Source: Candidatus Omnitrophota bacterium
GTDB lineage: Bacteria > Omnitrophota > Gorgyraeia > B26-G9
Direction: 5' to 3'
DNA: 64,000 nucleotides
Assembly: GCA_018817585.1 (NCBI GenBank)
Contig: JAHITE010000080.1
Span: 5,774-69,773, forward strand
In this document: positions 1 to 64,000 of the stretch, piece after piece
Numbering within the stretch: the first letter of the stretch is position 1
Layout of the letters: every line of letters starts with the position of its first letter
Translations under genes and position numbers: made by a program
The notes under the pieces: model-generated
Told to the model about the DNA's origin: nothing
The model's database searches: none
The model's input: only the letters and a program-made list of their open reading frames with translations

Positions 1-802
<802 letters not shown>

Positions 803-823
803 ATTAATACAGGATAAAGCCTC

Positions 824-1495
824 ATGCTCAAACGCCTTGTGAAAATTATTATTGGTATTAGTTTATTGCCAGTGTGTTTTGGGGCAAGTAAAGCGTTTTA
901 TGAATTACTCCAAGCTTTAGGAACCATGGAGCAAACAATGCTTTATTTTCTTAGCGGCATTGGTTTATATATTCTATTATATTTCTCGGGATTAAAAATG
1001 AGTTTTTTATATGTCTTGGGACATGAAAGCACGCATGCTCTGCTTGCCTTGTTGTGCGGCGGAAAAGTTAAAGCATTTAAAGTCTCGGCACAGGGCGGCA
1101 GTGTGGCGGCCACAAAGAGTAATGTTTTGATCAGTCTGGGACCATATTGTTTGCCCATATACACAATTTTGATTATTGCCGGATTTTTTTGCGCGACGAT
1201 ATTCTATCCTTATATCAATGATTATCTCCAGATTTTAATTCTCCTGATTGGCTGTTCAATCGCATTTCACTTTTTAATGACAGTGCACAGCTTAAGAGTT
1301 GAACAGCCGGATATAACGGAAAATGGATATCTTTTTTCTTTAACTTTGATTTATTTGATTAATCTGAGTATTATTGCTTTACTCTTAGGCGGATTGTTTA
1401 AACAAATAAACATTCTACTTTTTTTTAGACAAACCGGAATATATACCAAAAGCTCGGCAATCTTTTTGTGGGAAAAGCTTCAAAGTTTTAAATAA
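824..1495 (+). CDS. polytopic membrane protein with an HExxH motif (HESTH), putative zinc metallopeptidase-like
   Basis: Five to six hydrophobic helices and an HEstH motif in loop/helix 2. Starts 22 bp after serS. No family can be assigned from sequence alone. Confidence 0.5.
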   Translation: MLKRLVKIIIGISLLPVCFGASKAFYELLQALGTMEQTMLYFLSGIGLYILLYFSGLKMSFLYVLGHESTHALLALLCGGKVKAFKVSAQGGSVAATKSNVLISLGPYCLPIYTILIIAGFFCATIFYPYINDYLQILILLIGCSIAFHFLMTVHSLRVEQPDITENGYLFSLTLIYLINLSIIALLLGGLFKQINILLFFRQTGIYTKSSAIFLWEKLQSFK

Positions 1496-2864
1496 AATCC
1501 AGGGGATCAATCCCTATGGTTGAGGGCTCAACAACTTCTTCAATATTTCTTCCCGTATTGTTTTGCTCATTATCCGACAAATCAATTAATAAAGGATCAG
1601 CTAATAATTGTCCACTGGCATCGATTATTATTTTTACCTGAGGCAGCAGCAAGGCCGTAGGACGCGCTCTTTTGGTAATCGCGAATTCCCTGGTATTTAA
1701 GCGCACTAAACTGCCAGGAGGGTATACCCCCATCATCTGCACAAAGATTTTAAAAAATGCCGGATCAAAATCACAGCCAATCAACCGCATCATAAATGCT
1801 AAAGCTTTATCACAAGGCAAAGAATTTTTATATGGCCGCCTGCTGGTGATCGCGTCATAAATGTCACAGATATTAACAATTAAAGATAGTGGATGCAAAG
1901 GCGCGAGATGCTGGATTCGCGGATATCCACTCAAATCGTACTTCATATGATGCTGCGAAGCAATAATAATTGAAAGTTCATCCATGGTTGCCTGCTGTTC
2001 CAAAATCTGCGCGCCCAATAAAGGATGCTGCTGCATTAACTGCCATTCATCGGGATTTAGTTTGTCGGGTTTATTTAATATTTTTAACGGAATCTTTGTT
2101 TTTCCAATATCATGCAAAATCGCGGCTCTAGCCAGACGATTGAGCAGTAAAGGATCCTCAATCACTGTTGTTGCTAACGCAACTGAAAGAATCGCCACAT
2201 TAGTTGAATGGGTAAAAGTGTATTCATCATAACTGCGCAGAGCCGCTAACGCTAAACTAGAGCAGCTGTCTTGGGCAATCAAGCTGGTAATATCCTGGGC
2301 AACTTTATCCACAACATCTAAAGGTAAAACCTTGCCAGCCTGGATTGCTGAATAAATAAGCTTATTGGCTTCAATGCTGCCCCCATAAACTTTATTTGCT
2401 TCCAACAAAGTATGTTTGTTATCTTCTTTTTTATCCCGCTTTTTTTCCACAATAATGCTCGCGATATTAGCTTTACCCAACTCACTTTGTAATCCTTCAG
2501 CATTCAAATGTTTAATTTTATCAGAGAGCATTTGGACAAAAAGACTTAAGTTCTGCGGACTTAAGCCAATTTTAAAACAAATACATTTAATTGCTTTTGA
2601 CTCCAGCATTTGGGCTACTTTTTCCACAATATGTTTTATTTCATACAAAGGGATTCCTTCATAGGCAAATTGGCCTTCTAGAATGTCTAGATAAATTTCC
2701 GGCAGAATATTAAAAGCTTCTTTTAAAGCAGCTAACGTTTGATGGGTTTGGGCAACAACATTCGGATGGTGTGGTGGATATAAACCGCTTTCAGTGAGTA
2801 AAAGGGAAAAGTTTTTCACGAAAACCTTAACCAGCTGTTTTATAATCGCTTGATCCATTAGCAT
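1488..2864 (-). CDS. HD-GYP c-di-GMP phosphodiesterase with a DUF3391-like N-terminal domain
   Basis: HDIGK, HHMKYDLSGYP and GCDFDP motifs typical of HD-GYP. Long N-terminal non-catalytic domain. Confidence 0.8.
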   Translation of the reverse strand: MLMDQAIIKQLVKVFVKNFSLLLTESGLYPPHHPNVVAQTHQTLAALKEAFNILPEIYLDILEGQFAYEGIPLYEIKHIVEKVAQMLESKAIKCICFKIGLSPQNLSLFVQMLSDKIKHLNAEGLQSELGKANIASIIVEKKRDKKEDNKHTLLEANKVYGGSIEANKLIYSAIQAGKVLPLDVVDKVAQDITSLIAQDSCSSLALAALRSYDEYTFTHSTNVAILSVALATTVIEDPLLLNRLARAAILHDIGKTKIPLKILNKPDKLNPDEWQLMQQHPLLGAQILEQQATMDELSIIIASQHHMKYDLSGYPRIQHLAPLHPLSLIVNICDIYDAITSRRPYKNSLPCDKALAFMMRLIGCDFDPAFFKIFVQMMGVYPPGSLVRLNTREFAITKRARPTALLLPQVKIIIDASGQLLADPLLIDLSDNEQNNTGRNIEEVVEPSTIGIDPLDFI

Positions 2865-2898
2865 CCCTCAATCAATGTTTGGATTTTTTTAACTTATT

Positions 2899-5094
2899 TT
2901 ATTTGTTTTGTAATTCTTTGAGCTCAATTTTCGCGAAAACACGCAAAGCCTTAGGTTCAGCCGGGAAAAACAGTATTTTGCGTTTATGCTTAATTTCCTT
3001 TAGCACGCTGATTGTTAGTTCCTTGTCCAAACTGCGCAAAGATTTTAAAGCCGCAACGCGGATATCAATATTTAACAGCTCATTATCGCACATAGCCTCC
3101 TGTCCACGGGCAATCAAAGCAATGGTGGAACGCACTTCTTTATATCTAAAACCAGCTAAATATTCAATGCAGACAATGCGCAAAGCAATGAGCTTATGCC
3201 CCAAAATTTGCAAGAGCATGTTTAAAGCCGCGTGTGATTTGCGGTTGGCAATCAGCTTTAAAGCTCGTTGCGCTAAAATAATATTTTCATGAAACAATAT
3301 CGGCCAGACCAAAGGCAGCGCGGCATCATCATTAATTAGCTGCATTAATTCCAGTAAACGTAAAATGCTGTTGGTTGGCTCCTTGCATAAATCGATGTTT
3401 AATTTTAAAGCAGCAGTGCTATATTGCTCTAGAATAACTTGTTTAATTATTGTATCTTTGGATAAGTCACCTTTTTGCGTGTATAGTCTAAGGAGTAAGG
3501 CGATCAGTCTGTGTGAAAACAGGATAAATAAATCTTGTAAACAAAGTTTGGTTTTTGTTTCGGAATAAGTTTTAGTCATTTCTAAGATAAATTTTTCAAT
3601 CAGTGCTTCGGGAAAATGCTCCAAAGCATCCGCGATAAATAGTTTGTGCTCAGTAGTGATTAAAGACTCTGGTTTAAGTTGTTCCGCGAAAAAGTTAAAG
3701 GATTGACTGCTTTGCTCCAGGTCAGAACCGTGTAAAATACTTTTGGTTATTTGCAGGCATTTATCCAGCAAATCATTAAACACGGGGGTTTCTAATGGGT
3801 CAGACAATAAAGCGTGCAGGATTTCCAGATGTGCTGGAATCTCAGAATATTCTTCGATATATTTTTTTAAAATATCTTTTTCAAAGTGTACGGTTTTTAA
3901 TACATTTAAACCATCAATAATGTCGATTTTTTCTTCAGAGGTTATGGCGCCTAAAGCCAGGTCCACATTATCTTCCAGAGAAAGGCCAGGAGCAAAAGCC
4001 GAACAGATGTCATTTAAAATCGAAGAGGTTTTATCGGAATGCTCTAATCCGGTTTGCAGGGCCTGCTTGAAAGCCGGAAGAAAATTTAAAAAAGCGCTGC
4101 GGTCAATAAACACTCTGCTTAAGACATGTTTGGTATGCGCTATAATACTGAAAGTTTGATTTGATTCAGCGATTTTTTTAACAAACAATTTCGCGGTTTG
4201 CCCGGGGCTCATTTGTTCAAGTAGATAATTAGCGGCTTGCGTGTATTGGAGGATTTCTGCGTCGGGATCTTCAAATACCAAATCAAATAATGTTTCATTG
4301 CCGAACGCGGCAATTAAATCTTTTAAGATTGTATGGATTTCTTCTTCTTCAGAAAGTTCCAATGTGGTAATCGCGATTTTAATTTTATTTAGAATTTTAA
4401 GAATTAACTGGTTTTCACCCAGAGCAGAGGTTTGTTTTCTAATACTAAACTGCGAGGCAATTTTAATCAATTCGCAGACCAGTTGTGACTCTTGAAGCAA
4501 TTCATATAGAAAATGAGTTTGTTCAGAATCTAAAAAAGGCATCTCGTCGTCAGTAAAATAACGAAAGATAATACTGTTGGTTAAACTCAGCAAGCGCTCC
4601 TGATCCAGGGTGGAGTGTTTGCTGGAATAATATTCAATAATCCGAATTCCTTTGGAGCCTTTTTGAATTAAAATTTTACCCGCTCCACCCAAAGACGATA
4701 TTTTGCTGGTTTCAAAATTAAAGATTTCTACTAAAAGATCAATGTCAGTTAAGTTGGTGGCTGGATTGAAAATGATTTGGCGGATATAACGTTTTTGCAT
4801 TTCTTCAATAAAATCATCAATCCCCGGCAGCTTTTGATTATCCAAATGAATATCCAGAATATAAAGATTATTTTCATAGATGCGGAATACCGCGATTTGT
4901 TTTTGCGCGATAACTTCCTGAAGGGTTGTGTAGAATTTTTCTACAACTTGACTGAGCATTTGATGTCCGCGCGGATAGAGATGGACTGCTTTTAGCATGC
5001 CGAATAAACTCGCCGCGATTTGGCTGGCAAGTTTTATTTCCGCGGCAGTGTGTTCATGTTTATTCTGAGCTGTGTTTTGATCCATAAAAGGCAT
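2899..5094 (-). CDS. large HEAT/ARM-like repeat protein, probably co-transcribed with the HD-GYP gene
   Basis: 731-aa ORF with helical repeats near the C-terminus (PBS-lyase/HEAT-like). Tightly linked upstream of the HD-GYP gene on the same strand. Confidence 0.5.
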   Translation of the reverse strand: MPFMDQNTAQNKHEHTAAEIKLASQIAASLFGMLKAVHLYPRGHQMLSQVVEKFYTTLQEVIAQKQIAVFRIYENNLYILDIHLDNQKLPGIDDFIEEMQKRYIRQIIFNPATNLTDIDLLVEIFNFETSKISSLGGAGKILIQKGSKGIRIIEYYSSKHSTLDQERLLSLTNSIIFRYFTDDEMPFLDSEQTHFLYELLQESQLVCELIKIASQFSIRKQTSALGENQLILKILNKIKIAITTLELSEEEEIHTILKDLIAAFGNETLFDLVFEDPDAEILQYTQAANYLLEQMSPGQTAKLFVKKIAESNQTFSIIAHTKHVLSRVFIDRSAFLNFLPAFKQALQTGLEHSDKTSSILNDICSAFAPGLSLEDNVDLALGAITSEEKIDIIDGLNVLKTVHFEKDILKKYIEEYSEIPAHLEILHALLSDPLETPVFNDLLDKCLQITKSILHGSDLEQSSQSFNFFAEQLKPESLITTEHKLFIADALEHFPEALIEKFILEMTKTYSETKTKLCLQDLFILFSHRLIALLLRLYTQKGDLSKDTIIKQVILEQYSTAALKLNIDLCKEPTNSILRLLELMQLINDDAALPLVWPILFHENIILAQRALKLIANRKSHAALNMLLQILGHKLIALRIVCIEYLAGFRYKEVRSTIALIARGQEAMCDNELLNIDIRVAALKSLRSLDKELTISVLKEIKHKRKILFFPAEPKALRVFAKIELKELQNK

Positions 5095-5730
5095 CCCCTA
5101 ATCAGGTTAATATTATAGCAAATAATATTAAATGAATAAAGGAAAAAAGCGCCGCTTGATTCAGCCTGATATTGTGGAGAGAGATGATCTATAAAAAATG
5201 GTCTTGACATTGGGGAGAGGCATAGAGCGTCTAAAGTAGTAAATTCTTTTTCAAGCCCTTCTTGGCCAATAATGCCAAATTACTCACTTGTTCCTCTGTA
5301 ATATTGCTCATAGTCAAAACTACTTTAATAACAGCATGTTACCTCTGTTACTACATATATAGCCATAAGTTTGGAGATATAGGAAGTTTATTGGCGTAAT
5401 AAATAGGGGCAAAATAAGAGGAGAAAAGATGGCAAAGATTATACACGTAGTTTACAAGAAGGGAAAATGCTAATCATCCAAAGGCAAAGACTTTAAGAAA
5501 AAACTGGATGATATTCAAGCCTGAAAATACGAATAGTGAAGGGGAAAAGATTGTTTTCCCCTATCGGCGTGCTGGAACTTCCTGCTATGAACCAGAGCAT
5601 AGCTCGATTCATGGTTAGCGCAAGGAGGGAAACATAAGGGTTCCTCTTTAAGGAGTGAGTGGCCCTGTATTTCAAGTGAAACGATACGACAGGTTTGGGG
5701 GAAGCGAAAGTCCTCGCAGATTGTAAACAA

Positions 5731-6470
5731 GGGACAGCGACTAGTTTTTATTGACAACAACATAGGTTATTTGTATGATGGTTGTATGCCAAGAATAGCC
5801 AGAGTAGTTGTGAAAGATTGCCCGCATCATATTACCCAGCGAGGTAATTATAAACAAATAACTTTTTCTGAAGACAGTGATTATCAGCGATATCTGGAAT
5901 TGATAAAAGAATATAGCGATAAAAATAAACTGTTGATAATCAGTTATTGTTTAATGCCCAACCATGTGCATTTCATTGCAGTTCCTATAAATCAGGATTC
6001 TTTTGCCAGAACGTTTAATTCGGCGCATATGAGGTATTCTCAATATTATAATAAGAAGAATGGAGTCAGTGGTCATTTATGGCAGGGAAGATTTTATTCT
6101 TGTGCGTTGGACGAGAAGCATTTATATGAGGCAGTAAGATATGTCGAAAATAATCCGGTAAGGGCCGGTTTGGTGATGAGTGCGAAAGATTGGAAATACA
6201 GTAGTGCAAAAGCGCATGGATCAGGCAACAGTAGCTTAGGAGAGTTAACGTTATTAAAGATTAACAGGTATGTTCAGGTAGCAGATTGGGATAAATATTT
6301 GAATGAAAGAACAGATGGGGCAGTAGTAGAATTAATTAAAGGAAATACGTTGACGGGAAGACCCTCTGGTAGTTCAAGTTTCGTTCGGAAATTGGAGCAG
6401 GTGTTTGGAATGAGGTTGACTCCTTTGTCAGAAGGGCGGCCCAAAAAGGCTAAAAACTAGTCGCTGTCCC
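5731..6470 (+). mobile_element. RAYT/IS200-like element bounded by perfect 19-bp terminal inverted repeats
   Basis: gggacagcgactagttttt at 5731-5749 and its exact reverse complement aaaaactagtcgctgtccc at 6452-6470 flank a single Y1 (HuH) transposase gene. Confidence 0.7.
5771..6460 (+). CDS. REP-associated tyrosine transposase (RAYT), IS200/Y1 transposase family
   Basis: HuH motif (NHVHFIAVP) and a downstream conserved Tyr region (RYSQYY...HLWQGRFYS...VENNPVRAGLV), characteristic of COG1943/Y1_Tnp. The true start may be the ATG at 5786. Confidence 0.8.
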   Translation: MYDGCMPRIARVVVKDCPHHITQRGNYKQITFSEDSDYQRYLELIKEYSDKNKLLIISYCLMPNHVHFIAVPINQDSFARTFNSAHMRYSQYYNKKNGVSGHLWQGRFYSCALDEKHLYEAVRYVENNPVRAGLVMSAKDWKYSSAKAHGSGNSSLGELTLLKINRYVQVADWDKYLNERTDGAVVELIKGNTLTGRPSGSSSFVRKLEQVFGMRLTPLSEGRPKKAKN

Positions 6471-6501
6471 TAGTTATGGGGCAGAAGAAAGGGGATAGAT
6501 T

Positions 6502-9500
6502 ATGAGGAAAATATTGTTTGCTTGTTTAGGATTAATGATCGGAGTGTTAAGCATTATACCGTGTGTTGGGGCAAAAGAAGTGGATATGTGTATTGCTTCT
6601 AAAACAATGTGTATGCCCAGCTATGTGGTACAGGAGGCTGCTTACATTGGTAAGGTAGAAGATGCTACTGTGTTTGTGGATACAAAATTAAAGATTGAAG
6701 TTTTAGCTGAGCAGCAGAGTAGCGTTCCTTTGTTTACTCAGGATGTGGCAATGATTAAAACCGCTTTACCTAAAGGCGTATTGCTGCTGCAGCGAGAAGG
6801 CAGGTATAATCTGCTTTTTCCGGGTAAAGGCAGTTATTCTGTTGGACTGCAATTCACCGCCTTGGTTAATCAGAAAAGTGATCGTAATATGCTGAATCTT
6901 GAGGTATTTCCGTCAGCGATTTCCACATTACAATTGGTGTTCGAGGGGATTGATCTGGATATTCAAAGCAGTCCGGCAATGAGCACGCAGATAAAAGCCA
7001 AAGGTAAAAACACGGAATTTACAGCTTATTTGGGAGCGGCTAAACAGATTGAAGTGAGTTGGTTTGCCAAGCCTACGGCTTTAGCCAAAGCAGATCTTTT
7101 GTTTAATTCAGAGAATAATACTCTGATTACTATATCCTCTGGCGTGATTAATACCCGGACTTTTTTAAATTACAAAGTTATTCAGGGGAAACTTTCTCAA
7201 TTTAATGTGTCTTTGCCGGAAAATATGAATCTGTTGACTGTTAAAGGCGAAAACCTGAAAAACTGGACATTAAAAAAAGAGAAGAATAAGCAGATTCTTA
7301 GCGTGGAATTAACAAAGGAAATCTCCGATACATATCAATTAGTGCTGGACGCGGAAGAAATAAAAGATAAGATTGAAGGTAATTATAGCACGTCGGATAT
7401 TATTTCTTTAGACTCTGAAAGGGAAAATGGCTATTACGCGTTTAAGGTAAAAGATGATTATAAACTGCGTTCTTTGCAGCGCGATGGAGTTAGTCAGCTG
7501 AATATCGCGGAATTACCGCAACAGCTAAAAGATGCCGGAGACGGCGAAGCAAATATTTCTTTAGCGTATCGTTTTTTACGTGATCCTAAAGAACTGATGA
7601 TTAATATTGAGAAAACAATGCCGGAAATATCCGCCCGGAATAATGTTTTTCTTGATGTGTCAGAAGAAGTAATGCGGCTGCTGATTATGACTGATTATAA
7701 GATTGAGAAAGCAGGGGTGTTTAATTTTAATCTGGAATTGCCCGGCGATATGGATGTTATTGATGTTAAAGGTTTAAATATTGAAAACTGGAAAGTAAAT
7801 CAAAAAGGGAATAGGCAGGATCTGGAAATCCAGCTGCGCACTAAGGCCATCGGGGATTATCGCTTATTAGTTAAGCTGGAAAAGCCGGTAAAAGATATTT
7901 ATCAGGATATTCAGATGCCGCAGGTAAATGTTTTAAATGTGGATAAGCTGACGGGTTTTATTGGTGTGGCTTGCGAGAGCAGTATTAATCTTAAAACAAA
8001 ACACCGCGGTAAGCTTACGGAAACAGCTTTATCAGATTTAATCGAGATTCCCGGGGAGAAAATCTATCCGAACTTAGCGTATAAGTTTATTACCCAGCCT
8101 TATGAACTGCAGCTGGCAGTAGAAAAGGTTGATCCGCGGGTAATGGCGGATGTCTTTACCTTTTTATCAGTGGGTGAAGGTTTGGTCCTGGTTAATTCAG
8201 CGGTAACATTTGATGTTTTATTTGCCGGAGTTGATCAGTTTGAAATTGTCTTACCTAATGATGTCAGCGGAGTGGATATCATGGGACAGGGAATTAAAGC
8301 CAAAGCAGAACGTTTAGAAGAAATGGATGTAAACGGTCAGAAGAAAAAAGTAAAAATATATACGATTTCTTTACATTCTAAAGTAAAGGGCAAGTATAAT
8401 CTTTACTGTGCCTATGAAAAAGTATTAAAAAATCTTTCGGAAAAAACAGAAATGCCGGCATTTCAGGTTCTTGGGGTCGAACGTCAGACCGGCAGTGTGG
8501 CCATTGGTCCAAGGGCAAATGTGGAAATTGAATTAGTTAATATTGACGGGGCCAGCCAGGTAGATGTTAAGGAATTACCGCAGGATAAACTTGCCGGCGC
8601 GGATATTCCGATATTATACGCTTTACAATATGTCCGCTATCCATATAGCGTGGGCTTAGACATTAAAAAGCACGAAGATGTCGCGGTATTGGTGGCGGTA
8701 GTTGAAGCAGCAAATATTACAACTGTTTTAGGTAAAGACGGGCAGATTATTGTCAGCGCGAAGTATCAGATTAAAAACAGAACAAAACAGTATTTAGACA
8801 TAGCTTTGCCTAAAAATGTGGAAATCTGGAGCACTTTTGTTGACGGCAAAGCGGTAAAACCCGCGAAAACCGAAGAAAATAAAATATTATTACCCTTGGT
8901 TAAGTATGAAGAAAAAGACCGCAGTTTTCCTGTGGAAATAATTTATGAAGTTAAGCGTTCTAAATTTTTCCTGTTTGGCAGGATAAATCTTACTGCGCCG
9001 CAGTTTGATATTCCGCTGACAAATGTTACCTGGGATGTGTATATGCCGTTTGGTTATAATTATTTTAATCTTAGCGGTAATCTGGAACCAGGTACAAGAG
9101 TTTTTGCTCAGGGCAGATGGAGGCAGCCGCAGGAACATATGGATAAAAGGATTATTGGCGGACTTAATGTTGAAAAGCTTGGGAGAGACATGCCCGCCAG
9201 GTCGCAAGAACTAATGGACTATGAGACCTGCGCGGATACATCGTTTTGTGATTTAAAAAAAGAAGCCTATACGCAGAAGCCCGCGCCAGAAATCTGGCAG
9301 AAAAAAGACCAGACATTTGTCTCAAATATAAATACTCAGACCGCGCGTTATAATCAGCAGTTAGCTCCGTCAAAAACCAAGCAAGTGGCAACCAAAGGCA
9401 GACAAAAAGGGGTATTACCGATTCATATTACCATTCCGACTGGAGGCAAACTCTATACATTTACCAAATTAATCAGCCGGGAGCAGCTAAAGATACATGC

Positions 9501-9633
9501 TTTTTATACTAAGAAATCAGGCAGACTATTGTTTTTGATTATTTTGTTCGCGGGCATCGCAATAATTATCCGCTATAAACAAAATGTAATAAAAACAATC
9601 CAAAATCTCAGCAGAAAAAACAAGCCGGAATAA
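6502..9633 (+). CDS. large secreted or surface protein with about three internal repeats of ~130 aa and a C-terminal TM anchor
   Basis: N-terminal signal peptide (MRKILFACLGLMIGVLSIIPCVGA). Repeated ...NLKNWTLKKEKNKQILSVELTK... / ...NIENWKVNQKGNRQDLEIQLRTK... / ...GQKKKVKIYTISLHSK... modules. C-terminal hydrophobic helix followed by a basic tail. Confidence 0.6.
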   Translation: MRKILFACLGLMIGVLSIIPCVGAKEVDMCIASKTMCMPSYVVQEAAYIGKVEDATVFVDTKLKIEVLAEQQSSVPLFTQDVAMIKTALPKGVLLLQREGRYNLLFPGKGSYSVGLQFTALVNQKSDRNMLNLEVFPSAISTLQLVFEGIDLDIQSSPAMSTQIKAKGKNTEFTAYLGAAKQIEVSWFAKPTALAKADLLFNSENNTLITISSGVINTRTFLNYKVIQGKLSQFNVSLPENMNLLTVKGENLKNWTLKKEKNKQILSVELTKEISDTYQLVLDAEEIKDKIEGNYSTSDIISLDSERENGYYAFKVKDDYKLRSLQRDGVSQLNIAELPQQLKDAGDGEANISLAYRFLRDPKELMINIEKTMPEISARNNVFLDVSEEVMRLLIMTDYKIEKAGVFNFNLELPGDMDVIDVKGLNIENWKVNQKGNRQDLEIQLRTKAIGDYRLLVKLEKPVKDIYQDIQMPQVNVLNVDKLTGFIGVACESSINLKTKHRGKLTETALSDLIEIPGEKIYPNLAYKFITQPYELQLAVEKVDPRVMADVFTFLSVGEGLVLVNSAVTFDVLFAGVDQFEIVLPNDVSGVDIMGQGIKAKAERLEEMDVNGQKKKVKIYTISLHSKVKGKYNLYCAYEKVLKNLSEKTEMPAFQVLGVERQTGSVAIGPRANVEIELVNIDGASQVDVKELPQDKLAGADIPILYALQYVRYPYSVGLDIKKHEDVAVLVAVVEAANITTVLGKDGQIIVSAKYQIKNRTKQYLDIALPKNVEIWSTFVDGKAVKPAKTEENKILLPLVKYEEKDRSFPVEIIYEVKRSKFFLFGRINLTAPQFDIPLTNVTWDVYMPFGYNYFNLSGNLEPGTRVFAQGRWRQPQEHMDKRIIGGLNVEKLGRDMPARSQELMDYETCADTSFCDLKKEAYTQKPAPEIWQKKDQTFVSNINTQTARYNQQLAPSKTKQVATKGRQKGVLPIHITIPTGGKLYTFTKLISREQLKIHAFYTKKSGRLLFLIILFAGIAIIIRYKQNVIKTIQNLSRKNKPE

Positions 9634-9660
9634 GCAAAACATTAATCGCGGGTATTTAAA

Positions 9661-9701
9661 ACAGCCTTTGCTGGTAAATTACGCAAAGGCTGTTTTACTT
9701 T
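9661..9701 (+). terminator. rho-independent terminator after the large surface protein gene
   Basis: cagcctttgc ... gcaaaggctg stem followed by ttttacttt. Confidence 0.6.
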
Positions 9702-9940
9702 AATAGCTGAATATTTAGGAGATGATTTGAATATTTAGCATGTGGAAGCATGTGGATATAATAGATTTGGCTTGACATTTGCTATAAATCATTTGCTATA
9801 AATCTTCTTGCCCGGGGTGTTATAAAGAGTTATACTATTTACTAAAGAAAAACGCCACGGAAGGTGTCAGCGGAGTTTTTTTGCTTTAAAGCGGGGAATG
9901 TTTTTAGGAATTATTTTCTTTGCGCAAAATAATATATAAT

Positions 9941-11278
9941 ATGGCAAATAAAAAACAATCAAAACTCAAAATAAAAGTAAGGGCTATTCAGAAAAAAGCG
10001 AAAAAGCCTATATCTAAAAATAGCGCTTTTAAAGCGGAACGACGGAATTTTTCAAGACGGGCTTTTGACAAAATTAAAACTAATGCGAAAATGGGAAAGA
10101 CGGTTCTCCGGCAAGCGCGTGAGTTAAAGCTTAAAAACGGGCAGATAAAGAAATGGGTAGAGAGGAATGATCTGGCTGAGGAGCAGGTTTACATTCTTAC
10201 CAAGGCCATGGAATCAGCCGTGGACGGAATTTTTCTTATTGACGCGCGGAAACCGGATTATCCTATTGTTTATACTAATAAATCGTTTCAGAAGATGACT
10301 GGTTACACAAAAAATGAAATTTTGGAAAAAAATTATTTCTTATTCTACGGAGTTGAGGCCAATCCTCTTATTATCAAGAAAATAAAGCGCGCTATGCTTA
10401 AAGGGAAATCTTTTCACGGAGAAGTGCTTAATTTGAATAAGGCTGAAAAAAAATGCTGGAATTCATTGCGCCTTTCTCCGGTACCTGATTTAAAAGGGGA
10501 GGTTACTCATTATGTAGGGATCAAGACAGATCTCACCTTGATGAGGCAGAGAGAATTAAAGATCGAAGAGCAGCGCCATGAGCTTTTGCACGTAACCAGG
10601 GTGGGAAAACTCGCGGAATTTGTTTCTTCTTTAGCGCATGAGATCAGCCAGCCGCTTACGTCTATTCTTTCTTACGCGCAGGCGGCTCAACGTATGCTTA
10701 ATGGCAAAGAGCCTAAGCTAAAGGATATATTGCAGTACATTATTAATGATGACCAGCGGGCGGCCGCGGTTATTCAGCGCATGCGTTTGCTTTTAAAGAA
10801 GGGTATTTCGGAAATGAAACCGCTTGACATCAATACTCTTATTAATGATACAGTTATACTTATTGCTACTGATGCCGCAGTAAGGCACGATGTCTTAAAG
10901 CTCGAGCTTGAAAAGAACCTTCCGCTTATCCGCGGTGACCATATACAGCTGCAGCAGGTTATCCTGAATCTTATCAGTAATAGTTTCGATGCTCTGGATA
11001 ACGCGCCGCAGGTCCGGGAGATAATGATCAGTACATCGCGGAAGGATAATGTGATTATTGTTGAAATTCGGGATACAGGATGCGGGATACCAGTGAAGAA
11101 TCTTCCTAAGCTTTTCACCCGGTTTTTTACGAGTAAACAGGATGGGCTGGGCATGGGATTGTCTATCAGCCGCTCTATTGTTGAGTTTCATGGCGGGAAA
11201 TTGGATGTTAAAAATAATCCTAGCGGCGGGGCAATTTTTTATTTTTCCCTTCCTATCAAGAAAAAAGCCAGAGTATGA
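9941..11278 (+). CDS. PAS-domain sensor histidine kinase (HisKA + HATPase_c) with a Lys-rich N-terminus
   Basis: PAS segment (IDARKPDYPIVYTNKSFQKMTGY), H-box (SLAHEISQPLTS), N/G boxes (ISNSFDAL, GLGMGLSISRSIVEFHGGKL). The ORF track uses TTG at 9920. ATG at 9941 is preferred. Confidence 0.85.
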   Translation: MANKKQSKLKIKVRAIQKKAKKPISKNSAFKAERRNFSRRAFDKIKTNAKMGKTVLRQARELKLKNGQIKKWVERNDLAEEQVYILTKAMESAVDGIFLIDARKPDYPIVYTNKSFQKMTGYTKNEILEKNYFLFYGVEANPLIIKKIKRAMLKGKSFHGEVLNLNKAEKKCWNSLRLSPVPDLKGEVTHYVGIKTDLTLMRQRELKIEEQRHELLHVTRVGKLAEFVSSLAHEISQPLTSILSYAQAAQRMLNGKEPKLKDILQYIINDDQRAAAVIQRMRLLLKKGISEMKPLDINTLINDTVILIATDAAVRHDVLKLELEKNLPLIRGDHIQLQQVILNLISNSFDALDNAPQVREIMISTSRKDNVIIVEIRDTGCGIPVKNLPKLFTRFFTSKQDGLGMGLSISRSIVEFHGGKLDVKNNPSGGAIFYFSLPIKKKARV

Positions 11279-11287
11279 CTATTCTCA

Positions 11288-11429
11288 AGACGATAATTTA
11301 TGTTGCGGAGTCTCACTTCAAATAATTAAGGTCTACCGCGGCCGGGTAATGAATAAAATGCAGGCCAAAATCGTGTCCGAGCTTATCCGTTTTGCCCAAA
11401 AAGCAGGCATTACTCCCTCTAAAAGTTAA
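11288..11429 (+). pseudogene. remnant of a FixJ/NarL-type response regulator: only the last ~40 aa of the LuxR HTH
   Basis: ...VSLQIIKVYRGRVMNKMQAKIVSELIRFAQKAG closely matches the FixJ C-terminus (ISPRTVEVHRANVMAKMKAKSLPHLVRMA). No receiver domain lies upstream, because the region is occupied by the complete histidine kinase. Confidence 0.5.
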
Positions 11430-11503
11430 TTTCTTCAAAGATAATATTTATTCAAACCTCTTCAAAATCGCACAAAACATAATCTACCGCAAAATTCGGG
11501 ATG

Positions 11504-11547
11504 TATACCCAGGTACAATTGATTAAAATTTTTATTTCGCGCATAAT
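11504..11547 (+). promoter_or_regulatory. palindromic operator (tatacccaggtaca) abutting a sigma70-like promoter (-35 ttgatt, 17 bp spacer, -10 cataat)
   Basis: Copy 1 of a module repeated at 15563 and 18607 (see findings). Confidence 0.5.
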
Positions 11548-11820
11548 AATACTAGAGGTATTGTAAGTAAAAACTATGGACATTAAAAAATATCAAAATA
11601 AAAGGTTTTCGGCTGGGTGCTGTTTGGCAAGCGTTAATAATTGCCACAATATTAACAAGTTTATTTGCTTTTATAAGTTTTAAATGGTGGGTTTTTAGAA
11701 CCTTGCCCCATACGAATACGCGCCTAAGAGGAAAAAACCGCCGATTGATATTCAATTATCCGGGTTTATATACTTGAGAGTTCTTCCGGGAACTAATTCC
11801 ACTGAATTGAAAGCGGTAGA

Positions 11821-14800
11821 ATGACTATGAAGATTTTAATGATGACAAACACTTATACTCCCATGGTTGGAGGAATAGAACAATCTATTCATTCCTTTAC
11901 TCTTGAGTTTGAAAAATTGGGCCATGAAGTTGTTATTGTCGCGCCTGAATGCGCGGGCGCGCCGCCTGATGAGGTTGGGGTGATACGCCTGCGCGCGATT
12001 CAAAAATTCAACCATTCAAATTTTTCCATTGCTTTACCGATGTCGAGTCTTTTACCGGAACTTATGAAAAAGTTTATGCCGGATATTATTCATTGCCACC
12101 ACCCTTTCTGGATGGGGGATATTGCCCTGCGGTTAAGCAGCCAATCCCGTGTTCCGCTGGTGTTTACTTATCATACGATGTTTGAACAGCATATGCATTA
12201 TCTGCCGATTCCAAATGAAGGGATTAAGCATTTTATCATTGAACTTTTTGCCGGTTACGCTAATTTGGCGAATCAGGTGATTGTGCCCAGCGAAAGTGTC
12301 CGCGCTATACTTTTAAACCGCGGGGTCAAAACCCCGATAGAAGTGGTCCCGACCGGAGTGGACCTGCGAAAATTTTCTCAAGGAGATGGAAATATTATCC
12401 GTAAACGCTTGGGTATCCCTTTAAATGCCGTTGTGGCCGGGTGTGTCAGCAGGCTGGTTTTAGAAAAAAATTTAGAATTCTTGAGCCGCAGTGTTGCTGG
12501 TTACTTAAAGAAAGAAAGTAAAGCGCACTTTTTATTGGTTGGAGAAGGGCCGCTTAAGGATCTGATCAAGAAAATCTATAAGGAGGAAGGAGCAGAGAAA
12601 AGGCTGCATCTGACCGGAGTGCTTAAGGGACAGGACCTGGTTGATTGTTATCACGCGATGGATATTTTTACTTTCGCTTCTTTAAGTGAGACGCAGGGGA
12701 TTGTTTTGGTTGAAGCGATGGCTGCCGGAGTTCCGGTTGTGGCTGTTGATGCTCCCGGCATTCGTGAAGTTGTTAAAGATGGTTACAATGGCCGGTTGAT
12801 ATTCGGAGAAAACCAAGACAATTTTTCAAAAGCGGTAGCGTGGTGCCTTAACCAGCCTCCTGGTGAATTCAAGCGGATGAAGGAAAATGCCAAAGCGACA
12901 ACAAAAGAATTCACCGCGGATCTTTGCGCTAAAAAGATGCTTAAGGTTTATCAGGATGTTATGATCAAAGAATACGTTTCTTCGGACCTCAAAAATAGTG
13001 CCTGGGAATCTCTGTCCGGACGGCTAAAGAGTGAGTGGGGGATGTTTAAAAATATGATGCAGGCAGGAGGCGCGGCCATAACAGAAAAGGCAATTTTAAG
13101 GGAACCTATTATTAAGAAAAGAAAAAGAGGGTTAGCCAATCTGCCTAAACTGTTATCTTTGAGTGAATGGTCAGCAAAACTTATGAGGCTATCTTTTTCG
13201 GAAGAGTCAGAAACTCAGCCGGGGTTAGTTTTTATACAAATTGATGGCTTGTCACAAGCTCAGCTTAAAAAAGCAATTAAAAACAATCAAATGCCTTTTC
13301 TTCACGGCCTTATTAAAAAAAAATATTATAAAATTTATCCTCAATATTCCGGGTTACCTTCAAGTACTCCGTCAGTTCAGGGTGAATTATTTTATGGCAT
13401 TAAACACATTGTTCCGGCATTCTCATTTTTCGACAAAAAAGCTCATAAAGTATTTAAAATGTATGACAGTGATGCGGTAGTTGAAATTGAGAGAAGACTT
13501 TCGGAACAGGGAGTCGGCCTTTTAAAAGACGGCAGTTCATATTCTAATATATATTCCGGGGGAGCGCGGGAAACACATTTTTGTGCCGCATTTTTAGGCT
13601 GGAGCCGGATATGGAAGGATGTTAACCCGAATAGCTTTTTTATTTTAATAGTAACTCACTTCTACGTGTTTTTAAGGATGCTGGTTTTAATATCTTGGGA
13701 AATTATTTTAGGAATTTTTGATTTTGGCAGAGATATTTTTAAAAAAAATAATTTTATTGATGAATTAAAATTTATTTATCTGCGTTCACTTATTTGTATA
13801 CATCTTAGAGAATTGGTTTCTTTGGGTGCTAAAATTGATATCGCGCGCGGATTGCCGATTATTTATTTAAATTTTTTAGGTTATGATGAAAACGCGCATC
13901 ATAGCGGGCCTTCATCGCGAGTTGCGCATTGGGCTTTAAAAGGGATAGATCGAGCTATTGAAAAGATCTATTATAATGCTATGCATTCACCTTGCCGCAG
14001 CTATGATATCTGGATCTGTTCTGACCATGGACAGGAGGATTCCATTTCATACATTAGCAAATATGGCAGGACAGTTCAGGAAGCTGTCGCGGAAGTTTTT
14101 AGAGAATTTGATACAACGATTGAAGGTGTTACTTTTGATAAAAATGGAGAACAGCTGCAGCGCGCCCGTTTATTGGGGTTTTTTTATGTTGAAAAAAAAT
14201 TTAGTAACGCGAATTTTGTCCAGGATAATTCTTTGGATAATAAGCTTGTAGTTACAGCTATCGGCCCGACGGGAAATATTTATTTGCCAAGAGAAATGAA
14301 TAATGTTGATAAACATTATTTCGCGAAAGCATTGGTAGCGAAAGCTAAAATTCCTGTTGTTATGCTGCCAAAAGAGCAGGGGCAAGTCTGTGTCTGGACA
14401 GAAGAAGGCGAATTTAATTTACCTAAGGATGCTAAGAAAATTTTAGGAGATGATCACCCGTTCTTATCTCAGGCAACAGAAGACTTAATTAGTATTTGTC
14501 ATCATGCTAACACAGGAGATTTTACTTTTATGGGATTTAAACCTGGGGCAAAAGAATTGATTACTTTTCCGTTGGAAAAAGGTTCTCATGCTGGGCCTGC
14601 CCCAGAAGAAACGAATGCTTTTGCGTTACTTCCGGTTGATGTTATTCCTAGGCAGAGAAAGAGAACGTATTTAACCCCGACGGATTTGCATTTCGCGGCA
14701 CTGCGATTTCTAAAACGCCCGATGCCGCAAGCGGGCAAACAATACTTTGACAATTTGATCCGCGAAAAATTTGAGGCTGCTCCGAAAACAATTCGGGTCA

Positions 14801-15534
14801 TGACTTATAATGCGCACTCTTGTATTGGACTGGATGGTAAAATTTCACCGGAAAGGATTGCCCGCGTTATTGGGCGGCATGAGCCGGATATTGTGGCGCT
14901 TCAAGAACTGGATATGTGGCGTAAACGTACCGGTGAAGTGGACCAACCGCATCTGATCGCTAAAGAATTAGAGATGATATATCATTTTCACCCCTCTGTG
15001 GTTGTTGATGAGGAGCGCTACGGCAATGCTGTGTTAAGCCGCTATCCAATGGAGTTAATGCGTGCAGGGAGGCTGCCTGGTACTATCAAAATCTCCATGG
15101 CGGAACCTCGAGGAGTTATTTGGACAGTTATAAGCATTGCGGGGATAAGGATAAATTTTTTTAACACGCATCTTGGGCTTTTCCCTCGGGAAAGGATTCG
15201 TCAAGCAAAGGCTTTGCTTGGTTCGGAATGGATAGCGCATCCGGTTTGCCATGGCCCGGTTATTTTGTGCGGGGATTTTAACGCTTTGCCTAATTCGCGG
15301 TTATGCCGTACAGTAAAGGAGTTTTTTCGAGATGCTCAAGAAGAACTTGAACATCACAGCCCCAAAGCGACTTGGTCTAGTTATTACCCCGTCGGAAGGA
15401 TTGATCATGTTTTTATCAGCCCTGAAATCGAGGTGACTCGAGTGGAAGTCTCTAGGACAGACCTGGATAAAATCGCTTCAGATCACCTTCCGCTGATTGT
15501 TGACATAAAAATCAGGTTACCAAAGAACGAATAA
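11821..15534 (+). CDS. tri-domain enzyme: GT4 glycosyltransferase + alkaline-phosphatase-superfamily phosphodiesterase/phosphotransferase + EEP phosphodiesterase
   Basis: N-terminus: GT4 (GT-B) motifs (TNTYTPMVGGIEQ, ETQGIVLVEAMAAGVPVVAVD). Middle: AP-superfamily metal-site motifs (VFIQIDGLS...SSTPSVQGE...YDENAHHSGPSS) with an embedded hydrophobic segment. C-terminus: EEP fold (VMTYNAHS...VALQELD...GDFNALPNS...IDHVFIS). Confidence 0.8.
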   Translation: MTMKILMMTNTYTPMVGGIEQSIHSFTLEFEKLGHEVVIVAPECAGAPPDEVGVIRLRAIQKFNHSNFSIALPMSSLLPELMKKFMPDIIHCHHPFWMGDIALRLSSQSRVPLVFTYHTMFEQHMHYLPIPNEGIKHFIIELFAGYANLANQVIVPSESVRAILLNRGVKTPIEVVPTGVDLRKFSQGDGNIIRKRLGIPLNAVVAGCVSRLVLEKNLEFLSRSVAGYLKKESKAHFLLVGEGPLKDLIKKIYKEEGAEKRLHLTGVLKGQDLVDCYHAMDIFTFASLSETQGIVLVEAMAAGVPVVAVDAPGIREVVKDGYNGRLIFGENQDNFSKAVAWCLNQPPGEFKRMKENAKATTKEFTADLCAKKMLKVYQDVMIKEYVSSDLKNSAWESLSGRLKSEWGMFKNMMQAGGAAITEKAILREPIIKKRKRGLANLPKLLSLSEWSAKLMRLSFSEESETQPGLVFIQIDGLSQAQLKKAIKNNQMPFLHGLIKKKYYKIYPQYSGLPSSTPSVQGELFYGIKHIVPAFSFFDKKAHKVFKMYDSDAVVEIERRLSEQGVGLLKDGSSYSNIYSGGARETHFCAAFLGWSRIWKDVNPNSFFILIVTHFYVFLRMLVLISWEIILGIFDFGRDIFKKNNFIDELKFIYLRSLICIHLRELVSLGAKIDIARGLPIIYLNFLGYDENAHHSGPSSRVAHWALKGIDRAIEKIYYNAMHSPCRSYDIWICSDHGQEDSISYISKYGRTVQEAVAEVFREFDTTIEGVTFDKNGEQLQRARLLGFFYVEKKFSNANFVQDNSLDNKLVVTAIGPTGNIYLPREMNNVDKHYFAKALVAKAKIPVVMLPKEQGQVCVWTEEGEFNLPKDAKKILGDDHPFLSQATEDLISICHHANTGDFTFMGFKPGAKELITFPLEKGSHAGPAPEETNAFALLPVDVIPRQRKRTYLTPTDLHFAALRFLKRPMPQAGKQYFDNLIREKFEAAPKTIRVMTYNAHSCIGLDGKISPERIARVIGRHEPDIVALQELDMWRKRTGEVDQPHLIAKELEMIYHFHPSVVVDEERYGNAVLSRYPMELMRAGRLPGTIKISMAEPRGVIWTVISIAGIRINFFNTHLGLFPRERIRQAKALLGSEWIAHPVCHGPVILCGDFNALPNSRLCRTVKEFFRDAQEELEHHSPKATWSSYYPVGRIDHVFISPEIEVTRVEVSRTDLDKIASDHLPLIVDIKIRLPKNE

Positions 15535-15562
15535 GGCTATTGGCATGGAGAAATTATATATT

Positions 15563-15605
15563 ATACCCAGGTACAATTGATATGATCACGCGGTTTTATT
15601 AAAAT
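15563..15605 (+). promoter_or_regulatory. palindromic operator (tatacccaggtaca) + promoter (-35 ttgata, 17 bp, -10 taaaat), copy 2
   Basis: Same 20-mer as at 11504. Located 25-65 bp upstream of the DUF2934 gene. Confidence 0.5.
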
Positions 15606-15629
15606 AAAATTAGAAGTAAGAAGAGAGAG

Positions 15630-15860
15630 ATGGTGATTGTAAAAAAGGAAGGGACTAAAATGATCTTAAATAAAACACAAATTGGCAAAAGAAAAAGAAT
15701 CGAAAAAAAAGCATTTGAGTTATTTGAAAAAAGAGGATATTCGCAGGGAAACGATTTGGATGATTGGTTTAAGGCGGAACAGCTTGTGCAAATGGAAAAT
15801 GCGGAGAATATTAAATTAGTTTATGAGAAGGTAAAAAAAGTAAGGAAAGGCTTTGTGTGA
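15630..15860 (+). CDS. DUF2934 family small protein
   Basis: ...IEKKAFELFEKRGYSQGNDLDDWFKAEQ matches the DUF2934 signature (AYxLWExRG...G.DLEDWL.AE). The start could be the internal Met at 15660. Confidence 0.6.
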   Translation: MVIVKKEGTKMILNKTQIGKRKRIEKKAFELFEKRGYSQGNDLDDWFKAEQLVQMENAENIKLVYEKVKKVRKGFV

Positions 15861-16014
15861 TTTGTATAATCGCCGCACAAACAGAACATAAGATAAGAAA
15901 GCCAGTAACCTTGACTGTCAATGGCTACATGTGCGGTGTTAAAAGTTTTTAAAGAAGGGGTTTATGAGTTTTGCGCATGGTATAGAATTTTAAGTGAACG
16001 CTTGAATAAAAAAT

Positions 16015-16575
16015 ATGGGGAAGGATGGAGAACTAATGGCAAATCCTTTGTCTAATGAAAAAGAAATTTATGAATACATAAAAATCAAAGGGAGTGTTGT
16101 GCCCCAGCCGGCTTGGGATTTTATGTACCGTCGAGTCGGTGATAATGTAACCGCGATTATCCTCCTTTGCCGGCATTGGCTGGCAAAGAAAGAATTTATG
16201 CCGGTTCAGGAAGCAAAGAGAATTATAAACTGGATCAACGATATGAAAAACGTGGTCAGCTTGATAACCGCGCCCTCAAAAGAGAACTCGTTTTTCCCCC
16301 AATTTGATGATTTCATTCCGCTTGACCCAATTGCACAAGAACTGATTAATCCTTACGTTGGAAGTGATGTGGTTATTATGGAGTCAGCCATAGAGGCGGT
16401 AATGCTTGCCTCTGCTAATCCTGCTCCGGTTTCGCCGGAAATCACGCAAAAGGTTCTGAATCACGCTCAAGCGATGAAAGAGTTTATGGAAAAAATTAAA
16501 GATTTAACCCGTGGAAAGAATCCGAGGGAAAATACCGCAATCTATACGATTCGTTTAGTGACGGATTGTTTCTAA
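16015..16575 (+). CDS. hypothetical N-terminal domain ORF, probably the 5' part of the downstream PAS-GGDEF-HD-GYP gene separated by a frameshift
   Basis: No recognisable domain. Frame +2 relative to this ORF reads a PAS N-cap (EGKYRNLYDSFSDGLFLTDLKG) that continues into the next gene without an ATG. Confidence 0.45.
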   Translation: MGKDGELMANPLSNEKEIYEYIKIKGSVVPQPAWDFMYRRVGDNVTAIILLCRHWLAKKEFMPVQEAKRIINWINDMKNVVSLITAPSKENSFFPQFDDFIPLDPIAQELINPYVGSDVVIMESAIEAVMLASANPAPVSPEITQKVLNHAQAMKEFMEKIKDLTRGKNPRENTAIYTIRLVTDCF

Positions 16576-18584
16576 CTGATTTGAAAGGTAGTTTTATCGA
16601 TATGAATCAGGCTTGTCTGGATATGTTTGGTTATACCAAGGAAGAAATCAAATTGCATAAGATTATTGATACGATTAGTGACGGTATAACTGTTTCCGAT
16701 ATGCAGGGCCAGTTTATGGTATTCAATGAGAAAATGCGGGAAATTAGCGGATATACTATAGACGAAGTAAACCGGCAAAAAGACTTTGATGTTCTTATTC
16801 ATCCTCAGAGTAAGGATCATCAAGAAGTGCTTAAAAGGCTAAACGAAATTTTTTCACAAGGCACAACGCGCGAAACTCAAACGACGATTCAGGCAAAGGA
16901 CGGTTCGGAAAAAACACTTTTGGTATCAACGGCTTTATTTAATTATAAAAATCGCGATATGTTTTTAAGTGTCTGGCGCGATATCACTGAGCGCAAGCGG
17001 TTAGAGAATGTGCTGAATGATTCGGAAATTCGCTTTCGCCGGCTTTTTGAAACAGCCCAAGACGGGATATTGATAATGGAGGAGGATACCGGCCAAATAA
17101 CTGAAGTTAATCCATTTTTGGTTGATATGCTGGGGTATTCCCGCGAGGAGCTCTTGGGGAAAAAACTATGGGAAGTAGGCGCTTTTGTGGATGTTGATAA
17201 AAGCAAAACAGCATTTATTCATTTACAAAGCAAGGGATATATCCGTTATGAAAATTTACCGCTTCAGGCCAAAGACGGCCATTTGGTTAGTGTAGAGTTT
17301 ATCAGTAACAGCTATAGAGTTGGGCGCAAGAAAGTTATTCAATGTAATATTCGCAATATAACCGAGCGCAGACGTTTGGAGATAGCGCGAGAGTATTTGC
17401 ATAATGAAATAGAAAAATCAAACCAGAAATTGGAACAGTTAGCCCTAAAGGATTCACATACCGGCCTTTATAACCATCGCTATCTTAAAGAGGCGCTTGA
17501 AGTGAATCTTGCCCGGGCACAGAGACAGTTTGCCCCGGTTTCCGTAATAATGATGGATATGGATCATTTTAAGTCAATAAACGATGTATACGGACATGTG
17601 TTTGGCGATTTGATATTAACGCAGTTTGCCGCCCGGCTGACTAAAACTGTCCGCCCTTATGATGCGGTTATTCGTTATGGCGGCGAAGAATTTATTGTAG
17701 TATCTCCTGATCTGGATAGAGCGGGCGCTTTAGTCTTAGCTCAAAGAATCCTAAAAACGGTCAGCTTATTTCCTTTTGGCGATAGTACCCATTCAATCAA
17801 GCTAACGTTAAGCTTAGCGGTTGTTTCTTATCCGGAAGATGTTATAGATATAAACACGGATTTAGTAGATCCTGTCGACCGGATCTTGAATAAGGCCAAA
17901 GAAGACGGCGGTAACAGGGTATATTCATCTTTGGACACAAAAAATGGGTCTGTTACAGCCCGGGAAACCGCGACAATACAGTTAATTAAGAAAAAAATAG
18001 AGAAACTTGCTGTCCGGGCAAACCATAGTTTAATTGAAGAGGCTTTGGCATTTGCCAGGAAAATAAAATTAAAGGACAACTATAACGGCGAGCAGGTGGA
18101 ACGAACCGCTGGTTGGGCAGTTAAAATTTCTCGGGCATTGCATTTTTCTAAAGATAAAATAGAGCTTATTCGGCAAGCGGCAATGCTGCATGATTTGGGA
18201 AAAGCCGGGATTAATGAGCATATATTGCGTAAAAATTCCAAGCTGGACACAGAAGAATTCGAAGAAATTAAAAAACACCCTCAAATAGGTGTGGACATTA
18301 TAAGTCCGATTCATTCTTTGTATCCGATAAAACCATTTCTTCTTTATCATCATGAACGATGGGACGGGAAAGGGTATCCCAAAGGATTGGCTGGGGAGAG
18401 TATCCCTTTAGGGGCCAGGATCATTGCCATCGCGGATGTATATCAAGCATTGGTTTCCAATCGTCCTTACCGCAAGGCTTATTCCAAAGAAAATGCTGTA
18501 AAAATAATAAGAAAAGCCGCAGGTACTCAATTTGATCCGGATATTGTAAAGGCATGTTTAATGGTTTTAAAGAACGAGTTATAA
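16566..18584 (+). CDS. PAS-PAS-PAS-GGDEF-HD-GYP c-di-GMP turnover protein (coordinates as given by the ORF track; the true 5' end probably lies upstream)
   Basis: GGDEF (RYGGEEF), HD-GYP (HDLGKAG, HHERWDGKGYP) and several PAS segments. TTG start at 16566. The in-frame upstream sequence back to 16500 still encodes a PAS N-cap. Confidence 0.85.
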   Translation: MFLTDLKGSFIDMNQACLDMFGYTKEEIKLHKIIDTISDGITVSDMQGQFMVFNEKMREISGYTIDEVNRQKDFDVLIHPQSKDHQEVLKRLNEIFSQGTTRETQTTIQAKDGSEKTLLVSTALFNYKNRDMFLSVWRDITERKRLENVLNDSEIRFRRLFETAQDGILIMEEDTGQITEVNPFLVDMLGYSREELLGKKLWEVGAFVDVDKSKTAFIHLQSKGYIRYENLPLQAKDGHLVSVEFISNSYRVGRKKVIQCNIRNITERRRLEIAREYLHNEIEKSNQKLEQLALKDSHTGLYNHRYLKEALEVNLARAQRQFAPVSVIMMDMDHFKSINDVYGHVFGDLILTQFAARLTKTVRPYDAVIRYGGEEFIVVSPDLDRAGALVLAQRILKTVSLFPFGDSTHSIKLTLSLAVVSYPEDVIDINTDLVDPVDRILNKAKEDGGNRVYSSLDTKNGSVTARETATIQLIKKKIEKLAVRANHSLIEEALAFARKIKLKDNYNGEQVERTAGWAVKISRALHFSKDKIELIRQAAMLHDLGKAGINEHILRKNSKLDTEEFEEIKKHPQIGVDIISPIHSLYPIKPFLLYHHERWDGKGYPKGLAGESIPLGARIIAIADVYQALVSNRPYRKAYSKENAVKIIRKAAGTQFDPDIVKACLMVLKNEL

Positions 18585-18606
18585 ATTTACGACGCTGTTG
18601 TTCTAT

Positions 18607-18650
18607 TATACCTAGGTATAATTGATTTAATTTTTTGTCGCGCCTATAAT
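18607..18650 (+). promoter_or_regulatory. perfect 14-bp palindrome (tatacctaggtata) + promoter (-35 ttgatt, 17 bp, -10 tataat), copy 3
   Basis: Same module as copies 1 and 2. Here the palindrome is perfect and the -10 is consensus. Confidence 0.55.
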
Positions 18651-18685
18651 GAACTTAAAGGTAAGAGAAGGAATATAGGGAGCAA

Positions 18686-18988
18686 ATGTCAAGAAAAGTA
18701 AAAAAATCTTTATTCTCGATGATGATGAATCAGTGCGCAGATCGCTGAGCATGCTTTTGGTTACGTATGGATTTGCAGTTAATGCTTTTTCCTGCGCAAA
18801 TGATTTTTTGTGCCTGACAGCGTTCCCGGGTGTTTGATCCTGGATATTCATATGCCGGGAATGGACGGCTGGGAGGTTTTAAGGCGGATAGTTAAATCAG
18901 GGGATAGACGGCCGGCCGGTGAAAACACGGAGTGGGTGTTAAAAACAGGAGCTGTAGTGGTTGAGCTTGATAAGGAAGGGAGAAAATG
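18686..18988 (+). pseudogene. FixJ-type receiver (REC) domain gene interrupted by two 1-nt frameshifts at homopolymers
   Basis: Restoring 1 nt in the A7 run (18700-18706) and in ccggg (18826-18830) gives MSRKVKKIFILDDDESVRRSLSMLLVTYGFAVNAFSCANDFL...PGCLILDIHMPGMDGWEVLRRI, a typical receiver. The stop overlaps the start of the next kinase gene (ATGA). Confidence 0.6.
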
Positions 18989-20041
18989 AAAATAAAGGCT
19001 GTTAAGAAAAGATTATCAGTACAGGCAGTACAAAAGAACGTATTAGAAGTTTCCGAGGACCGCTACCGCAGGCTTTTTGAAACAGCGCAAGACGGGATAT
19101 TAATCCTTGCCGCGAATACAGGAAAGATCAAAGATGTAAACCCGTTTTTGCTAAATATGCTGGGGTATGCTAAAAAAGATATTTTAGAAAAAAAATTATG
19201 GCAGATCGGCGCTTTTAAGGATGCCAAGGCATCAAAAAAAGCCTTTTTAGAGTTGCAAACCAAAGAATACGTCCGGTATGAGGACCTGCCTTTGGAAACA
19301 AAAGACGGACACAAAATCGCGGTTGAATTCGTCAGCAATGTTTACTTAGTTGACCAGAAAAGGGTGATCCAGTGTAATATCCGTGATATTACAGTCCGGA
19401 AGGAAGCTGAAGAGAGCATTCAGCGTTCTTTAAAAGAAAAAGAAGCTCTTTTGAAGGAGCTTCATCACCGGGTTAAAAATAACCTGCAAATTATTTCAGG
19501 CCTGCTGCAGTTAAAGCTTTTTAACTCTAAAAATAAAGAAGTTATTGATGTTTTTAAACAAGTACAGGAACGTATCAGAGTCATGGCTCTTGTTCATCAG
19601 AAGCTTTGTGAATCAAAAGATTTTATGAGTATTGATATCTCTGAATATATCAATGAATTAGTTAATGAATTAATTTTAGCTTACGGTATTGACCGGAAAA
19701 AAATTATGGTTAATGTTAATGTGGTCAAGGTGTTGTTAAAAATAGATATTGCGGTCCCTTGCGGGCTGATCATTAATGAACTGCTTACCAATTCTTTTAA
19801 ATATGCTTTTCCGGAAGACAGGAAAGGAGAAATCGCTATATCGCTGAGTTCAAACCGTAAAGGTATGTTAGAAATACTGGTCAGTGACAATGGTATTGGA
19901 TTTTCCAAAGGGTTTAATATTTATAAGGTTAAAACCATGGGGTTAAGAATTGTTATCGATACTATACAAACTCAACTGGGCGGGAAAATTAGCTTTAGCA
20001 GTGCTGGAGGAACATGGTTTAAGCTCACCTTTCAAAGTTAA
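18986..20041 (+). CDS. PAS sensor histidine kinase of the HWE/HisKA_2 type
   Basis: The PAS segment resembles that of the GGDEF protein. HisKA_2 signature (HHRVKNNLQII) and an HATPase C-terminus (DNGIGF). Confidence 0.85.
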   Translation: MKIKAVKKRLSVQAVQKNVLEVSEDRYRRLFETAQDGILILAANTGKIKDVNPFLLNMLGYAKKDILEKKLWQIGAFKDAKASKKAFLELQTKEYVRYEDLPLETKDGHKIAVEFVSNVYLVDQKRVIQCNIRDITVRKEAEESIQRSLKEKEALLKELHHRVKNNLQIISGLLQLKLFNSKNKEVIDVFKQVQERIRVMALVHQKLCESKDFMSIDISEYINELVNELILAYGIDRKKIMVNVNVVKVLLKIDIAVPCGLIINELLTNSFKYAFPEDRKGEIAISLSSNRKGMLEILVSDNGIGFSKGFNIYKVKTMGLRIVIDTIQTQLGGKISFSSAGGTWFKLTFQS

Positions 20042-20052
20042 CAGGAAAAAGC

Positions 20053-20457
20053 ATGAGGGTTGTTGTGGAAAAAAATATTTTAATTGTTGAAGATGAGGCA
20101 ATAATAGCATCCAGTTTAAAGCTGTGTTTAAACAATCTTGGCTACAATGTGTTTAAAGTCGTCTCTAATGGAGAAGATGCCATAGAGAGTTCGGAGAAAA
20201 ATAATCCGGATGTAATCCTTATGGATATTAGATTGCGCGGGCAAAAGAACGGATATGAAACTGTAATCGCGATCCGGAAAAGCTCCAATACTCCGGTGAT
20301 CTATTTGACAGGAGGAGACCCGGATCAAATAGACGAAAAAGCAAAAGATACTAAGCCGTATGATTATATTATCAAGCCGTTTGATATAGCTGTGTTAACG
20401 GAGAAAATAGAAAAAATTACCGATAAAAAAAATAAAAAACAAACGAAGAAAAAATAA
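20053..20457 (+). CDS. single-domain response regulator (CheY-like receiver) with a Lys-rich tail
   Basis: ILIVEDEAIIASS...DVILMDIRL...KP receiver motifs. Lies 12 bp after the kinase gene. Confidence 0.85.
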   Translation: MRVVVEKNILIVEDEAIIASSLKLCLNNLGYNVFKVVSNGEDAIESSEKNNPDVILMDIRLRGQKNGYETVIAIRKSSNTPVIYLTGGDPDQIDEKAKDTKPYDYIIKPFDIAVLTEKIEKITDKKNKKQTKKK

Positions 20458-20657
20458 AGGAAGTTAATTATAGAAAGGAGAAAACAAACAATGGGTGTAA
20501 TGCTATGAGATGTGGGTGAGGCTGCCTTTCATTAGCGTGGTGATCTTAGTCGGGTTGGGGTGCTTTGTAGAGAAGCGGAATGTTTAGGGAATAAAAGGTA
20601 AAAACGCGGGGAGAGAGTTTCTTCCATACAGATTTACAAAAAAGGAAGGTGTGTGTT

Positions 20658-21437
20658 ATGAGTAAAAATTATTTTAAAATGTTTTTTTCAATGACCGTTG
20701 CTGTTTTGTTGTTTTCGAGCGTATTGGCGTATGCCTCTGAAATGGATGCCCGGATTGAATCATCCGCGAAGCAGTCCTACGTGTTCAAAACGTATCTCAA
20801 AAACGACTCTATTAAAATCCAGTCTATGGATGGCGCTGTCACCTTGACAGGAACGGTTGCCGAGGAATCGCATATATTATTAGCTGGAGAGACTTTGGCG
20901 AGCCTGCCAGGGGTCAAAAAAGTGGATAATAATCTGGTATTCGATGGTAAGTCTCAGGAAAAAAATTCTGACGGTTGGATCAGCCTGCAGATCAAAAGTT
21001 CTCTGCTTTTTAACCGTAATGTAAGCGGGATCAATACTCAGGTTTTCGTAAAGGACGGAATCGTAACCTTAAAAGGCGAAGCCGCTAATCAGGCGCAAAA
21101 AGATCTGGCCGGCGCGTATTCCAGAGACGTTAGCGGGGTTAAAGATGTAAAAAATGAAATAACAATAGCTAAAATACCAGCCGAACCAAAACAGACAATG
21201 GGTGAGAAAATAGATGACGCGTCGATTACCGCGCAAGTCAAGGTAGCTTTCTTGTCGCATCATTCAACCAGTGCTTTCAAAACCGGAGTTCAGACAAATA
21301 ACGGAGTAGTAACTTTAACCGGCAATGCCGTCAACTCAGCGTCAAAAGACATGGCCGGCAAGGTAGCTAATGATGTAAATGGCGTTACACAGGTAATTAA
21401 TAATATGACTGTAGATCAAATAATATCAAAGAACTAA
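20658..21437 (+). CDS. periplasmic BON-domain protein (OsmY-like, three BON repeats)
   Basis: Signal peptide plus repeated ...DG.VTLTG.V......AG..A..V.GV..V.N.. BON units. Confidence 0.75.
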   Translation: MSKNYFKMFFSMTVAVLLFSSVLAYASEMDARIESSAKQSYVFKTYLKNDSIKIQSMDGAVTLTGTVAEESHILLAGETLASLPGVKKVDNNLVFDGKSQEKNSDGWISLQIKSSLLFNRNVSGINTQVFVKDGIVTLKGEAANQAQKDLAGAYSRDVSGVKDVKNEITIAKIPAEPKQTMGEKIDDASITAQVKVAFLSHHSTSAFKTGVQTNNGVVTLTGNAVNSASKDMAGKVANDVNGVTQVINNMTVDQIISKN

Positions 21438-21526
21438 ATGCGTGTGTGTTGCTTGCGGTGTTTGCTGTAGGATGCCGCCAGTAGCGGTTTTTAATATTTA
21501 TAATTAACGAAGAAAAGGAGATTATT

Positions 21527-21694
21527 ATGTTGAATTATTCAGTTACGTTTTTTGTTATTGCCATTATCGCGGCGTTGTTAGGTTTTACCGGGATCGCGGG
21601 GGCGGCTATGGATATTGCTAAGATTTTGTTTTTTGTATTCTTGATTTTAGCAATTGTTATGTTAGTTTTGGGAAGAAAAGGAACGTCTGTATGA
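21527..21694 (+). CDS. UPF0391/DUF1328 small membrane protein (not in the ORF track, 55 aa)
   Basis: [51 protein letters not shown] matches the YtjA/DUF1328 pattern. An RBS aaaaggag lies 6 nt upstream. Confidence 0.6.
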
Positions 21695-21717
21695 ATGCGA
21701 AAAATGAGAGGTTGAAA

Positions 21718-22596
21718 ATGAAATACAATTATTTGATTATTTTAACAATCGCGGTGTTTGCTCTGGTTTTTTTCAGCCCCACCGCGGGGTTTGCTTTTTT
21801 TCTAGAATCAACGGATAGTTTTGCTGTTTTGGGGCATGAAACGGTGACCAACGGCCACAGCGACCCAAACCTGACAACTCAAATCTACGGGAATTTGGGA
21901 GTGGCGCCAGGAACTTCGGTCACGGGATTTTATCCTGACGGGGCCGTAAGCGGAGGAACGATACACATAAATGATGGTGTCGCGCAGCTTGCTTTGGCAG
22001 ACGCAGCGAACGTGTATAATACGCTGGCAGGTTTGCCATTTGTTTACGACTATACTGGTTTTGTCTTGGGTTCAGCGGGATACACTACTCTTACTCCAGG
22101 TGTCTATCATTTTGACACATCGGCTCAATTGACAGGAGCACTTACTCTTGATTTTCAAAATAACCCCGATGCGGACTTTATTTTCCAGATAGGGAGTTCG
22201 CTCACGACCGCAAGCAATTCTTCAATTAATGTAATCAATGGGAATTCCCTTAGCGGTGTGTATTGGCAGGTCGGAAGTTCCGCGACCCTAGGCACAGACA
22301 CGATTTTCGCCGGAAATATTCTTGCGCTTGCGAGTGTTAGCCTTGATCCTCGCGCAGAGATTCTTTGCGGGAGGGCTTTCGCGCTAACTGGGGCAGTGAC
22401 GTTGGTAGATAATTTTATTTCTAACAATAACACAGCCGAAGACTTCGGCAGCGGCCGCTCAGACTTTGGCAGTTACGGCTTTAGCGGCGGTAACGGTAGC
22501 AACGGCGGCAGTACAACACCGGTTCCGGAACCGGCAACAATGTTGTTGCTCGGGCCGGCATTAATCGGGTTGGTTGGAAAAAGGATGATAAATTAA
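21718..22596 (+). CDS. DUF3494 (ice-binding-like) secreted protein with a PEP-CTERM sorting signal
   Basis: Signal peptide, Thr/Gly/Ser-rich beta-solenoid-like body and a C-terminal VPEPATMLLLGPALIGLVGKR (PEP + TM + basic), the exosortase recognition motif. An RBS gagagg lies upstream of the ATG at 21718. Confidence 0.7.
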   Translation: MKYNYLIILTIAVFALVFFSPTAGFAFFLESTDSFAVLGHETVTNGHSDPNLTTQIYGNLGVAPGTSVTGFYPDGAVSGGTIHINDGVAQLALADAANVYNTLAGLPFVYDYTGFVLGSAGYTTLTPGVYHFDTSAQLTGALTLDFQNNPDADFIFQIGSSLTTASNSSINVINGNSLSGVYWQVGSSATLGTDTIFAGNILALASVSLDPRAEILCGRAFALTGAVTLVDNFISNNNTAEDFGSGRSDFGSYGFSGGNGSNGGSTTPVPEPATMLLLGPALIGLVGKRMIN

Positions 22597-22605
22597 GGAG
22601 GGATT

Positions 22606-23061
22606 ATGTTAAAAAAATTAGGAAAGGTTTTTTATGTTTTAACCTGTGCTGTTTTAATTCTTCAGCTAACTGGGTGCGGGACCATAATGTATCCTGACCG
22701 CAGAGGCCAAAAAGGCGGGAGGATTGATGTTGGGGTTGCTGTTTTAGATGGGGTTGGTTTATTTTTCTTTCTGATCCCCGGGATTATTGCTTATGCTGTT
22801 GACTTTTCTACAGGGGCGATTTACCTGCCAGGGGGACTAGCCCGGGGTCCTTTAGATATAAAACAGGTAAAATTTGATCCTAAAAATAGCAGTATGGCAG
22901 ACATTGAAGAAATTGTTAAAAAAGAAACAGGATGTGATGTAAGTTTGTACGGGAGCAAGATGCAGATTGTTAAAATGGAGTCTTCCGAGGAAATGATGAC
23001 GCGTTTTACCGAAGTTTCACCAGGGATAAACAATAATCGTGTTGTTTTAAGCATGAAATAA
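22606..23061 (+). CDS. lipoprotein, unknown function
   Basis: Lipobox-like LTGCGT after a signal helix, followed by an internal TM segment. Confidence 0.5.
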   Translation: MLKKLGKVFYVLTCAVLILQLTGCGTIMYPDRRGQKGGRIDVGVAVLDGVGLFFFLIPGIIAYAVDFSTGAIYLPGGLARGPLDIKQVKFDPKNSSMADIEEIVKKETGCDVSLYGSKMQIVKMESSEEMMTRFTEVSPGINNNRVVLSMK

Positions 23062-23091
23062 TCCTGTAATGTTAAAAGAAAGGAAGGCAAT

Positions 23092-23286
23092 ATGAATAAA
23101 AGTATGTCGGCTGCATTGCTGGTTGCAGGGGTTATTTTGTTGTTTTTTGGGTTTAGCGCCTACCACTCAGCGAGTTCCGATGTTTCGCGTTTTTTCACGG
23201 GCGCGCCGACGGACAAGGCACTCTGGCTTCTGATCGGCGGAGTGTTTGCGGGAATAGCCGGATTTTTAGGTTTAGTGCGAAAGTAA
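23092..23286 (+). CDS. small two-helix membrane protein (DUF3185-like)
   Basis: 64 aa with two hydrophobic helices. RBS ggaagg upstream. Confidence 0.45.
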   Translation: MNKSMSAALLVAGVILLFFGFSAYHSASSDVSRFFTGAPTDKALWLLIGGVFAGIAGFLGLVRK

Positions 23287-23548
23287 GAATGTTGCGGCAT
23301 CAGATAGCCAATAAATTGTACTAAAGCAAATCCTGGATAAGGGAGGAGGAAGACATGGCAGATAAGAATAATTTATCTCGGTCAATATCTGAATTCTTGA
23401 AGCCATTTATCATCGCGGTTATAATTGTTATTATCGCGTGGATACTTGGCAAAGGTGTTTTAACCCTTATTTCTTCTCTAAAACAAATGTAATGGTTTTT
23501 TGTCTTTAAGGATAAATCCAGTAAAGAGATAAAAGAGAGATTAAAATT

Positions 23549-24586
23549 ATGAATGATTACCTTTTTTCTGGTATTTTAATAGTTTCCGGTTTTGCTGCCG
23601 GGTGGATTCTTTATTTTCTTACCCTGTTTTTAATTAAACGGCGGGGGGCTGTTTCCTTAGGATTGCTAAAAGTCAACCTGGGGATTCTCAAAATTCCGTT
23701 ACGTTTTTTGATGCCCGCTTTATGTATCGCAGGGGTTATCCCTTTCTTGCGACTGACGGAAAAAGTGAGGGGCGGGGTTAGCCAGTTTATTCAAATTCTG
23801 CTTATCGCTTTGTTTGGCTGGGTTGCCGTAAAGGTTATTTACATCGTTCGCGACGCGCTTTTGAACAGTTATGATATTAGTGTTCAGGACAATGTACATG
23901 CCCGCAGTATGCAGACACAAATACGTATGGTCGCGAATATCATATGTGTGGTTATAGTTGTGTTAAGCGTTTCTTTTATTCTGATGAGTTTCTCGCAAGT
24001 CAGGCATATCGGGGTAAGTATACTTGCTTCTGCGGGAATTGTCGGCATAGTTATAGGCTTTGCCGCGCAAAAAACATTAGGGAATCTTATTGCCGGTATT
24101 CAAATAGCTATTGCTCAGCCAATTCGTCTGGATGATGTGGTGATTGTTGAAGATGAATGGGGCTGGATTGAGGAAATTACGCTCACTTTTGTGGTAGTGC
24201 GTATCTGGGATCTAAGGCGTTTGGTGGTTCCCATATCATATTTTCTCGAAAAACCGTTTCAGAATTGGACACGAACCTCGGCGGATTTGCTGGGAACTGT
24301 TTTTATATATACAGATTACACTGTACCCGTAGAAGAAGTACGGAATGAATTAACAAGTATTCTGGAAAATAATTCCAAGTGGGACAAAAAGGTCAATGTG
24401 CTGCAGGTAACCAATGCTACTGAAAAAACAGTTGAACTGCGGGCGCTGATGAGCGCGACGGATTCTCCTACGGCCTGGGATTTACGCTGTGAAGTCAGGG
24501 AAAAGCTTCTGGAGTTTTTGCAGCAGCGTTTTCCGGAATGTTTGCCGCGGATACGCGTTGAAATGAATAAGAGGGAATCAGCCTGA
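23549..24586 (+). CDS. mechanosensitive ion channel, MscS family
   Basis: Pore-helix region ...SAGIVGIVIGFAAQKTLGNLIAGIQIAIAQPIRLDDVV... followed by an MscS beta domain. Confidence 0.8.
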   Translation: MNDYLFSGILIVSGFAAGWILYFLTLFLIKRRGAVSLGLLKVNLGILKIPLRFLMPALCIAGVIPFLRLTEKVRGGVSQFIQILLIALFGWVAVKVIYIVRDALLNSYDISVQDNVHARSMQTQIRMVANIICVVIVVLSVSFILMSFSQVRHIGVSILASAGIVGIVIGFAAQKTLGNLIAGIQIAIAQPIRLDDVVIVEDEWGWIEEITLTFVVVRIWDLRRLVVPISYFLEKPFQNWTRTSADLLGTVFIYTDYTVPVEEVRNELTSILENNSKWDKKVNVLQVTNATEKTVELRALMSATDSPTAWDLRCEVREKLLEFLQQRFPECLPRIRVEMNKRESA

Positions 24587-24625
24587 TATGAGCGGTGTTT
24601 TAATGAGGCAAATACAGAAATTCCG

Positions 24626-25897
24626 ATGAATTTATCAAGGAATAACTTCTTTCTGGATAAAAAAATTAAGGCCTGGAGGAAGAAATATATGTTACCCGTG
24701 ACTGCATTTAATATCACGAGTATCTTATCAATAATCGCAGCGCGGAGGATATTAAGCGCTGCGGTTATTTTTTTTGTGCTGTTCGGCAATGTGGGCAAAG
24801 GCAGTCGTATTTTCGCGAAAACCGCAGAACAAGACCCAGTTATAGTTCAAGAAGTGAACAATGATTATTCGCAGGCCAAAAATAATGGCTTTGCTGCAGC
24901 AGAAGCCTCTGCCCCGAATTCGCCAGAATTAATATCCCGCACAGTTGAACCTGTTGCTGAATCATGGAAAAATTCCGAAGGTTTTAGCGGAAAAATCGAT
25001 TGGATTCACGCGAATTTTTTTAAAGCATTTCAAAATCAAGTACAGAAATTTGATTACTGGTTTAAGCCTCCGAAAGGGGAAGAACGGATTATTGAGTTAT
25101 CGCGCTTTAGGGTTGGCGTATTCGGAGAAGGTAAAATTAAAAAAGATAATCGTCTAAAAGTAAATTCACTGGTAGATTTTGACGCGAATATTGAATTGCC
25201 GAACATGCAGCGGCGGATGAAGCTCAGGATTACTACTCGGGACCCGACCACGCTGCCAGGAAGAGATATTCTGGAACAACAGGACACTGCGGTACGAGCT
25301 GCTGTTTCTCGGCAATGGTGGCAAAACATATCTACAGATATTGGTGTTCGGACGCGCTGGCAGCCGGAGTTATTTGCCAATACAGTCTGGACTTCGGAGT
25401 GGAAAAAAGAAATATGCACGCTGTATTCGGAGCAAAGATTTTATTGGGAAGAAGAGGAAGGTTTTGGTGAGATATCGACATTGGCATTTGATTATTGGAA
25501 AGATCGCTGGAATACACGATTTTCTACATCAATTAAGTGGAGCGAACAGGATAGAGATGATGACCGCCAAAACGAACTAAGAGATGAAGGGTTTCGCTGG
25601 TCTGAAGTGTTTATTTTTGGCTATGTTTCTGAATTGCTGGATGAGACACGGCTTAACCGAGTGATTTCCGGTGAAGATGTAGCTCACGGATGGGGGCTTC
25701 GGCTGGCTGGATTTGGCAAGTTTCATCTTGTAGACGAATATAGAGCGGGAGCATTTTATAGGTTTCCTGTGCGCAAGAAATGGATGTATTTTATGATTGG
25801 ACCGGATATTAATTGGGCGAACACAAATGACTGGGACCGCGAGTGGACGATTAAATGCGGTGTGGAGATGTTGTTCTGGGGAGGTAAAGAACGTTAG
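24626..25897 (+). CDS. hypothetical secreted protein, possibly outer-membrane associated
   Basis: Signal-like N-terminus (probable start at the Met of MLPVTAF). Trp/Arg-rich beta-rich composition. No named domain. Confidence 0.5.
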   Translation: MNLSRNNFFLDKKIKAWRKKYMLPVTAFNITSILSIIAARRILSAAVIFFVLFGNVGKGSRIFAKTAEQDPVIVQEVNNDYSQAKNNGFAAAEASAPNSPELISRTVEPVAESWKNSEGFSGKIDWIHANFFKAFQNQVQKFDYWFKPPKGEERIIELSRFRVGVFGEGKIKKDNRLKVNSLVDFDANIELPNMQRRMKLRITTRDPTTLPGRDILEQQDTAVRAAVSRQWWQNISTDIGVRTRWQPELFANTVWTSEWKKEICTLYSEQRFYWEEEEGFGEISTLAFDYWKDRWNTRFSTSIKWSEQDRDDDRQNELRDEGFRWSEVFIFGYVSELLDETRLNRVISGEDVAHGWGLRLAGFGKFHLVDEYRAGAFYRFPVRKKWMYFMIGPDINWANTNDWDREWTIKCGVEMLFWGGKER

Positions 25898-25934
25898 GAA
25901 TAAAGTGGACTTTTTCTAAATACTGTTTTGTGTA

Positions 25935-25957
25935 GGGGCCGGTCCCTGTGCCGGCCC
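25935..25957. repeat. GC-rich REP-like hairpin (ggggccgg-N8-ccggccc) between convergent genes
   Basis: 7-bp GC stem. Same family as 36534-36556 (both preceded by tgtagg). Confidence 0.5.
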
Positions 25958-25971
25958 GTTATCGGATCTAT

Positions 25972-28227
25972 CTATATACCCAACACTGTGTACATTTTGA
26001 TCAATGAGATTATCCAAGCCAATGAGGATTCCGCGCCTTGATTCGCGCTGACTCCATAACTTTCGATCCCATCACCGCAACCGCCGGTTTTATAATCATA
26101 TACCGGAGTTTGCAGGTCATTTTGCCCCATGAACCAGGATAGGCATCTTTCACTTTCCTGCAGCCAGGGTTTTTCTTGTGTGCTGATATAAACATCTAAA
26201 CAGGCATTTATTAAACTCATGACTTCGATTGGCTGTTGACCAAATTTAGAATGATTACCTTGTTTGTCGAGCCAGCCAGCATTGCCGATCAATGACAAAT
26301 GTCCATCTGAGGCTGTTTGAACTTTAAGCAGCCATTTTAGTGATTTTATTCCCATTTCATACATGTCTGGATTCGGCATAGCTTGCCCTGCGATAATTAA
26401 CGCGTGTGGTAAAAGAGCATTGGCATATGTTGCTTTTTCTTCACACCACGGCCACTGATCAGTAGCATTGTTTTTAAACAGCTGATATATTTTATCAGCC
26501 AAAAGATTCCGCATATTACAGGCATCGGTATCTCCTCCGTAAACAGTCAGATATGCTTGCAGTCCGAGGATCGAAAAGGCCCAGGCTCTTGGCGAAGTAA
26601 ATGGTTCGATTGCCGGCAGAGCTTCTTTAAATAAAAGCATGCTAATGTTGCGAATTGAATCATCTGGAGCTTCTTTAACCATCACACCTAAACCCCAAAG
26701 AGCGCGGCCATGAGAATCCTCACTACCGGGTTGTTCAAGCCAACGACGATCATAAGTCATAAAATTACGGAACCGGCCGGTAATTTCATTAAAGGCATAA
26801 TATAAAAATGCCAAATATGTCTGCAGCAAAGGTAATACAGTTTTATCTTTACGCAATGAATAATACATTGCAGTCGCGATTAATGCGCGGGCATTATCAT
26901 CAACACAATAACCGTGATGAAGATTCGGGGTTGTGTATTTTGCATGTTGAAGTATGCCTGTGCTATCAGATAAAGTTCTTAAATGAGATAAATTGATTTC
27001 AGGGAGCTCATTAAATATTTTATGATATTCCCAAACAACATCTTCTAAGTTATCTAAAGATTTCCGTTTATTTATATCGGAAATTATATCAAAATGCTGT
27101 CTGGCGACCTCTTTCCAGATCATATTCCGTCCATAATTATATGCCTTAAGCCGCATGGTCTCACGTTTTTTATTATTATCTAATAACTCATTGATTGTAT
27201 TTGACATGGCAGCTGAATCATTAAACGGCACAAGACATCCCCGACCATCAGCCAATAGTTCTTCGGCATACCAGAACGGAGTTGAAACAATTGCCGCGCC
27301 TACTCCTAAGGCATAGGCAAGTGTTCCTGATGTTATCTGTTCTTTTTTTAAATAAGGAATTGAGTATATTTTTGAAGTTTGAAGATACTGCACAAGGGTA
27401 TCAAGTTCCACAAAATGATTATGAAAAACTACATGCTTATCCATTTTTAATTTCTTGATCAACTGCTGTAAACCATGACGGTAAGAATCACCTGCTTTAT
27501 CTAATATATGAGGATGCGTTTTTCCTAAAATTAAATAAGTCGCGTTGGGATGTTTTTTTACAATTGCCGGAAGGGCTTCAATCATATTTTCAATGCCTTT
27601 ATTCGGGCCGAGAAGACCAAAAGTAAGGATGACATCTCTATTTTCCAAGGCAAACAGTTTATTGTGTAATCCCTGCTTGGCATAAGAAACATCCGGTATC
27701 CCGTGCGGAACAAAACAGACCATTTCACGGTCAATACCATAAACTCGGGTTAAAAGATCAAAGGCTTTTTTACTCATAACAAGCAGGCGGTCAGAATACT
27801 TTGCCAGGCCATCCATTACTTTTCGCTGTCCGTATGTAGGATTTTCAAGTACTGTATGCAGATTCGTAAGCACAGGCATCTTTAAGGATTTTAACATGTG
27901 AAGAATATAGGACCCGTCTTCACCGCCAAAGATCCCATACTCGTGCTGAAGAATCGCGGTTTCATATTGATTAACATTAATATAATCCGCTGCCCAATAA
28001 TAATCAGATTGAATGTTTTGCTGAACTCTGAATTTTACAGGCGATGGATAATCATAACCTTCCGGGATATCATCCATCGCGATATTTATTAGATCCTGTT
28101 CAACTTTAAGTTCTTTAGCTAAAGCGATACTTAAATCGGTTGTAAAGGTAGCAATCCCGCAATTACGCGGAAGATAATTACCAATAACAGCAATCTTCCC
28201 CAGATTTTTTATTTTCTGTTTATCCAC
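25972..28227 (-). CDS. fusion protein: GT4 glycosyltransferase (N-terminal) + (alpha/alpha)6-barrel-like glycoside hydrolase-like domain (C-terminal)
   Basis: N-terminus KIAVIGNYLPRNCGIATFTTDL ... EQITSGTLAYALGVGAAIVSTP (GT-B, GT4-like). C-terminal ~350 aa with HGYCVDDNARALIA...HGRALWGLG typical of six-hairpin glycosidases. Confidence 0.7.
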   Translation of the reverse strand: MDKQKIKNLGKIAVIGNYLPRNCGIATFTTDLSIALAKELKVEQDLINIAMDDIPEGYDYPSPVKFRVQQNIQSDYYWAADYINVNQYETAILQHEYGIFGGEDGSYILHMLKSLKMPVLTNLHTVLENPTYGQRKVMDGLAKYSDRLLVMSKKAFDLLTRVYGIDREMVCFVPHGIPDVSYAKQGLHNKLFALENRDVILTFGLLGPNKGIENMIEALPAIVKKHPNATYLILGKTHPHILDKAGDSYRHGLQQLIKKLKMDKHVVFHNHFVELDTLVQYLQTSKIYSIPYLKKEQITSGTLAYALGVGAAIVSTPFWYAEELLADGRGCLVPFNDSAAMSNTINELLDNNKKRETMRLKAYNYGRNMIWKEVARQHFDIISDINKRKSLDNLEDVVWEYHKIFNELPEINLSHLRTLSDSTGILQHAKYTTPNLHHGYCVDDNARALIATAMYYSLRKDKTVLPLLQTYLAFLYYAFNEITGRFRNFMTYDRRWLEQPGSEDSHGRALWGLGVMVKEAPDDSIRNISMLLFKEALPAIEPFTSPRAWAFSILGLQAYLTVYGGDTDACNMRNLLADKIYQLFKNNATDQWPWCEEKATYANALLPHALIIAGQAMPNPDMYEMGIKSLKWLLKVQTASDGHLSLIGNAGWLDKQGNHSKFGQQPIEVMSLINACLDVYISTQEKPWLQESERCLSWFMGQNDLQTPVYDYKTGGCGDGIESYGVSANQGAESSLAWIISLIKMYTVLGI

Positions 28228-28240
28228 TTTATTGTTCCTC

Positions 28241-29689
28241 TTATTTTTTTGATTTCAACATAGTACTTAACAGCTGTTCAACAGCCACGGTTGCTATTCC
28301 TGAATTTGTATCGGACATGGCATAGGGGATGATTAAATCTTTTTTATGGATTATTGCCCCGCAGGAATAGACTACGTTTGGCACATAGCCTTCGCGTTCT
28401 TCTTCTGTGGGGGAGAGTATCGGCTCAACTGTACTTCCGATAACTTTGCTTGGGTTCTTTAGATCCAGGAGTATCGCGCCAATGCAGTATTTACGCATTG
28501 GGCCTACGCCATGCGTTAGGACTATCCAACCTTTTTCGGTTTCAATCGGAGATCCGCAATTGCCTATTTGGAAAAATTCCCAATCATATTCGGGTTCTTT
28601 CAAAAGCTCTACGTTTGGCCAGAAGTGAATATTATCTGATGACATAAGAAATAAATTTTCACCATCAAAGCGGGAAATCATCATATATTTACCGTTTATC
28701 TTTCGGGGAAAAAGAGCCATGCCTTTATTTCCGGCGAATTTACCGTTGAGAGTGATTATTTTAAAATCAAGGAAGTCTTTGGTTACTAATATTTGAGGCA
28801 TGATCTGAAATCCATTATAAGCAGTATAAGTCGCGTAATAAGTGATACTGCTATCGTCATCAATAAACCGGACAAAGCGCGCGTCCTCAATCCCATTACT
28901 ATCATTTTGCGAGCAAGGGAAAATAATTCTTTCGGATAATTTCTGCTCAAGTTTAAAGTGTAATTCATAGTTTGACATAGCCAGCCAGAGTATTGTTTTG
29001 GCATCATCAGAGTTGACTTTATCCGATGCTATACGCAATACAGTTTTTAAGTCAGAAAGCGAAAAATGCTCCTGCAATTGACTATTAATAAAAGCTGAAA
29101 ATTCGTTTTTAACTCCCAATTCTGCCATTTTAAAAAAGAACGATTCCTTGTCATAAACAGGATTACTTACCGTGGTTGCTCTTTCAACATATGGACTGAC
29201 TTTATCAAAACTAAAGTCACCATTTTTATCAACTACTCCTTTTCTGAATTCTATTGAGGAAATATGACCTTCTCCCACGGAGCGAAAACTTATAATAAAA
29301 CGCATGCTTCCTTTAGGCAAATCACTTTGATCAGGATGCTCAATAATAGATGGATTAAAAAATGCCGCGGCCTGAACAGAATATTCTAAAGTAAAATAAG
29401 CGCCTAAAAGGAATCTTTTAGTATCATTTATTTGGATATTCTTCGGGATATAACTTCTTATTTCATTGTAATGTTCACCAAACGAGCCTAATATGTTTTT
29501 ATGCCTAGGGGAAAAATCAGCTATTACTTTGTCTAATGTCTGCTTCGCCTTTTTATCAGAGAGATTTAAAACCCGGGCGATAATTTTCTCTATACGCCCC
29601 TGACCCTGAGGAATATGCGCTTTTGTAATAACTCGTTTTGGATCTGGTTTGAAGATCTTCTTGATTTTTTTAACATTGCAAACTGACAT
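28241..29689 (-). CDS. GH130-family glycoside phosphorylase-like protein with an N-terminal extension
   Basis: The C-terminal 330 aa share the beta-propeller GH130/DUF377 pattern with the next gene (YYATYTAY...GWIVLTHGVG...NVVYSCGAI). Confidence 0.65.
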   Translation of the reverse strand: MSVCNVKKIKKIFKPDPKRVITKAHIPQGQGRIEKIIARVLNLSDKKAKQTLDKVIADFSPRHKNILGSFGEHYNEIRSYIPKNIQINDTKRFLLGAYFTLEYSVQAAAFFNPSIIEHPDQSDLPKGSMRFIISFRSVGEGHISSIEFRKGVVDKNGDFSFDKVSPYVERATTVSNPVYDKESFFFKMAELGVKNEFSAFINSQLQEHFSLSDLKTVLRIASDKVNSDDAKTILWLAMSNYELHFKLEQKLSERIIFPCSQNDSNGIEDARFVRFIDDDSSITYYATYTAYNGFQIMPQILVTKDFLDFKIITLNGKFAGNKGMALFPRKINGKYMMISRFDGENLFLMSSDNIHFWPNVELLKEPEYDWEFFQIGNCGSPIETEKGWIVLTHGVGPMRKYCIGAILLDLKNPSKVIGSTVEPILSPTEEEREGYVPNVVYSCGAIIHKKDLIIPYAMSDTNSGIATVAVEQLLSTMLKSKK

Positions 29690-29702
29690 TATCGGCTCCT
29701 GA

Positions 29703-30641
29703 TCATAAAGGTTTTCGAGGATTATTAATACACAGTGAAACTAATTTATTTATGTTTGCTTCGCCGACACACATAACGGTATCAGCCCCGCCCCAATAAA
29801 TTTTAACTGAACCATTATCTTCTTGCACCGCGCCGCAGGTAAAAACGACATTAGATACATAGCCGGTTATTTCCCATGGATCTTCCGGCTGAAGTATCCA
29901 TTGATCAGAAACTCCGATAATTATCGATGGGTCATTTAGGTCATGAAGGGCAACACCGAGTCGATATACCGCGCCGGACATTGTATTGAAAACGCCATGA
30001 TAAATATTAAGCCAGCCTTTATCGGTTTTAATCGGCGTAGCGCCCGGGCCGATTTTCATTTCATCCCAATGGTATGGCTCTGGTTTTATTAACAATTTGG
30101 AATTACCCCAATGAACTAAATCCAAAGAATATGATATCCAAATCGACCATTTCGAAATTTCAGAATGAGGTCTGTCGAGCCGGACATATTGTCCTTTTAT
30201 TTTTTCGGGAAATATCACAACATTTCGCGAATCAGCTTGAGTAATTAATGCTATTTTTTCTACTGTTTCAAAATCTTTTGTTTTAGCAAGTCCAATCCTG
30301 ACACCATGTCTGGAATAAGCGCTGTAAGTGAGCAAAAAATCAGTATCTATTTTACTAATCCGCAGATCCTCAACACTATATTCTTCATATTCCCCAAATT
30401 TTGAAACGCTTGAAGGGACTAAAAACGGTTCGGGTTTAACTTTAAAATTATAACCGTCATCACTTCGCGCGATCCCGATAATCGACCGGCCGTTTAATAA
30501 ATGAGAACGAAATAACATAATATATTTATTCTGATATTTAACAACTCCCGCATTATGCACTGTAGCTACAGGATAGGGGACATTATCTTTGGTAAGAATC
30601 GGGTTTCCTTTATAGCGAGTCACGATTTTATCGTTCATCAT
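29703..30641 (-). CDS. GH130-family glycoside phosphorylase (beta-mannoside phosphorylase-like)
   Basis: GNPILTKDNVPYPVATVHNAGVV...GWLNIYHGV...NVVFTCGAV, typical of GH130. Confidence 0.75.
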   Translation of the reverse strand: MMNDKIVTRYKGNPILTKDNVPYPVATVHNAGVVKYQNKYIMLFRSHLLNGRSIIGIARSDDGYNFKVKPEPFLVPSSVSKFGEYEEYSVEDLRISKIDTDFLLTYSAYSRHGVRIGLAKTKDFETVEKIALITQADSRNVVIFPEKIKGQYVRLDRPHSEISKWSIWISYSLDLVHWGNSKLLIKPEPYHWDEMKIGPGATPIKTDKGWLNIYHGVFNTMSGAVYRLGVALHDLNDPSIIIGVSDQWILQPEDPWEITGYVSNVVFTCGAVQEDNGSVKIYWGGADTVMCVGEANINKLVSLCINNPRKPL

Positions 30642-31993
30642 TAATTCACCCTCCCATATTTATCTTCAAATCTTTCAATATCATCCTCACCAAAATACTC
30701 CCCTAGTTGAATTTCGATAAAAGCCATTTCTTTCTCAGACACATTCGTAACTCGATGTTTACAGCCGCAAGGAATATCAATGCTTTCACCTGTTTTTACC
30801 AGGATTTGTTTATCATTAAGGGTTATAAGTGCTTCACCTTTTATGATCTGCCAATGTTCACTGCGATATTTGTGTTTTTGCAGGCTAAGCTCACCGGAGG
30901 GGAAAACAACAATTCGCTTGACCTTATGATCAAGCTCATCAGCAAGTACTTTATAATAACCCCAGGGACGTTTAGCTTCGCGTTTTGTGCTGTTGATAAT
31001 TTGCTCATATACTTTAATATAATTATCAACCATAATCTCAACTGAAAATTTATCAGCTGCTGTTTTTCGGCAGTTCGCTCTGTTTATTTCCGGGATCCTA
31101 CTGAGTGCCGCGACCGCTTCCGCGGCATTATTCACGAGAAATCCGTTTACTTCATGTTCAATCAGCTCAGGCATGCTGCCTTTATTAAAAGCAACAACAG
31201 GCGTTCCGCAGGCCATAGACTCTATTACGGAAAGTCCAAAGGGTTCTTTAAAAAAAATCGGATGGAGCAGAGCATACGCGTTACCCAACAATTCATCGCG
31301 GTCTTTAGGCCCAACACTACCGATATAAGTTATATCAGCATTTAAATTACAGGCGACTTGTTTATCGAAATATTTCTGATCCTGAATTATTCCTGCTATT
31401 ATTAATTTTTTACCAAAAGCCTTAGCTATCTCAATTGCTTCTTTAGTTCCTTTATCCGGATGAATACGTCCGAAAAACAATAAATAATCACCAGGATCAT
31501 TTTTAAATGTGAAGTGTTCAAGGTTAATTCCGTGATACACATTCGCGATATAATCAAGTTTATCACTGCGGTCAGAATCGCTAATCGAAACATAGTATGT
31601 TTGATTATTATATTTTTCGTAAACAGGCAGAATTGCCGAAGAAGAAAATCCATGTATCGTAGTCAGTACCGGTGTATCAACCAGGCCGCTGTAAGTTATC
31701 GGGAGAAAGTCAAAATTATTATGAATAATATCAAATTCATCGGCCCGCTCAAAAACCGCGGATATATGAAGAGCTTCCCAAACTTTAGGGTCGATAGTTT
31801 TATCTTCTTCATATCCATGTTCACAGACAAAGCTGTGTTTCGCGCTAGTTACAGACTCGCCAGTGGCAAATAAAGTCACATCAATGCCTTTTTTAGTTAA
31901 CCCTTCGCAAAGCAAAGAAACAATATTTTCCCATGGACCATAATGAACCGGCGGAGTTCTCCACGCGATAGGCGAGATCAACGCTATTTTCAT
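30641..31993 (-). CDS. GT4 glycosyltransferase fused to a C-terminal cupin (mannose-6-phosphate isomerase type II-like) domain
   Basis: N-terminus MKIALISPIAWRTPP... GT-B. C-terminus RPWGYYKVL...KRIVVFPSGELSLQKHKYRSEHWQIIKGEA cupin, as in the C-terminal domain of GDP-mannose pyrophosphorylase/PMI. Confidence 0.7.
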   Translation of the reverse strand: MKIALISPIAWRTPPVHYGPWENIVSLLCEGLTKKGIDVTLFATGESVTSAKHSFVCEHGYEEDKTIDPKVWEALHISAVFERADEFDIIHNNFDFLPITYSGLVDTPVLTTIHGFSSSAILPVYEKYNNQTYYVSISDSDRSDKLDYIANVYHGINLEHFTFKNDPGDYLLFFGRIHPDKGTKEAIEIAKAFGKKLIIAGIIQDQKYFDKQVACNLNADITYIGSVGPKDRDELLGNAYALLHPIFFKEPFGLSVIESMACGTPVVAFNKGSMPELIEHEVNGFLVNNAAEAVAALSRIPEINRANCRKTAADKFSVEIMVDNYIKVYEQIINSTKREAKRPWGYYKVLADELDHKVKRIVVFPSGELSLQKHKYRSEHWQIIKGEALITLNDKQILVKTGESIDIPCGCKHRVTNVSEKEMAFIEIQLGEYFGEDDIERFEDKYGRVN

Positions 31994-32091
31994 AAAAAAC
32001 TCCTTAAAATTATTAGACTAAGCAATACTTATTATAACATAGAAAACATTATTTTATTGACATCTTTTAGAATCTTATCCGCGCATAATCC

Positions 32092-32640
32092 TTGTGCGGA
32101 GCTTTTGTTTGGAGTAGAATGAAGAAAATGATAAAGAAAGACAGTGATAATATGAATACTGATTTGTATATGATCGCGCAATTGGCAAAAGAGAAAGAGC
32201 TGGAGAATCAAGAATTTTATTCCTTTTTGAAATCCAATCAAGATTCTAAGAAAATAGATAAAATTGTGCGGAGCCTTTACAAGCAAATATCAGCCAAAAT
32301 AGATTGTACGAGCTGCGGTAATTGCTGTAAGCTCATGGATCCTGTTTTTAAAAAAGAAGATATTGAAAAATTGGGGCCGGTAACAGCTGAAAGTATAAAA
32401 AAGGATTTAAGGGAAGATAAAAAAGAGAATGGATTTATTTTTAAGATAAGTCCCTGTTCTTTTTTTAAAGATAAGAAGTGTTTGCAGTATTTATTTCGCC
32501 CCGTTGGGTGCAGGTCTTATCCTCATCTGTGCAAAGAAAATTTTATTTCGAGATTTAGCAAGGTAATGGAAAGCTATTCAATTTGTCCGATTGTGTTCAA
32601 TGTATGTGAAAGCTTAAAAATTGAATCGCGGTATATTTAA
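32092..32640 (+). CDS. YkgJ-family Cys-cluster (zinc/iron-chelating, PF03692-like) protein
   Basis: CTSCGNCCK ... C.FF..KKC..Y..RPVGCRSYP cysteine pattern. Confidence 0.65.
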   Translation: MCGAFVWSRMKKMIKKDSDNMNTDLYMIAQLAKEKELENQEFYSFLKSNQDSKKIDKIVRSLYKQISAKIDCTSCGNCCKLMDPVFKKEDIEKLGPVTAESIKKDLREDKKENGFIFKISPCSFFKDKKCLQYLFRPVGCRSYPHLCKENFISRFSKVMESYSICPIVFNVCESLKIESRYI

Positions 32641-32666
32641 GGATTTTTAATTAAGAGCTTATTAAT

Positions 32667-33335
32667 ATGTTTTCATGGATAAGTAATCTAAGAGAGCCGA
32701 TAAACGGCTTTACCCATATTATCGGCGCGGTATTATCAATCGTGGCCCTGATTATTTTAGTTTGGCGGGCTGCTCGCGCAAAAAAAACCCGCCATATTGT
32801 TGCCGTTAGTATTTATGGAGTTTCCCAAATTGCTTTATATACAATGAGCGCGCTATATCATTCTTTGACTGTTTCTCCCGCGGCAATTGTAACTTTTCAA
32901 CATGTTGAACACGCGATGATTTATTTCTTAATTGCTGGCACCTATACTCCGCTTTGTTTAATCATCCTGCGCGGCAAATGGGGATGGAGTTTGTTTGGAG
33001 TCAACTGGGGATTAGCAATTACCGGTATGTGCCTGAAATTGACTTTACGTCATCCGCCGCAAATTGTAATTGTCGTATTGTTCAGTTTTTTTATTATCAT
33101 GGGCTGGCTTATTATTATTGCCTGGCGTCCTTTAGTCAAAACATTGCCTAAACCAGGCATAGGGTGGCTTGTTGCCGGAGGGCTGTTTTATACTTTTGGG
33201 GCAATCATTCTGGGCATGAAAAATTTATATCTTGGTTTTGGATTTGGGCCGCATCAAGTTTGGCATATTTTTGTTATGGCAGGAGGTTTCTGTATTTTCT
33301 GGTTAATGTACAAATATGTTTTACCTGTGCGGTAA
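32667..33335 (+). CDS. hemolysin III / PAQR family membrane protein
   Basis: Seven TM helices with HxxGAV...SALYH...HVEHAMIYFLIAGTYTP motifs. Confidence 0.8.
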   Translation: MFSWISNLREPINGFTHIIGAVLSIVALIILVWRAARAKKTRHIVAVSIYGVSQIALYTMSALYHSLTVSPAAIVTFQHVEHAMIYFLIAGTYTPLCLIILRGKWGWSLFGVNWGLAITGMCLKLTLRHPPQIVIVVLFSFFIIMGWLIIIAWRPLVKTLPKPGIGWLVAGGLFYTFGAIILGMKNLYLGFGFGPHQVWHIFVMAGGFCIFWLMYKYVLPVR

Positions 33336-33448
33336 TAAAGCAATCTAATAGTGCTTGCCTAGTCTGACTTTTTTATGTTGACCTGAATTTTTTTAAAGAG
33401 TATTCTTTTAGATGGTTATTTTACAGATCATAACGCAAAGGACTGATA

Positions 33449-33844
33449 ATGGAGAAAACAAAATTTATTGAATTAAAACAAGTTTTTAAAACCCTGCTTG
33501 GACCAAAGGGCTGTCTTTGGGATAAAAAACAGACGCATCAGTCTTTGCTCGGCGGTCTGAGAGAAGAAACCCGGGAATTAATTCAGGCAATAAAAAGTGA
33601 AGATTTTAATCATATAAAAGAGGAATTAGGCGATGTTTTGCTGCATGTGATGTTTCATAGTCAGATTGCTTCCCAAGAAAAAGAATTTAATATTGAAGAT
33701 GTTATTGATGGATTGATAAAAAAATTAAAACGCCGCCATCCGCATGTTTTTGGTAAGACAAAGGTAAAATCCAGCGCTCAGGTTGTGCGCAATTGGAATC
33801 AGATCAAGGCTAAAGAGAAGAAAAAAAGAGCGGGCAACGGGTAA
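33449..33844 (+). CDS. mazG: MazG-like nucleoside triphosphate pyrophosphohydrolase
   Basis: GCLWD...ETRELIQAI...EELGDVLL...RRHPHVFG. Confidence 0.8.
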   Translation: MEKTKFIELKQVFKTLLGPKGCLWDKKQTHQSLLGGLREETRELIQAIKSEDFNHIKEELGDVLLHVMFHSQIASQEKEFNIEDVIDGLIKKLKRRHPHVFGKTKVKSSAQVVRNWNQIKAKEKKKRAGNG

Positions 33845-34001
33845 TTGGCGACGAAGCCCGTATCGGCAACGTAGAAAGGTTAGGGCTAAAAATAATGCAT
33901 TGAAAGCCGATAGACGTTGCCGGCAGACGAAACGGGTGTCGTAACCGTAACCGAAAAACGCATAATATGTGTAACTATTAATAACCTATAGGAACCTGTA
34001 C

Positions 34002-35000
34002 ATGAATCATTATTCTAATAAATATAGTAAACCAGCAGAATTAAAAGGCTTGGTTACTGCGGAAAAGGCTTTGCAGCATGCCCAGATGTTATCAAATTCT
34101 GTGAAAAAGAAATACAATCATTTTAAAAAACGTTTTAGCAAAGCCCGGATAGATTGTTTTAGGCTTTATGACTGGGATAGTAAGGAAATCCGGTTAGTAG
34201 TGGATTGGTACGCGGGACACCTTGTTGTTGCTGAATATGAACGGTTGCAAACCGGTCCGGAGTATCTGCCGCAAATGGCGCGGGCTGCGGCCGCGGCTTT
34301 GAATGTGTCAATGGAAAATGTGCATATGAAAAAAAGACATACTAACGTGGAAGAAGGTCACCGGTATAGCAAGCTTGCTTGCGAAGACAAGCGGATGGAA
34401 GTAAGCGAGGGTGATCTTAAATTTTTAGTTAATCTTACGGATTTTCTGGATACAGGATTGTTTTCTGATCATCGGCAGACGCGGAATATTATCCGGAAGA
34501 TGGCAGAAGGCAAGGACTTCCTGAATCTGTTTGCTTATACCGGAGCTTTTACCTGCGCGGCAGCACTGGGTAATGCTCGCTCAACTGTTACTGTCGATCG
34601 TTCGCAGACATATGTAAATTGGGCCAAGGATAACCTTGAGCTTAATGCGCTTTGGAGTGATCAGCACAAACTTGTCCAATCTGATGTTATGAAATTTTTG
34701 GCGCTTGCGGATAAAGCTGATCAGAAGTTTGACTTGGTTTTTGTGGACCCACCCTCTTTTTACAAGGAGCAGTCAGCCGGGATTGATTTTGATATAAATC
34801 GCGGTCATCCTGACCTAATAAATAAAGTTTTAAAAGTTACGAGGCCGGGTTCAGATATTTTCTTTTCCACGAATCATCAGCGATTTGAGCCGATGTTTGA
34901 TGGTTTAGCGGTAAAAGAGATTATTGCTTTAACTCCAAAAACCATTCCTGAGGATTATCGAAATCGGAGTATTCATCATTGCTGGCAGATAAAGACATAA
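34002..35000 (+). CDS. class I SAM-dependent rRNA methyltransferase (RlmI/YccW-like, PUA-like N-domain)
   Basis: ...LNLFAYTGAFTCAAALGNARSTVTVDRS... (motif I) and FDLVFVDPPSF (motif IV). Confidence 0.75.
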   Translation: MNHYSNKYSKPAELKGLVTAEKALQHAQMLSNSVKKKYNHFKKRFSKARIDCFRLYDWDSKEIRLVVDWYAGHLVVAEYERLQTGPEYLPQMARAAAAALNVSMENVHMKKRHTNVEEGHRYSKLACEDKRMEVSEGDLKFLVNLTDFLDTGLFSDHRQTRNIIRKMAEGKDFLNLFAYTGAFTCAAALGNARSTVTVDRSQTYVNWAKDNLELNALWSDQHKLVQSDVMKFLALADKADQKFDLVFVDPPSFYKEQSAGIDFDINRGHPDLINKVLKVTRPGSDIFFSTNHQRFEPMFDGLAVKEIIALTPKTIPEDYRNRSIHHCWQIKT

Positions 35001-35054
35001 TTGCCGGGTATTTTTAGTTAAACCAGGATAAGCAGTTGATTTAAATCAGGCGCT

Positions 35055-35456
35055 TTAAAATAACTTAAAGCCTGGTTTAGCATAAAGATCCTTCTTAATT
35101 TCAAGTAAAAGATCTTTTGCCGCTTGTTTTTGCCCTATTCCGATGCGGATTTCAATGCGTGACGCATTCTTATCTGTTTCAATAATATCGATTGCTATTT
35201 TTTCCCCATCCGGACCCTTGCCGCGTAACTGGACAAAATTATCCCGCTTAACCGTATCATTAAGCACGATCTTTTTGTGTTTGAGGGCTTGTTTTGCCGC
35301 GGCTTGGACTTGTTCAGTGGGTTTAGGTTCCTCAGATACAATTTTTCCATGTTGCCAAAGCGCGGTTCCTCCGGCGCCAACAATCATCGCCGCGCAGCCA
35401 TTGGTAAACATTGCGCAAATAACAATAATTAATCCATAATGGTAAAGCTTTCTCAT
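35055..35456 (-). CDS. lipoprotein, DUF3568-like
   Basis: MRKLYHYGLIIVICAMFTNGCAA lipobox. 133 aa. Confidence 0.5.
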   Translation of the reverse strand: MRKLYHYGLIIVICAMFTNGCAAMIVGAGGTALWQHGKIVSEEPKPTEQVQAAAKQALKHKKIVLNDTVKRDNFVQLRGKGPDGEKIAIDIIETDKNASRIEIRIGIGQKQAAKDLLLEIKKDLYAKPGFKLF

Positions 35457-35533
35457 TTTTTCTCCGGGTTTTTAGTTAGGGTTATTTAAAAATAATTTTT
35501 CAAATATTATTATATCAAATTTTTGTGTTTAGA

Positions 35534-35574
35534 AATAGAAACTTTTCTAATGGATAATAGAAAAGTTTCTATTT
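35534..35574. repeat. perfect 17-bp inverted repeat (aaatagaaacttttcta / tagaaaagtttctattt) with a 7-nt spacer (ATGGATA)
   Basis: Read directly from the sequence. Lies in the 5' region of the lipoprotein gene and may be an operator or hairpin. Confidence 0.5.
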
Positions 35575-36160
35575 AAGGATATGGGAGGGGAAGGCATTGA
35601 ATTTTTAAAAAACAAAACAAAGGAATCAAGATGCTTTGCTTTGCATAAATCCCGTATTTAATTGACTAATATTATTGGCTGTGTTTGGGAAAACCCTCAG
35701 AATTGCTAAGAATTTCAAGACTTATTGTTTATTTAGATGTTTCTGGTTTTTTTATTCTCAGCTTCCCGCCGATGCTTATAACAGTATTTTTCCATGTTGT
35801 AAATACTTAAAATACAAGTACAATTAACAGCCTTGCAAACTCTTTTGGCTTTGATTGTCGCGATTTGTTTCATAATACTCCTTTTTATTTATTATACCAC
35901 TAAACAGGTAATAATAGTAAACTATCTGCGGATTGAGCATAATTAGTTGTTTGCGAAAGGAACTGCTTAAGAGGCCCTAAGAGTTAACTAAGCAGATAAA
36001 AAGACCGCTGTTTAATTCAGAAATGAGGGGGATTGTTAATAGATTCAGCTTGTTGATTCAGCTTGTTCTAAAAGTGGTTGATTGTTTAGGGAAAACAGGA
36101 TATAATTATTTCCAAAATAAAACCAGAATTATTAATGTGAGCTACGAAAGGAGTTTTAAA

Positions 36161-36442
36161 GTGATTAAAGTAAATGAGTATTTTGATGGAAAGGTAAAAT
36201 CTTTTGTGATAAATTCTAGCGAAGGCAAAAAAACAGTGGGAGTTATGGAGCCGGGTGAATATGAATTTGATACTGATACAAAAGAGATTATGACAGTTGT
36301 TGAAGGAAACCTTTCAGTGTATTTTGCTGAAGATGATGAGTGGGAAGAATTTGAGAAAGGCGCATCATTTGATGTTCCGGCTAAATCAAAATTAAAAGTA
36401 AAAGTTGAGCAGGATACAGCATATATCTGTGAATATGAATGA
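36161..36442 (+). CDS. ppnP: pyrimidine/purine nucleoside phosphorylase PpnP (DUF1255/UPF0345)
   Basis: GTG start after an aaaggag RBS. MIKVNEYFDGKVKS...GVMEPGEYEFDT...MTVVEG resembles YaiE/PpnP closely. The ORF-track start at 36023 is too far upstream. Confidence 0.8.
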   Translation: MIKVNEYFDGKVKSFVINSSEGKKTVGVMEPGEYEFDTDTKEIMTVVEGNLSVYFAEDDEWEEFEKGASFDVPAKSKLKVKVEQDTAYICEYE

Positions 36443-36533
36443 AGTACGAAGCGCGTGCTTGGCTGATAGCTGATGATAGCTCATGGCCAGAAGCAAAAGA
36501 TATAAGGACACCAGGACACAAGGTCACAATGTA

Positions 36534-36556
36534 GGGGCCGCGCTTGTCCCGGCCCC
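36534..36556. repeat. GC-rich REP-like hairpin (ggggccg-N9-cggcccc) between convergent genes
   Basis: Related to 25935-25957. Immediately preceded by a GGTGAC-family repeat copy (36507-36530). Confidence 0.5.
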
Positions 36557-36580
36557 TAATAATATACTCGAAACAATTAG

Positions 36581-37525
36581 TTATAGTTTCCGCTTGGGAT
36601 GGGAAGTAAAATAAGGGTCGTGGATGCTTTTCCTAAAAGCGGCAAGGCTTAAGGGTGATGAATTTACCCGCCAGTCTTTTTCTTTCTTGGCATTAAACCA
36701 GTAAAATGCTTCTACTTGAGAATATTGGTTCTTAAGGCATTTAAACATATCAATAATCCAGAGGGATTTACTCCCTCCGAATTGATTGTCTTTGGGAGTG
36801 GCGGTTTCCGAGATCATGATTTTTTTATCCCCAAAGATTTCCGGATGCTCAATAAAAACATGGTACATTGGGTAAAATAAATCATTAAAATTTTGATCAT
36901 AAGGCCAGCCAGGCTGTCCATCCTCGCCCCAGTTGTAGCCGTCAATTGCCAGCCAATCAACATATTCTTTTCCCGGATAATAAAGCGGTATAACATCAAG
37001 CCATGTCGGGTAATTCATTGGCGCCCAGACAAACTCCACATTATGGGCGTTTTCGGTTTTAAAGATACGGTAAATGTGTTGCCAGGCTTTTACATATTTA
37101 TCGGGTTTATCTTGCCAGGGATACCATCCCGAGGTTTCCGGATTATTAAAATGAATCATTTCATGGGCGAATCTTAGGCGAATAACCTTGCTCCAGTCGC
37201 GGCAATCCCGGGCAAACTGTTGAATGTAAGCATCGTGCCGGCCATTGATTATACTGGAAAGACTATAGCTGCTGTCATTGACTCCAGCTCTTTTCCAGGG
37301 TTCCCAAGTAATATGCAGACTTATTTCCGTGTCATATCCGTCATGATAGCGTACTTGATGTAAATCAGACAGGGGAAAAGCTCCATCAGCCCAATCCCAG
37401 AAAAACAGAATAGAGTTAAGATGTCTGCCGGTAAGATGTTCATACTTGCGGATTTCTTCAACATTTGGCGGCCGATGATTGGGGTTGCCGACAAAAGCGC
37501 CTATTTCACAATGTTTATTTTGCAT
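36581..37525 (-). CDS. glycoside hydrolase, GH26-like (mannanase family)
   Basis: LRFAHEMIHFN (GH26 acid/base region RFxHEMN), WEPW and Trp-rich TIM-barrel signatures. Confidence 0.65.
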   Translation of the reverse strand: MQNKHCEIGAFVGNPNHRPPNVEEIRKYEHLTGRHLNSILFFWDWADGAFPLSDLHQVRYHDGYDTEISLHITWEPWKRAGVNDSSYSLSSIINGRHDAYIQQFARDCRDWSKVIRLRFAHEMIHFNNPETSGWYPWQDKPDKYVKAWQHIYRIFKTENAHNVEFVWAPMNYPTWLDVIPLYYPGKEYVDWLAIDGYNWGEDGQPGWPYDQNFNDLFYPMYHVFIEHPEIFGDKKIMISETATPKDNQFGGSKSLWIIDMFKCLKNQYSQVEAFYWFNAKKEKDWRVNSSPLSLAAFRKSIHDPYFTSHPKRKL

Positions 37526-37841
37526 GAATCTAACCCTTTATTAAAAATCAGCTTTCTTTGAAAATAGTTTATTGCATATCTAATTTATAAGTCATGACAT
37601 GATTTTAAATCTTTTATCAATGCTAAGTCAAGATAATATGAGCTGTTTATAATTTTAGCGAATAATTACGGGAAAATTTGTAATGGTCAGGGGGAAATAA
37701 GCGTAAAACAAGAGGATTGTTTTAGATTATAGAAAACAAGGGTTGTTAGATTTGAGAGCAATTAACATACTTGTTTACAATAAGGCTGCTCAGTCGTATA
37801 ATTACCATTACGCGTAAACTTAAGACTCTAAGGAGAAAACA

Positions 37842-38801
37842 TTGGTTTTTACTCTAATTTATTTAATAATTGGTTTTTGTATTCTTATTGCCGGAGCGAA
37901 TTTTCTGGTTGAAGGAGCTTCCTCTTTAGCTAAAAGATTACGTGTTTCTGATTTGGCCATCGGTTTATCTGTAGTTGCTTTGGGGACATCCACTCCGGAA
38001 TTATTTGTTAATATATTTGCCAGTTTTCAGGGGAATTCAGAAATCGCGATAGGCAATATATTAGGCAGCAATATTTTTAATATTCTGGTTATTCTCGGTT
38101 TATCCTCTTTGATTTTTCCCTTAGCTGTGACCAAAGGTACTGTTTGGAAGGAAATACCGTTTAGCTTCTTGGCAGTTCTTGTTTTGGGCGCGATAGTAAA
38201 TGATGTTTTTTTTGACAAAATGAACAGCAGCTTTATTGGCCGGATAGACGGATTTGTGCTGATATCTTTTTTCCTGATATTTATGTATTATATCGCAAGT
38301 ATTGCTAAAGACACAGAGTTGCTAAATCCTAGCGATATTAAGCCAAGGAGCATTTCAAAATCATTGATGATGATTAGCGGGGGAATTGTCGGTTTAGTTT
38401 TCGGCGGAAATTTTGTGCAAACCAGCGCGGTGGCGATTGCCAGCAGTTTAGGCGTCAGCCAATCGCTTATTGGATTGACGATTGTCGCTACTGGCACTTC
38501 ATTGCCGGAATTAGCAACTTCCGCGATTGCCGCGTCTAAAAAGAATTCTGATATTGCCGTGGGAAATATTGTTGGTTCAAATATATTTAATATTTTCTTT
38601 GTTTTGGGGATATCCGCGCTGATTAAGCCCTTACCGGTAATAACCCAAATCAATGCGGATATAGCGGTGCTGATATTATCAAGCTTGTTTTTATTTCTGT
38701 TTATGTTTACCGGTAAACGCCGGATTATTGACCGCTGGGAAGGCGGAGTGTTTATTGCTTTGTATGCTGGATATCTAATTTTTCTAATCAAAAGAGGGTA
38801 A
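37842..38801 (+). CDS. Ca2+/Na+ antiporter, CaCA family (YrbG-like)
   Basis: Two alpha-repeat motifs (GTSTPELFVNI and GTSLPELATSA). TTG start after an aaggag RBS. Confidence 0.85.
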   Translation: MVFTLIYLIIGFCILIAGANFLVEGASSLAKRLRVSDLAIGLSVVALGTSTPELFVNIFASFQGNSEIAIGNILGSNIFNILVILGLSSLIFPLAVTKGTVWKEIPFSFLAVLVLGAIVNDVFFDKMNSSFIGRIDGFVLISFFLIFMYYIASIAKDTELLNPSDIKPRSISKSLMMISGGIVGLVFGGNFVQTSAVAIASSLGVSQSLIGLTIVATGTSLPELATSAIAASKKNSDIAVGNIVGSNIFNIFFVLGISALIKPLPVITQINADIAVLILSSLFLFLFMFTGKRRIIDRWEGGVFIALYAGYLIFLIKRG

Positions 38802-38810
38802 TAAAATCAA

Positions 38811-39413
38811 ATGAAAACATTTTTAAAACATTTAGAGCAATACATCATAAAAGGACTATTAGCGCTTATTCCTTTAGGGATTACAATTTTTATATTAAAG
38901 TTTACTTATGTTTTGATTGATAAAACTCTTATGGGAACAATTGACCAGTATATTGGTTATCGGATTCCGGGAACAGGATTATTGTTGTTTATTATTATCC
39001 TGTATTTTACCGGGATGATTGCCAGTAATGTGCTGGGGAGAAAAATATTTTCTATTTTAGAGTATTTAAGCAGTAAAGTTCCGTTGATAAAGACGGTATA
39101 TCAAGTGGGTAAACAATTATCAAACGCTTTAGCTCTTTCGGATAAACAAGTGTTTAGGAAAGCGGTGCTGGTTGATTATTTTAATCCAGGGGTCAGATCA
39201 ATAGGGTTTATTACGGGTGAGATTACTAATAAGCAAACAGGCGAGAAGCTGTTGAAAGTATTTATTCCTACAGCGCCAAATCCGACTTCCGGTTTTTTAG
39301 TTATTCTCAGTGAGGCGCAAACCAAAGATCCGCAGTGGACTGTGGAAGAAGCTTTGAAAATGGTTATTTCCGGCGGGCTTATTGGGCCAAATGAATTTGC
39401 GGGTTTGAAATAA
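38811..39413 (+). CDS. DUF502 family membrane protein
   Basis: Two N-terminal TM helices followed by a conserved soluble domain (SKVPLIKTVYQVGKQ...). Confidence 0.7.
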   Translation: MKTFLKHLEQYIIKGLLALIPLGITIFILKFTYVLIDKTLMGTIDQYIGYRIPGTGLLLFIIILYFTGMIASNVLGRKIFSILEYLSSKVPLIKTVYQVGKQLSNALALSDKQVFRKAVLVDYFNPGVRSIGFITGEITNKQTGEKLLKVFIPTAPNPTSGFLVILSEAQTKDPQWTVEEALKMVISGGLIGPNEFAGLK

Positions 39414-39484
39414 TCAAAGTTGATTTTAGTTGAATCATTATTTATATTTCTGTTTTGACAGGCTGGGTAATTAGAGGAGATCAG

Positions 39485-40066
39485 ATGTTCCCTAAAATAT
39501 TATTAGCGTTTATTCCGATTTTTGTGGCAGTAGACGCGATTGGCGTATTACCGATTTTTATTTCTTTGACTCGCGATCTGGATAAAATATCAAAAAAGCG
39601 AATTCTAACACAATCATTTTTCACCGCGATACTTGTTGCTTTTGTGTTTATTTTAATTGGCAAGGGATTATTTGCTTTGCTGGGAATCACGGTTGGCGAC
39701 TTTATGGTTGCCGGGGGGATTGTTTTGTTTTGCATCGCGATTCTTGATTTACTGTTTCCTGGCAAGCGCAGAAGAATGCCTATCGAAGAATTAGGTGTGG
39801 TTCCTTTGGGCATGCCGCTGATTGTCGGCCCGGCGGTTTTAACAACCTGTTTGATTATTGTTGATCAATATGGAATAATCCCGACAATTATTTCGGTTAT
39901 TGTAAATATTTTTTTCGCGATTGTTCTTTTTTATTGCTCTGACCGGGTGACCAGGGTATTGGGAAAATCAGGAGCAATGGCCTTATCAAAAATAATGGCT
40001 TTGCTTTTAGCTGCTATTGCTGTAATGATGATCAGAAAAGGGCTTACGGTACTGATGAGTTTATAA
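39485..40066 (+). CDS. MarC/UPF0056 family integral membrane protein
   Basis: FIPIFVAVDAIGVLPIF N-terminal motif. RBS agaggag before the ATG at 39485. Confidence 0.75.
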   Translation: MFPKILLAFIPIFVAVDAIGVLPIFISLTRDLDKISKKRILTQSFFTAILVAFVFILIGKGLFALLGITVGDFMVAGGIVLFCIAILDLLFPGKRRRMPIEELGVVPLGMPLIVGPAVLTTCLIIVDQYGIIPTIISVIVNIFFAIVLFYCSDRVTRVLGKSGAMALSKIMALLLAAIAVMMIRKGLTVLMSL

Positions 40067-40244
40067 CACATTATTGTTAGCGTAGTATACTCATTGTTTA
40101 ATATCCGGCAATACATAATAAACAATGCCTCAACCTGGGACAGAGACGAACATAATCCAAATAATAAAAAATATGAATGGCATGCAGTATATCTTTTTAT
40201 AGCAGAGAAGAAAGTCTACTGCGTAAAAAATTAATGCATAAAGA

Positions 40245-40523
40245 CTAGAAGGGGATGTTGACTCCGGACCGAACCTCTAAATAGACTGATCGGTCAAAGC
40301 TGCGGTCCGGGAAAACCTGACAATATTCATTAAAGTCATGCTCGTGAATCGATAAGAAGGCGTTTGCGAAATGGTCGTGTACGCTGCGTAATAACGGCGA
40401 ACCGTCTTCCGTCACCGGGCAGTTGCCTCTGATAAACTGCTTTATCTGGTTACCGGAACTAAGTATATCATAACTTTCTCCAAATTGCCTGCTGCTTTTG
40501 ATTTTTTGCCGACATTTTTGCAA
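40245..40523 (-). CDS. hypothetical 92-aa ORF in a GC-rich patch; coding status uncertain
   Basis: The only long ORF in a 510-bp gap. No RBS, no recognised domain. The region could instead be non-coding RNA. Confidence 0.25.
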   Translation of the reverse strand: MQKCRQKIKSSRQFGESYDILSSGNQIKQFIRGNCPVTEDGSPLLRSVHDHFANAFLSIHEHDFNEYCQVFPDRSFDRSVYLEVRSGVNIPF

Positions 40524-40577
40524 TATTTGCCCGCATGTGGTATTCTTTTATAATTTGCATAAGGAGTTTCAGGGAAT

Positions 40578-40961
40578 ATGCTTATTAAAAATATAAGGTT
40601 TTTATTTTTTTATGCGGCGTGGTTTTTATTGTTAAACACGCATCTTTTAGCCGCTGACTTTTGTGTTGAGACCAGGCAGGATTTTTCCAACTTATCCCCG
40701 GTAATGGCGATATCGGAGCAGGGGCTCAGGAGTGCCGTAAAAGGGGAGGTTTTGAACGGCGGCAGGGTCGTGCTTGGCAAGGCAGGGACGTATTTTCTAG
40801 ATGTGAATTTTCGCCGCGATCCGGAACTCAGGCTTGATGAATATACCAATCGGATAATCGAACAATGTTTAGCGGGAAATTATACGCTTTTAGGAAACCT
40901 TCTATTTGGAACAGTTGATTTTGACAAAAACTATGATTACAAAAAGGCAAGAAAAAGATGA
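40578..40961 (+). CDS. small secreted protein, unknown function
   Basis: Signal peptide ending in LLAADF. 127 aa. Confidence 0.5.
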   Translation: MLIKNIRFLFFYAAWFLLLNTHLLAADFCVETRQDFSNLSPVMAISEQGLRSAVKGEVLNGGRVVLGKAGTYFLDVNFRRDPELRLDEYTNRIIEQCLAGNYTLLGNLLFGTVDFDKNYDYKKARKR

Positions 40962-41157
40962 AAATTCTTGCTGATACATGTATCTGGTCACAAGTTCTAA
41001 GACGTAAAAATCTGACAAAGGCAGCAAAATAGGTTGTTGAATAGAAAAATTCGCACTATAATATAACGAAAAGCAAAGATTTTTCTGCGGATGAATTAGA
41101 CGTTTAAGAAGAACTATAGAAAATTCGGGATACATTTTAAAAAAACGGCGGTGTAAT

Positions 41158-41715
41158 ATGAAATGGGATGTGTTTATTTGCCATGCAAATGAAGATAAAT
41201 TGACTTTTGTGGAGAAACTCGCTTATGAATTAAGAAACAAGGGCTTACGAGTATGGTACGACAATTTCGCATTGAAACTCGGCGATTCTTTAAGACGAAC
41301 AATTGATGAGGGTGTAGCAAAATCAAGGTATGGAATAGTGGTATTAAGCAAAGCATTCTTCGTTAAAAATTGGACACAGTATGAACTTGATGGTTTGGTG
41401 TATCGAGAGAATACCGGCGAAAAGATTATTCTTCCTGTCTGGCTTGATGTCTCATCGGTAGAAGTCGCGAAATATTCACCGTCTTTGGCAAACAAGGTTG
41501 CTGTTCGCGCTGAAGTCGGTACGGAAGAAGTTCTGCGAAAAATACTTGAAGTAATCAAGCCAGATATGGCGGAAGAATTTAGTGCTGCTTTTTCTAAAGC
41601 TTCGCGAACTGAAAGGCAAGATAGATTCGTGGAGTATCAACCTTCTGAAAACTTTCCGCCTCGACATGAGGTGTGGAAGTGGCCATGGAATACAACTCCA
41701 GGCTCGCAAGTTTGA
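41158..41715 (+). CDS. TIR-domain protein (stand-alone, ThsB-like size)
   Basis: WDVFICHANEDK...VWYD...L.LGDSL...YGIVVLSKAFFVKNWTQYELDGL, the canonical bacterial TIR (DUF1863/TIR_2) motifs. Confidence 0.8.
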   Translation: MKWDVFICHANEDKLTFVEKLAYELRNKGLRVWYDNFALKLGDSLRRTIDEGVAKSRYGIVVLSKAFFVKNWTQYELDGLVYRENTGEKIILPVWLDVSSVEVAKYSPSLANKVAVRAEVGTEEVLRKILEVIKPDMAEEFSAAFSKASRTERQDRFVEYQPSENFPPRHEVWKWPWNTTPGSQV

Positions 41716-41835
41716 AAGAAACAGAGGGTACAGACCTCGAAATGCGAAAGTAGCGAAAGAATCCGGGACCTGCTATCTTAGTTAATTTATTGACTAAGTA
41801 ATCGGATAGGCGTATCATTTATATATTATAATGGT

Positions 41836-43206
41836 GTGCTGAATATTAACTCAAGAACCACAATAGAGTGGAAAATGTATAAGCTAAATTATCATCCAGG
41901 GGCCAGGCTTGTCTGGGCGGGTATAGTAACTGTTTTATTATACCTCGTTATTGCTTGCGCGGAAGTTTTTGCCGAGGTTCCGCGGACTGCGAGTCAAATT
42001 ACTATTATAGGTAACAGGCTTATGGTCGCGGTACGCCAGGAAGATGGAGTTTTGTCTGCTGCCCGCCCTTATATAATTAAAGGTTTGAGTTGGTCTGCGG
42101 CAACAAAAGCTCCTCATTCGGGGCCGAATCCGTATGCCCCGGAGGAAGAGGTCTCTTATGGATTCTTTTTTGATTGGCTGGGAAGAGAACCTCAGGGCAA
42201 TGAGCTTTTTAGTTACTGGTTTTCCCTTCAGTATAAAAAATATTATGCTACTGATATTCCCCTGATGAAAGAAATGAACGTCAATACAGTACGTGTATAT
42301 GCACATTTTGGGCTAGAAGGGGAATCTGACCTTCGGATACTGGATGAGTTATATAAGCATGGAATCATGGTGATTATGACTGTAGCTGTTTCAAGGAAAG
42401 ATTTGGAAAACGGCAGGTATCTTGAGGTAGTAAATATGTATAAAGATCATCCGGCAATTCTAATGTGGTCTTTAGGTAATGAATGGAATTTTGATCGCAA
42501 TAAATATTATGGATATGATACAGTATCCGAAGCTGCTTTAGCTACTCAAAATGCCGCGTTAAAAATAAAGGAGTTAGATACCCTGCATCCGGTATCTTCT
42601 TCTTTGGGGGATAGATTTATTGATGAGGTAAAAGAGAATACAATCGCGGCAATTCTCAAGGAGTGTCCGGCTGTGGATATCTGGGGACTTAATATCTATC
42701 GCGGCAAGAGCTTTGGTAATCTTTTTCATCAATGGAAAGAGTTATCGGATAAACCTGTGTATATTAGCGAGTTTGGGACAGATTCATTTAATACCCAAGA
42801 GTATAAATGTGTAAATGAATTTCAGGCAGTAGATTGCAGCGGCATAAATGATGAGGTTTTGCAGGCAGAGTATATAATTGTTTTATGGGATGAACTTACA
42901 AAAAATTTATCTGCCGCAGATGAAGATAAAATTTGTTTAGGCGGCCTGGTTCATGAGTTTAATGATAGCTTGTGGAAGGTCGGCTCTTACCATGTTCTTT
43001 TAGGCGGAACAGTTGATTACGGGGATCCGGATCAGAGATATTGTTATGAAGAATATAATACGCAGGGATTTGTTCTAATTGGCGGGCATCCTGATGATGT
43101 GGCGAATGAAGAGTATTTTGGAGTTGTTGACGCGCAGCGCAAGCCCAAGAAAACATTTTATGTACTAAAAGAATATTATGAAAGATTAAAATCGTTGGAG
43201 CAATAG
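41836..43206 (+). CDS. clan GH-A glycoside hydrolase (GH5-like TIM barrel), membrane-anchored or secreted
   Basis: N-terminal hydrophobic anchor. MWSLGNEWN (acid/base Glu) and YISEFG (nucleophile Glu) spaced as in GH5/GH2-type barrels. Confidence 0.65.
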   Translation: MLNINSRTTIEWKMYKLNYHPGARLVWAGIVTVLLYLVIACAEVFAEVPRTASQITIIGNRLMVAVRQEDGVLSAARPYIIKGLSWSAATKAPHSGPNPYAPEEEVSYGFFFDWLGREPQGNELFSYWFSLQYKKYYATDIPLMKEMNVNTVRVYAHFGLEGESDLRILDELYKHGIMVIMTVAVSRKDLENGRYLEVVNMYKDHPAILMWSLGNEWNFDRNKYYGYDTVSEAALATQNAALKIKELDTLHPVSSSLGDRFIDEVKENTIAAILKECPAVDIWGLNIYRGKSFGNLFHQWKELSDKPVYISEFGTDSFNTQEYKCVNEFQAVDCSGINDEVLQAEYIIVLWDELTKNLSAADEDKICLGGLVHEFNDSLWKVGSYHVLLGGTVDYGDPDQRYCYEEYNTQGFVLIGGHPDDVANEEYFGVVDAQRKPKKTFYVLKEYYERLKSLEQ

Positions 43207-43359
43207 TTATCTTAAGCCTCATATTTTAAACTGTTAACAAATTTTCTACTTTACAACTCCTTATGATCTCCCCCTAATTACCGGACCACAGCTAGTTGGA
43301 CTTTTTCCACAACAAAGTTATGGAAAAACTATGCCGAAGCACAACTGCTTTGGAGAAAC

Positions 43360-43763
43360 AGAAAATATAATGAATACAAAAATATATTGGCTAAAGAAAA
43401 TAAGGATCGTATGGTTTTTTAACGTGCTGGCCTTCTTTGTTTTAACACTGCTGATTTTGCCGTTGCCTGTTTCTTTTGCCAAGCAAATAGTTGATAATCC
43501 TTGGCATGAAGATAGCAAGTCTTAAACAGGATTTTGCTAAACAGCAGATTATTTTATCCGCGGTTTTTTCTTATCTGAATGTGTTAAATAATGAAAAAAA
43601 GCTGCGGGCAGTTGAAGAGGATATTAATCTGGCGCAGCAAAAGGCTTATCGCCAGGATGTTTTGCAAAGCCTACATACGGCTTATTTCCAGCTAATGCGG
43701 GTTAATTACTTTTCCGCTATAGGTAAAACAGAGTTATTTTATTTAAATCGATTAGTGCGATAG
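43360..43763 (+). pseudogene. fragment of a TolC-like outer membrane efflux protein (signal peptide + first OEP helix, frameshifted and truncated)
   Basis: Frame a gives a signal peptide ...LPLPVSFAKQIVDNP. Frame b gives SLKQDFAKQQIILSAVFSYLNVLNNEKKLRAVEEDINLAQQKAY, the OEP-family helix repeat, followed by degenerate sequence and a stop. Confidence 0.35.
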
Positions 43764-43898
43764 GAGGTAAGAATGTATTATTTATTCTGAGTCGATTTTA
43801 GCTGTTTTAATTGACTGAGGATTATTAGTGAGATACAATAGCTATGCGAATCAAAGAAAGTGGATATTAAATGGATTACAAACAAAAGGATGGTAAAA

Positions 43899-44306
43899 AT
43901 GTCAGAATTTGAGTATAAACCAAACAAAGATAGAAAAAGGCAGCAATTTAAAAAACACGAGACTTCAGACCGGCATCAGGAAGAGACTGATCTGCCGACA
44001 ATGATTAAGAAAATGCAGCAGCAATTGGTGTTTTTGGAAAGAAAGATTGATTTACTGCTTGGACAGTCTCCAGCAAGACCGCAGCGTTCTGAAGGTTATG
44101 CCGGCAATTTCGGCTCTGGTAAAAGAGATGATAGCTTTGGCGAAAGAAGTTCTTATAAAGGCAGTAAGTCTTTTGCGCCAAGGAGAGGCTCGCGGGATAG
44201 CAAGCCTTTTGTGGCAAGAAGCGGTTCTCTGGACAGCAAGCCGGGCGAGAAAAGTTTTTTTAAAGGTAAAAAACCTTTTCCCTCAAAAAAAAGAGGCCGA
44301 AGTTAA
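43899..44306 (+). CDS. basic, low-complexity (Ser/Lys/Arg/Gly-rich) hypothetical protein
   Basis: RBS aaaagga before the ATG at 43899. Coiled-coil N-terminus then an RGG/SK-rich tail. Confidence 0.5.
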   Translation: MSEFEYKPNKDRKRQQFKKHETSDRHQEETDLPTMIKKMQQQLVFLERKIDLLLGQSPARPQRSEGYAGNFGSGKRDDSFGERSSYKGSKSFAPRRGSRDSKPFVARSGSLDSKPGEKSFFKGKKPFPSKKRGRS

Positions 44307-44363
44307 GTCGGATCAGCAAAAGTCTATGGTTAAAAGCATTTTAGAGGAGTAAAAAGAAATTTT

Positions 44364-46508
44364 ATGGATAATCAATCCATTATTAAATATATCGGCTCAG
44401 AGCTTGAGCAATCCAGCAGCGCGGTTGAGAATACTGTTATATTATTGGAAGAAGGCGGAACAATTCCGTTTATTTCCCGTTATCGTAAAGAAAAAACCGG
44501 AGGGCTTAATGAAATTGTTATTCGCTCTATTTCCGAAAGATGGGACTATTATAAGGAACTGGAAAAAAGAAAAGAAACAATTGTTAAAACCATTGATGAA
44601 CAAGGGAAATTAACTCCAGCTCTGCGGAAACAGATATTAGAATGTAGAGATAAAACTAAATTAGAAGATATTTATCTGCCGTATAAGCCTAAACGCCGAA
44701 CTAAAGCAATGATTGCCGCGGAAAAAGGTTTGGGGCCATTGGCTGAGATTATGCTTAAGCAGGAAACACTGTCGCGGACAAAACAACAGCTTGTTCAGTT
44801 GTTTATAAATCCGGAAAAACAAGTGGAGACTTATGAGGACGCGGTTAAGGGAGCCTGCGATATTATCGCGGAACAGATCGCGGATGATGCTTTTATTCGC
44901 GGTTGGATTAGAGCGCAGGTTTTAGATAAAGCCTTGCTCCATAGTCAGGCAAAAAAACAATGGGCTGACAAAGAATCAAAATTTCAAAATTATTATGATT
45001 TTTCCGAGTTGTTGAAAAAATCCCCATCGCATCGGGTTTTGGCTATTCGCCGCGGGGCGATTGAAGGGGTCTTGATCTGGAAGCTTGAAATCGAAAAACC
45101 GCTGTTCATTGATTTTATTAAAACGCGGATCATTAAAAATCCCAACTGTTTGTTTTCTGAGGAATTGGCAGCGGCAGTAACTGATAGTTTTGACCGCCTG
45201 ATATTTCTTTCCATTGAGCGAGAGGTGTTTATGCTTAAACTTGAACAGGCGGAAAAAGAGGCGATTAATGTGTTTACGGATAATTTGCACAAATTGCTTT
45301 TGTCGGCGCCTGCGGGCAATAAAGTGATTATGGGTATTGATCCTGGATTTAGAACCGGATGCAAAGTGGTGGTGATTGACAGTAAGGGAGATTTTAAGGA
45401 ATTTACCGCGATTTATCCGCATGAGCATAAGCGCAAAGAACAAACAGCACAAATTCTCCTGGGATTTATTAAGAAATACCAAGTTGATATTATTGCTATT
45501 GGCAATGGCACGGCATCTAAGGAAACGGATATTTTCATCAGACAGTTGATCAAAGATCATAAATTGAAAATCAGCTCAGTTGTGGTTAGTGAAGCCGGAG
45601 CATCAGTTTATTCTGCCTCAGAAGTAGCCGCTAAGGAATTTCCGGATCAGGATGTTACGGTTCGCGGGGCAATAAGCATTGCCCGCAGACTGCAGGATCC
45701 TTTGGCGGAATTAGTGAAGATAGACCCTAAATCAATCGGCGTAGGGCAGTATCAGCATGATGTTAATCAGCATGCTTTAAAAAAGGCATTAGATCTAACT
45801 GTTGAGTCTTGTGTTAATTATGTTGGAGTAGAGCTTAATACAGCTTCTTGCGAATTACTTTCTTTTGTTTCCGGTATCGGGCAGACAGTGGCTAAAAATA
45901 TTGTTGATTTTCGCAGAGATAATGGTCCCTTTAAAAGCCGAAAAGATTTACTAAAGGTTGCTAAACTGGGGCCAAAAGTTTTTGAACAAAGCGCTGGGTT
46001 TCTAAGAATGAGGGAGAATTCATATCCTTTAGACAACTCGGCAATTCATCCCGAGGCGTATCCAATTGTTGAAAAAATCGCGCGGGATCACAATGTAAGT
46101 CTGGAAGAAATTATTGGCGATGAGAAGCTAATCGAGAATGTCGCGATTGATAATTATGTGACTGCTGAATTTGGCCGGCCGACTTTAGAGGATATTCTTA
46201 AAGAATTAAAAAAACCCGGACGTGATCCGCGTAAAGAGTTTAAAAGTATTATATTTTCTGATATAATTAATACTATAGAAGATCTTTCTCTGGGCATGAT
46301 TTTAGATGGGATTGTAACCAATGTAACTAATTTTGGCGCTTTTGTGGATATCGGGGTTCATCAAGATGGTTTGATTCATATTTCACAATTAAGCAATAGT
46401 TTTGTGCGTAACCCCCAAGATATAGTGTCAGTGGGAGACGAGGTTAAGGTTGAAGTATTAAAAGTGGAAATAGCTTTAAAAAGAATAGCATTAAAAAGAC
46501 TAAAATAG
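44364..46508 (+). CDS. tex: transcription accessory protein Tex (YqgF/HhH/S1 domains)
   Basis: ILLEEGGTIPFISRYRKE..., the YqgF-like fold GIDPGFRTGCKVVVID, HhH repeats and a C-terminal S1 domain. Confidence 0.9.
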   Translation: MDNQSIIKYIGSELEQSSSAVENTVILLEEGGTIPFISRYRKEKTGGLNEIVIRSISERWDYYKELEKRKETIVKTIDEQGKLTPALRKQILECRDKTKLEDIYLPYKPKRRTKAMIAAEKGLGPLAEIMLKQETLSRTKQQLVQLFINPEKQVETYEDAVKGACDIIAEQIADDAFIRGWIRAQVLDKALLHSQAKKQWADKESKFQNYYDFSELLKKSPSHRVLAIRRGAIEGVLIWKLEIEKPLFIDFIKTRIIKNPNCLFSEELAAAVTDSFDRLIFLSIEREVFMLKLEQAEKEAINVFTDNLHKLLLSAPAGNKVIMGIDPGFRTGCKVVVIDSKGDFKEFTAIYPHEHKRKEQTAQILLGFIKKYQVDIIAIGNGTASKETDIFIRQLIKDHKLKISSVVVSEAGASVYSASEVAAKEFPDQDVTVRGAISIARRLQDPLAELVKIDPKSIGVGQYQHDVNQHALKKALDLTVESCVNYVGVELNTASCELLSFVSGIGQTVAKNIVDFRRDNGPFKSRKDLLKVAKLGPKVFEQSAGFLRMRENSYPLDNSAIHPEAYPIVEKIARDHNVSLEEIIGDEKLIENVAIDNYVTAEFGRPTLEDILKELKKPGRDPRKEFKSIIFSDIINTIEDLSLGMILDGIVTNVTNFGAFVDIGVHQDGLIHISQLSNSFVRNPQDIVSVGDEVKVEVLKVEIALKRIALKRLK

Positions 46509-46553
46509 TAAAATAATAAACGGATACAACTAATCAAACAAAGGAGGCTGTTT

Positions 46554-46649
46554 ATGGCAAAAAGTCATGATGCGAAAAAACAGGAAAAAAAGAAACCATT
46601 AAAAACCTTAAAAGAAAAAAGACTTGAGAAAAAAGCGAAAAAAGGCTGA
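46554..46649 (+). CDS. 31-aa lysine-rich peptide with a strong RBS (aaaggagg)
   Basis: MAKSHDAKKQEKKKPLKTLKEKRLEKKAKKG. Consensus SD 6 nt upstream. Too short for the ORF track. Confidence 0.4.
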   Translation: MAKSHDAKKQEKKKPLKTLKEKRLEKKAKKG

Positions 46650-46732
46650 TTAGATATTGAATTTGCTATTAGGTTTATGATTAAAGGTCACAAGGTAAAA
46701 GCAGGAAAAGTTATAAAGTTGAAAGTGAAAAG

Positions 46733-47188
46733 ATGCAGAAAGATTACAGACATTTAAATGAAATAGCTGAACCCGGTGTGTTTAAAAAATGGCAGGAAGT
46801 TGATGCTGTTATTTACGCGTTTACTGATCTGGGTATCAAGGTCGCAATAAATGATGAATACTCCGGACTGGTTTACGGAAACGAAGTGTATGATGAGTAT
46901 CATAAGGGGCAAAAAATAAAAGCATTTATAAAAGCAGTTCGGGCTGATGGTAAAATTGATGTTTCTTTGCAGCCGGAGCAGGGCAATCATGTGTTTTCAA
47001 CCGCGGATCGGATTTTTCAGGAGCTTGAACAGGCTGGCGGTAAATTGCGGTTTAATGATTTAAGCACTCCGGAAGAAATAAGAAACAGATTCCAAATCAG
47101 TAAGACAGTTTTTAAGCAAGCAATCGGCAAATTATACAAACAGCGAAAAATAATGATAACCGATAAAGGGATAGAGATTGTTAGGTAA
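46733..47188 (+). CDS. S1-like nucleic-acid-binding protein (CvfB/YitL-like, short form)
   Basis: OB/S1-like N-half and a winged-helix-like C-half (NDLSTPEEIRNRFQISKTVFKQAIGKLYKQRKI). Confidence 0.55.
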   Translation: MQKDYRHLNEIAEPGVFKKWQEVDAVIYAFTDLGIKVAINDEYSGLVYGNEVYDEYHKGQKIKAFIKAVRADGKIDVSLQPEQGNHVFSTADRIFQELEQAGGKLRFNDLSTPEEIRNRFQISKTVFKQAIGKLYKQRKIMITDKGIEIVR

Positions 47189-47423
47189 AGACAGGGTAAT
47201 CGAACGCGATTTAGGCGAACAGCCAATCAAGCAAATAATCCTAGAGTATAATTTAAAGCCGCATGATATAGTTGCCGCGTCCACAGAACAAATCACGCAT
47301 CTTATGATTAAACGCGCCAGCAAAGGCAGAAGGCTGACAAAGCCTGTGCGGATTAAAGTGCTTAATGCTTTAAATAAAGCGACAAGCAAATCTTTTGGCT
47401 TAAGCGATTTGTTTAACTATTAA
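47178..47423 (+). CDS. hypothetical 81-aa protein, overlaps the previous stop
   Basis: ORF only. Overlaps the previous gene by 11 nt. Confidence 0.35.
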   Translation: MLGKDRVIERDLGEQPIKQIILEYNLKPHDIVAASTEQITHLMIKRASKGRRLTKPVRIKVLNALNKATSKSFGLSDLFNY

Positions 47424-47520
47424 ATAAGCTGATCTATCCGCGGAATCTTTAATCTAAGATTGAATAATAGTCAGATCTTTATATTGCTAGATATTTATCG
47501 GATGAAGGGAAAATAACTTC

Positions 47521-48213
47521 ATGTCTGAGCAAATAAAAACAGTAAATGAAAAAGTAATCAAAAACTGGCCGAAAGATGATCGTCCTCGGGAAAAATTACT
47601 TAAACACGGTGAACATACTTTAAGTAATGCCGAACTTTTAGCCATTCTTTTACGCACTGGCACAAAAGGGGCCAGCGCTTTGGATCTTTCCCGCAAAATT
47701 CTCCAGAAATTTAAAACATTCCGCGATATGGGACATACGGATAGTGCTCAGTGGAAAGATCTTAAGGGCTTGGGCAATGCTAAATTGGCCCAGATTCGCG
47801 CGGCAATTGAGATCGGCCGGCGTTTTGGCGAGGAAAAGCTCGCGGAAAAAATGAAAGTCAGCTCAGCCCAGGATATTATTGATCTATTGATGCCGCGAAT
47901 GCGTGATTTGAAAAAAGAAGTGTTTAAAGTTGTTTTGCTTAATTCCCAGAATCAAATCATTGAAATACTAGAAATTACTCAAGGCACAGTTAATCAGGCA
48001 GCTCCGATTATCCGGGAAATATTTCAAAAAGCTTTGCAATATTTTTCGGCTTCTATTGTTTGTGTGCACAATCATCCATCAGGCAATACTCAGCCGAGTA
48101 AAGAAGATCGAAGCTTTACTCAGGAGCTGATAAAGGCGGGGAATATATTACAGGTTAAAGTTCTCGATCATCTGATCATCGGGGATGGATGCTGGCAAAG
48201 TGTTTTGGATTAG
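47521..48213 (+). CDS. radC: RadC-family JAMM/MPN protein (UPF0758)
   Basis: N-terminal HhH-like (ELLAILLRTGTKGASALDLS) and HNHPSG...S..D JAMM motif. Confidence 0.85.
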   Translation: MSEQIKTVNEKVIKNWPKDDRPREKLLKHGEHTLSNAELLAILLRTGTKGASALDLSRKILQKFKTFRDMGHTDSAQWKDLKGLGNAKLAQIRAAIEIGRRFGEEKLAEKMKVSSAQDIIDLLMPRMRDLKKEVFKVVLLNSQNQIIEILEITQGTVNQAAPIIREIFQKALQYFSASIVCVHNHPSGNTQPSKEDRSFTQELIKAGNILQVKVLDHLIIGDGCWQSVLD

Positions 48214-48282
48214 AGCGTTAACCCGTTAACTCGCTAACTTTTTTCTGTGACCTTGTGACTTGTGTCCTGGTGACTCGTAGAG

Positions 48283-49818
48283 TTACATCCTATCGCTTTT
48301 TTCCGGAACCATTTTTATTGCCCGGATTGGTCTTACTGGGCATTTTGTCTGGCAGATGCCGCAGCCAATACAAAGTTTTTCATCTATTTCCGGGCGTAAT
48401 AATAATTTTCCGTCAACAATTTCCTCTTTAATTTTTATCGCTTTATCCGGAATGGGGCAATGTTCTTCGCAGCCAATACATTCTTTATTTTTTGCCCAGG
48501 GTAAGCATGTTTCGCGATTAATTTTCGCAATACCCAGTTTCAGCGTTTGTTTTTTGGCTAAAGGGATTTTTTTTATCGCGCCAGTTGGACATACTTGGCT
48601 GCAGAGCGTGCAATTATATTCGCAATATCCAATATCCGCGATCAGCTGCGGGCTCCAGACACCCCGTGCTCCGCAAGCAACGATCACCGGTTGCAATCCA
48701 TTGGTCGGACATACTTTCATGCAATTGCCGCAGCGGATACAGCGGTTTAAAAATGTATCTTCTTTTAATGCCGCGGGCGGTCTGATGATATAAGGATGAC
48801 GGCTGTCCAGAAAATCTTGACTTGAAGATTTTTTTATGGCCAGCAGGCTAAGCGATGAAGTTAAGGTCATAATCAGAAATTCCCGGCGGGATATTCCTGA
48901 TTTTATTTCAGGAGTTTTAGCCTGAGGCTTTAATCTTAAAGCGTTAAAATGAAAAAAAGTTTCTTGAGTTGGGCAATCATATACGCAGTCCATGCATAAA
49001 ATACATTCAGATTTCAGGTAACTAAAATCTTTTTTTATCGCGCCCATCCGGCAGCGCGTATTGCATTTTCCGCAGGCAATACATTTTGTTACCACTCTTT
49101 TTAAGGGGCTGCATTTTGCCGCAAGCGCGTATAATCCTCCCAAAGGGCAAATTGTCCGGCACCAGAGGCGTGGGATATAAAAAGCAGCAAGTATAATAAG
49201 CAGGATATCCAGCAAAGTAATCCAGGAATGAGCAAAAAAGCTTATTTTTACTCCAAGAATCGATTGCTGTAAATCGCGGTATAGATCAAATAATCGCAAT
49301 GACAGATTAGAGGCTTTTAGCAAGCGGATAAAGCTATTGTCAATAATTAAGGTAATTGCCGGAATAAGATTTAAAGATACGAATCTGCCGAAAATAACTA
49401 TAGGATCAAATAGCCAGGAAATCTGTACTTTGAAAATGGCAAAACAAAATATTATTAGTAGAATCAAATATTTAAATTTTCTTACTTTGCGATTAGTTTT
49501 GTCCGGAGCAACAAATTTTTTTTTATTCAGCCAGTTCGCGAAATCCATGAAACTGCCCAAAGGGCAAACCCAGCCGCAAAAGTATCGGCCGATAATCATG
49601 CTTAGCAATAAAAGGATTAAGCTGTAAATAATTCCGGTTAGAACAATGCGTTCGCTGAGAGAGGAAATAATCATTAGCAGCGGATTAGTTTTAAAAAACA
49701 AATCAGAGGGCAAGGGGCTGGTTAGGGGATAGGTTGTTGTCCAGAGAATGTAGCCAAAGCCTAGAAAGAATATTATTTGAGAAAATCCGCGGATAAGCAC
49801 TAGTTTTTTAAATTTCAT
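48283..49818 (-). CDS. membrane-bound polyferredoxin (NapH/MauN-like, multiple 4Fe-4S motifs)
   Basis: Several TM helices plus at least four CxxCxxCxxxCP clusters. Confidence 0.8.
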   Translation of the reverse strand: MKFKKLVLIRGFSQIIFFLGFGYILWTTTYPLTSPLPSDLFFKTNPLLMIISSLSERIVLTGIIYSLILLLLSMIIGRYFCGWVCPLGSFMDFANWLNKKKFVAPDKTNRKVRKFKYLILLIIFCFAIFKVQISWLFDPIVIFGRFVSLNLIPAITLIIDNSFIRLLKASNLSLRLFDLYRDLQQSILGVKISFFAHSWITLLDILLIILAAFYIPRLWCRTICPLGGLYALAAKCSPLKRVVTKCIACGKCNTRCRMGAIKKDFSYLKSECILCMDCVYDCPTQETFFHFNALRLKPQAKTPEIKSGISRREFLIMTLTSSLSLLAIKKSSSQDFLDSRHPYIIRPPAALKEDTFLNRCIRCGNCMKVCPTNGLQPVIVACGARGVWSPQLIADIGYCEYNCTLCSQVCPTGAIKKIPLAKKQTLKLGIAKINRETCLPWAKNKECIGCEEHCPIPDKAIKIKEEIVDGKLLLRPEIDEKLCIGCGICQTKCPVRPIRAIKMVPEKSDRM

Positions 49819-50810
49819 ACAGTTAGATCAAGGATGTTGGCTTGATCAAGATCAGCATTGCCCAAATCGCGGTTTATCGCGCTGGCGATATAGGGAATAG
49901 ACATGGGGTCATAACCCATAAGTTTGGCCGCATACGCGTCAGTTAAGACAGGCTCTGTGCCGACAATTAATTTTTGCGTAAGTTGGACATCTTCCAGATT
50001 TCCGCCTACCGGGCCATTGCGCAATAATACTCGGTAAGCATCAATCACGGTTAGGTCAGGATTAATGAAATTAGTCAGATCAGCCAGTTTTAGTCCAATA
50101 TCAGTGTGGATGTTTCCCCGCGAGCCTGAGCAAATGCCCATTAAGTTTTTCATGGAAAGGGTAAGCCCAGTGAGCCGATGATGTTTCATGATCGGGACAT
50201 TAATAAAAGTGTCGCACTCTAAAGCTTCGCGAAAAACCGGCCAGTTTTCCATGGGGCTTTGATAGGCAAATTTTGCTTGGCAGACATTCCAGGGGCTTGG
50301 AAAAAAGATATTAGCTTTATGTTCTTTGGCGATTTTCTGTATACCGCTATTATCATAACAGCGTTTAGCGTCATTGCAGCAATTATCAAAAATATTGACT
50401 CTTTTTGCTCCAGCTTGAAAACATAGATCAATTAAAGCGGCGATAACATCAGGATTTGTATTAGCGGCTTGTTCCGGGGTTCTGTCCCAAGCAATATTTG
50501 GTTTGATTAATACTGTGCTATTGGGTTTTACAAAATGTTCCATTCCTCCTATTGCCTGAATAGCTTTTAATGTAAGCTGATACGGATCACTCCCGGAAGC
50601 AGCGACTAAATCATAAGCAGTTTTAATGTTTTTTTTAATTCTGCCTGTTGAATCAGCGGGTAAGGCTAATGCGGCTTTAGCAATAATGCTTTCAGTAACT
50701 AATAAGCTGGCTCCGGAACAGAGTAATTTTAAAAATTCTTTTCTGGATATTTTTTTTTGAAATATTGAATCAAATTTCATGGCCGCCTCCTTAATCAATA
50801 AGTTTACCAT
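49815..50810 (-). CDS. DUF362-domain protein with a twin-arginine (Tat) signal
   Basis: SRKEFLKLLCSGASLL Tat motif. VLIKPNIAWDR...DLC DUF362 core. Overlaps the polyferredoxin start by 4 nt. Confidence 0.75.
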   Translation of the reverse strand: MVNLLIKEAAMKFDSIFQKKISRKEFLKLLCSGASLLVTESIIAKAALALPADSTGRIKKNIKTAYDLVAASGSDPYQLTLKAIQAIGGMEHFVKPNSTVLIKPNIAWDRTPEQAANTNPDVIAALIDLCFQAGAKRVNIFDNCCNDAKRCYDNSGIQKIAKEHKANIFFPSPWNVCQAKFAYQSPMENWPVFREALECDTFINVPIMKHHRLTGLTLSMKNLMGICSGSRGNIHTDIGLKLADLTNFINPDLTVIDAYRVLLRNGPVGGNLEDVQLTQKLIVGTEPVLTDAYAAKLMGYDPMSIPYIASAINRDLGNADLDQANILDLTV

Positions 50811-51147
50811 TTAAAACATAGATGTTCAAGGCCACAAAGACACCAGGTCAAAAGCCAAAAGCAGGCAGTTAAAATATAATCTATTAGAGGCGTTGAGAAC
50901 TAAAATAGATTGATTTGGAGGTTTTACAAAAGTTTTTAACCTGGTGACTTTGTGACCCAGGTGACCTGGTGATTTATAGATTAATTTTTAAAACTTGTGT
51001 AACCTGGGATATAAGAGTATAATCAATAAAGTAATAAGCAATACGTAATCCCGCATCAAAAGTGTAGGACAACAATATTCATGCCTAGATAGACAGCATA
51101 TCTTATTTGATCCCGTTATATATAGGCTGATAACAAAGAAAGACAGT

Positions 51148-52380
51148 ATGAGCAATTTATCACATACAAATGAACAAAATAATGCCAGTTTTTATGGCTT
51201 GGGCATAGCTCCGCGAATCTTGGAGATTTTGGAGAGTCTGAAATTTAAATCGCCAACCCCGATTCAGTTTCAGGCAATTCCTTTGGCTATTGAAGGTAAG
51301 GATGTTGTGGGCATTGCCCAGACAGGCACAGGCAAGACGCATTCTTTTGCTATTCCCATGGTTCAATGTTTGGCTGGAAAAAAAGGAATAGGCCTTGTTT
51401 TAGCTCCAACAAGAGAGCTGGCAATGCAGATAGACGAAGTTTTTCAGCTGATTGTCCCTTCCTTTAAAATGGAAGCAGTTTGTCTGATCGGCGGAGCACC
51501 AATGGATCCGCAGGTAAAAGCTTTGCGGCGTAATCCGAGAATTATTATCGCGACTCCTGGGCGTTTAATTGATCATATGAGCAATTGGAATGTATTGCCC
51601 CAGGAAGTAGAAATGCTGGTTTTAGATGAAGCGGATAGAATGCTGGATATGGGATTTTTACCCCAGATTGAGTTAATCCTGCAGCATTTGCCTAAAGAAC
51701 GGCAAACAATGTTGTTTTCCGCGACCATGCCTAAAGAAATCGTGGGCATAGCGGCTAAATATATGCAATTGCCGGTTTCTGTAGAAATCGCGCCGGCTGG
51801 GACAACCGCGGATAATGTTACGCAGGAATTATACATTGTTAAAAAAAGCGCGAAAATGGATTTATTGCGTAAAGTGCTCAGTAAGTATCATGGTCCGGTT
51901 TTGTTGTTTTCCCGGACAAAGCATAATGCCACGCGTTTAGTTCGGTCGATTCGAGGCATGGGGCATCGTGCCGCAGAAATACATTCTGATCGCAGCCTTG
52001 ATCAGCGCGTGGAAGCTTTGGAAGGATTTAAATCCGGGCAATATAAAGTGTTGGTAGCTACAGATATTGCTTCCAGGGGAATTGATGTTACAGGTATTGA
52101 ATTGGTAATCAACTATGATATTCCGGATGATGCCAGCAATTATGTTCATCGGATCGGCAGAACAGGAAGAGCCGGACATAAAGGTCACGCGATTTCTTTT
52201 GCCATGCCGGAACAAAAGCGAGATGTTGAAGATATTGAAAAACTTATTAAAGCAACTTTGCCAATCTCTAAACACCCTAAAATACAGTCGGAATCATTTA
52301 TTATGGAAACTCCGGGTAATTTTCCGCCGAAAAAAAAGCCGAGAAGGCCTTCGCCATCTTCCCCCCGCCAGAAAAAATAA
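51148..52380 (+). CDS. DEAD-box ATP-dependent RNA helicase
   Basis: Q-motif, AQTGTGKT, PTRELA, DEAD, SAT, HRIGRTGRAG. The basic C-tail ends in KKKPRRPSPSSPRQKK. Confidence 0.9.
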   Translation: MSNLSHTNEQNNASFYGLGIAPRILEILESLKFKSPTPIQFQAIPLAIEGKDVVGIAQTGTGKTHSFAIPMVQCLAGKKGIGLVLAPTRELAMQIDEVFQLIVPSFKMEAVCLIGGAPMDPQVKALRRNPRIIIATPGRLIDHMSNWNVLPQEVEMLVLDEADRMLDMGFLPQIELILQHLPKERQTMLFSATMPKEIVGIAAKYMQLPVSVEIAPAGTTADNVTQELYIVKKSAKMDLLRKVLSKYHGPVLLFSRTKHNATRLVRSIRGMGHRAAEIHSDRSLDQRVEALEGFKSGQYKVLVATDIASRGIDVTGIELVINYDIPDDASNYVHRIGRTGRAGHKGHAISFAMPEQKRDVEDIEKLIKATLPISKHPKIQSESFIMETPGNFPPKKKPRRPSPSSPRQKK

Positions 52381-52532
52381 GATTTTAAGGCAAAGGGTTG
52401 ATTGTTAAAGAGCGATAAACCAGGGAGTGCTTTTAATAAACTAAGAAAATCTATTTTTTTAATTAGGTTGACAAGCTGGGGCAATGAGCGCATACTGAAT
52501 ATAGTAGTAAATAAGGGAATTGAGGTCTTAGT

Positions 52533-52568
52533 CCGCAAGGTAAAAGAAATTCACCTTGCGGTTTTTTT
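52533..52568 (+). terminator. intrinsic terminator/attenuator hairpin (ccgcaagg...ccttgcgg + T7) in the csp leader region
   Basis: 8-bp stem then ttttttt. Sits ~60 nt downstream of a ttgaca-17-catact promoter (52466-52494). Confidence 0.55.
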
Positions 52569-52618
52569 CTTTAGGCTGTTATTTATTATAATTTAGAAAG
52601 AAGGAGGTGTAATAAATA

Positions 52619-52819
52619 ATGGCAAAAGGAACAGTTAAATGGTTTAGCGACCAAAAGGGCTATGGATTTATTGCTTCTGAGTCAGGCAAAGATGTATTCG
52701 TACATCATAATGCGATTCAGGGTAATGGTTATAAGTCTTTAAATGAGGGCCAGGAGGTTGAATTTGAAGTACAGCCAGGGCCAAAAGGTGAACAAGCGGC
52801 AAATGTAGTAAAAATATAA
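52619..52819 (+). CDS. cspA: cold-shock protein (CspA family)
   Basis: [15 protein letters not shown]...DVFVHH (RNP1/RNP2). Confidence 0.9.
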
Positions 52820-52831
52820 CTTGCATGTAGC

Positions 52832-52862
52832 AAGGCTCGAACAAAAAGTTCGGGCCTTGTTT
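52832..52862 (+). terminator. terminator hairpin after the first csp gene
   Basis: caaggctcgaac...gttcgggccttg followed by tttctt. Confidence 0.5.
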
Positions 52863-52881
52863 CTTAATAAGGAGATATGAT

Positions 52882-53091
52882 ATGCATAAGGGTAAAATAA
52901 ATAAAGTTGTTCGGGATAGAGGCTTTGGCTTTATTGATGATACAGATGGCAGACAATTATTCTTTCATCAGAGCAGTGTATCAGGAGTGGAATTTGATTC
53001 TTTAAGAGGGGAAGAACAGGTTGAGTTTGAAGTCGAAGATTCTCCTAAAGGACCAAGAGCGATTAATATAAAGATAATAGAACAAGCGTAA
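52882..53091 (+). CDS. cold-shock domain protein, second paralog
   Basis: GKINKVVRDRGFGFIDDTDGRQLFFHQSSV. Confidence 0.85.
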   Translation: MHKGKINKVVRDRGFGFIDDTDGRQLFFHQSSVSGVEFDSLRGEEQVEFEVEDSPKGPRAINIKIIEQA

Positions 53092-53134
53092 TCCCAGACA
53101 CGATGGGATTAATGTTTTTGTTTTGAGAGCAGGA

Positions 53135-53169
53135 AAAAGGGATGGCTTTAGCCATCCCTTTTTCCTGAA
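53135..53169 (+). terminator. rho-independent terminator after the csp pair
   Basis: aaagggatggct / agccatcccttt stem followed by a T-run. Preceded by a second small hairpin at 53093-53109. Confidence 0.6.
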
Positions 53170-53181
53170 AAAAAACATATT

Positions 53182-53216
53182 GACAAATAATCGTATTGTA
53201 CTATTATACATACGAA
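53182..53216 (+). promoter_or_regulatory. sigma70-like promoter of the kamA operon (-35 ttgaca, 17 bp, -10 tattat/attata)
   Basis: Read from the sequence. The next gene's RBS (ggaagga) and ATG lie at 53273. Confidence 0.5.
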
Positions 53217-53272
53217 TAAAGATAAAATTAACTTGTTTCTAAACAGTATCCTTGGAAGGAGACACGCTGTTC

Positions 53273-54457
53273 ATGGAAAGACAAATCCTAAATGGTGGAG
53301 ACTCGGAGAATGATAAACCTCCAGACTCGTGCAGTACCAGCAGTGAATATTTGAATAAAAATAATTGTAACAATAATTTAATAGTTACTGCTGAACCAAA
53401 ACCGCTTCCAAAAAAGTTGATAGCTACGGCTGAGCAATTGGCCAAGTTTATTAATTTTGACGCAACAACACGCAAAGCTTTGATTGAGATTATCAAACAA
53501 TACCATATGTTAATTCCTCCTTACTATTTTTCTTTAATTAAAGATCCAAATGATGAAAATGATCCAATTCGCAAGCAATGTGTTCCCGCGCTAGAGGAGC
53601 TTTTTTCTAATTCCATGGAAAGAGAAGATCCCTTAGGTGAAAAGAAAACATCAGTTACTAATATATTAGTGCATCGTTATCCGGATAGAGTGCTTTTAAT
53701 TTCCACATCGCGCTGTTTTATGTATTGCCGTCATTGCACGCGCAAACGTTTATGGCAGAATAATAATGTTGAACCGACTCTCGCGGAAATCCATTCTTCT
53801 TTAGAATATGTCAGAGCGCATAAAGAAATCCGAGAAATTATTATTTCCGGAGGAGATCCCTTGACCTTAAATCAAGAAAGGCTGGATTGGATTTTAGAGC
53901 AAGCGAGCAATATTGAACATATTCAGTCTATTCGTATCGGAACGAGAACTCCAGTAGTATTTCCGGAGCGAATAACCAAGAGTTTATGCCGCATTCTGGG
54001 TAAATATGATAAGCTTTGGATAAATCTGCAGTTTAATCATCCGCGGGAAATAACCCCGGAATCCACGGCAGCCTGCCAGATGCTGCAAAAAAGCGGCATC
54101 CCTTTGAGCAACCAGAGTGTTTTGTTAAAAGGGGTGAATGATTCCGTGGAGGTAATGAAAGAACTTTGTCAAAAACTCCAGGCAATCAGGGTTAGACCGT
54201 ATTATATTTTTCAATGTGATGAAGTGGTAGGGGCATCGCATTTCCGGACCTCAATATTTAGGGGCATAGAAATAATCGAGCATCTGCGCGGACATACCAG
54301 CGGAATGTGTGTTCCGAGATTTGTGGTCGATGGCCCTAATGGCAAAGGAAAAATACCTTTAGACCCGCAGTATTTGCTGAGCATGACACCGAATAAAGTG
54401 GTTTTGAGAAACTATAATAATGAAGTATTTGAATATCATAATCCCCAAAGTGATTAG
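53273..54457 (+). CDS. KamA-family radical-SAM/PLP aminomutase (lysine-2,3-aminomutase-like)
   Basis: CxxxCxxC in STSRCFMYCRHCTRKR, IISGGDPLTL (PLP region) and conserved KamA C-terminal blocks. Start chosen at the second ATG with an RBS. Confidence 0.85.
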   Translation: MERQILNGGDSENDKPPDSCSTSSEYLNKNNCNNNLIVTAEPKPLPKKLIATAEQLAKFINFDATTRKALIEIIKQYHMLIPPYYFSLIKDPNDENDPIRKQCVPALEELFSNSMEREDPLGEKKTSVTNILVHRYPDRVLLISTSRCFMYCRHCTRKRLWQNNNVEPTLAEIHSSLEYVRAHKEIREIIISGGDPLTLNQERLDWILEQASNIEHIQSIRIGTRTPVVFPERITKSLCRILGKYDKLWINLQFNHPREITPESTAACQMLQKSGIPLSNQSVLLKGVNDSVEVMKELCQKLQAIRVRPYYIFQCDEVVGASHFRTSIFRGIEIIEHLRGHTSGMCVPRFVVDGPNGKGKIPLDPQYLLSMTPNKVVLRNYNNEVFEYHNPQSD

Positions 54458-54475
54458 CTGGAAAAAGGATATTTA

Positions 54476-55489
54476 ATGAAAACAGCGCTTAATCATAAGC
54501 TTCGGGCGGGAATATGTTTTAATCTAAAAAGGGATATAGACAGCGACTCGGACGAAGAATATGATGAAATAGAAACCATAGAATTTTTGCAAAAGCGATT
54601 GGAATATTTGGGCTTTGAAGTTTTGCTTGCTGAACAAGACCAGGATTTATTCAGCAAGCTTAATAGTAATAAACTGGATTTTGTCTTGAATATCGCTGAA
54701 GGCAAAGGCAAAACCCGCAGCCGGGAATCGCAAGTTCCCTGCTTGCTGGAATGGCTGAATATCCCTTATTATGGTTCTGATCCTGCTGCTTTGGCTTTAA
54801 CTCTGGATAAATGGCTTAACTATGTTGTTTTAAAAAATTCTTCTATTCCTGTTCCGAAAATGTTTACAATATCTGATCTTCAGCAGCTGCAGAGTCTGGC
54901 TATTCCTTTTGACGGCCGTAAATATATTATTAAGCCTCGCTGGGAAGGCTCGTCCAAAGGCATTTTTGATGATTCAGTAATCAGTTCGATTGATAAATGC
55001 CGGGATAAAGTTAATTTTATTTTAACTCAATATCATCAGCCGGCATTGGTCGAAGAGTTTGTGGAAAACGAAGAAATCACTGTTGGCTTGTGTGGTAATC
55101 AGGAGCTTGAAATCCTGGGAATGATGAAGATTTCTCAAAATCAGCAAAAAAAAACTTTTGTTTATTCAATAGAAAATAAGCGGGATTGGCAGGCGCGAAT
55201 CAAATATGAGCGCGCTGAAGAAGTTATCGCGGATAAGACATTAAAGCTGCTGCGCCAATATGCCATGGCCGCGTTTAAGGTGCTTGGCTTGGCTGATGTG
55301 GCACGCATAGATTTTCGGGTGGACAACCTGGGTGTACCAAAAATAATTGATGTAAACCCTTTGCCAGGGCTTTCTCCTAGGTATAGTGATTTAATGCTAA
55401 TCTCCAAGCTGCATAATAAGAAATTTGTTGATGTGGTTGATAAGATTTTAAACATATCTTTAAAAAGGAATAATATACATACCTCGTGA
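54476..55489 (+). CDS. ATP-grasp ligase, D-Ala-D-Ala ligase (Ddl)/PylC-like, paralog 1
   Basis: EGKGKTRSRESQVPCLLEWLNIPYYGSDPAALALTLDKWL..., the Ddl central-domain pattern (HG..GEDG..QG.LE..GIPY.GS....A..MDK), and a C-terminal ATP-grasp (ARIDFRVD...IIDVNPLPGL). Confidence 0.8.
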   Translation: MKTALNHKLRAGICFNLKRDIDSDSDEEYDEIETIEFLQKRLEYLGFEVLLAEQDQDLFSKLNSNKLDFVLNIAEGKGKTRSRESQVPCLLEWLNIPYYGSDPAALALTLDKWLNYVVLKNSSIPVPKMFTISDLQQLQSLAIPFDGRKYIIKPRWEGSSKGIFDDSVISSIDKCRDKVNFILTQYHQPALVEEFVENEEITVGLCGNQELEILGMMKISQNQQKKTFVYSIENKRDWQARIKYERAEEVIADKTLKLLRQYAMAAFKVLGLADVARIDFRVDNLGVPKIIDVNPLPGLSPRYSDLMLISKLHNKKFVDVVDKILNISLKRNNIHTS

Positions 55490-56484
55490 AAGTATTAATA
55501 GCTATTGCCCGCGAAAATAATGCCAGACAAGATAATGCCGACGCTTCGCGCTGCGCGGATTCGATCAAAGCAGCTTTGTCAGCAAAAAATATAGCTGCCG
55601 ATTTATTTTTTGTCGAGCCTGGCGACTTTTTAAGGTCTGAAAAAAATTTAATAAGAAAAATTAAAAATTTAAATCCCGACTGTGTATTTAATTTGTTTGA
55701 AGGATTTAGTTATGACGCGCAAAGGGAAATTGATTTTGCTGGTATCTTGGAGAAGACCGGGATCGCGTTTACCGGGAATAAAAGTAAAGTCTTAGAGCAA
55801 TGTTTGGATAAAAACTTGTGTAAAAATCTTTTGCTAAAGGCTGGTTTGCCTGTGCCAGCTGGTCTTTGTCTTAAGCCAGGAGAAGGCTTGAGTTCAAGTA
55901 AGCTTAAATTGCCTGTGTTTATTAAGCCATGCTGTGAAGACGCGAGCGTGGGGATTGATAAAGATTCTTTGGTTTCTAACCAGGAAGATTTAAATAAAGT
56001 TATAAATTTAAAACTGCAAAAGCATCCGGAAGGCCTGATTATTGAAGAGTTTCTTTCCGGTAATGAATACAATGTGTCCTTTATTGGTCAGCCGCCTTAT
56101 GAAATGCTGGGTATCTCGATCATGGATTATTCCAAAGTCAACGCGCAAAAACCGTTTATGAGTTATGAGGCTAAGTGGGAGCGGCAAAGTCCGGATTTCA
56201 ATAAGCTGATTCCCCAAGTGATCGCGAAAAATCAATACAGTGATTTAGAAAAACAAATTGCTGATCTCTGCGTTCAAGCAGCGCGAAATATCGGATGTTC
56301 CGGCTATTTTAGAGTAGACCTGAGGCAAAGCAATAATAAAATTTTTATAATTGATGTTAATCCTAATCCGGATATAAATAATGACAGCGGCTTTGCCCGT
56401 CAGGCCTATTCCGCGGGGTATACATATGAAGAAATTATTTGTAAAATACTTAGTTTAACTATGGAAAGACTAAACCTTGATTGA
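55486..56484 (+). CDS. ATP-grasp ligase, Ddl-like, paralog 2 (start overlaps the previous stop)
   Basis: VFNLFEGFSYDAQREIDFAGILEKTGIAFTGNKSKVLEQCLDKNL..., and FRVDLRQS.NKIFIIDVNPNPD. Confidence 0.8.
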   Translation: MKVLIAIARENNARQDNADASRCADSIKAALSAKNIAADLFFVEPGDFLRSEKNLIRKIKNLNPDCVFNLFEGFSYDAQREIDFAGILEKTGIAFTGNKSKVLEQCLDKNLCKNLLLKAGLPVPAGLCLKPGEGLSSSKLKLPVFIKPCCEDASVGIDKDSLVSNQEDLNKVINLKLQKHPEGLIIEEFLSGNEYNVSFIGQPPYEMLGISIMDYSKVNAQKPFMSYEAKWERQSPDFNKLIPQVIAKNQYSDLEKQIADLCVQAARNIGCSGYFRVDLRQSNNKIFIIDVNPNPDINNDSGFARQAYSAGYTYEEIICKILSLTMERLNLD

Positions 56485-56966
56485 ATCCGGAGTCTGGCAT
56501 GAAATATGAAATAAAACAGTACTTAAAAATAACCAAGAGTACCGCGGTTTTTACAGAAGGCGAAATTGAGATTTTAAAAGAACTGTTAGAGGATTTGCAG
56601 AATAATAAAAAAACAACATACAGCTTGATTGAAGAAGCAGCGGATGGTAAATTAGCCGGGTTTACTTTATTTGGCCGTACGCCATTAACGGAATTCACCT
56701 GGGATATTTATTGGATAATCGTGGATAAATCATTTCAGGGCAGAGGGATTGGAAAATCGCTGCTAATCAAAACCGAAGAACTGATTAAAGCGAAAACACC
56801 CAGAGCGACAATAAAGCTGGAAACATCGACAAGAAACCAATATTCCGCGGCGCGGGGTTTATATAAAAAAGTGAAATTTGAAGAAGCAGGTAAACTGGTG
56901 AATTTTTATTCTGAAGGCGATGATATGGTTATTTTTTATAAAGAGATTCGTGTCGCGGAAAAATAA
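56481..56966 (+). CDS. GNAT family N-acetyltransferase (start overlaps the previous stop)
   Basis: IVDKSFQGRGIGKSLL (acetyl-CoA P-loop Q/RxxGxG/A). Confidence 0.8.
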   Translation: MNPESGMKYEIKQYLKITKSTAVFTEGEIEILKELLEDLQNNKKTTYSLIEEAADGKLAGFTLFGRTPLTEFTWDIYWIIVDKSFQGRGIGKSLLIKTEELIKAKTPRATIKLETSTRNQYSAARGLYKKVKFEEAGKLVNFYSEGDDMVIFYKEIRVAEK

Positions 56967-57101
56967 GTGTACTGATTTTGATGGATGAGAATAGATAAAT
57001 TAGAAAAAATAACTGGATGCTTGATTTTATCAGACAATTTGATATAATAAAAGACTTTAACACTTTAAAATATAGAAAAGCATAAAAAGGAGATAGTTCC
57101 A

Positions 57102-59195
57102 ATGGCACGTTTAATCGAATTAGATAAGGTAAGAAATATTGGCATCATGGCGCATATTGACGCGGGAAAGACTACGGTAACCGAAAGAATATTGTTTTAT
57201 ACCGGCAGATCGCATAAGATCGGTGAAGTACATGACGGTAAAGCGCAGATGGATTGGATGAAGCAGGAACAGGAAAGAGGGATCACGATTACCTCCGCGG
57301 CGACAACCTGCGCTTGGAATGGACATAAGATTAATATTATTGATACTCCCGGTCACGTTGATTTTACCGTAGAAGTTGAGCGTAGTTTGCGAATCCTTGA
57401 TGGCGCAGTTGCCGTGTTTTGCGCGGTTGGCGGTGTAGAACCTCAGTCGGAAACAGTTTGGAGACAATCTGATAAATATCAAGTCCCAAAGATCGCGTTT
57501 ATTAATAAAATGGATCGGATTGGTGCTGACTTTTTTTCAGTTGTAAAAAACATTGAAGATGATCTTGGGGCAAATGTTATTCCCTTGCAGATTCCGATGG
57601 GCGCGGAAGATCATTTTATTGGAATTATTGACTTGCTGGAAATGCAAGCCTGTATTTATGAAGATGATTCACAAGGTAAGAATTTCCGGTTGGAAGCGAT
57701 TCCCGCGGAGTACGCGGAAAAAGTTAAAGAATTTCAGCATAATTTGCTGGAAAAAGCTGTGGAATTAGACGATAGTTTAATGGAAAAATATTTAGAAGAC
57801 GAAAATTCTATCACTAAAGAAGAGCTGATTGCCGCGATCCGCAAAGGAACAATTGCTAATAAAATTGTTCCGGTTTTGTGCGGTTCGGCATTTAAGAACA
57901 AAGGTGTGCAGAGATTGCTGGACGCGGTTACTATGTATCTGCCATCGCCAGTTGATTTGCCGCCGGTTGAAGGTCATGATCCGGATGATGTAGAAAAGAA
58001 AATTCTTCGCAGGCCTGATGATAATGAACCCTTTTCCGCGCTTGCTTTTAAAATTCAGGCTGATCCGCATATGGGGAAATTAGTATATTTCCGGGTTTAC
58101 TCCGGAACAATCAAAGCCGGCACCTATATTTATAATTCAACTAAAGGCAGAAAAGAAAGAGTCGGCCGTTTGATGCAGATGCATGCTAATACCCGGGATA
58201 TGCGCGAAGAGATTTGCGCTGGGGATATCGCGGCGGTTGTTGGTTTAGATCGCACGATAACCGGGGATACGCTTTGTGATGAGGATAATCAGGTTGTGCT
58301 TGAGGCCATGGAATTTCCCGCGCCGGTTATGTCTTTGAGTATTAAACCGCAAAGTCGTCCGGATCAGGATAAGCTGGGCAAAGGCTTGATGCGCTTAGCT
58401 GAAGAAGATCCGACTTTTACAGTGCAAACAGATAAAGAGACTGATGAAACTATTCTTTCCGGAATGGGAGAATTACATCTGGAAATCATTGTCGACCGCT
58501 TAAAGCATGAATTTAAAGTAGAAGCAGTTGTTGGAAAACCAAAGGTTGCTTATCGGGAGACAATCACCGCTAGTGCTACTGAAAACTATAAGCATGTTAA
58601 GCAAACAGGTGGTAAAGGACAGTACGCGCATGTGGTGCTTAAGATTTATCCTGCTGAGCCGGGACATGGTTTTGAGTTTGTCAATAAGATTACCGGAGGA
58701 TCAATTCCCCGGGAATATATTCCGGCGGTTGAAAAAGGGGTTATTGAGAGAATGCTAAAAGGAAGTTTTGCCGGATATCCAGTTGTCGACGTTATGGTTG
58801 AATTAACTGATGGTTCTTACCATGATGTTGATTCTTCAGAAATGGCGTTTAAAGTCTGCGCGTCAGAGTGTTTTAAACGCGCGTTTATGAATGCGTCACC
58901 AATCTTGCTGGAACCTTATATGTCTATTGAAGCCTCATCTCCGGAAGAATATACCGGATCTGTAGTTGGCGATATGTGTTCCCGCCGCGGAAAAGTATTG
59001 GGCATGGAAATGAAGGCTAAACTGCAGATTGTCTCAGCAGAAGCTCCGCTGTCAGAAATGTTTGGATATGCCAGTGCCTTGCGTTCAATGAGCAGCGGCA
59101 GAGCGAATTATTCAATGCATTTTGAAAAATACATTGAAGTTCCTTTCTCGATCGCGGAAAAGATTATTGAAGAGAAAAAGCAGGTTAAAAAGTAA
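57102..59195 (+). CDS. fusA: elongation factor G, stand-alone copy
   Basis: [27 protein letters not shown] and the full five-domain length (697 aa). Not within a str/S10 operon context in this window. Confidence 0.9.
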
Positions 59196-59325
59196 ATTAA
59201 AAGCATAAGATAAAGTTGACATCCCAATAGACTGTGTGTATTATATAAGCGTGTATGTTGTTGTTACAGAATGCTTAGGGGATTTAGACAACGCTTGTGT
59301 CTAAAGATGATTAAAAAAAGCCAGA

Positions 59326-59362
59326 GCAAAATCTGTTCTGGCTTTTTTTATTACGCACAGAT
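59326..59362 (+). terminator. rho-independent terminator (gccagaac...gttctggc + T8)
   Basis: Read from the sequence. Lies 130 bp past fusA and downstream of an independent promoter (59216-59245). Confidence 0.6.
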
Positions 59363-59370
59363 TTTCAGTA

Positions 59371-59472
59371 GGGACAGCCCTTGCGGCTGTCCGATATAAA
59401 AACAATATAAAATCAGCGGAATTGGGACAAATTATTGATAAACGGACAGGGGCAAGCCCTGTCCCTACTTGC
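59371..59472. repeat. REPIN-like doublet: two GC-rich hairpins in inverted orientation (tagggacagcc-cttgc-ggctgtccg ... cggacaggg-gcaagc-cctgtcccta)
   Basis: The outer arms agtagggacag / ctgtccctact are mutually complementary. Each unit is itself a hairpin and shares GGGACAG with the RAYT terminal repeats. Confidence 0.55.
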
Positions 59473-59517
59473 AACTTGGTGACCTGGTGACATTTTTACA
59501 AAGGAATTAAAATTAAG

Positions 59518-60762
59518 ATGATTATCCGCAGTGCGCAGCATAGTTTTAAGCAGACTTTTGATAATAGCACGCAGCCAATGTTGTTAGCCGACGCGCGATT
59601 AGAAAAAGTTCACGCGATAAATGCTGCCGCAGCCATCATCCTGGGATACCCTTTGGACAGATTAAAGCAGATAGGTATAAGCGATATTATGCAGATTAAG
59701 GATGAGCAGAAACAAAATATTCAATTAAGCTATTTATTTGGGAAAAATCAAAGATTTAAAACCAGTTTTTGTTTTATGCGTCAAGATAAAACTGTGTTTT
59801 GCGCGACTTGCCTGATTACTCTGGTTTGCGGTTCAGATAAAAAGCGTTTAGCTTATTTATTCAGCATTGAAAATATGAATCAATGCCGCCAAGAGCATAT
59901 TTGCAATTTGCTGGAGGCGGAAAAAGAAAAGATAAAACAGTTATTATTTTCAACCGAGTCCAGGCTAAAAGCGATTTTTAATTCCGCCAGTGACTGCATA
60001 TTTATTAAAGACCAGGAGTTAAGATATATTGATGTTAATCCCCGCATGGAGAAAAAATTCAAGATGCCTTTGTCTACAATCAGGGGCAAAACCGATACAG
60101 ATCTTTTTGGCAGCCAGGCCGCCCGGGAGAATGAAGAAGTCGATAGGCAGGTATTGCAAGGCAAAACAATGAGTTTCGAGCATAACAAAAATATAAATAA
60201 TATACCAAGCACTTTCCATATAATCAAGGTCCCGATTAAAGATAAACAAAACAAGATTATTGGTATCTGCGGCATTGCCCGGGATATAACCTCGCGCAAA
60301 CAATCAGAGGATGCTTTAAAAAAATATGAAATTCAGTTAGAAGCCCAGAATAAAGTTTTAATGATTAAAAATCTTGCCTTAAAGGAAATAATATCGCAAA
60401 TCGAACAGGAAAAAGATAAGGTTAAGCAGGATATTATTGGTCATATAGAGCAGGAGATTTTACCTTTACTGGGTAAGGTTGCTTTAAGAGGCCGGGCGGA
60501 AAAATATATTATGCTGATCAAAAAACATTTAACTGAGCTTAATAGTTCTTTGCGTTCCTCAAAGCAGGCCGCGGATTATAATTTTACTCCCAGAGAAGCG
60601 GAAATCTCCCGATTAATTCGTGACGGTTTGACCAGTAAAGAAATCGCCCAACTTTTAAATATTACCAGCCAGACAATTGATAAACATCGGCAGAATATCC
60701 GAAAAAAACTGGGAATTGATGATCAGGCTATTAATTTAACTTCTTATCTGGCAAAGCGATAA
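59518..60762 (+). CDS. PAS-PAS sensor fused to a LuxR-type HTH transcriptional regulator
   Basis: Two PAS-like segments and a C-terminal FTPREAEISRLIRDGLTSKEIAQLLNITSQTIDKHRQNIRKKLGI (GerE/LuxR HTH). Confidence 0.8.
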   Translation: MIIRSAQHSFKQTFDNSTQPMLLADARLEKVHAINAAAAIILGYPLDRLKQIGISDIMQIKDEQKQNIQLSYLFGKNQRFKTSFCFMRQDKTVFCATCLITLVCGSDKKRLAYLFSIENMNQCRQEHICNLLEAEKEKIKQLLFSTESRLKAIFNSASDCIFIKDQELRYIDVNPRMEKKFKMPLSTIRGKTDTDLFGSQAARENEEVDRQVLQGKTMSFEHNKNINNIPSTFHIIKVPIKDKQNKIIGICGIARDITSRKQSEDALKKYEIQLEAQNKVLMIKNLALKEIISQIEQEKDKVKQDIIGHIEQEILPLLGKVALRGRAEKYIMLIKKHLTELNSSLRSSKQAADYNFTPREAEISRLIRDGLTSKEIAQLLNITSQTIDKHRQNIRKKLGIDDQAINLTSYLAKR

Positions 60763-60859
60763 GTATTGACTTATCTCTTTACCCTGAAGTTTTTATACCC
60801 GATTCATACAGTAGAAATTCCTATTGTTATATTCTGGCTAATAATATATAGTTTTGCCA

Positions 60860-60868
60860 GGGGGGGGG
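60860..60868 (+). repeat. G9 homopolymer tract immediately upstream (8 nt) of a response-regulator start codon
   Basis: ccagggggggggcgagcttATG. A poly-G run in the RBS spacer of an otherwise AT-rich genome. Confidence 0.6.
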
Positions 60869-60875
60869 CGAGCTT

Positions 60876-61250
60876 ATGCATGTATTATTGGTGGTAGATG
60901 ATGAACCAGAAATTCGGTTAATCATGGAAAAGTTTTTTGCGAAACACGGGTTTTCAGTTTTAAGCGCTGAACACGGCGGTTATGCTCTGGAGATAATTCA
61001 GTCCCATGTTCAGATTGATTGTATTTTGTTAGACATGAAAATGCCAAAAGTCGATGGTTTCGCGGTATTAACCCAGCTTCGTCAGATTGGATGCGCTATC
61101 CCGATTATTTTGATCGGCGGCTCAGTGGGCGCGGAAAACGACATTGTAAAGCTGCAAGAATTGGGGTTTCAAGAAGAGGAGCTTTTATATAAACCAATAA
61201 GCTTGGATAAGCTTTTGGAAATAGTGAAATCGCGCCTAAATATAATTTAA
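60876..61250 (+). CDS. single-domain response regulator (CheY-like receiver)
   Basis: VLLVVDDEPEIRLIM...DCILLDMKMPKVDGF...KP. Confidence 0.85.
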   Translation: MHVLLVVDDEPEIRLIMEKFFAKHGFSVLSAEHGGYALEIIQSHVQIDCILLDMKMPKVDGFAVLTQLRQIGCAIPIILIGGSVGAENDIVKLQELGFQEEELLYKPISLDKLLEIVKSRLNII

Positions 61251-61644
61251 AATTTAGAGGATAGAAGCAGTGATATTGAATTTAGTGCTTGTCTATTGAG
61301 TCGAACATATTGGCTTAAGTAAAGATACATTGACATTTAAATTTATTCTATACTATAATATAGTTTAAATAAAGTTTACTAATTTTGGGGATATAGTGGT
61401 GTTAGTTTTTCTAGGCATCAATATACTGTAAATCAGAGAAAAGGGGCTGCTTGTATGCTGTCAGTAATTACAAGTAAGATCGCGGGGTATTTTAAACGGC
61501 AAATACGTTTGCGGTTTTTGCGAAAATATAGAAATATTGCGGCTAAATGCGGCAGAACATTACCGAATAATTAAAATAGTTTATGTTTAGTTATTCGGTT
61601 TTTCCTCTTCGTTAAACGCGCGCTCTCTGAAGGAGTCAGAATAT

Positions 61645-62970
61645 ATGTTAAATCCGATTCGTGCTTCGCTGGGTGCAAAGTTCATTTTTTTTCTAGGTAT
61701 TGTTTTAGTAGGTGTATTCTCATTAATCACTTTTTTAAATTTTGCTGCCCAAAAAGAAATTCTCCTGAATCGCGGCTTAAAAGAAGCTAATGATTTAGGC
61801 TGTTTGATTCTTACCGGAATCCGCTTTCCCATGCTGGAGGGAGATCAGGATATTATTCAGATGCAATTTGATGATTTTCGAAAATTATCCGGGATAAAAT
61901 CAATTAGTCTTCTTGACCATAACGGAACAATTAAAAGAAGTACTGACTGGGATATGCTTGAGAAAAGAGCAATCTCCCCATTGGTTGCAGACGCGCTGCT
62001 TGGCAAAGAATCCCATGGAATTGAAAACAGGAGAGTAGAAAATCAGGAGATTTTTACTGAGGCGATTCCGATCCCTAATGAAAATCAATGTATTGTTTGC
62101 CACGGAACAAAATATAAAATTCTCGGAGTTCTAAATATCAGCCTTGATTGGCAGCCCGTATTAACCGCGATTAATTCCGCTAAAAATTTAAGTATTATGA
62201 TCGCCATGATCGGTATGATTATTATCAGTATTTCCGTTGTATTCCTTTTGCTGCAAATTATTATTCGGCCTATTTTTATTGTTGAGCAGGGATTGAAGCG
62301 GGTATCCGAAGGAGATTTAAATTATAAACTGCCGACGACAAGAGGAGATGAGATCGGCCGAGTATCGAGAATGTTTAATCAAATGACCATTGATATCAGC
62401 AATTCTCTGCGTCGGGAAAAAGAATTAAGATATGCTGAACAATTAAAATCCAAGGAAATTACCGAATCTTTATCTTTAATTACTGCTACTATTGAGTCTA
62501 CGGCTGACGGGATTTTGGTGGTGAATGATAAAGGCCTGATTACCCGCTATAATCGCAATTTTCTGGATATCTGGAAAATTCCCGAGGAAATTTTAAAAAT
62601 CGGTGGCGATAGCACTTTTTGGGCCGAATCGTTTAAGCAAGTAGAAAATCCAGAGCAGGTTAAAGCAAGCGTTGAAAAAGCATACAGTCAGCCAGATTCC
62701 ACTAGTTTTGATATTATTAAATTTAAAAACGGTAAAATAATCGAGTGTGCCTCAAAGCCTCAGAAAATTGGAACATTGACTGTGGGCAGAGTCTGGAGTT
62801 TTCGCGATGTCACGGAACAAAAACTGACTGAAGAAGCGCTTAAAAACAAAATGAGTGAACTGGAACATTTCAATCACTTTGTTGTTGGCCGGGAAATAAA
62901 AATGAAAGAACTAAAAGAAGAGATTAGGGATTTAAAACAAGCAGCAAGCAAGTCAAAAACAGTTGAATAA
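61645..62970 (+). CDS. membrane sensor: periplasmic domain with a CxxCH haem-c motif, then TM, HAMP and PAS; no output domain
   Basis: TM1 (FIFFLGIVLVGVFSLITF), periplasmic ~150 aa containing ENQCIVCHG, TM2, HAMP (GDEIGRVSRMFNQM), PAS (STADGILVVNDKGLITRYN), and a coiled-coil C-end. Confidence 0.75.
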   Translation: MLNPIRASLGAKFIFFLGIVLVGVFSLITFLNFAAQKEILLNRGLKEANDLGCLILTGIRFPMLEGDQDIIQMQFDDFRKLSGIKSISLLDHNGTIKRSTDWDMLEKRAISPLVADALLGKESHGIENRRVENQEIFTEAIPIPNENQCIVCHGTKYKILGVLNISLDWQPVLTAINSAKNLSIMIAMIGMIIISISVVFLLLQIIIRPIFIVEQGLKRVSEGDLNYKLPTTRGDEIGRVSRMFNQMTIDISNSLRREKELRYAEQLKSKEITESLSLITATIESTADGILVVNDKGLITRYNRNFLDIWKIPEEILKIGGDSTFWAESFKQVENPEQVKASVEKAYSQPDSTSFDIIKFKNGKIIECASKPQKIGTLTVGRVWSFRDVTEQKLTEEALKNKMSELEHFNHFVVGREIKMKELKEEIRDLKQAASKSKTVE

Positions 62971-62992
62971 TTTTATACTCGGAGTGTTTATT

Positions 62993-64000
62993 ATGTCTGA
63001 ACAAAATAGCGCGTCAGAAAAACTATCGCAGGAAATAAAACAGCTAAAGCGAAAATTAGCAGAATCTGAGCAAACGGTGCTTGATCAATTCGCGCGCGCG
63101 GAAGAAAATAAAACGGTAAGCAGTATTTTAAATGCTGTGCCGCACGCGGTTATTGGCTTGGTTAACCAAAAAATTGTGTTTGCTAATAAAGCGGTAAAGA
63201 CAATATTTAATATAGATCGTGAGACAATCATTGGTCAATCAACCCGGAGGTTCTATCGCAGTGACGAGGATTTTCAGCGGATCGCCGATATGATTTATCC
63301 TGTATTAGACGGTAAAAAATGTTATGCCCAGGAATTCCCCTGCCGGACTTATGACGGCAGAGATATTATCTGTAATGTCAGCGCGGCGCGTTTTGGCGAG
63401 ACTTTGCAGGATAAAAGAATTGTCGTGATGTATGAAGATTGTGAAGATATTGCTTTGCGTAGACAAATTGAAAAAGACCTGCTATTATTAAGCAATTTAA
63501 TGGAACAATCCCGAGACGCGATTTTGTTCATTTCCCTGGAAAGCGCCAAGCTTATTTACGCGAACAAAGAAGCTTGTGAAAGTCTGGGATATGATAAAGC
63601 TGAGCTGCTTTCAAAAACAGTTTTGGATATAGCCCCGTTATTTACTCCAGAGCGTTGGGCTAAACATATCCAGTTGATTAAAGAATCAGCACTGACAATG
63701 CTGCAGAATACAATTCATAGACGAAAAGACGGTTCTCAGTTTCCGGTGGAAGTGAGTACTAAGTTTGTTCGCTTTGAGCAAAATAATTATCTAATTTCTA
63801 TTGTCCGCGATATTTCTGATAAGTCCAAAGAACAGGCAAAACTGGAAGGAATAAATAGTTTAAAGGATAATTTATTAGCTCCTGGAGAATTGACTGATAA
63901 AATGAAACTGGTAACTGACGCCGCGGTTAAGATATTTGATGCTGATTTTGCCAGAATATGGATGATCAAGCCAGGAGACTTGTGTGATAAGGACTGCATT
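62993..64000 (+). CDS. PAS-PAS-GAF signalling protein, 3' end outside the window (absent from the ORF track because there is no stop in the window)
   Basis: RBS ggagtg + ATG at 62993. Open for 336 codons to the window edge. PAS blocks and a GAF-like start (FDADFARIWMIKPGD). Confidence 0.75.
   Translation, partial: MSEQNSASEKLSQEIKQLKRKLAESEQTVLDQFARAEENKTVSSILNAVPHAVIGLVNQKIVFANKAVKTIFNIDRETIIGQSTRRFYRSDEDFQRIADMIYPVLDGKKCYAQEFPCRTYDGRDIICNVSAARFGETLQDKRIVVMYEDCEDIALRRQIEKDLLLLSNLMEQSRDAILFISLESAKLIYANKEACESLGYDKAELLSKTVLDIAPLFTPERWAKHIQLIKESALTMLQNTIHRRKDGSQFPVEVSTKFVRFEQNNYLISIVRDISDKSKEQAKLEGINSLKDNLLAPGELTDKMKLVTDAAVKIFDADFARIWMIKPGDLCDKDCI

What the first reader, a model, noticed from the sequence alone, without database searches (positions are those of the whole stretch)
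36507..59493. Dispersed intergenic family of tandem 8-9-bp GGTGAC units (YTGGTGAC / GTCACCAR) present in both orientations
Seen: 36507-36530 gacaccaggacacaaggtcacaat. 48247-48274 gtgaccttgtgacttgtgtcctggtgac, which is the reverse complement of the previous one with an extra unit. 50830-50854 ggccacaaagacaccaggtcaaaag. 50938-50973 aacctggtgactttgtgacccaggtgacctggtgat. 59476-59493 cttggtgacctggtgaca. A weaker copy lies at 46685-46701. All are intergenic, and each is built from 2-4 head-to-tail repeats of an 8-9-mer containing GGTGAC. Two copies flank the divergent DUF362 / DEAD-box helicase promoter region and one sits 25 bp upstream of the PAS-LuxR gene. Two others lie in convergent 3' gaps next to REP-like hairpins. 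I do not recognise this as a described element. It could be an array of binding sites for a DNA-binding protein, an NTS-like repeat, or a second REP class.
Basis: seen in the sequence. Interest (0 to 1): 0.58.

Follow-up and report, generated by a model that had tools for sequence, protein, structure and literature searches.

The report
Gene-less relics of S23p/IVS-like cassettes
The scattered GGTGAC repeat arrays are real and are the leftover arms of a little-studied selfish cassette that, when complete, carries a small four-helix-bundle gene (the "23S rRNA intervening-sequence protein", a relative of the retroelement protein Avd) between two inverted arrays of 8-base repeats.

Summary
Arrays of 2-4 units YTKGTGWC at 8-bp spacing occur at 36507, 48246, 50830, 50938 and 59476, with a sixth just left of the window. 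There are 4 strict arrays against 0.03 expected.

The window is from a Candidatus Omnitrophota MAG. In Omnitrophota and Planctomycetes the same units form inverted pairs, always GTCAC...GTGAC (20 pairs, 0 opposite). In complete copies the pair encloses a ~117-aa PF05635/TIGR02436 gene (S23p, Avd-like).

Of 65 non-redundant metagenomic PF05635 loci, 57 share 7-mers between the upstream flank and the reverse complement of the downstream flank (controls 5/36). The unit motif there matches the window's.

The window has no such gene. The pair at 50830-50973 folds into a ~25-bp stem and still carries the last nine codons and stop codon of the gene (LIWRFYKSF*) directly before its right arm. The other copies are solo arms. 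Orthologous arrays in a close relative are decayed or absent.

Best reading: ORF-less relics of IVS-like cassettes, whose arms form RNase III-type stems in known 23S rRNA IVSs. The binding-site idea is untested and the REP idea is rejected. This is a new variant of a known kind. Interest 0.62.

The parts
36507..36530 (-). Solo arm of 3 units. The minus strand reads ATTGTGAC CTTGTGTC CTGGTGTC. It lies in the convergent gap between Ppnp and a GH26-like gene and directly abuts the GTAG of a REP-like hairpin (36531-36559).
46685..46701 (-). Possible vestige of about 1.5 units, GGTCACAAGGTAAAAG. It resembles the end of a left arm plus the GTAAAAG junction seen upstream of PF05635 genes. There is no counterpart in relative L145.
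   Evidence: weak
48246..48274 (+). Solo arm of 4 units (TGTGAC, TGTGAC, TGTGTC, GGTGAC; spacing 8, 7, 8). It lies in the convergent gap between RadC and a Fer4 gene. A decayed orthologous array is present in L145.
50830..50854 (-). Left arm of the ORF-less miniature cassette (GGCCACAAA GACACCAG GTCAAAAG). It directly abuts the inferred -35 of the DUF362 promoter (TTGAAC, 50829-50824, minus strand).
   Evidence: the promoter is my inference, supported by conservation in L145
50855..50937 (+). Loop of the miniature cassette. Positions 50910-50939 read LIWRFYKSF-stop, which is the C-terminal remnant and stop codon of a PF05635 gene; the stop overlaps the first bases of the right arm. An internal small hairpin lies at about 50877-50910.
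50938..50973 (+). Right arm of the miniature cassette, 4 units (CTGGTGAC TTTGTGAC CCAGGTGAC CTGGTGAT). It ends 21 nt upstream of the inferred DEAD-box helicase -35 (TTGTGT 50995-51000, then 17 nt, then TATAAT 51018-51023).
59476..59493 (+). Solo arm of 2 units (CTTGGTGAC CTGGTGAC). It lies 7 nt after the CTAC end of a REP-like hairpin (59444-59468) and 25 nt upstream of the PAS-LuxR start codon. It is identical in a second assembly (L144).

Best explanation
The arrays are arms of a family of small selfish cassettes related to the intervening sequences (IVS) of 23S rRNA.

A complete cassette has four parts in order:
- a left arm of 3-8 tandem 7-8-bp units (GWCAC-M-A-N)n;
- a ribosome-binding site;
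- a ~117-aa gene of the PF05635/TIGR02436 four-helix-bundle family (S23p, a homologue of the DGR accessory protein Avd);
- a stop codon followed immediately by a right arm of the complementary units (N-T-K-GTGWC)n.

The two arms pair into a 25-40-bp stem. The window holds only ORF-less derivatives:
- One miniature cassette at 50830-50973 has both arms and an 84-nt loop that still ends with the last nine codons and the stop codon of the gene.
- Solo arms lie at 36507, 48246 and 59476, with another upstream of serS just outside the window.
- A possible vestige lies at 46685.

Shown here: the arrays are non-random. The unit motif and polarity match those of arms flanking PF05635 genes. The miniature cassette has a stem and a gene remnant. 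There is turnover between relatives.

Inferred: the window copies arose by deletion of the gene and/or of one arm. In complete, transcribed copies the stem is an RNase III substrate, as in the Coxiella and Leptospira 23S IVS, so that an insertion is processed out or tolerated. The cassettes are mobile by an unknown route. The window copies are largely relics whose present effects are incidental. The 50830-50973 copy lies between two divergent promoters and is probably not transcribed by either.
For: 1. Non-randomness.

2. Taxon: the window helicase is 100% identical to a protein from a Candidatus Omnitrophica MAG. 27 of the 119 genome-contig loci carrying a 3-unit pattern are Omnitrophota.

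3. Polarity rule: 15 (Omnitrophota) plus 5 (Planctomycetes) pairs are arranged GTCAC...GTGAC, and 0 are in the opposite arrangement. There are 36 solo arms.

4. Complete cassettes: PF05635 (E = 6e-36) lies between inverted arrays in L035. The same is seen in L059, L054 (Omnitrophota) and L064, and in L287, L288 and L286 (Omnitrophota).

5. Generality, from 65 non-redundant PF05635 loci found in a metagenome scan:
- 52 have a 7/8-nt periodic flank, against 3 of 36 control windows.
- 57 share at least 3 7-mers between the upstream flank and the reverse complement of the downstream flank, against 5 of 36 controls.
- 162 flanking units give the motif [C>T] T [T/G] GTG [A/T] C, the same as the 11 window units.

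6. Gene remnant: window 50910-50939 reads LIWRFYKSF-stop against the protein C-terminus LLWNFYKSF-stop. 21 of 24 nt are identical to the 3' end of the Omnitrophica gene in L287, and the right arm follows in the same register.

7. Stem: window 50826-50978 folds at -44.4 and -48.3 kcal/mol, z = -3.9 and -6.7. Arms of one cassette pair better with each other than with arms of other cassettes (-53.7 vs -44.5 kcal/mol; 0 of 5000 permutations reached the observed mean).

8. Turnover:
- Orthologous arrays in L145 are decayed.
- About 65 kb from 82-89% relatives has none.
- Syntenic Omnitrophota genomes carry cassettes in different gaps and with other unit families.

9. Literature: the Coxiella IVS has an S23p ORF, a 28-bp terminal stem cut by RNase III, and tandem heptamers (GACAGAT) whose number varies between strains (PMC4990558).
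Against: - No PF05635 gene lies in the 64-kb window, and I could not survey the rest of this genome.
- Four of the six copies are solo arms that cannot form a stem, so an RNA-stem role cannot apply to them.
- The units in the window are near consensus while the orthologous arrays in L145 have decayed. This could mean maintenance (selection or homogenisation) in this lineage rather than neutral relics.
- The remnant match is short. Taken alone it has tblastn E = 0.34 within the window; its weight comes from its position and register.
- Mobility has not been shown: no target-site duplication or empty-site junction was resolved.
- RNase III cleavage is known only for rRNA IVSs.
Confidence: 0.73

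Rival explanations
1. The arrays are operator or landing sites for a DNA-binding protein: a global regulator, a nucleoid protein, a ribbon-helix-helix protein of the MetJ/ParG/omega type, or the PF05635 pentamer itself. The protein would bind each 8-bp unit cooperatively. This is not exclusive of the cassette origin, because the arms could have been co-opted.
For: - The period is 8 bp, with a conserved core and one free spacer position. From my own knowledge, MetJ metboxes and ParG tetramer boxes also have an 8-bp period and omega heptads a 7-bp period, in direct or inverted orientation.
- The 50830-50973 pair sits immediately upstream of the inferred -35 boxes of two divergent promoters.
- Window units are near consensus while those of L145 are decayed.
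- Analogous paired tandem-octamer sites in Geobacter metallireducens were proposed to bind global regulators (PMC2700814).
Against: - Arrays also lie in convergent 3' gaps (36507, 48246).
- They are absent or decayed at orthologous promoters that are otherwise conserved, so they are not needed for promoter function.
- Unit sequence differs from cassette to cassette even within one genome: GTCAC, GTTCATA and GTATAGCG in L286.
- No candidate regulator was identified, and there is no coherent set of flanking genes.
Confidence: 0.15
2. The arrays are a second class of REP/REPIN elements, mobilised by the RAYT-like Y1 transposase encoded at 5771-6460.
For: - Two arrays directly abut GTAG-hairpin REPs (36531, 59444-59468).
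- A Y1_Tnp gene flanked by inverted GGGACAGCGACTAG repeats is in the window.
Against: - The arrays have no GTAG tetranucleotide and no hairpin of their own.
- Other REPs in the window (25932, 59368) have no array.
- The same REP type occurs in L135 away from arrays.
- Arrays occur with PF05635 genes, not with Y1 transposases.
Confidence: 0.03
3. The arms act as portable promoter parts. TTGTGA in a unit serves as a -35 box, and because 3 units span 23 bp, a -10-like sequence directly after the last unit would complete an outward-facing promoter for the next gene.
For: - The conserved DEAD-box promoter uses TTGTGT or TTGTGA as its inferred -35.
- Several arrays are followed by TTTATA- or TATTAAT-like sequences 10-25 nt before a start codon: the serS array in L003, and L060, L053 and L098.
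Against: - The consensus scan calls no promoter at any array.
- Many right arms flanking PF05635 genes are not followed by a -10-like sequence.
- Solo arms also lie in convergent gaps.
Confidence: 0.07
4. These are ordinary microsatellite-like slippage arrays with no common origin.
For: Scrambled octamer patterns are as frequent as the real one in viral contigs: 14, 29 and 16 stretches against 19. Octamer tandem repeats as such are therefore common in large collections.
Against: - The units within an array are heterogeneous, not recent identical copies.
- There are six arrays of one motif in 70 kb against 0.03 expected.
- The polarity is strict, a gene is associated, and a gene remnant is present.
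Confidence: 0.02

Closest known systems
23S rRNA intervening sequences carrying an S23p ORF (Leptospira, Coxiella burnetii, Xanthomonas, Brucella, Haemophilus)
   Same: - The encoded protein family is the same (PF05635; PDB 2GSC is the best structural hit).
- Terminal inverted repeats form a long stem around the ORF.
- In Coxiella the stem region contains tandem heptamers (GACAGAT) whose number varies between strains.
- The element is regarded as selfish, with an unknown means of spread (PMC4990558).
   Different: - The window copies lie between protein-coding genes, not in helix 25 or 45 of 23S rRNA.
- They lack the ORF.
- Their arms are built entirely of 3-8 tandem octamers.
- Many are solo arms.
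- RNase III processing has not been shown for non-rRNA copies.
Paired tandem octa- and heptanucleotide sites of Geobacter metallireducens (Gmet_I classes 1-3; Aklujkar et al. 2009)
   Same: Three to five tandem 7-8-bp units, mostly in pairs on opposite strands at variable distance, dispersed in intergenic regions (for example between proB and proA), with tens of copies per genome (PMC2700814). One Omnitrophota cassette (L112) has ATTGCTAA-type units close to the Geobacter class 1 consensus GTTGCTYN.
   Different: - The unit sequences differ.
- The sites were interpreted as binding sites for IHF/HU or a global regulator.
- The passages I read mention no link to PF05635 genes, and I could not check the Geobacter genome.
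Avd, the accessory protein of diversity-generating retroelements
   Same: It is homologous to the cassette protein (weak bAvd and NF033474 matches; homology also stated in PMC10053308). It is a pentameric, nucleic-acid-binding four-helix bundle.
   Different: There is no reverse transcriptase, template repeat or variable repeat next to the cassettes examined. The window has neither the protein nor an RT near the arrays.
REP/REPIN elements with RAYT, and MITEs
   Same: They are short, dispersed, intergenic, palindromic non-coding derivatives that outnumber their protein-coding parent and are lost and gained between relatives.
   Different: - The parent encodes no recognisable transposase.
- The arms are tandem-repeat arrays, not a unique inverted repeat.
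- No target-site duplication was seen.
- REPs proper are present in the window as a separate family.

Membership tests
S23p/PF05635 IVS-type cassette | Terminal inverted repeats able to form a long (20 bp or more) stem | tested here: met
   Window 50826-50978 folds with the two arms paired (about 25 bp); z = -3.9 on the plus strand and -6.7 on the minus strand. This is not met by the solo arms at 36507, 48246 and 59476.
S23p/PF05635 IVS-type cassette | Arms made of tandem 7-8-nt units with the same motif and polarity as those flanking PF05635 genes | tested here: met
   The window units and 162 units flanking PF05635 genes give the same motif, YTKGTGWC. Polarity GTCAC...GTGAC holds in 20 of 20 pairs. 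Heptamers are reported in the Coxiella IVS.
S23p/PF05635 IVS-type cassette | PF05635 ORF between the arms | tested here: not met
   No PF05635 ORF was found in the window by jackhmmer over all ORFs of 50 aa or more. Only a 9-codon C-terminal remnant plus stop codon remains at 50910-50939. These are therefore ORF-less derivatives, not complete members.
S23p/PF05635 IVS-type cassette | Location inside 23S rRNA (helix 25 or 45) | tested here: not met
   All copies lie between protein-coding genes. No rRNA or any other Rfam family is present in the window.
S23p/PF05635 IVS-type cassette | Stem cleaved by RNase III | not testable with these tools
   Known for the Coxiella, Leptospira and Salmonella IVSs. 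It needs RNA end mapping here.
REP/REPIN (RAYT-associated) | GTAG (or an equivalent tetranucleotide) followed by an imperfect palindrome of 20-40 nt | tested here: not met
   The arrays have neither feature. Separate GTAGGG-hairpin REPs exist at 25932, 36531, 59368 and 59444, and in L135 without arrays.
MITE | Terminal inverted repeats, a target-site duplication, and an autonomous parent encoding a transposase | tested here: inconclusive
   Inverted arms are present. No duplication was evident at the junctions I read, though I did not test this systematically. The parent encodes PF05635, not a transposase.
Ribbon-helix-helix operator arrays (MetJ metboxes, ParG boxes, omega heptads) | Tandem 7-8-bp units in direct or inverted orientation, at promoters controlled by a cognate regulator | tested here: inconclusive
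   The geometry fits. However, no regulator was identified, there are copies in convergent gaps, and the arrays are not conserved at orthologous promoters.
CRISPR array | Repeats of 20 nt or more separated by unique spacers | tested here: not met
   The units are 8 bp and contiguous, with no spacers.

The most novel reading that the evidence does not exclude
PF05635 'four helix bundle' genes flanked by inverted tandem-repeat arms are a very widespread, so far unrecognised class of mobile cassette that has no canonical transposase. In this reading the Avd-like pentamer recognises its own 7-8-nt repeat units, so protein and unit type co-vary. It would mobilise or maintain the cassette through an RNA or single-strand hairpin intermediate, possibly with a reverse transcriptase supplied in trans. 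ORF-less miniatures and solo arms, such as those in this window and the 'global regulator sites' of Geobacter, would be its MITE-like progeny.
Probability: 0.3. Interest if true: 0.8.

Novelty: new variant of a known kind. Interest (0 to 1): 0.62.

Why it matters
PF05635/TIGR02436 proteins are abundant: 2140 relatives of one query at E <= 1e-20. Since the 1990s they have been known only as enigmatic ORFs inside 23S rRNA intervening sequences and as homologues of the DGR protein Avd.

This work suggests three things:
- These genes are almost always bracketed by inverted arrays of 7-8-nt tandem repeats.
- The cassettes sit between ordinary genes in many phyla.
- ORF-less arms persist as dispersed intergenic repeats.

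Together these give a concrete, testable model for what the family is. They explain otherwise puzzling repeat families in Omnitrophota and Planctomycetes, and probably in Geobacter. They also warn annotators that such arrays are more likely element relics than regulator sites.

Tried and rejected
- Rfam scan of the window: no family matched.
- Full-text search for the repeat sequences: nothing. Searches on S23p, PF05635 and tandem-repeat terms found only the Coxiella IVS paper and the Geobacter genome paper as relevant.
- Cross-phylum homogeneous arrays such as (TTGGTGTC)n in the genome-contig scan first looked like a universal motif. Scrambled-octamer controls in viral contigs were equally frequent, so I do not count raw cross-phylum hits as evidence.
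- REP/RAYT link: rejected.
- Intrinsic terminator role: the arrays lack a consistent T-run.
- Shine-Dalgarno-like GGTGA 'standby site' idea: dropped, because arrays also occur upstream of a tRNA gene, in convergent gaps, and as TTGTGAC units.
- Similarity of GTGAC-N3-GTCAC to matS/MatP, and Chi-like TGGTGG: recalled from memory only; the arrangement and the taxon do not fit.
- Strain variation: the only other assembly of this strain (L144) is identical.
- Look-up of the Ppnp protein: not on record.
- Search for a partner arm next to each solo arm: none found.

Full report
**1. The observation**

The quoted sequences are at the stated coordinates. The repeating unit is an 8-mer best written YTKGTGWC. 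The cores are GGTGAC, TGTGAC, GGTGTC or TGTGTC, spaced 8 bp apart (occasionally 7 or 9).

- With a strict definition (at least 2 KGTGWC cores spaced 7-10 bp) the window has four arrays: 36507 on the minus strand, and 48246, 50943 and 59478 on the plus strand. Two hundred dinucleotide-preserving shuffles give a mean of 0.03.
- A two-unit pattern with up to two mismatches gives 12 hits against 0.61 expected, and also recovers the degenerate array at 50830-50854.
- All copies are intergenic.
- A sixth array lies upstream of serS just outside the left edge, on the same contig (L003 5248-5268).

**2. Source organism and spread of the motif**

The DEAD-box helicase of the window is 100% identical to a protein of a Candidatus Omnitrophica MAG.

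Of these, 27 are Omnitrophota MAGs and about 17 are other PVC bacteria.

Many other hits are homogeneous microsatellites in unrelated phyla. Scrambled octamer patterns are as frequent as the real pattern in viral contigs (14, 29 and 16 stretches against 19). I therefore give no weight to the raw cross-phylum count. I do give weight to the Omnitrophota/Planctomycetes enrichment and to the architecture. That Omnitrophota are a small share of the collection is my own knowledge, not a tool result.

**3. Architecture**

In Omnitrophota and Planctomycetes loci the arrays typically come as inverted pairs, (GTCAC-NNN)n, then a short centre, then (NNN-GTGAC)n. After merging neighbouring arrays I counted:

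| Group | Pairs GTCAC...GTGAC | Pairs in opposite order | Solo arms |
|---|---|---|---|
| Omnitrophota | 15 | 0 | 22 |
| Planctomycetes | 5 | 0 | 14 |

. The window pair 50830-50854 / 50938-50973 obeys the same rule.

**4. What lies between the arms in complete copies**

[quoted passage not shown] Matches to bAvd and DGR Avd are weak. The best solved relative is 2GSC.

The same arrangement (left arm, ribosome-binding site, gene, stop codon, right arm) is seen in these loci:
- L059.
- L054, an Omnitrophota contig cut off before the right arm.
- L064, a Bacteroidetes contig.
- L112, an Omnitrophota contig with a different unit, ATTGCTAA.

I then asked the reverse question and fetched 80 metagenomic loci encoding relatives of this protein. 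Nearly all show inverted tandem 7-8-nt arrays directly against the gene. For the 65 non-redundant loci with enough flank:

| Measure | PF05635 flanks | Control windows 630-760 nt away |
|---|---|---|
| 7- or 8-nt periodic flank | 52 of 65 | 3 of 36 |
| At least three 7-mers shared between upstream flank and reverse complement of downstream flank | 57 of 65 | 5 of 36 |

.

- Unit sequences vary by lineage (GTCACNAN, GACACAA, GCACCAG, GCACAAG, GCATAAG, GCTTCCCA and others). The two arms of a cassette always match each other.
- The 162 GTGWC-type units flanking these genes give C>T, T, T/G, G, T, G, A>T, C. That is the motif of the 11 window units.
- Arms of one cassette pair better with each other than with arms of other cassettes of the same class (-53.7 against -44.5 kcal/mol; 0 of 5000 permutations reached the observed mean). 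Correlated arm length may contribute to this difference.

**5. Direct link to the window**

The window has no PF05635 ORF. However, the loop of the 50830-50973 element ends with ...AGA TTG ATT TGG AGG TTT TAC AAA AGT TTT TAA. This reads RLIWRFYKSF-stop, and CCTGGTGAC, the first unit of the right arm, follows immediately.

- PF05635 proteins end ...LLWNFYKSF-stop or ...LLWRFYQSL-stop, followed by CTGGTGAC.
- At the nucleotide level, 21 of the last 24 bases before the arm are identical to the 3' end of the gene in Omnitrophica bacterium RIFCSPLOWO2_02_FULL_45_16 (L287). The arm follows in the same register.
- The short protein match is not significant on its own (E = 0.34 in the window). Its position at the exact end of the query, with the stop codon aligned and abutting an arm, is what makes it telling.
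- The element folds with its arms paired into a ~25-bp stem.

I conclude that 50830-50973 is a deletion derivative of a PF05635 cassette. The other window copies are solo arms of the same family.

In other Omnitrophota, ORF-less palindromes have the centre GTCAC-CCGTAAAAGCTTTTACGG-GTGAC. This centre resembles the two gene-proximal junctions joined together: GTCACCAGTAAAAG... upstream of the gene and ...TAACGGGTGAC downstream.

**6. Turnover**

- In a relative with 91% helicase identity (L145), the arrays in the RadC/Fer4 gap and upstream of the helicase are present at the same positions. There they have decayed to T-rich 7-9-mers.
- L145 has no array upstream of DUF362.
- About 65 kb from relatives at 82-89% identity has no array at all.
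- Two syntenic Omnitrophota genomes carry cassettes in different gaps. The gap that holds a GTCAC palindrome, a tRNA gene and a full cassette in L287/L288 holds a GTTCATA/TATGAAC pair in L286. L286 also has GTCAC-type and GTATAGCG-type cassettes.

This is the behaviour of a mobile or unstable element, not of conserved operators.

**7. Position relative to promoters (my inference)**

- The DUF362 start is at 50780, preceded by GGAGG. TTGAAC-17-TAAACT on the minus strand (50829-50801) is conserved in L145 as TTGAAT-17-TAAACT.
- For the helicase, TTGTGT-17-TATAAT (50995-51023) lies in a block that is nearly identical in L145.
- The simple consensus scan does not call either promoter.

If these promoters are right, the miniature cassette lies exactly between two divergent promoters and is transcribed by neither. 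Both promoters exist in L145 without it. This argues against a required regulatory role and against an RNA-level role for this particular copy.

**8. Comparison with what is known**

- The closest described elements are the 23S rRNA IVSs that carry an S23p ORF. In Coxiella, the 28-bp terminal stem is cut by RNase III, and tandem heptamers GACAGAT of strain-variable number lie in the 5' part. The element is called selfish, with unknown mobility (PMC4990558).
- Paired tandem octamer and heptamer sites at variable distance were catalogued in Geobacter metallireducens and proposed to be global-regulator sites (PMC2700814). They have the same architecture, and I suspect they are the same kind of element. 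I could not check this.
- In the library I found no paper that links non-rRNA PF05635 genes to inverted tandem-repeat arms or that describes ORF-less derivatives.

**9. Verdict**

The finding is real. It is not a REP class. It is most likely not a regulon, although that was not tested.

It is a set of ORF-less relics of IVS-like PF05635 cassettes. Membership as a complete cassette fails, because there is no ORF and the copies are not in rRNA. Derivation from such cassettes is well supported. The mechanism (stem formation and RNase III processing in complete, transcribed copies, and selfish spread) is inferred by analogy.

Novelty: new variant of a known kind. Interest: 0.62.

Noticed in passing
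window 5727-6476: A RAYT-like Y1 transposase gene (5771-6460; PF01797, E = 1e-13) is flanked by inverted repeats GGGACAGCGACTAG (about 5730-5745) and CTAGTCGCTGTCCC (about 6460-6473). It has a near-consensus promoter TTGACA-17-TATGAT placed only about 7 nt before the ATG.
   Followed up: partly
window 25932-25957, 36531-36559, 59368-59392, 59444-59468: A REP family of the form GTAGGG-hairpin-(CCCTAC). 59368 and 59444 form an inverted doublet (REPIN-like). The same REP type is present in another Omnitrophota MAG (L135).
   Followed up: partly
window 59216-59350: A near-consensus promoter (TTGACA-17-TATTAT, 11 of 12 matches) is followed about 100 nt later by a strong hairpin plus T-run (AGCCAGAGCAAAATCTGTTCTGGCTTTTTTT). 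This looks like a small RNA or tiny-ORF transcription unit between EF-G and the PAS-LuxR gene. It has no Rfam match.
   Followed up: partly
window 50974-51147 and L145 9830-10000: The long (~125 nt) inferred 5' leader of the DEAD-box helicase is conserved in a relative. Two cold-shock-domain genes follow the helicase (L142 5472-5944). This may be a cold-shock regulatory leader.
   Followed up: no
L035 3947-7720: In a Planctomycetia contig, arms of the same octamer family bracket AbiEii-toxin and HTH genes, together with a truncated 5' end of the PF05635 gene. There are 12 arrays in 8 kb. The arms may mark a hotspot where other cargo (toxin-antitoxin or defence genes) accumulates.
   Followed up: partly
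L286 7010-7125 and 20300-20350; L112 1080-1500: Other repeat-unit families occupy the same kind of element: GTTCATA/TATGAAC (ORF-less pair), GTATAGCG (left arm of a second PF05635 gene), and ATTGCTAA (close to the Geobacter class 1 consensus GTTGCTYN).
   Followed up: partly
L287/L288 7790-7940 and L093 4090-4200: An ORF-less GTCAC...GTAAAAGCTTTTAC...GTGAC palindrome sits immediately upstream of a tRNA gene in two different Omnitrophota MAGs.
   Followed up: no
literature (PMC10910872, figure legend): '23S rRNA IVP' is listed among CRISPR-linked proteins in a large clustering study. The tandem-repeat arms next to these genes might be mistaken for CRISPR arrays by repeat finders. This is only a suspicion.
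   Followed up: no
window 48283-49818 vs L142 1223-2671: The Fer4 gene is called as 482 aa on the ENA contig, but the open frame in the window is 511 aa, as in relative L145. This may be a difference in gene calling or in sequence between assemblies. I did not check it.
   Followed up: no

Follow-up and report, generated by a model that had tools for sequence, protein, structure and literature searches.

A Candidatus Omnitrophota bacterium carries a four-gene operon whose product is probably an undescribed acetylated beta-lysine compound, the encoded proteins being a predicted lysine 2,3-aminomutase (KamA), two Ddl-fold ATP-grasp ligases (AG1 and AG2) and an N-acetyltransferase (GNAT). Within the window, i.e. 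the whole 64,000-nt stretch of DNA that was analysed, these are four co-directional plus-strand ORFs: KamA, a C-terminally short radical-SAM/PLP enzyme of 394 aa from the ATG at 53273 (53273-54457); AG1 (54476-55489), from an orthogroup found fused to KamA in other genomes; AG2 (55486-56484), a second ligase of a distinct orthogroup with a GTG start; and GNAT, a small RimI-like protein of 155 aa from the ATG at 56499 (56499-56966). An earlier sequence-only reading had already called a KamA-type enzyme, two ATP-grasp proteins and a GNAT here, and both Pfam and NCBIfam bear these calls out.

The four genes are a real operon, with intergenic gaps of -4 to 18 nt. A single transcription unit read from one promoter had been proposed, and it agrees both with this spacing and with a near-consensus sigma-70-type promoter-like site (TTGACA-16 nt-TATTAT, plus strand, 53180-53207), which has 11 of 12 consensus matches and, on consensus match only, was the top-scoring site in a 5-kb scan (52300-57300). 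Upstream, a stable plus-strand hairpin with an A-tract, GC stem and U-tract (53130-53166; -34.6 kcal/mol, z -8.3), equalled by 0 of 200 shuffles, is predicted to terminate the csp2 transcript and to form the 5' boundary of the operon, while the downstream EF-G gene has a promoter-like site of its own at 57021-57048. Two start/stop overlaps had also been described. That between the AG1 stop and the AG2 start (GTGA, 55486-55489) was confirmed and recurs in L008, a relative with 93-95% identical proteins, whereas that at 56481-56484 is doubtful, depending on a TTG start at 56481 that opens the longest GNAT ORF (56481-56966). The ATG at 56499 is the more likely start, having a GGAG ribosome-binding site 7 nt upstream (56488-56491) and giving a protein in line with homologue lengths of 154-159 aa, and the AG2 and GNAT ORFs do not overlap in L008; spacing of at most 18 nt between neighbouring genes fits a single operon even without this overlap. 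For KamA, the longest ORF (53252-54457) begins at a TTG at 53252, and the likelier start is the ATG at 53273, with the ribosome-binding site GGAAGGAG at 53254-53261.

Residues and profile scores support the assignment of KamA as a predicted lysine-type 2,3-aminomutase, neither EpmB nor a glutamate aminomutase. The protein has Radical_SAM and LAM_C domains, contains the CxxxCxxC and GGDPL motifs on which the KamA-type call had been based, and passes the subfamily model TIGR00238 (312.5 bits against a cutoff of 199.2). Its best NCBIfam match, AblA (TIGR03820), scores 465.9 bits and falls under the cutoff of 525.4 because the C-terminal domain (model positions 364-417) is absent. Compared with the C. 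subterminale enzyme CsLAM (2A5H; E 1e-114), the window KamA conserves the equivalents of C125/C129/C132, R134, GGD, D293, D330 and the PLP lysine K337, but lacks the zinc-site C-terminal domain with Cys375/377/380, having 34 residues after the PLP lysine as against 79 and a Ser at the C268 equivalent. This short type is common to the Omnitrophota and Desulfovibrio copies; three Synergistota-type KamAs (Synergistaceae L055, Bacterium M3-1 L073 and Acetomicrobium L081) scored 579-603 bits against the AblA equivalog, above the same cutoff. Among 64 cluster-linked KamAs, the Fe-S cysteines, R134, GGD, D293 and the PLP lysine were present in all, and D330 in 63.

Asp293 and Asp330 bind the lysine epsilon-ammonium in the KamA family, and Ruzicka and Frey are said to have found both replaced in glutamate 2,3-aminomutase. 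Beta-lysine, beta-glutamate and beta-arginine had all been put forward as products, with these two positions suggested as the means of deciding; their conservation, together with that of Lys337, points to lysine. Beta-glutamate is excluded because the substrate residues are of lysine type (the glutamate equivalog gives 420.9 against a cutoff of 650), and beta-arginine appears less likely on HMM scores (367.3 against 600). An EpmB identity, which would have counted against the proposed grouping, was rejected at 254.9 bits against 369.3, and no efp linkage was seen within the window or among 90 loci.

AG1 and AG2 have the Ddl fold. Both carry the Dala_Dala_lig_C domain (1e-20 and 6e-25, respectively), and the AF2 model of AG1 (pLDDT 90.6) returned Ddl as its top PDB folds at an identity of approximately 20%. 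Using DdlB numbering, on a reference sequence that is presumably accurate and whose alignment agrees with the PDB matches, residues K97, K144, E180, E187, K215, R255, D257, E270 and N272 are all conserved in both proteins, with E270 changed to D. In AG1, H63, Y216 and L282 are replaced by E75, W238 and D305; in AG2 they are replaced by E, W and G, with S150 additionally changed to A, and the replacements at H63, Y216 and L282 are family-invariant residues. AG1 further has invariant arginines at R81, R83, R155, R281 and R331. Both ligases thus look catalytically competent yet appear not to be Ddl, as the sequence-only reading had supposed of the pair. That they are instead ordinary cell-wall Ddl paralogues lying beside kamA and GNAT by chance is highly improbable: Ddl is the best named match of each, and certain database records label homologues 'D-alanine--D-alanine ligase', but the Ddl HMM scores of 117 and 124 bits lie below or, for AG2, at about half of the cutoff of 243, the Ddl specificity residues are replaced, and linkage to KamA and GNAT is kept across phyla and extends to gene fusions. 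As a clue to substrate, the pockets predicted from sequence alignment give mixed signals, that of AG1 being Arg-rich and acid-rich at once (including E75 and D305) and that of AG2 acid-rich (D16, E72, D152, D296 and D300).

The GNAT contains Acetyltransf_1 (2.6e-10), and its best NCBIfam match is RimI at 54.8 bits, under the cutoff of 86.4. No match to AblB (TIGR03827) was obtained for it at E <= 0.01, and since it is not an AblB homologue, the earlier picture of ligases inserted between an AblA-like and an AblB-like gene has the history wrong. Its best PDB match, nearly full length at approximately 35% identity (E 3.5e-18), is 2R7H, a 'putative D-alanine N-acetyltransferase of GNAT family' whose structure has no assigned function and which we take to derive from Desulfovibrio G20. 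Sequences near-identical to 2R7H (99% over 141 aligned residues) are encoded in a KamA-AG1-AG2-GNAT cluster on metagenomic contigs that, among named organisms, are most closely related to Oleidesulfovibrio. The pairing of two ATP-grasp genes with a GNAT is also seen in mdnBCD, and the window genes might by that resemblance encode a graspetide (microviridin-like) RiPP system, with two macrocyclases and a GNAT acting on a ribosomal precursor in the manner of MdnB/MdnC/MdnD; neither an MvdD/MdnC-type ATP-grasp protein nor an accompanying precursor peptide gene was found, and this origin is scarcely credible.

In a search for the same synteny in other genomes, as had been suggested, 63 of 83 non-redundant loci had KamA no more than 10 kb from AG1; of the 40 loci flanked by 5 kb or more on each side, 31 did. 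This linkage spans Omnitrophota, Synergistota and Thermodesulfobacteriota and takes three gene orders: KamA-AG1-AG2-GNAT, AG1-AG2-GNAT-KamA, or KamA 5-7 kb upstream. A separate search recovered the identical four-gene order in cultured Desulfovibrionaceae, whose ligases retain the AG1/AG2 orthogroup signatures; in Desulfovibrio mangrovi and the metagenome contigs nearest Oleidesulfovibrio it lies behind a sigma-54 activator. KamA-AG1 fusions occur at nine loci, and the protein library contains KamA-ligase fusions in both orders as well as tandem ligase-ligase fusions, the latter being common. Rearranged synteny across phyla, together with these fusions, indicates that the four genes have been conserved as one functional unit. 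Ligases found in relatives without kamA and GNAT had been named as a point against such a unit, and this holds in part: among the 40 loci with flanks of that length, nine (eight from Synergistota, one from Elusimicrobiaceae) have no KamA within 10 kb of AG1-AG2-GNAT, but GNAT is kept there, as are the same pocket residues. Such genomes either encode KamA at another site or do not strictly require beta-lysine. Some Omnitrophota have KamA-AG1 alone, or AG1-(PIG-L deacetylase)-AG2 without GNAT, so the full product is not universal.

The reading favoured here, held with slightly more confidence than doubt, is that the four proteins form a short pathway in the cytoplasm, in which beta-lysine, made from lysine, undergoes one or two ATP-dependent amide-forming ligations and is N-acetylated, yielding a stress-protective or charge-balancing solute. 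The conversion of L-lysine to beta-lysine by KamA would be the first step and is well supported. AG1, given the KamA-AG1 fusions of other genomes, would accept beta-lysine directly and form an amide bond through an acyl-phosphate, either at the beta-lysine carboxylate or at one of its amines; the linkage is observed and the chemistry is conjectural. AG2, a separate paralogue as old as AG1 and frequently fused to it elsewhere, would make a second amide bond, and the RimI-like GNAT would then acetylate a remaining free amine, removing one positive charge. The expected product is a small N-acetylated amide, dipeptide or tripeptide containing beta-lysine, most likely serving as an extended relative of N-epsilon-acetyl-beta-lysine. 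No described or characterised pathway combining KamA, two Ddl-fold ligases and a GNAT was found, in agreement with the earlier failure to assign one.

The surroundings of the cluster bear on this role unevenly. The csp, DEAD-box and EF-G neighbours had been taken as a cold/osmotic stress block, but that setting is absent even from L008, where Fur and Fe-S genes lie in the 7.7 kb that separate the csp pair from the cluster, and the place of EF-G downstream is taken by SulP and Rex. In Thermovirgaceae and Bacterium M3-1, two NhaC transporters and an MscS channel lie between KamA and AG1-AG2-GNAT, and the Thermovirgaceae cluster also includes a ProV-like ATPase; because of these genes an osmoprotectant role may be considered plausible. 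In four loci GNAT is followed, at a distance of 0.8-5 kb, by a CBS-domain ABC ATPase gene. Omnitrophota from fresh water or groundwater make up many of the hosts, and for these the need for a dedicated osmolyte is less obvious. None of the four proteins matched PADLOC anti-phage defence models.

Deacetylases recur beside the cluster. A GNAT-HDAC fusion gene of the acetylpolyamine-amidohydrolase family (PF00850 at 1.6e-77) adjoins it or lies within approximately 2 kb in Omnitrophota, a Synergistales genome and D. mangrovi, and could make the acetylation reversible in some lineages; at six loci a PIG-L deacetylase takes the place of GNAT. Occurrence of the fusions in three phyla and the PIG-L substitution, along with the acid-rich AG2 pocket and the acidic AG1 positions, would also suit a bioactive or polyamine-like cation, such as a beta-lysyl-amine or an oligomer of beta-lysine resembling the side chain of streptothricin, with GNAT providing self-protection or storage and HDAC/PIG-L enzymes reactivating the compound, and blasticidin S is an earlier case in which a KamA-family aminomutase supplies the substrate of an ATP-grasp ligase. 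Such a product is nevertheless unlikely, given that the window lacks any gene for transport, resistance or regulation of the kind usual in antibiotic clusters, that the cluster is vertically widespread through whole phyla rather than patchy, that the PIG-L protein appears to have a signal peptide and that the pocket argument comes from alignment alone. LysW-like zinc-ribbon genes occur with the cluster at 19 related loci, in many Omnitrophota just upstream of KamA, and could mean that the ligases modify an acidic protein tail, with beta-lysine or with a short chain assembled on it, and that GNAT caps the amine. This may amount to a new amino-group-carrier-protein or RimK-like system, but is quite unlikely. 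The known LysW/LysX system was rejected, as the window contains no LysW-like ORF and the ligases are Ddl-type, not RimK-type.

Generalising the acetylated beta-lysine reading, it is tentatively proposed, with somewhat less than even confidence, that anaerobes of several phyla (Omnitrophota, Synergistota, Desulfobacterota and Elusimicrobiota) share an undescribed class of small N-acetylated beta-lysine amides or peptides, made by two dedicated Ddl-fold ligases, that would serve them as a stress solute or in place of polyamines, the LysW-like variants possibly employing a carrier protein. Known fates of beta-lysine are few, namely N-epsilon-acetyl-beta-lysine, EF-P modification, lysine fermentation and a few antibiotics. 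A widespread ATP-grasp-dependent route would, if true, bring with it a further class of metabolites and two Ddl-fold ligases of new specificity, and the LysW-like Omnitrophota variants would be the first amino-group-carrier-type system with Ddl-fold enzymes. AG1/AG2-type genes are annotated as 'D-alanine--D-alanine ligase' in many genomes, by which cell-wall capacity is mislabelled in poorly known phyla. The pathway is open to direct test, as D. mangrovi (CP104208) and isolate Bacterium M3-1 (CP159918) are carriers in culture and the GNAT homologue 2R7H has a crystal structure.

Among known systems, Ddl/VanA differ from AG1/AG2 in sequence (approximately 20% identity), in the family-specific charged residues of the latter and in gene context, AG1/AG2 sitting with KamA and GNAT and in no cell-wall cluster. 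PylB/PylC likewise pair a radical-SAM lysine mutase with a Ddl-like ATP-grasp ligase acting on rearranged lysine; close sequence or structural similarity to PylC, and the pylB and pylD genes, were not found. In blasticidin S biosynthesis, BlsG is an arginine 2,3-aminomutase and BlsI an ATP-grasp ligase coupling beta-arginine to cytosinine, the same succession of KamA-family aminomutase, beta-amino acid and ATP-grasp amide coupling, but the window residues and HMM ranking favour lysine (arginine model 367 against 600), and the operon has no nucleoside genes, has two ligases and a GNAT, and occurs in anaerobes, not actinomycetes. The osmoprotectant NAGGN is made by Ngg, a bifunctional GNAT and ATP-grasp protein, with AsnO, and NAAG by RIMKLA/B; these too yield small N-acetylated dipeptides from GNAT and ATP-grasp activities, but with RimK-type ligases and no aminomutase or beta-amino acid. 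A further parallel is AblA/AblB (kamA-yodP), in which KamA plus a GNAT is established as producing N-epsilon-acetyl-beta-lysine (Pfluger et al. 2003, cited in PMC3543383). It differs from the window cluster, which has two integral ATP-grasp ligases, elsewhere even fused to KamA, a 155-aa RimI-like GNAT without a TIGR03827 match, and a KamA under the AblA cutoff without the C-terminal domain. Both have a same-family lysine 2,3-aminomutase alongside a GNAT in one operon and, probably, beta-lysine formation followed by neutralisation of an amine through acetylation, and in the Thermovirgaceae clusters the likeness extends to an osmoadaptive context.

Four co-directional open reading frames span 53252-56966 on the forward strand of the window and encode, by Pfam and NCBIfam domains, a KamA-family aminomutase, two Dala_Dala_lig_C ATP-grasp ligases (AG1 and AG2) and a GNAT, as the sequence-only reading had described. 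The names of homologues assign the organism to Candidatus Omnitrophota. Upstream, the csp2 gene ends in a strong hairpin (53130-53166; -34.6 kcal/mol, z -8.3), and 3' of the hairpin lies the best promoter-like site of the region, TTGACA-16-TATTAT at 53180-53207, which matches at 11 of 12 positions; EF-G, downstream of the operon, has a separate promoter-like site. On the junction reading, the likeliest start of KamA is ATG 53273, preceded by GGAAGGAG, AG1 (54476-55489, +) starts 18 nt past the KamA stop with AAAGGA in front, and AG2 (55486-56484, +) starts at a GTG that overlaps the AG1 stop (GTGA). This was one of two start/stop overlaps originally proposed; the other, between AG2 and GNAT, was downgraded because ATG 56499 is the likelier GNAT start than the overlapping TTG 56481, having GGAG ahead and giving a 155-aa protein similar to its homologues, and because the two ORFs do not overlap in L008, the closest relative (93% identical). 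An Rfam E-value scan of 50700-57200 returned sub-threshold matches only, with no riboswitch or leader found upstream of KamA. A sub-threshold cspA thermoregulator RNA match (RF01766) at 52519-52862, with 44.4 bits (gathering score 78) and E 4e-9, takes in the first csp gene's 5' leader and coding region. A defence-system reading was dropped, as the four operon proteins gave zero matches in PADLOC.

KamA is a member of the radical-SAM/PLP aminomutase family, with Radical_SAM and LAM_C domains, a TIGR00238 score of 312.5 against a cutoff of 199.2, and an alignment to the Clostridium subterminale lysine 2,3-aminomutase (CsLAM; PDB 2A5H) at E 1e-114. In an alignment of 64 homologues linked to the cluster, no variation was seen at the three Fe-S cysteines, R134, GGD or D293, and D330 and the PLP lysine K337 were retained in 63. 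The top NCBIfam model was AblA/lysine 2,3-aminomutase (465.9 bits), ahead of the glutamate (420.9), arginine (367.3) and EpmB (254.9) models, with each score below the respective cutoff. The shortfall against AblA is attributable to a missing C-terminal domain, 34 residues following the PLP lysine compared with 79 in CsLAM; three scored full-length Synergistota-type KamAs adjoining the same ligases passed the AblA equivalog at 579-603 bits. From the retained CsLAM residues and AblA as the best model, it is concluded that the predicted substrate is lysine and the predicted product beta-lysine. Of the three beta-amino acids first put forward, beta-lysine is retained, beta-glutamate is excluded and beta-arginine is unlikely. 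The first ~50 residues of KamA (53273-53440) form a low-complexity, Asn/Ser-rich extension that does not align with CsLAM and differs in length between homologues. A link to EF-P through EpmB was dropped, given the sub-cutoff EpmB score and the lack of any efp gene in the window or the homologous loci.

In the ligase comparison, the values were 32 for Ddl, 22-23 for ArgX/LysX, 22 for RimK, about 21 for L-amino-acid ligases, 18.7 for PylC and 14-17 for graspetide macrocyclases. Aligned with E. coli DdlB, the ATP/Mg and acyl-phosphate residues are retained in both AG1 and AG2, whereas those specifying D-Ala are not: H63 is replaced by E and Y216 by W in both, and L282 corresponds to D305 in AG1 and G302 in AG2. 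Additional residues comprise R81, R83, R155, R281 and R331, invariant in AG1, and D16, D152, D296 and D300 in AG2. An ordinary Ddl identity was rejected on these replacements and on Ddl HMM scores of 117 (AG1) and 124 bits (AG2), under half of the cutoff of 243, so that the earlier expectation of something other than cell-wall Ddl was upheld. No canonical ddl was found in the window, where DdlB was matched by AG1 and AG2 only, at 23-28% identity. A graspetide RiPP cluster was ruled out by the fold and by too little room for a precursor gene. AG1 and AG2 are two separate, old orthogroups, and in the Desulfovibrio cluster one ligase carries the AG1 signature and the other the AG2 signature.

Conservation of the linkage was examined using the window proteins as queries, with one genome per species (80 loci) and clustering of the locus ORFs. 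Of 83 non-redundant loci, 63 had KamA no more than 10 kb from AG1, as did 31 of the 40 with both flanks at least 5 kb long and 40 of 42 Omnitrophota-type MAGs, the upstream flank being truncated in both exceptions. The order KamA-AG1-AG2-GNAT was observed in Omnitrophota, one Thermodesulfobacteriota locus and Desulfovibrio, the order AG1-AG2-GNAT-KamA in many Synergistaceae, and KamA 5-7 kb upstream in Thermovirgaceae and the cultured isolate Bacterium M3-1. Nine loci encode KamA and AG1 as a single, Pfam-confirmed polypeptide of ~730 aa, and an exhaustive search of 1.84 billion protein-library representatives yielded 329 family clusters (E <= 1e-30) including KamA-ligase fusions, a ligase-KamA fusion in the opposite order and numerous tandem ligase-ligase fusions. 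The four genes are found together in other genomes, in several gene orders and as fusions, and the altered orders and independent fusions argue strongly that AG1 uses the beta-lysine formed by KamA and that the two ligases act together. The linkage is not universal: KamA was not found nearby in nine loci whose flanks both reach 5 kb or more (eight Synergistota, one Elusimicrobiaceae), some Omnitrophota have KamA-AG1 alone, and others have AG1, a PIG-L deacetylase and AG2 with GNAT absent. Within the library family, the tandem ATP-grasp fusions are common and 600-790 aa long, and the ATP-grasp-KamA protein is a single case (P0361, P0363, P0375, P0402, P0463 group); several members of 550-640 aa (P0392, P0429, P0486) have 270-420 N-terminal residues without a Pfam match. 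The GNAT-less PIG-L arrangement occurs in six Omnitrophota loci (L035:5057-6364 and L023, L030, L033, L038, L077), where the PIG-L/LmbE-family protein encoded between the two ligases has 435 aa and an apparent signal peptide.

A rival explanation, in which the operon modifies a carrier protein, draws on LysW-like zinc-ribbon genes (PF21344) that directly precede KamA in 19 Omnitrophota-type loci (L006:6528-6776, L045:8135-8320, L035:2100-2312 and 16 others), but the window, Synergistota and Desulfovibrio lack such genes. The encoded proteins have a long acidic C-terminal tail, often with an aromatic last residue (EEF, DF, EY), and their genes are often accompanied by those for an ArsR regulator and for a 137-aa protein with a signal peptide. 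No LysW-like, ArsR, PIG-L or HDAC accessory gene was found in the window.

The small GNAT (ACETYLTRANSFERASE) is RimI-like (54.8 bits, under cutoff) and did not match the NCBIfam AblB model, contrary to its initial description as AblB-like. Its best solved relative is 2R7H, by record name a 'putative D-alanine N-acetyltransferase' (E 3.5e-18), whose sequence as query led to Desulfovibrionaceae homologues. Desulfovibrio mangrovi encodes, in order, a sigma-54 activator, KamA, AG1-type and AG2-type ligases and GNAT, followed by a GNAT-HDAC fusion; the activator-to-GNAT arrangement also occurs on metagenome contigs most closely related, among named organisms, to Oleidesulfovibrio. The GNAT-HDAC fusion belongs to the acetylpolyamine-amidohydrolase family and adjoins the cluster or lies within ~2 kb of it in three phyla (Omnitrophota, one Synergistales chromosome and D. 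mangrovi), which suggests that the acetylation is reversible and the unacetylated product cationic. Examples of 578-585 aa with an N-terminal GNAT lie at L004:10462-12198 and L088:10629-12386, and in L016, L049 and L053.

The proposed product would be a small N-acetylated beta-lysine amide or peptide, a pathway logic given slightly better than even odds; a polycationic or bioactive oligo-beta-lysine is its rival. A role for the acetylated product as a stress or charge-balancing solute is favoured, with less confidence than the pathway logic, because of the GNAT-HDAC fusions and the ion-transport neighbours in Thermovirgaceae and M3-1, which lend independent support to an ion/osmotic role. The arrangement there is NhaC-KamA-bPH-NhaC-MscS-(NAGPA, opposite strand)-AG1-AG2-GNAT. 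In four loci a ProV/OpuA-type ABC ATPase with a CBS domain is encoded 0.8-5 kb past GNAT. The two NhaC-family genes of M3-1 (L073:1104-2612 and 4815-6326), either side of KamA and the bacterial PH-domain gene, are 99% identical, and look like a recent duplication. The cold/osmotic stress block envisaged from the window's csp and EF-G neighbours did not hold up, as this setting is not kept in L008 (proteins 93-95% identical), where Fur and Fe-S assembly genes separate the operon from the csp pair, which lies 7.7 kb upstream, SulP and Rex follow downstream and EF-G is absent. The L008 stretch (840-8541, between csp2 and KamA; window equivalent 53092-53251) encodes Fur, two Nitro_FeMo-Co proteins, two MinD/4Fe-4S ATPases, NifU, an ARMT1-like protein and a metallo-beta-lactamase-fold protein; their absence from the window position indicates a recent rearrangement or deletion beside the operon.

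The cluster is well supported as a unit, and its presence in cultured carriers makes direct testing feasible. None of the four proteins falls under a curated NCBIfam equivalog, and no description was found in the open-access literature, where related work concerned ablAB in Pelobacter, COG-level sigma-54 regulons and lysine fermentation. In its working, the cluster resembles an extended version of AblA/AblB, differing in a GNAT that is not AblB. It shares with BlsG/BlsI and PylB/PylC the logic in which a radical-SAM enzyme rearranges a basic amino acid before ATP-grasp ligation, and, like NAGGN and NAAG synthesis, in which these enzymes yield an N-acetyl dipeptide, it pairs a GNAT with ATP-grasp enzymes. 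However, its ligases are not of the Ddl, PylC, RimK or MdnC type, and the cluster belongs to none of the AblA/AblB, BlsG/BlsI, PylB/PylC or NAGGN/NAAG systems.
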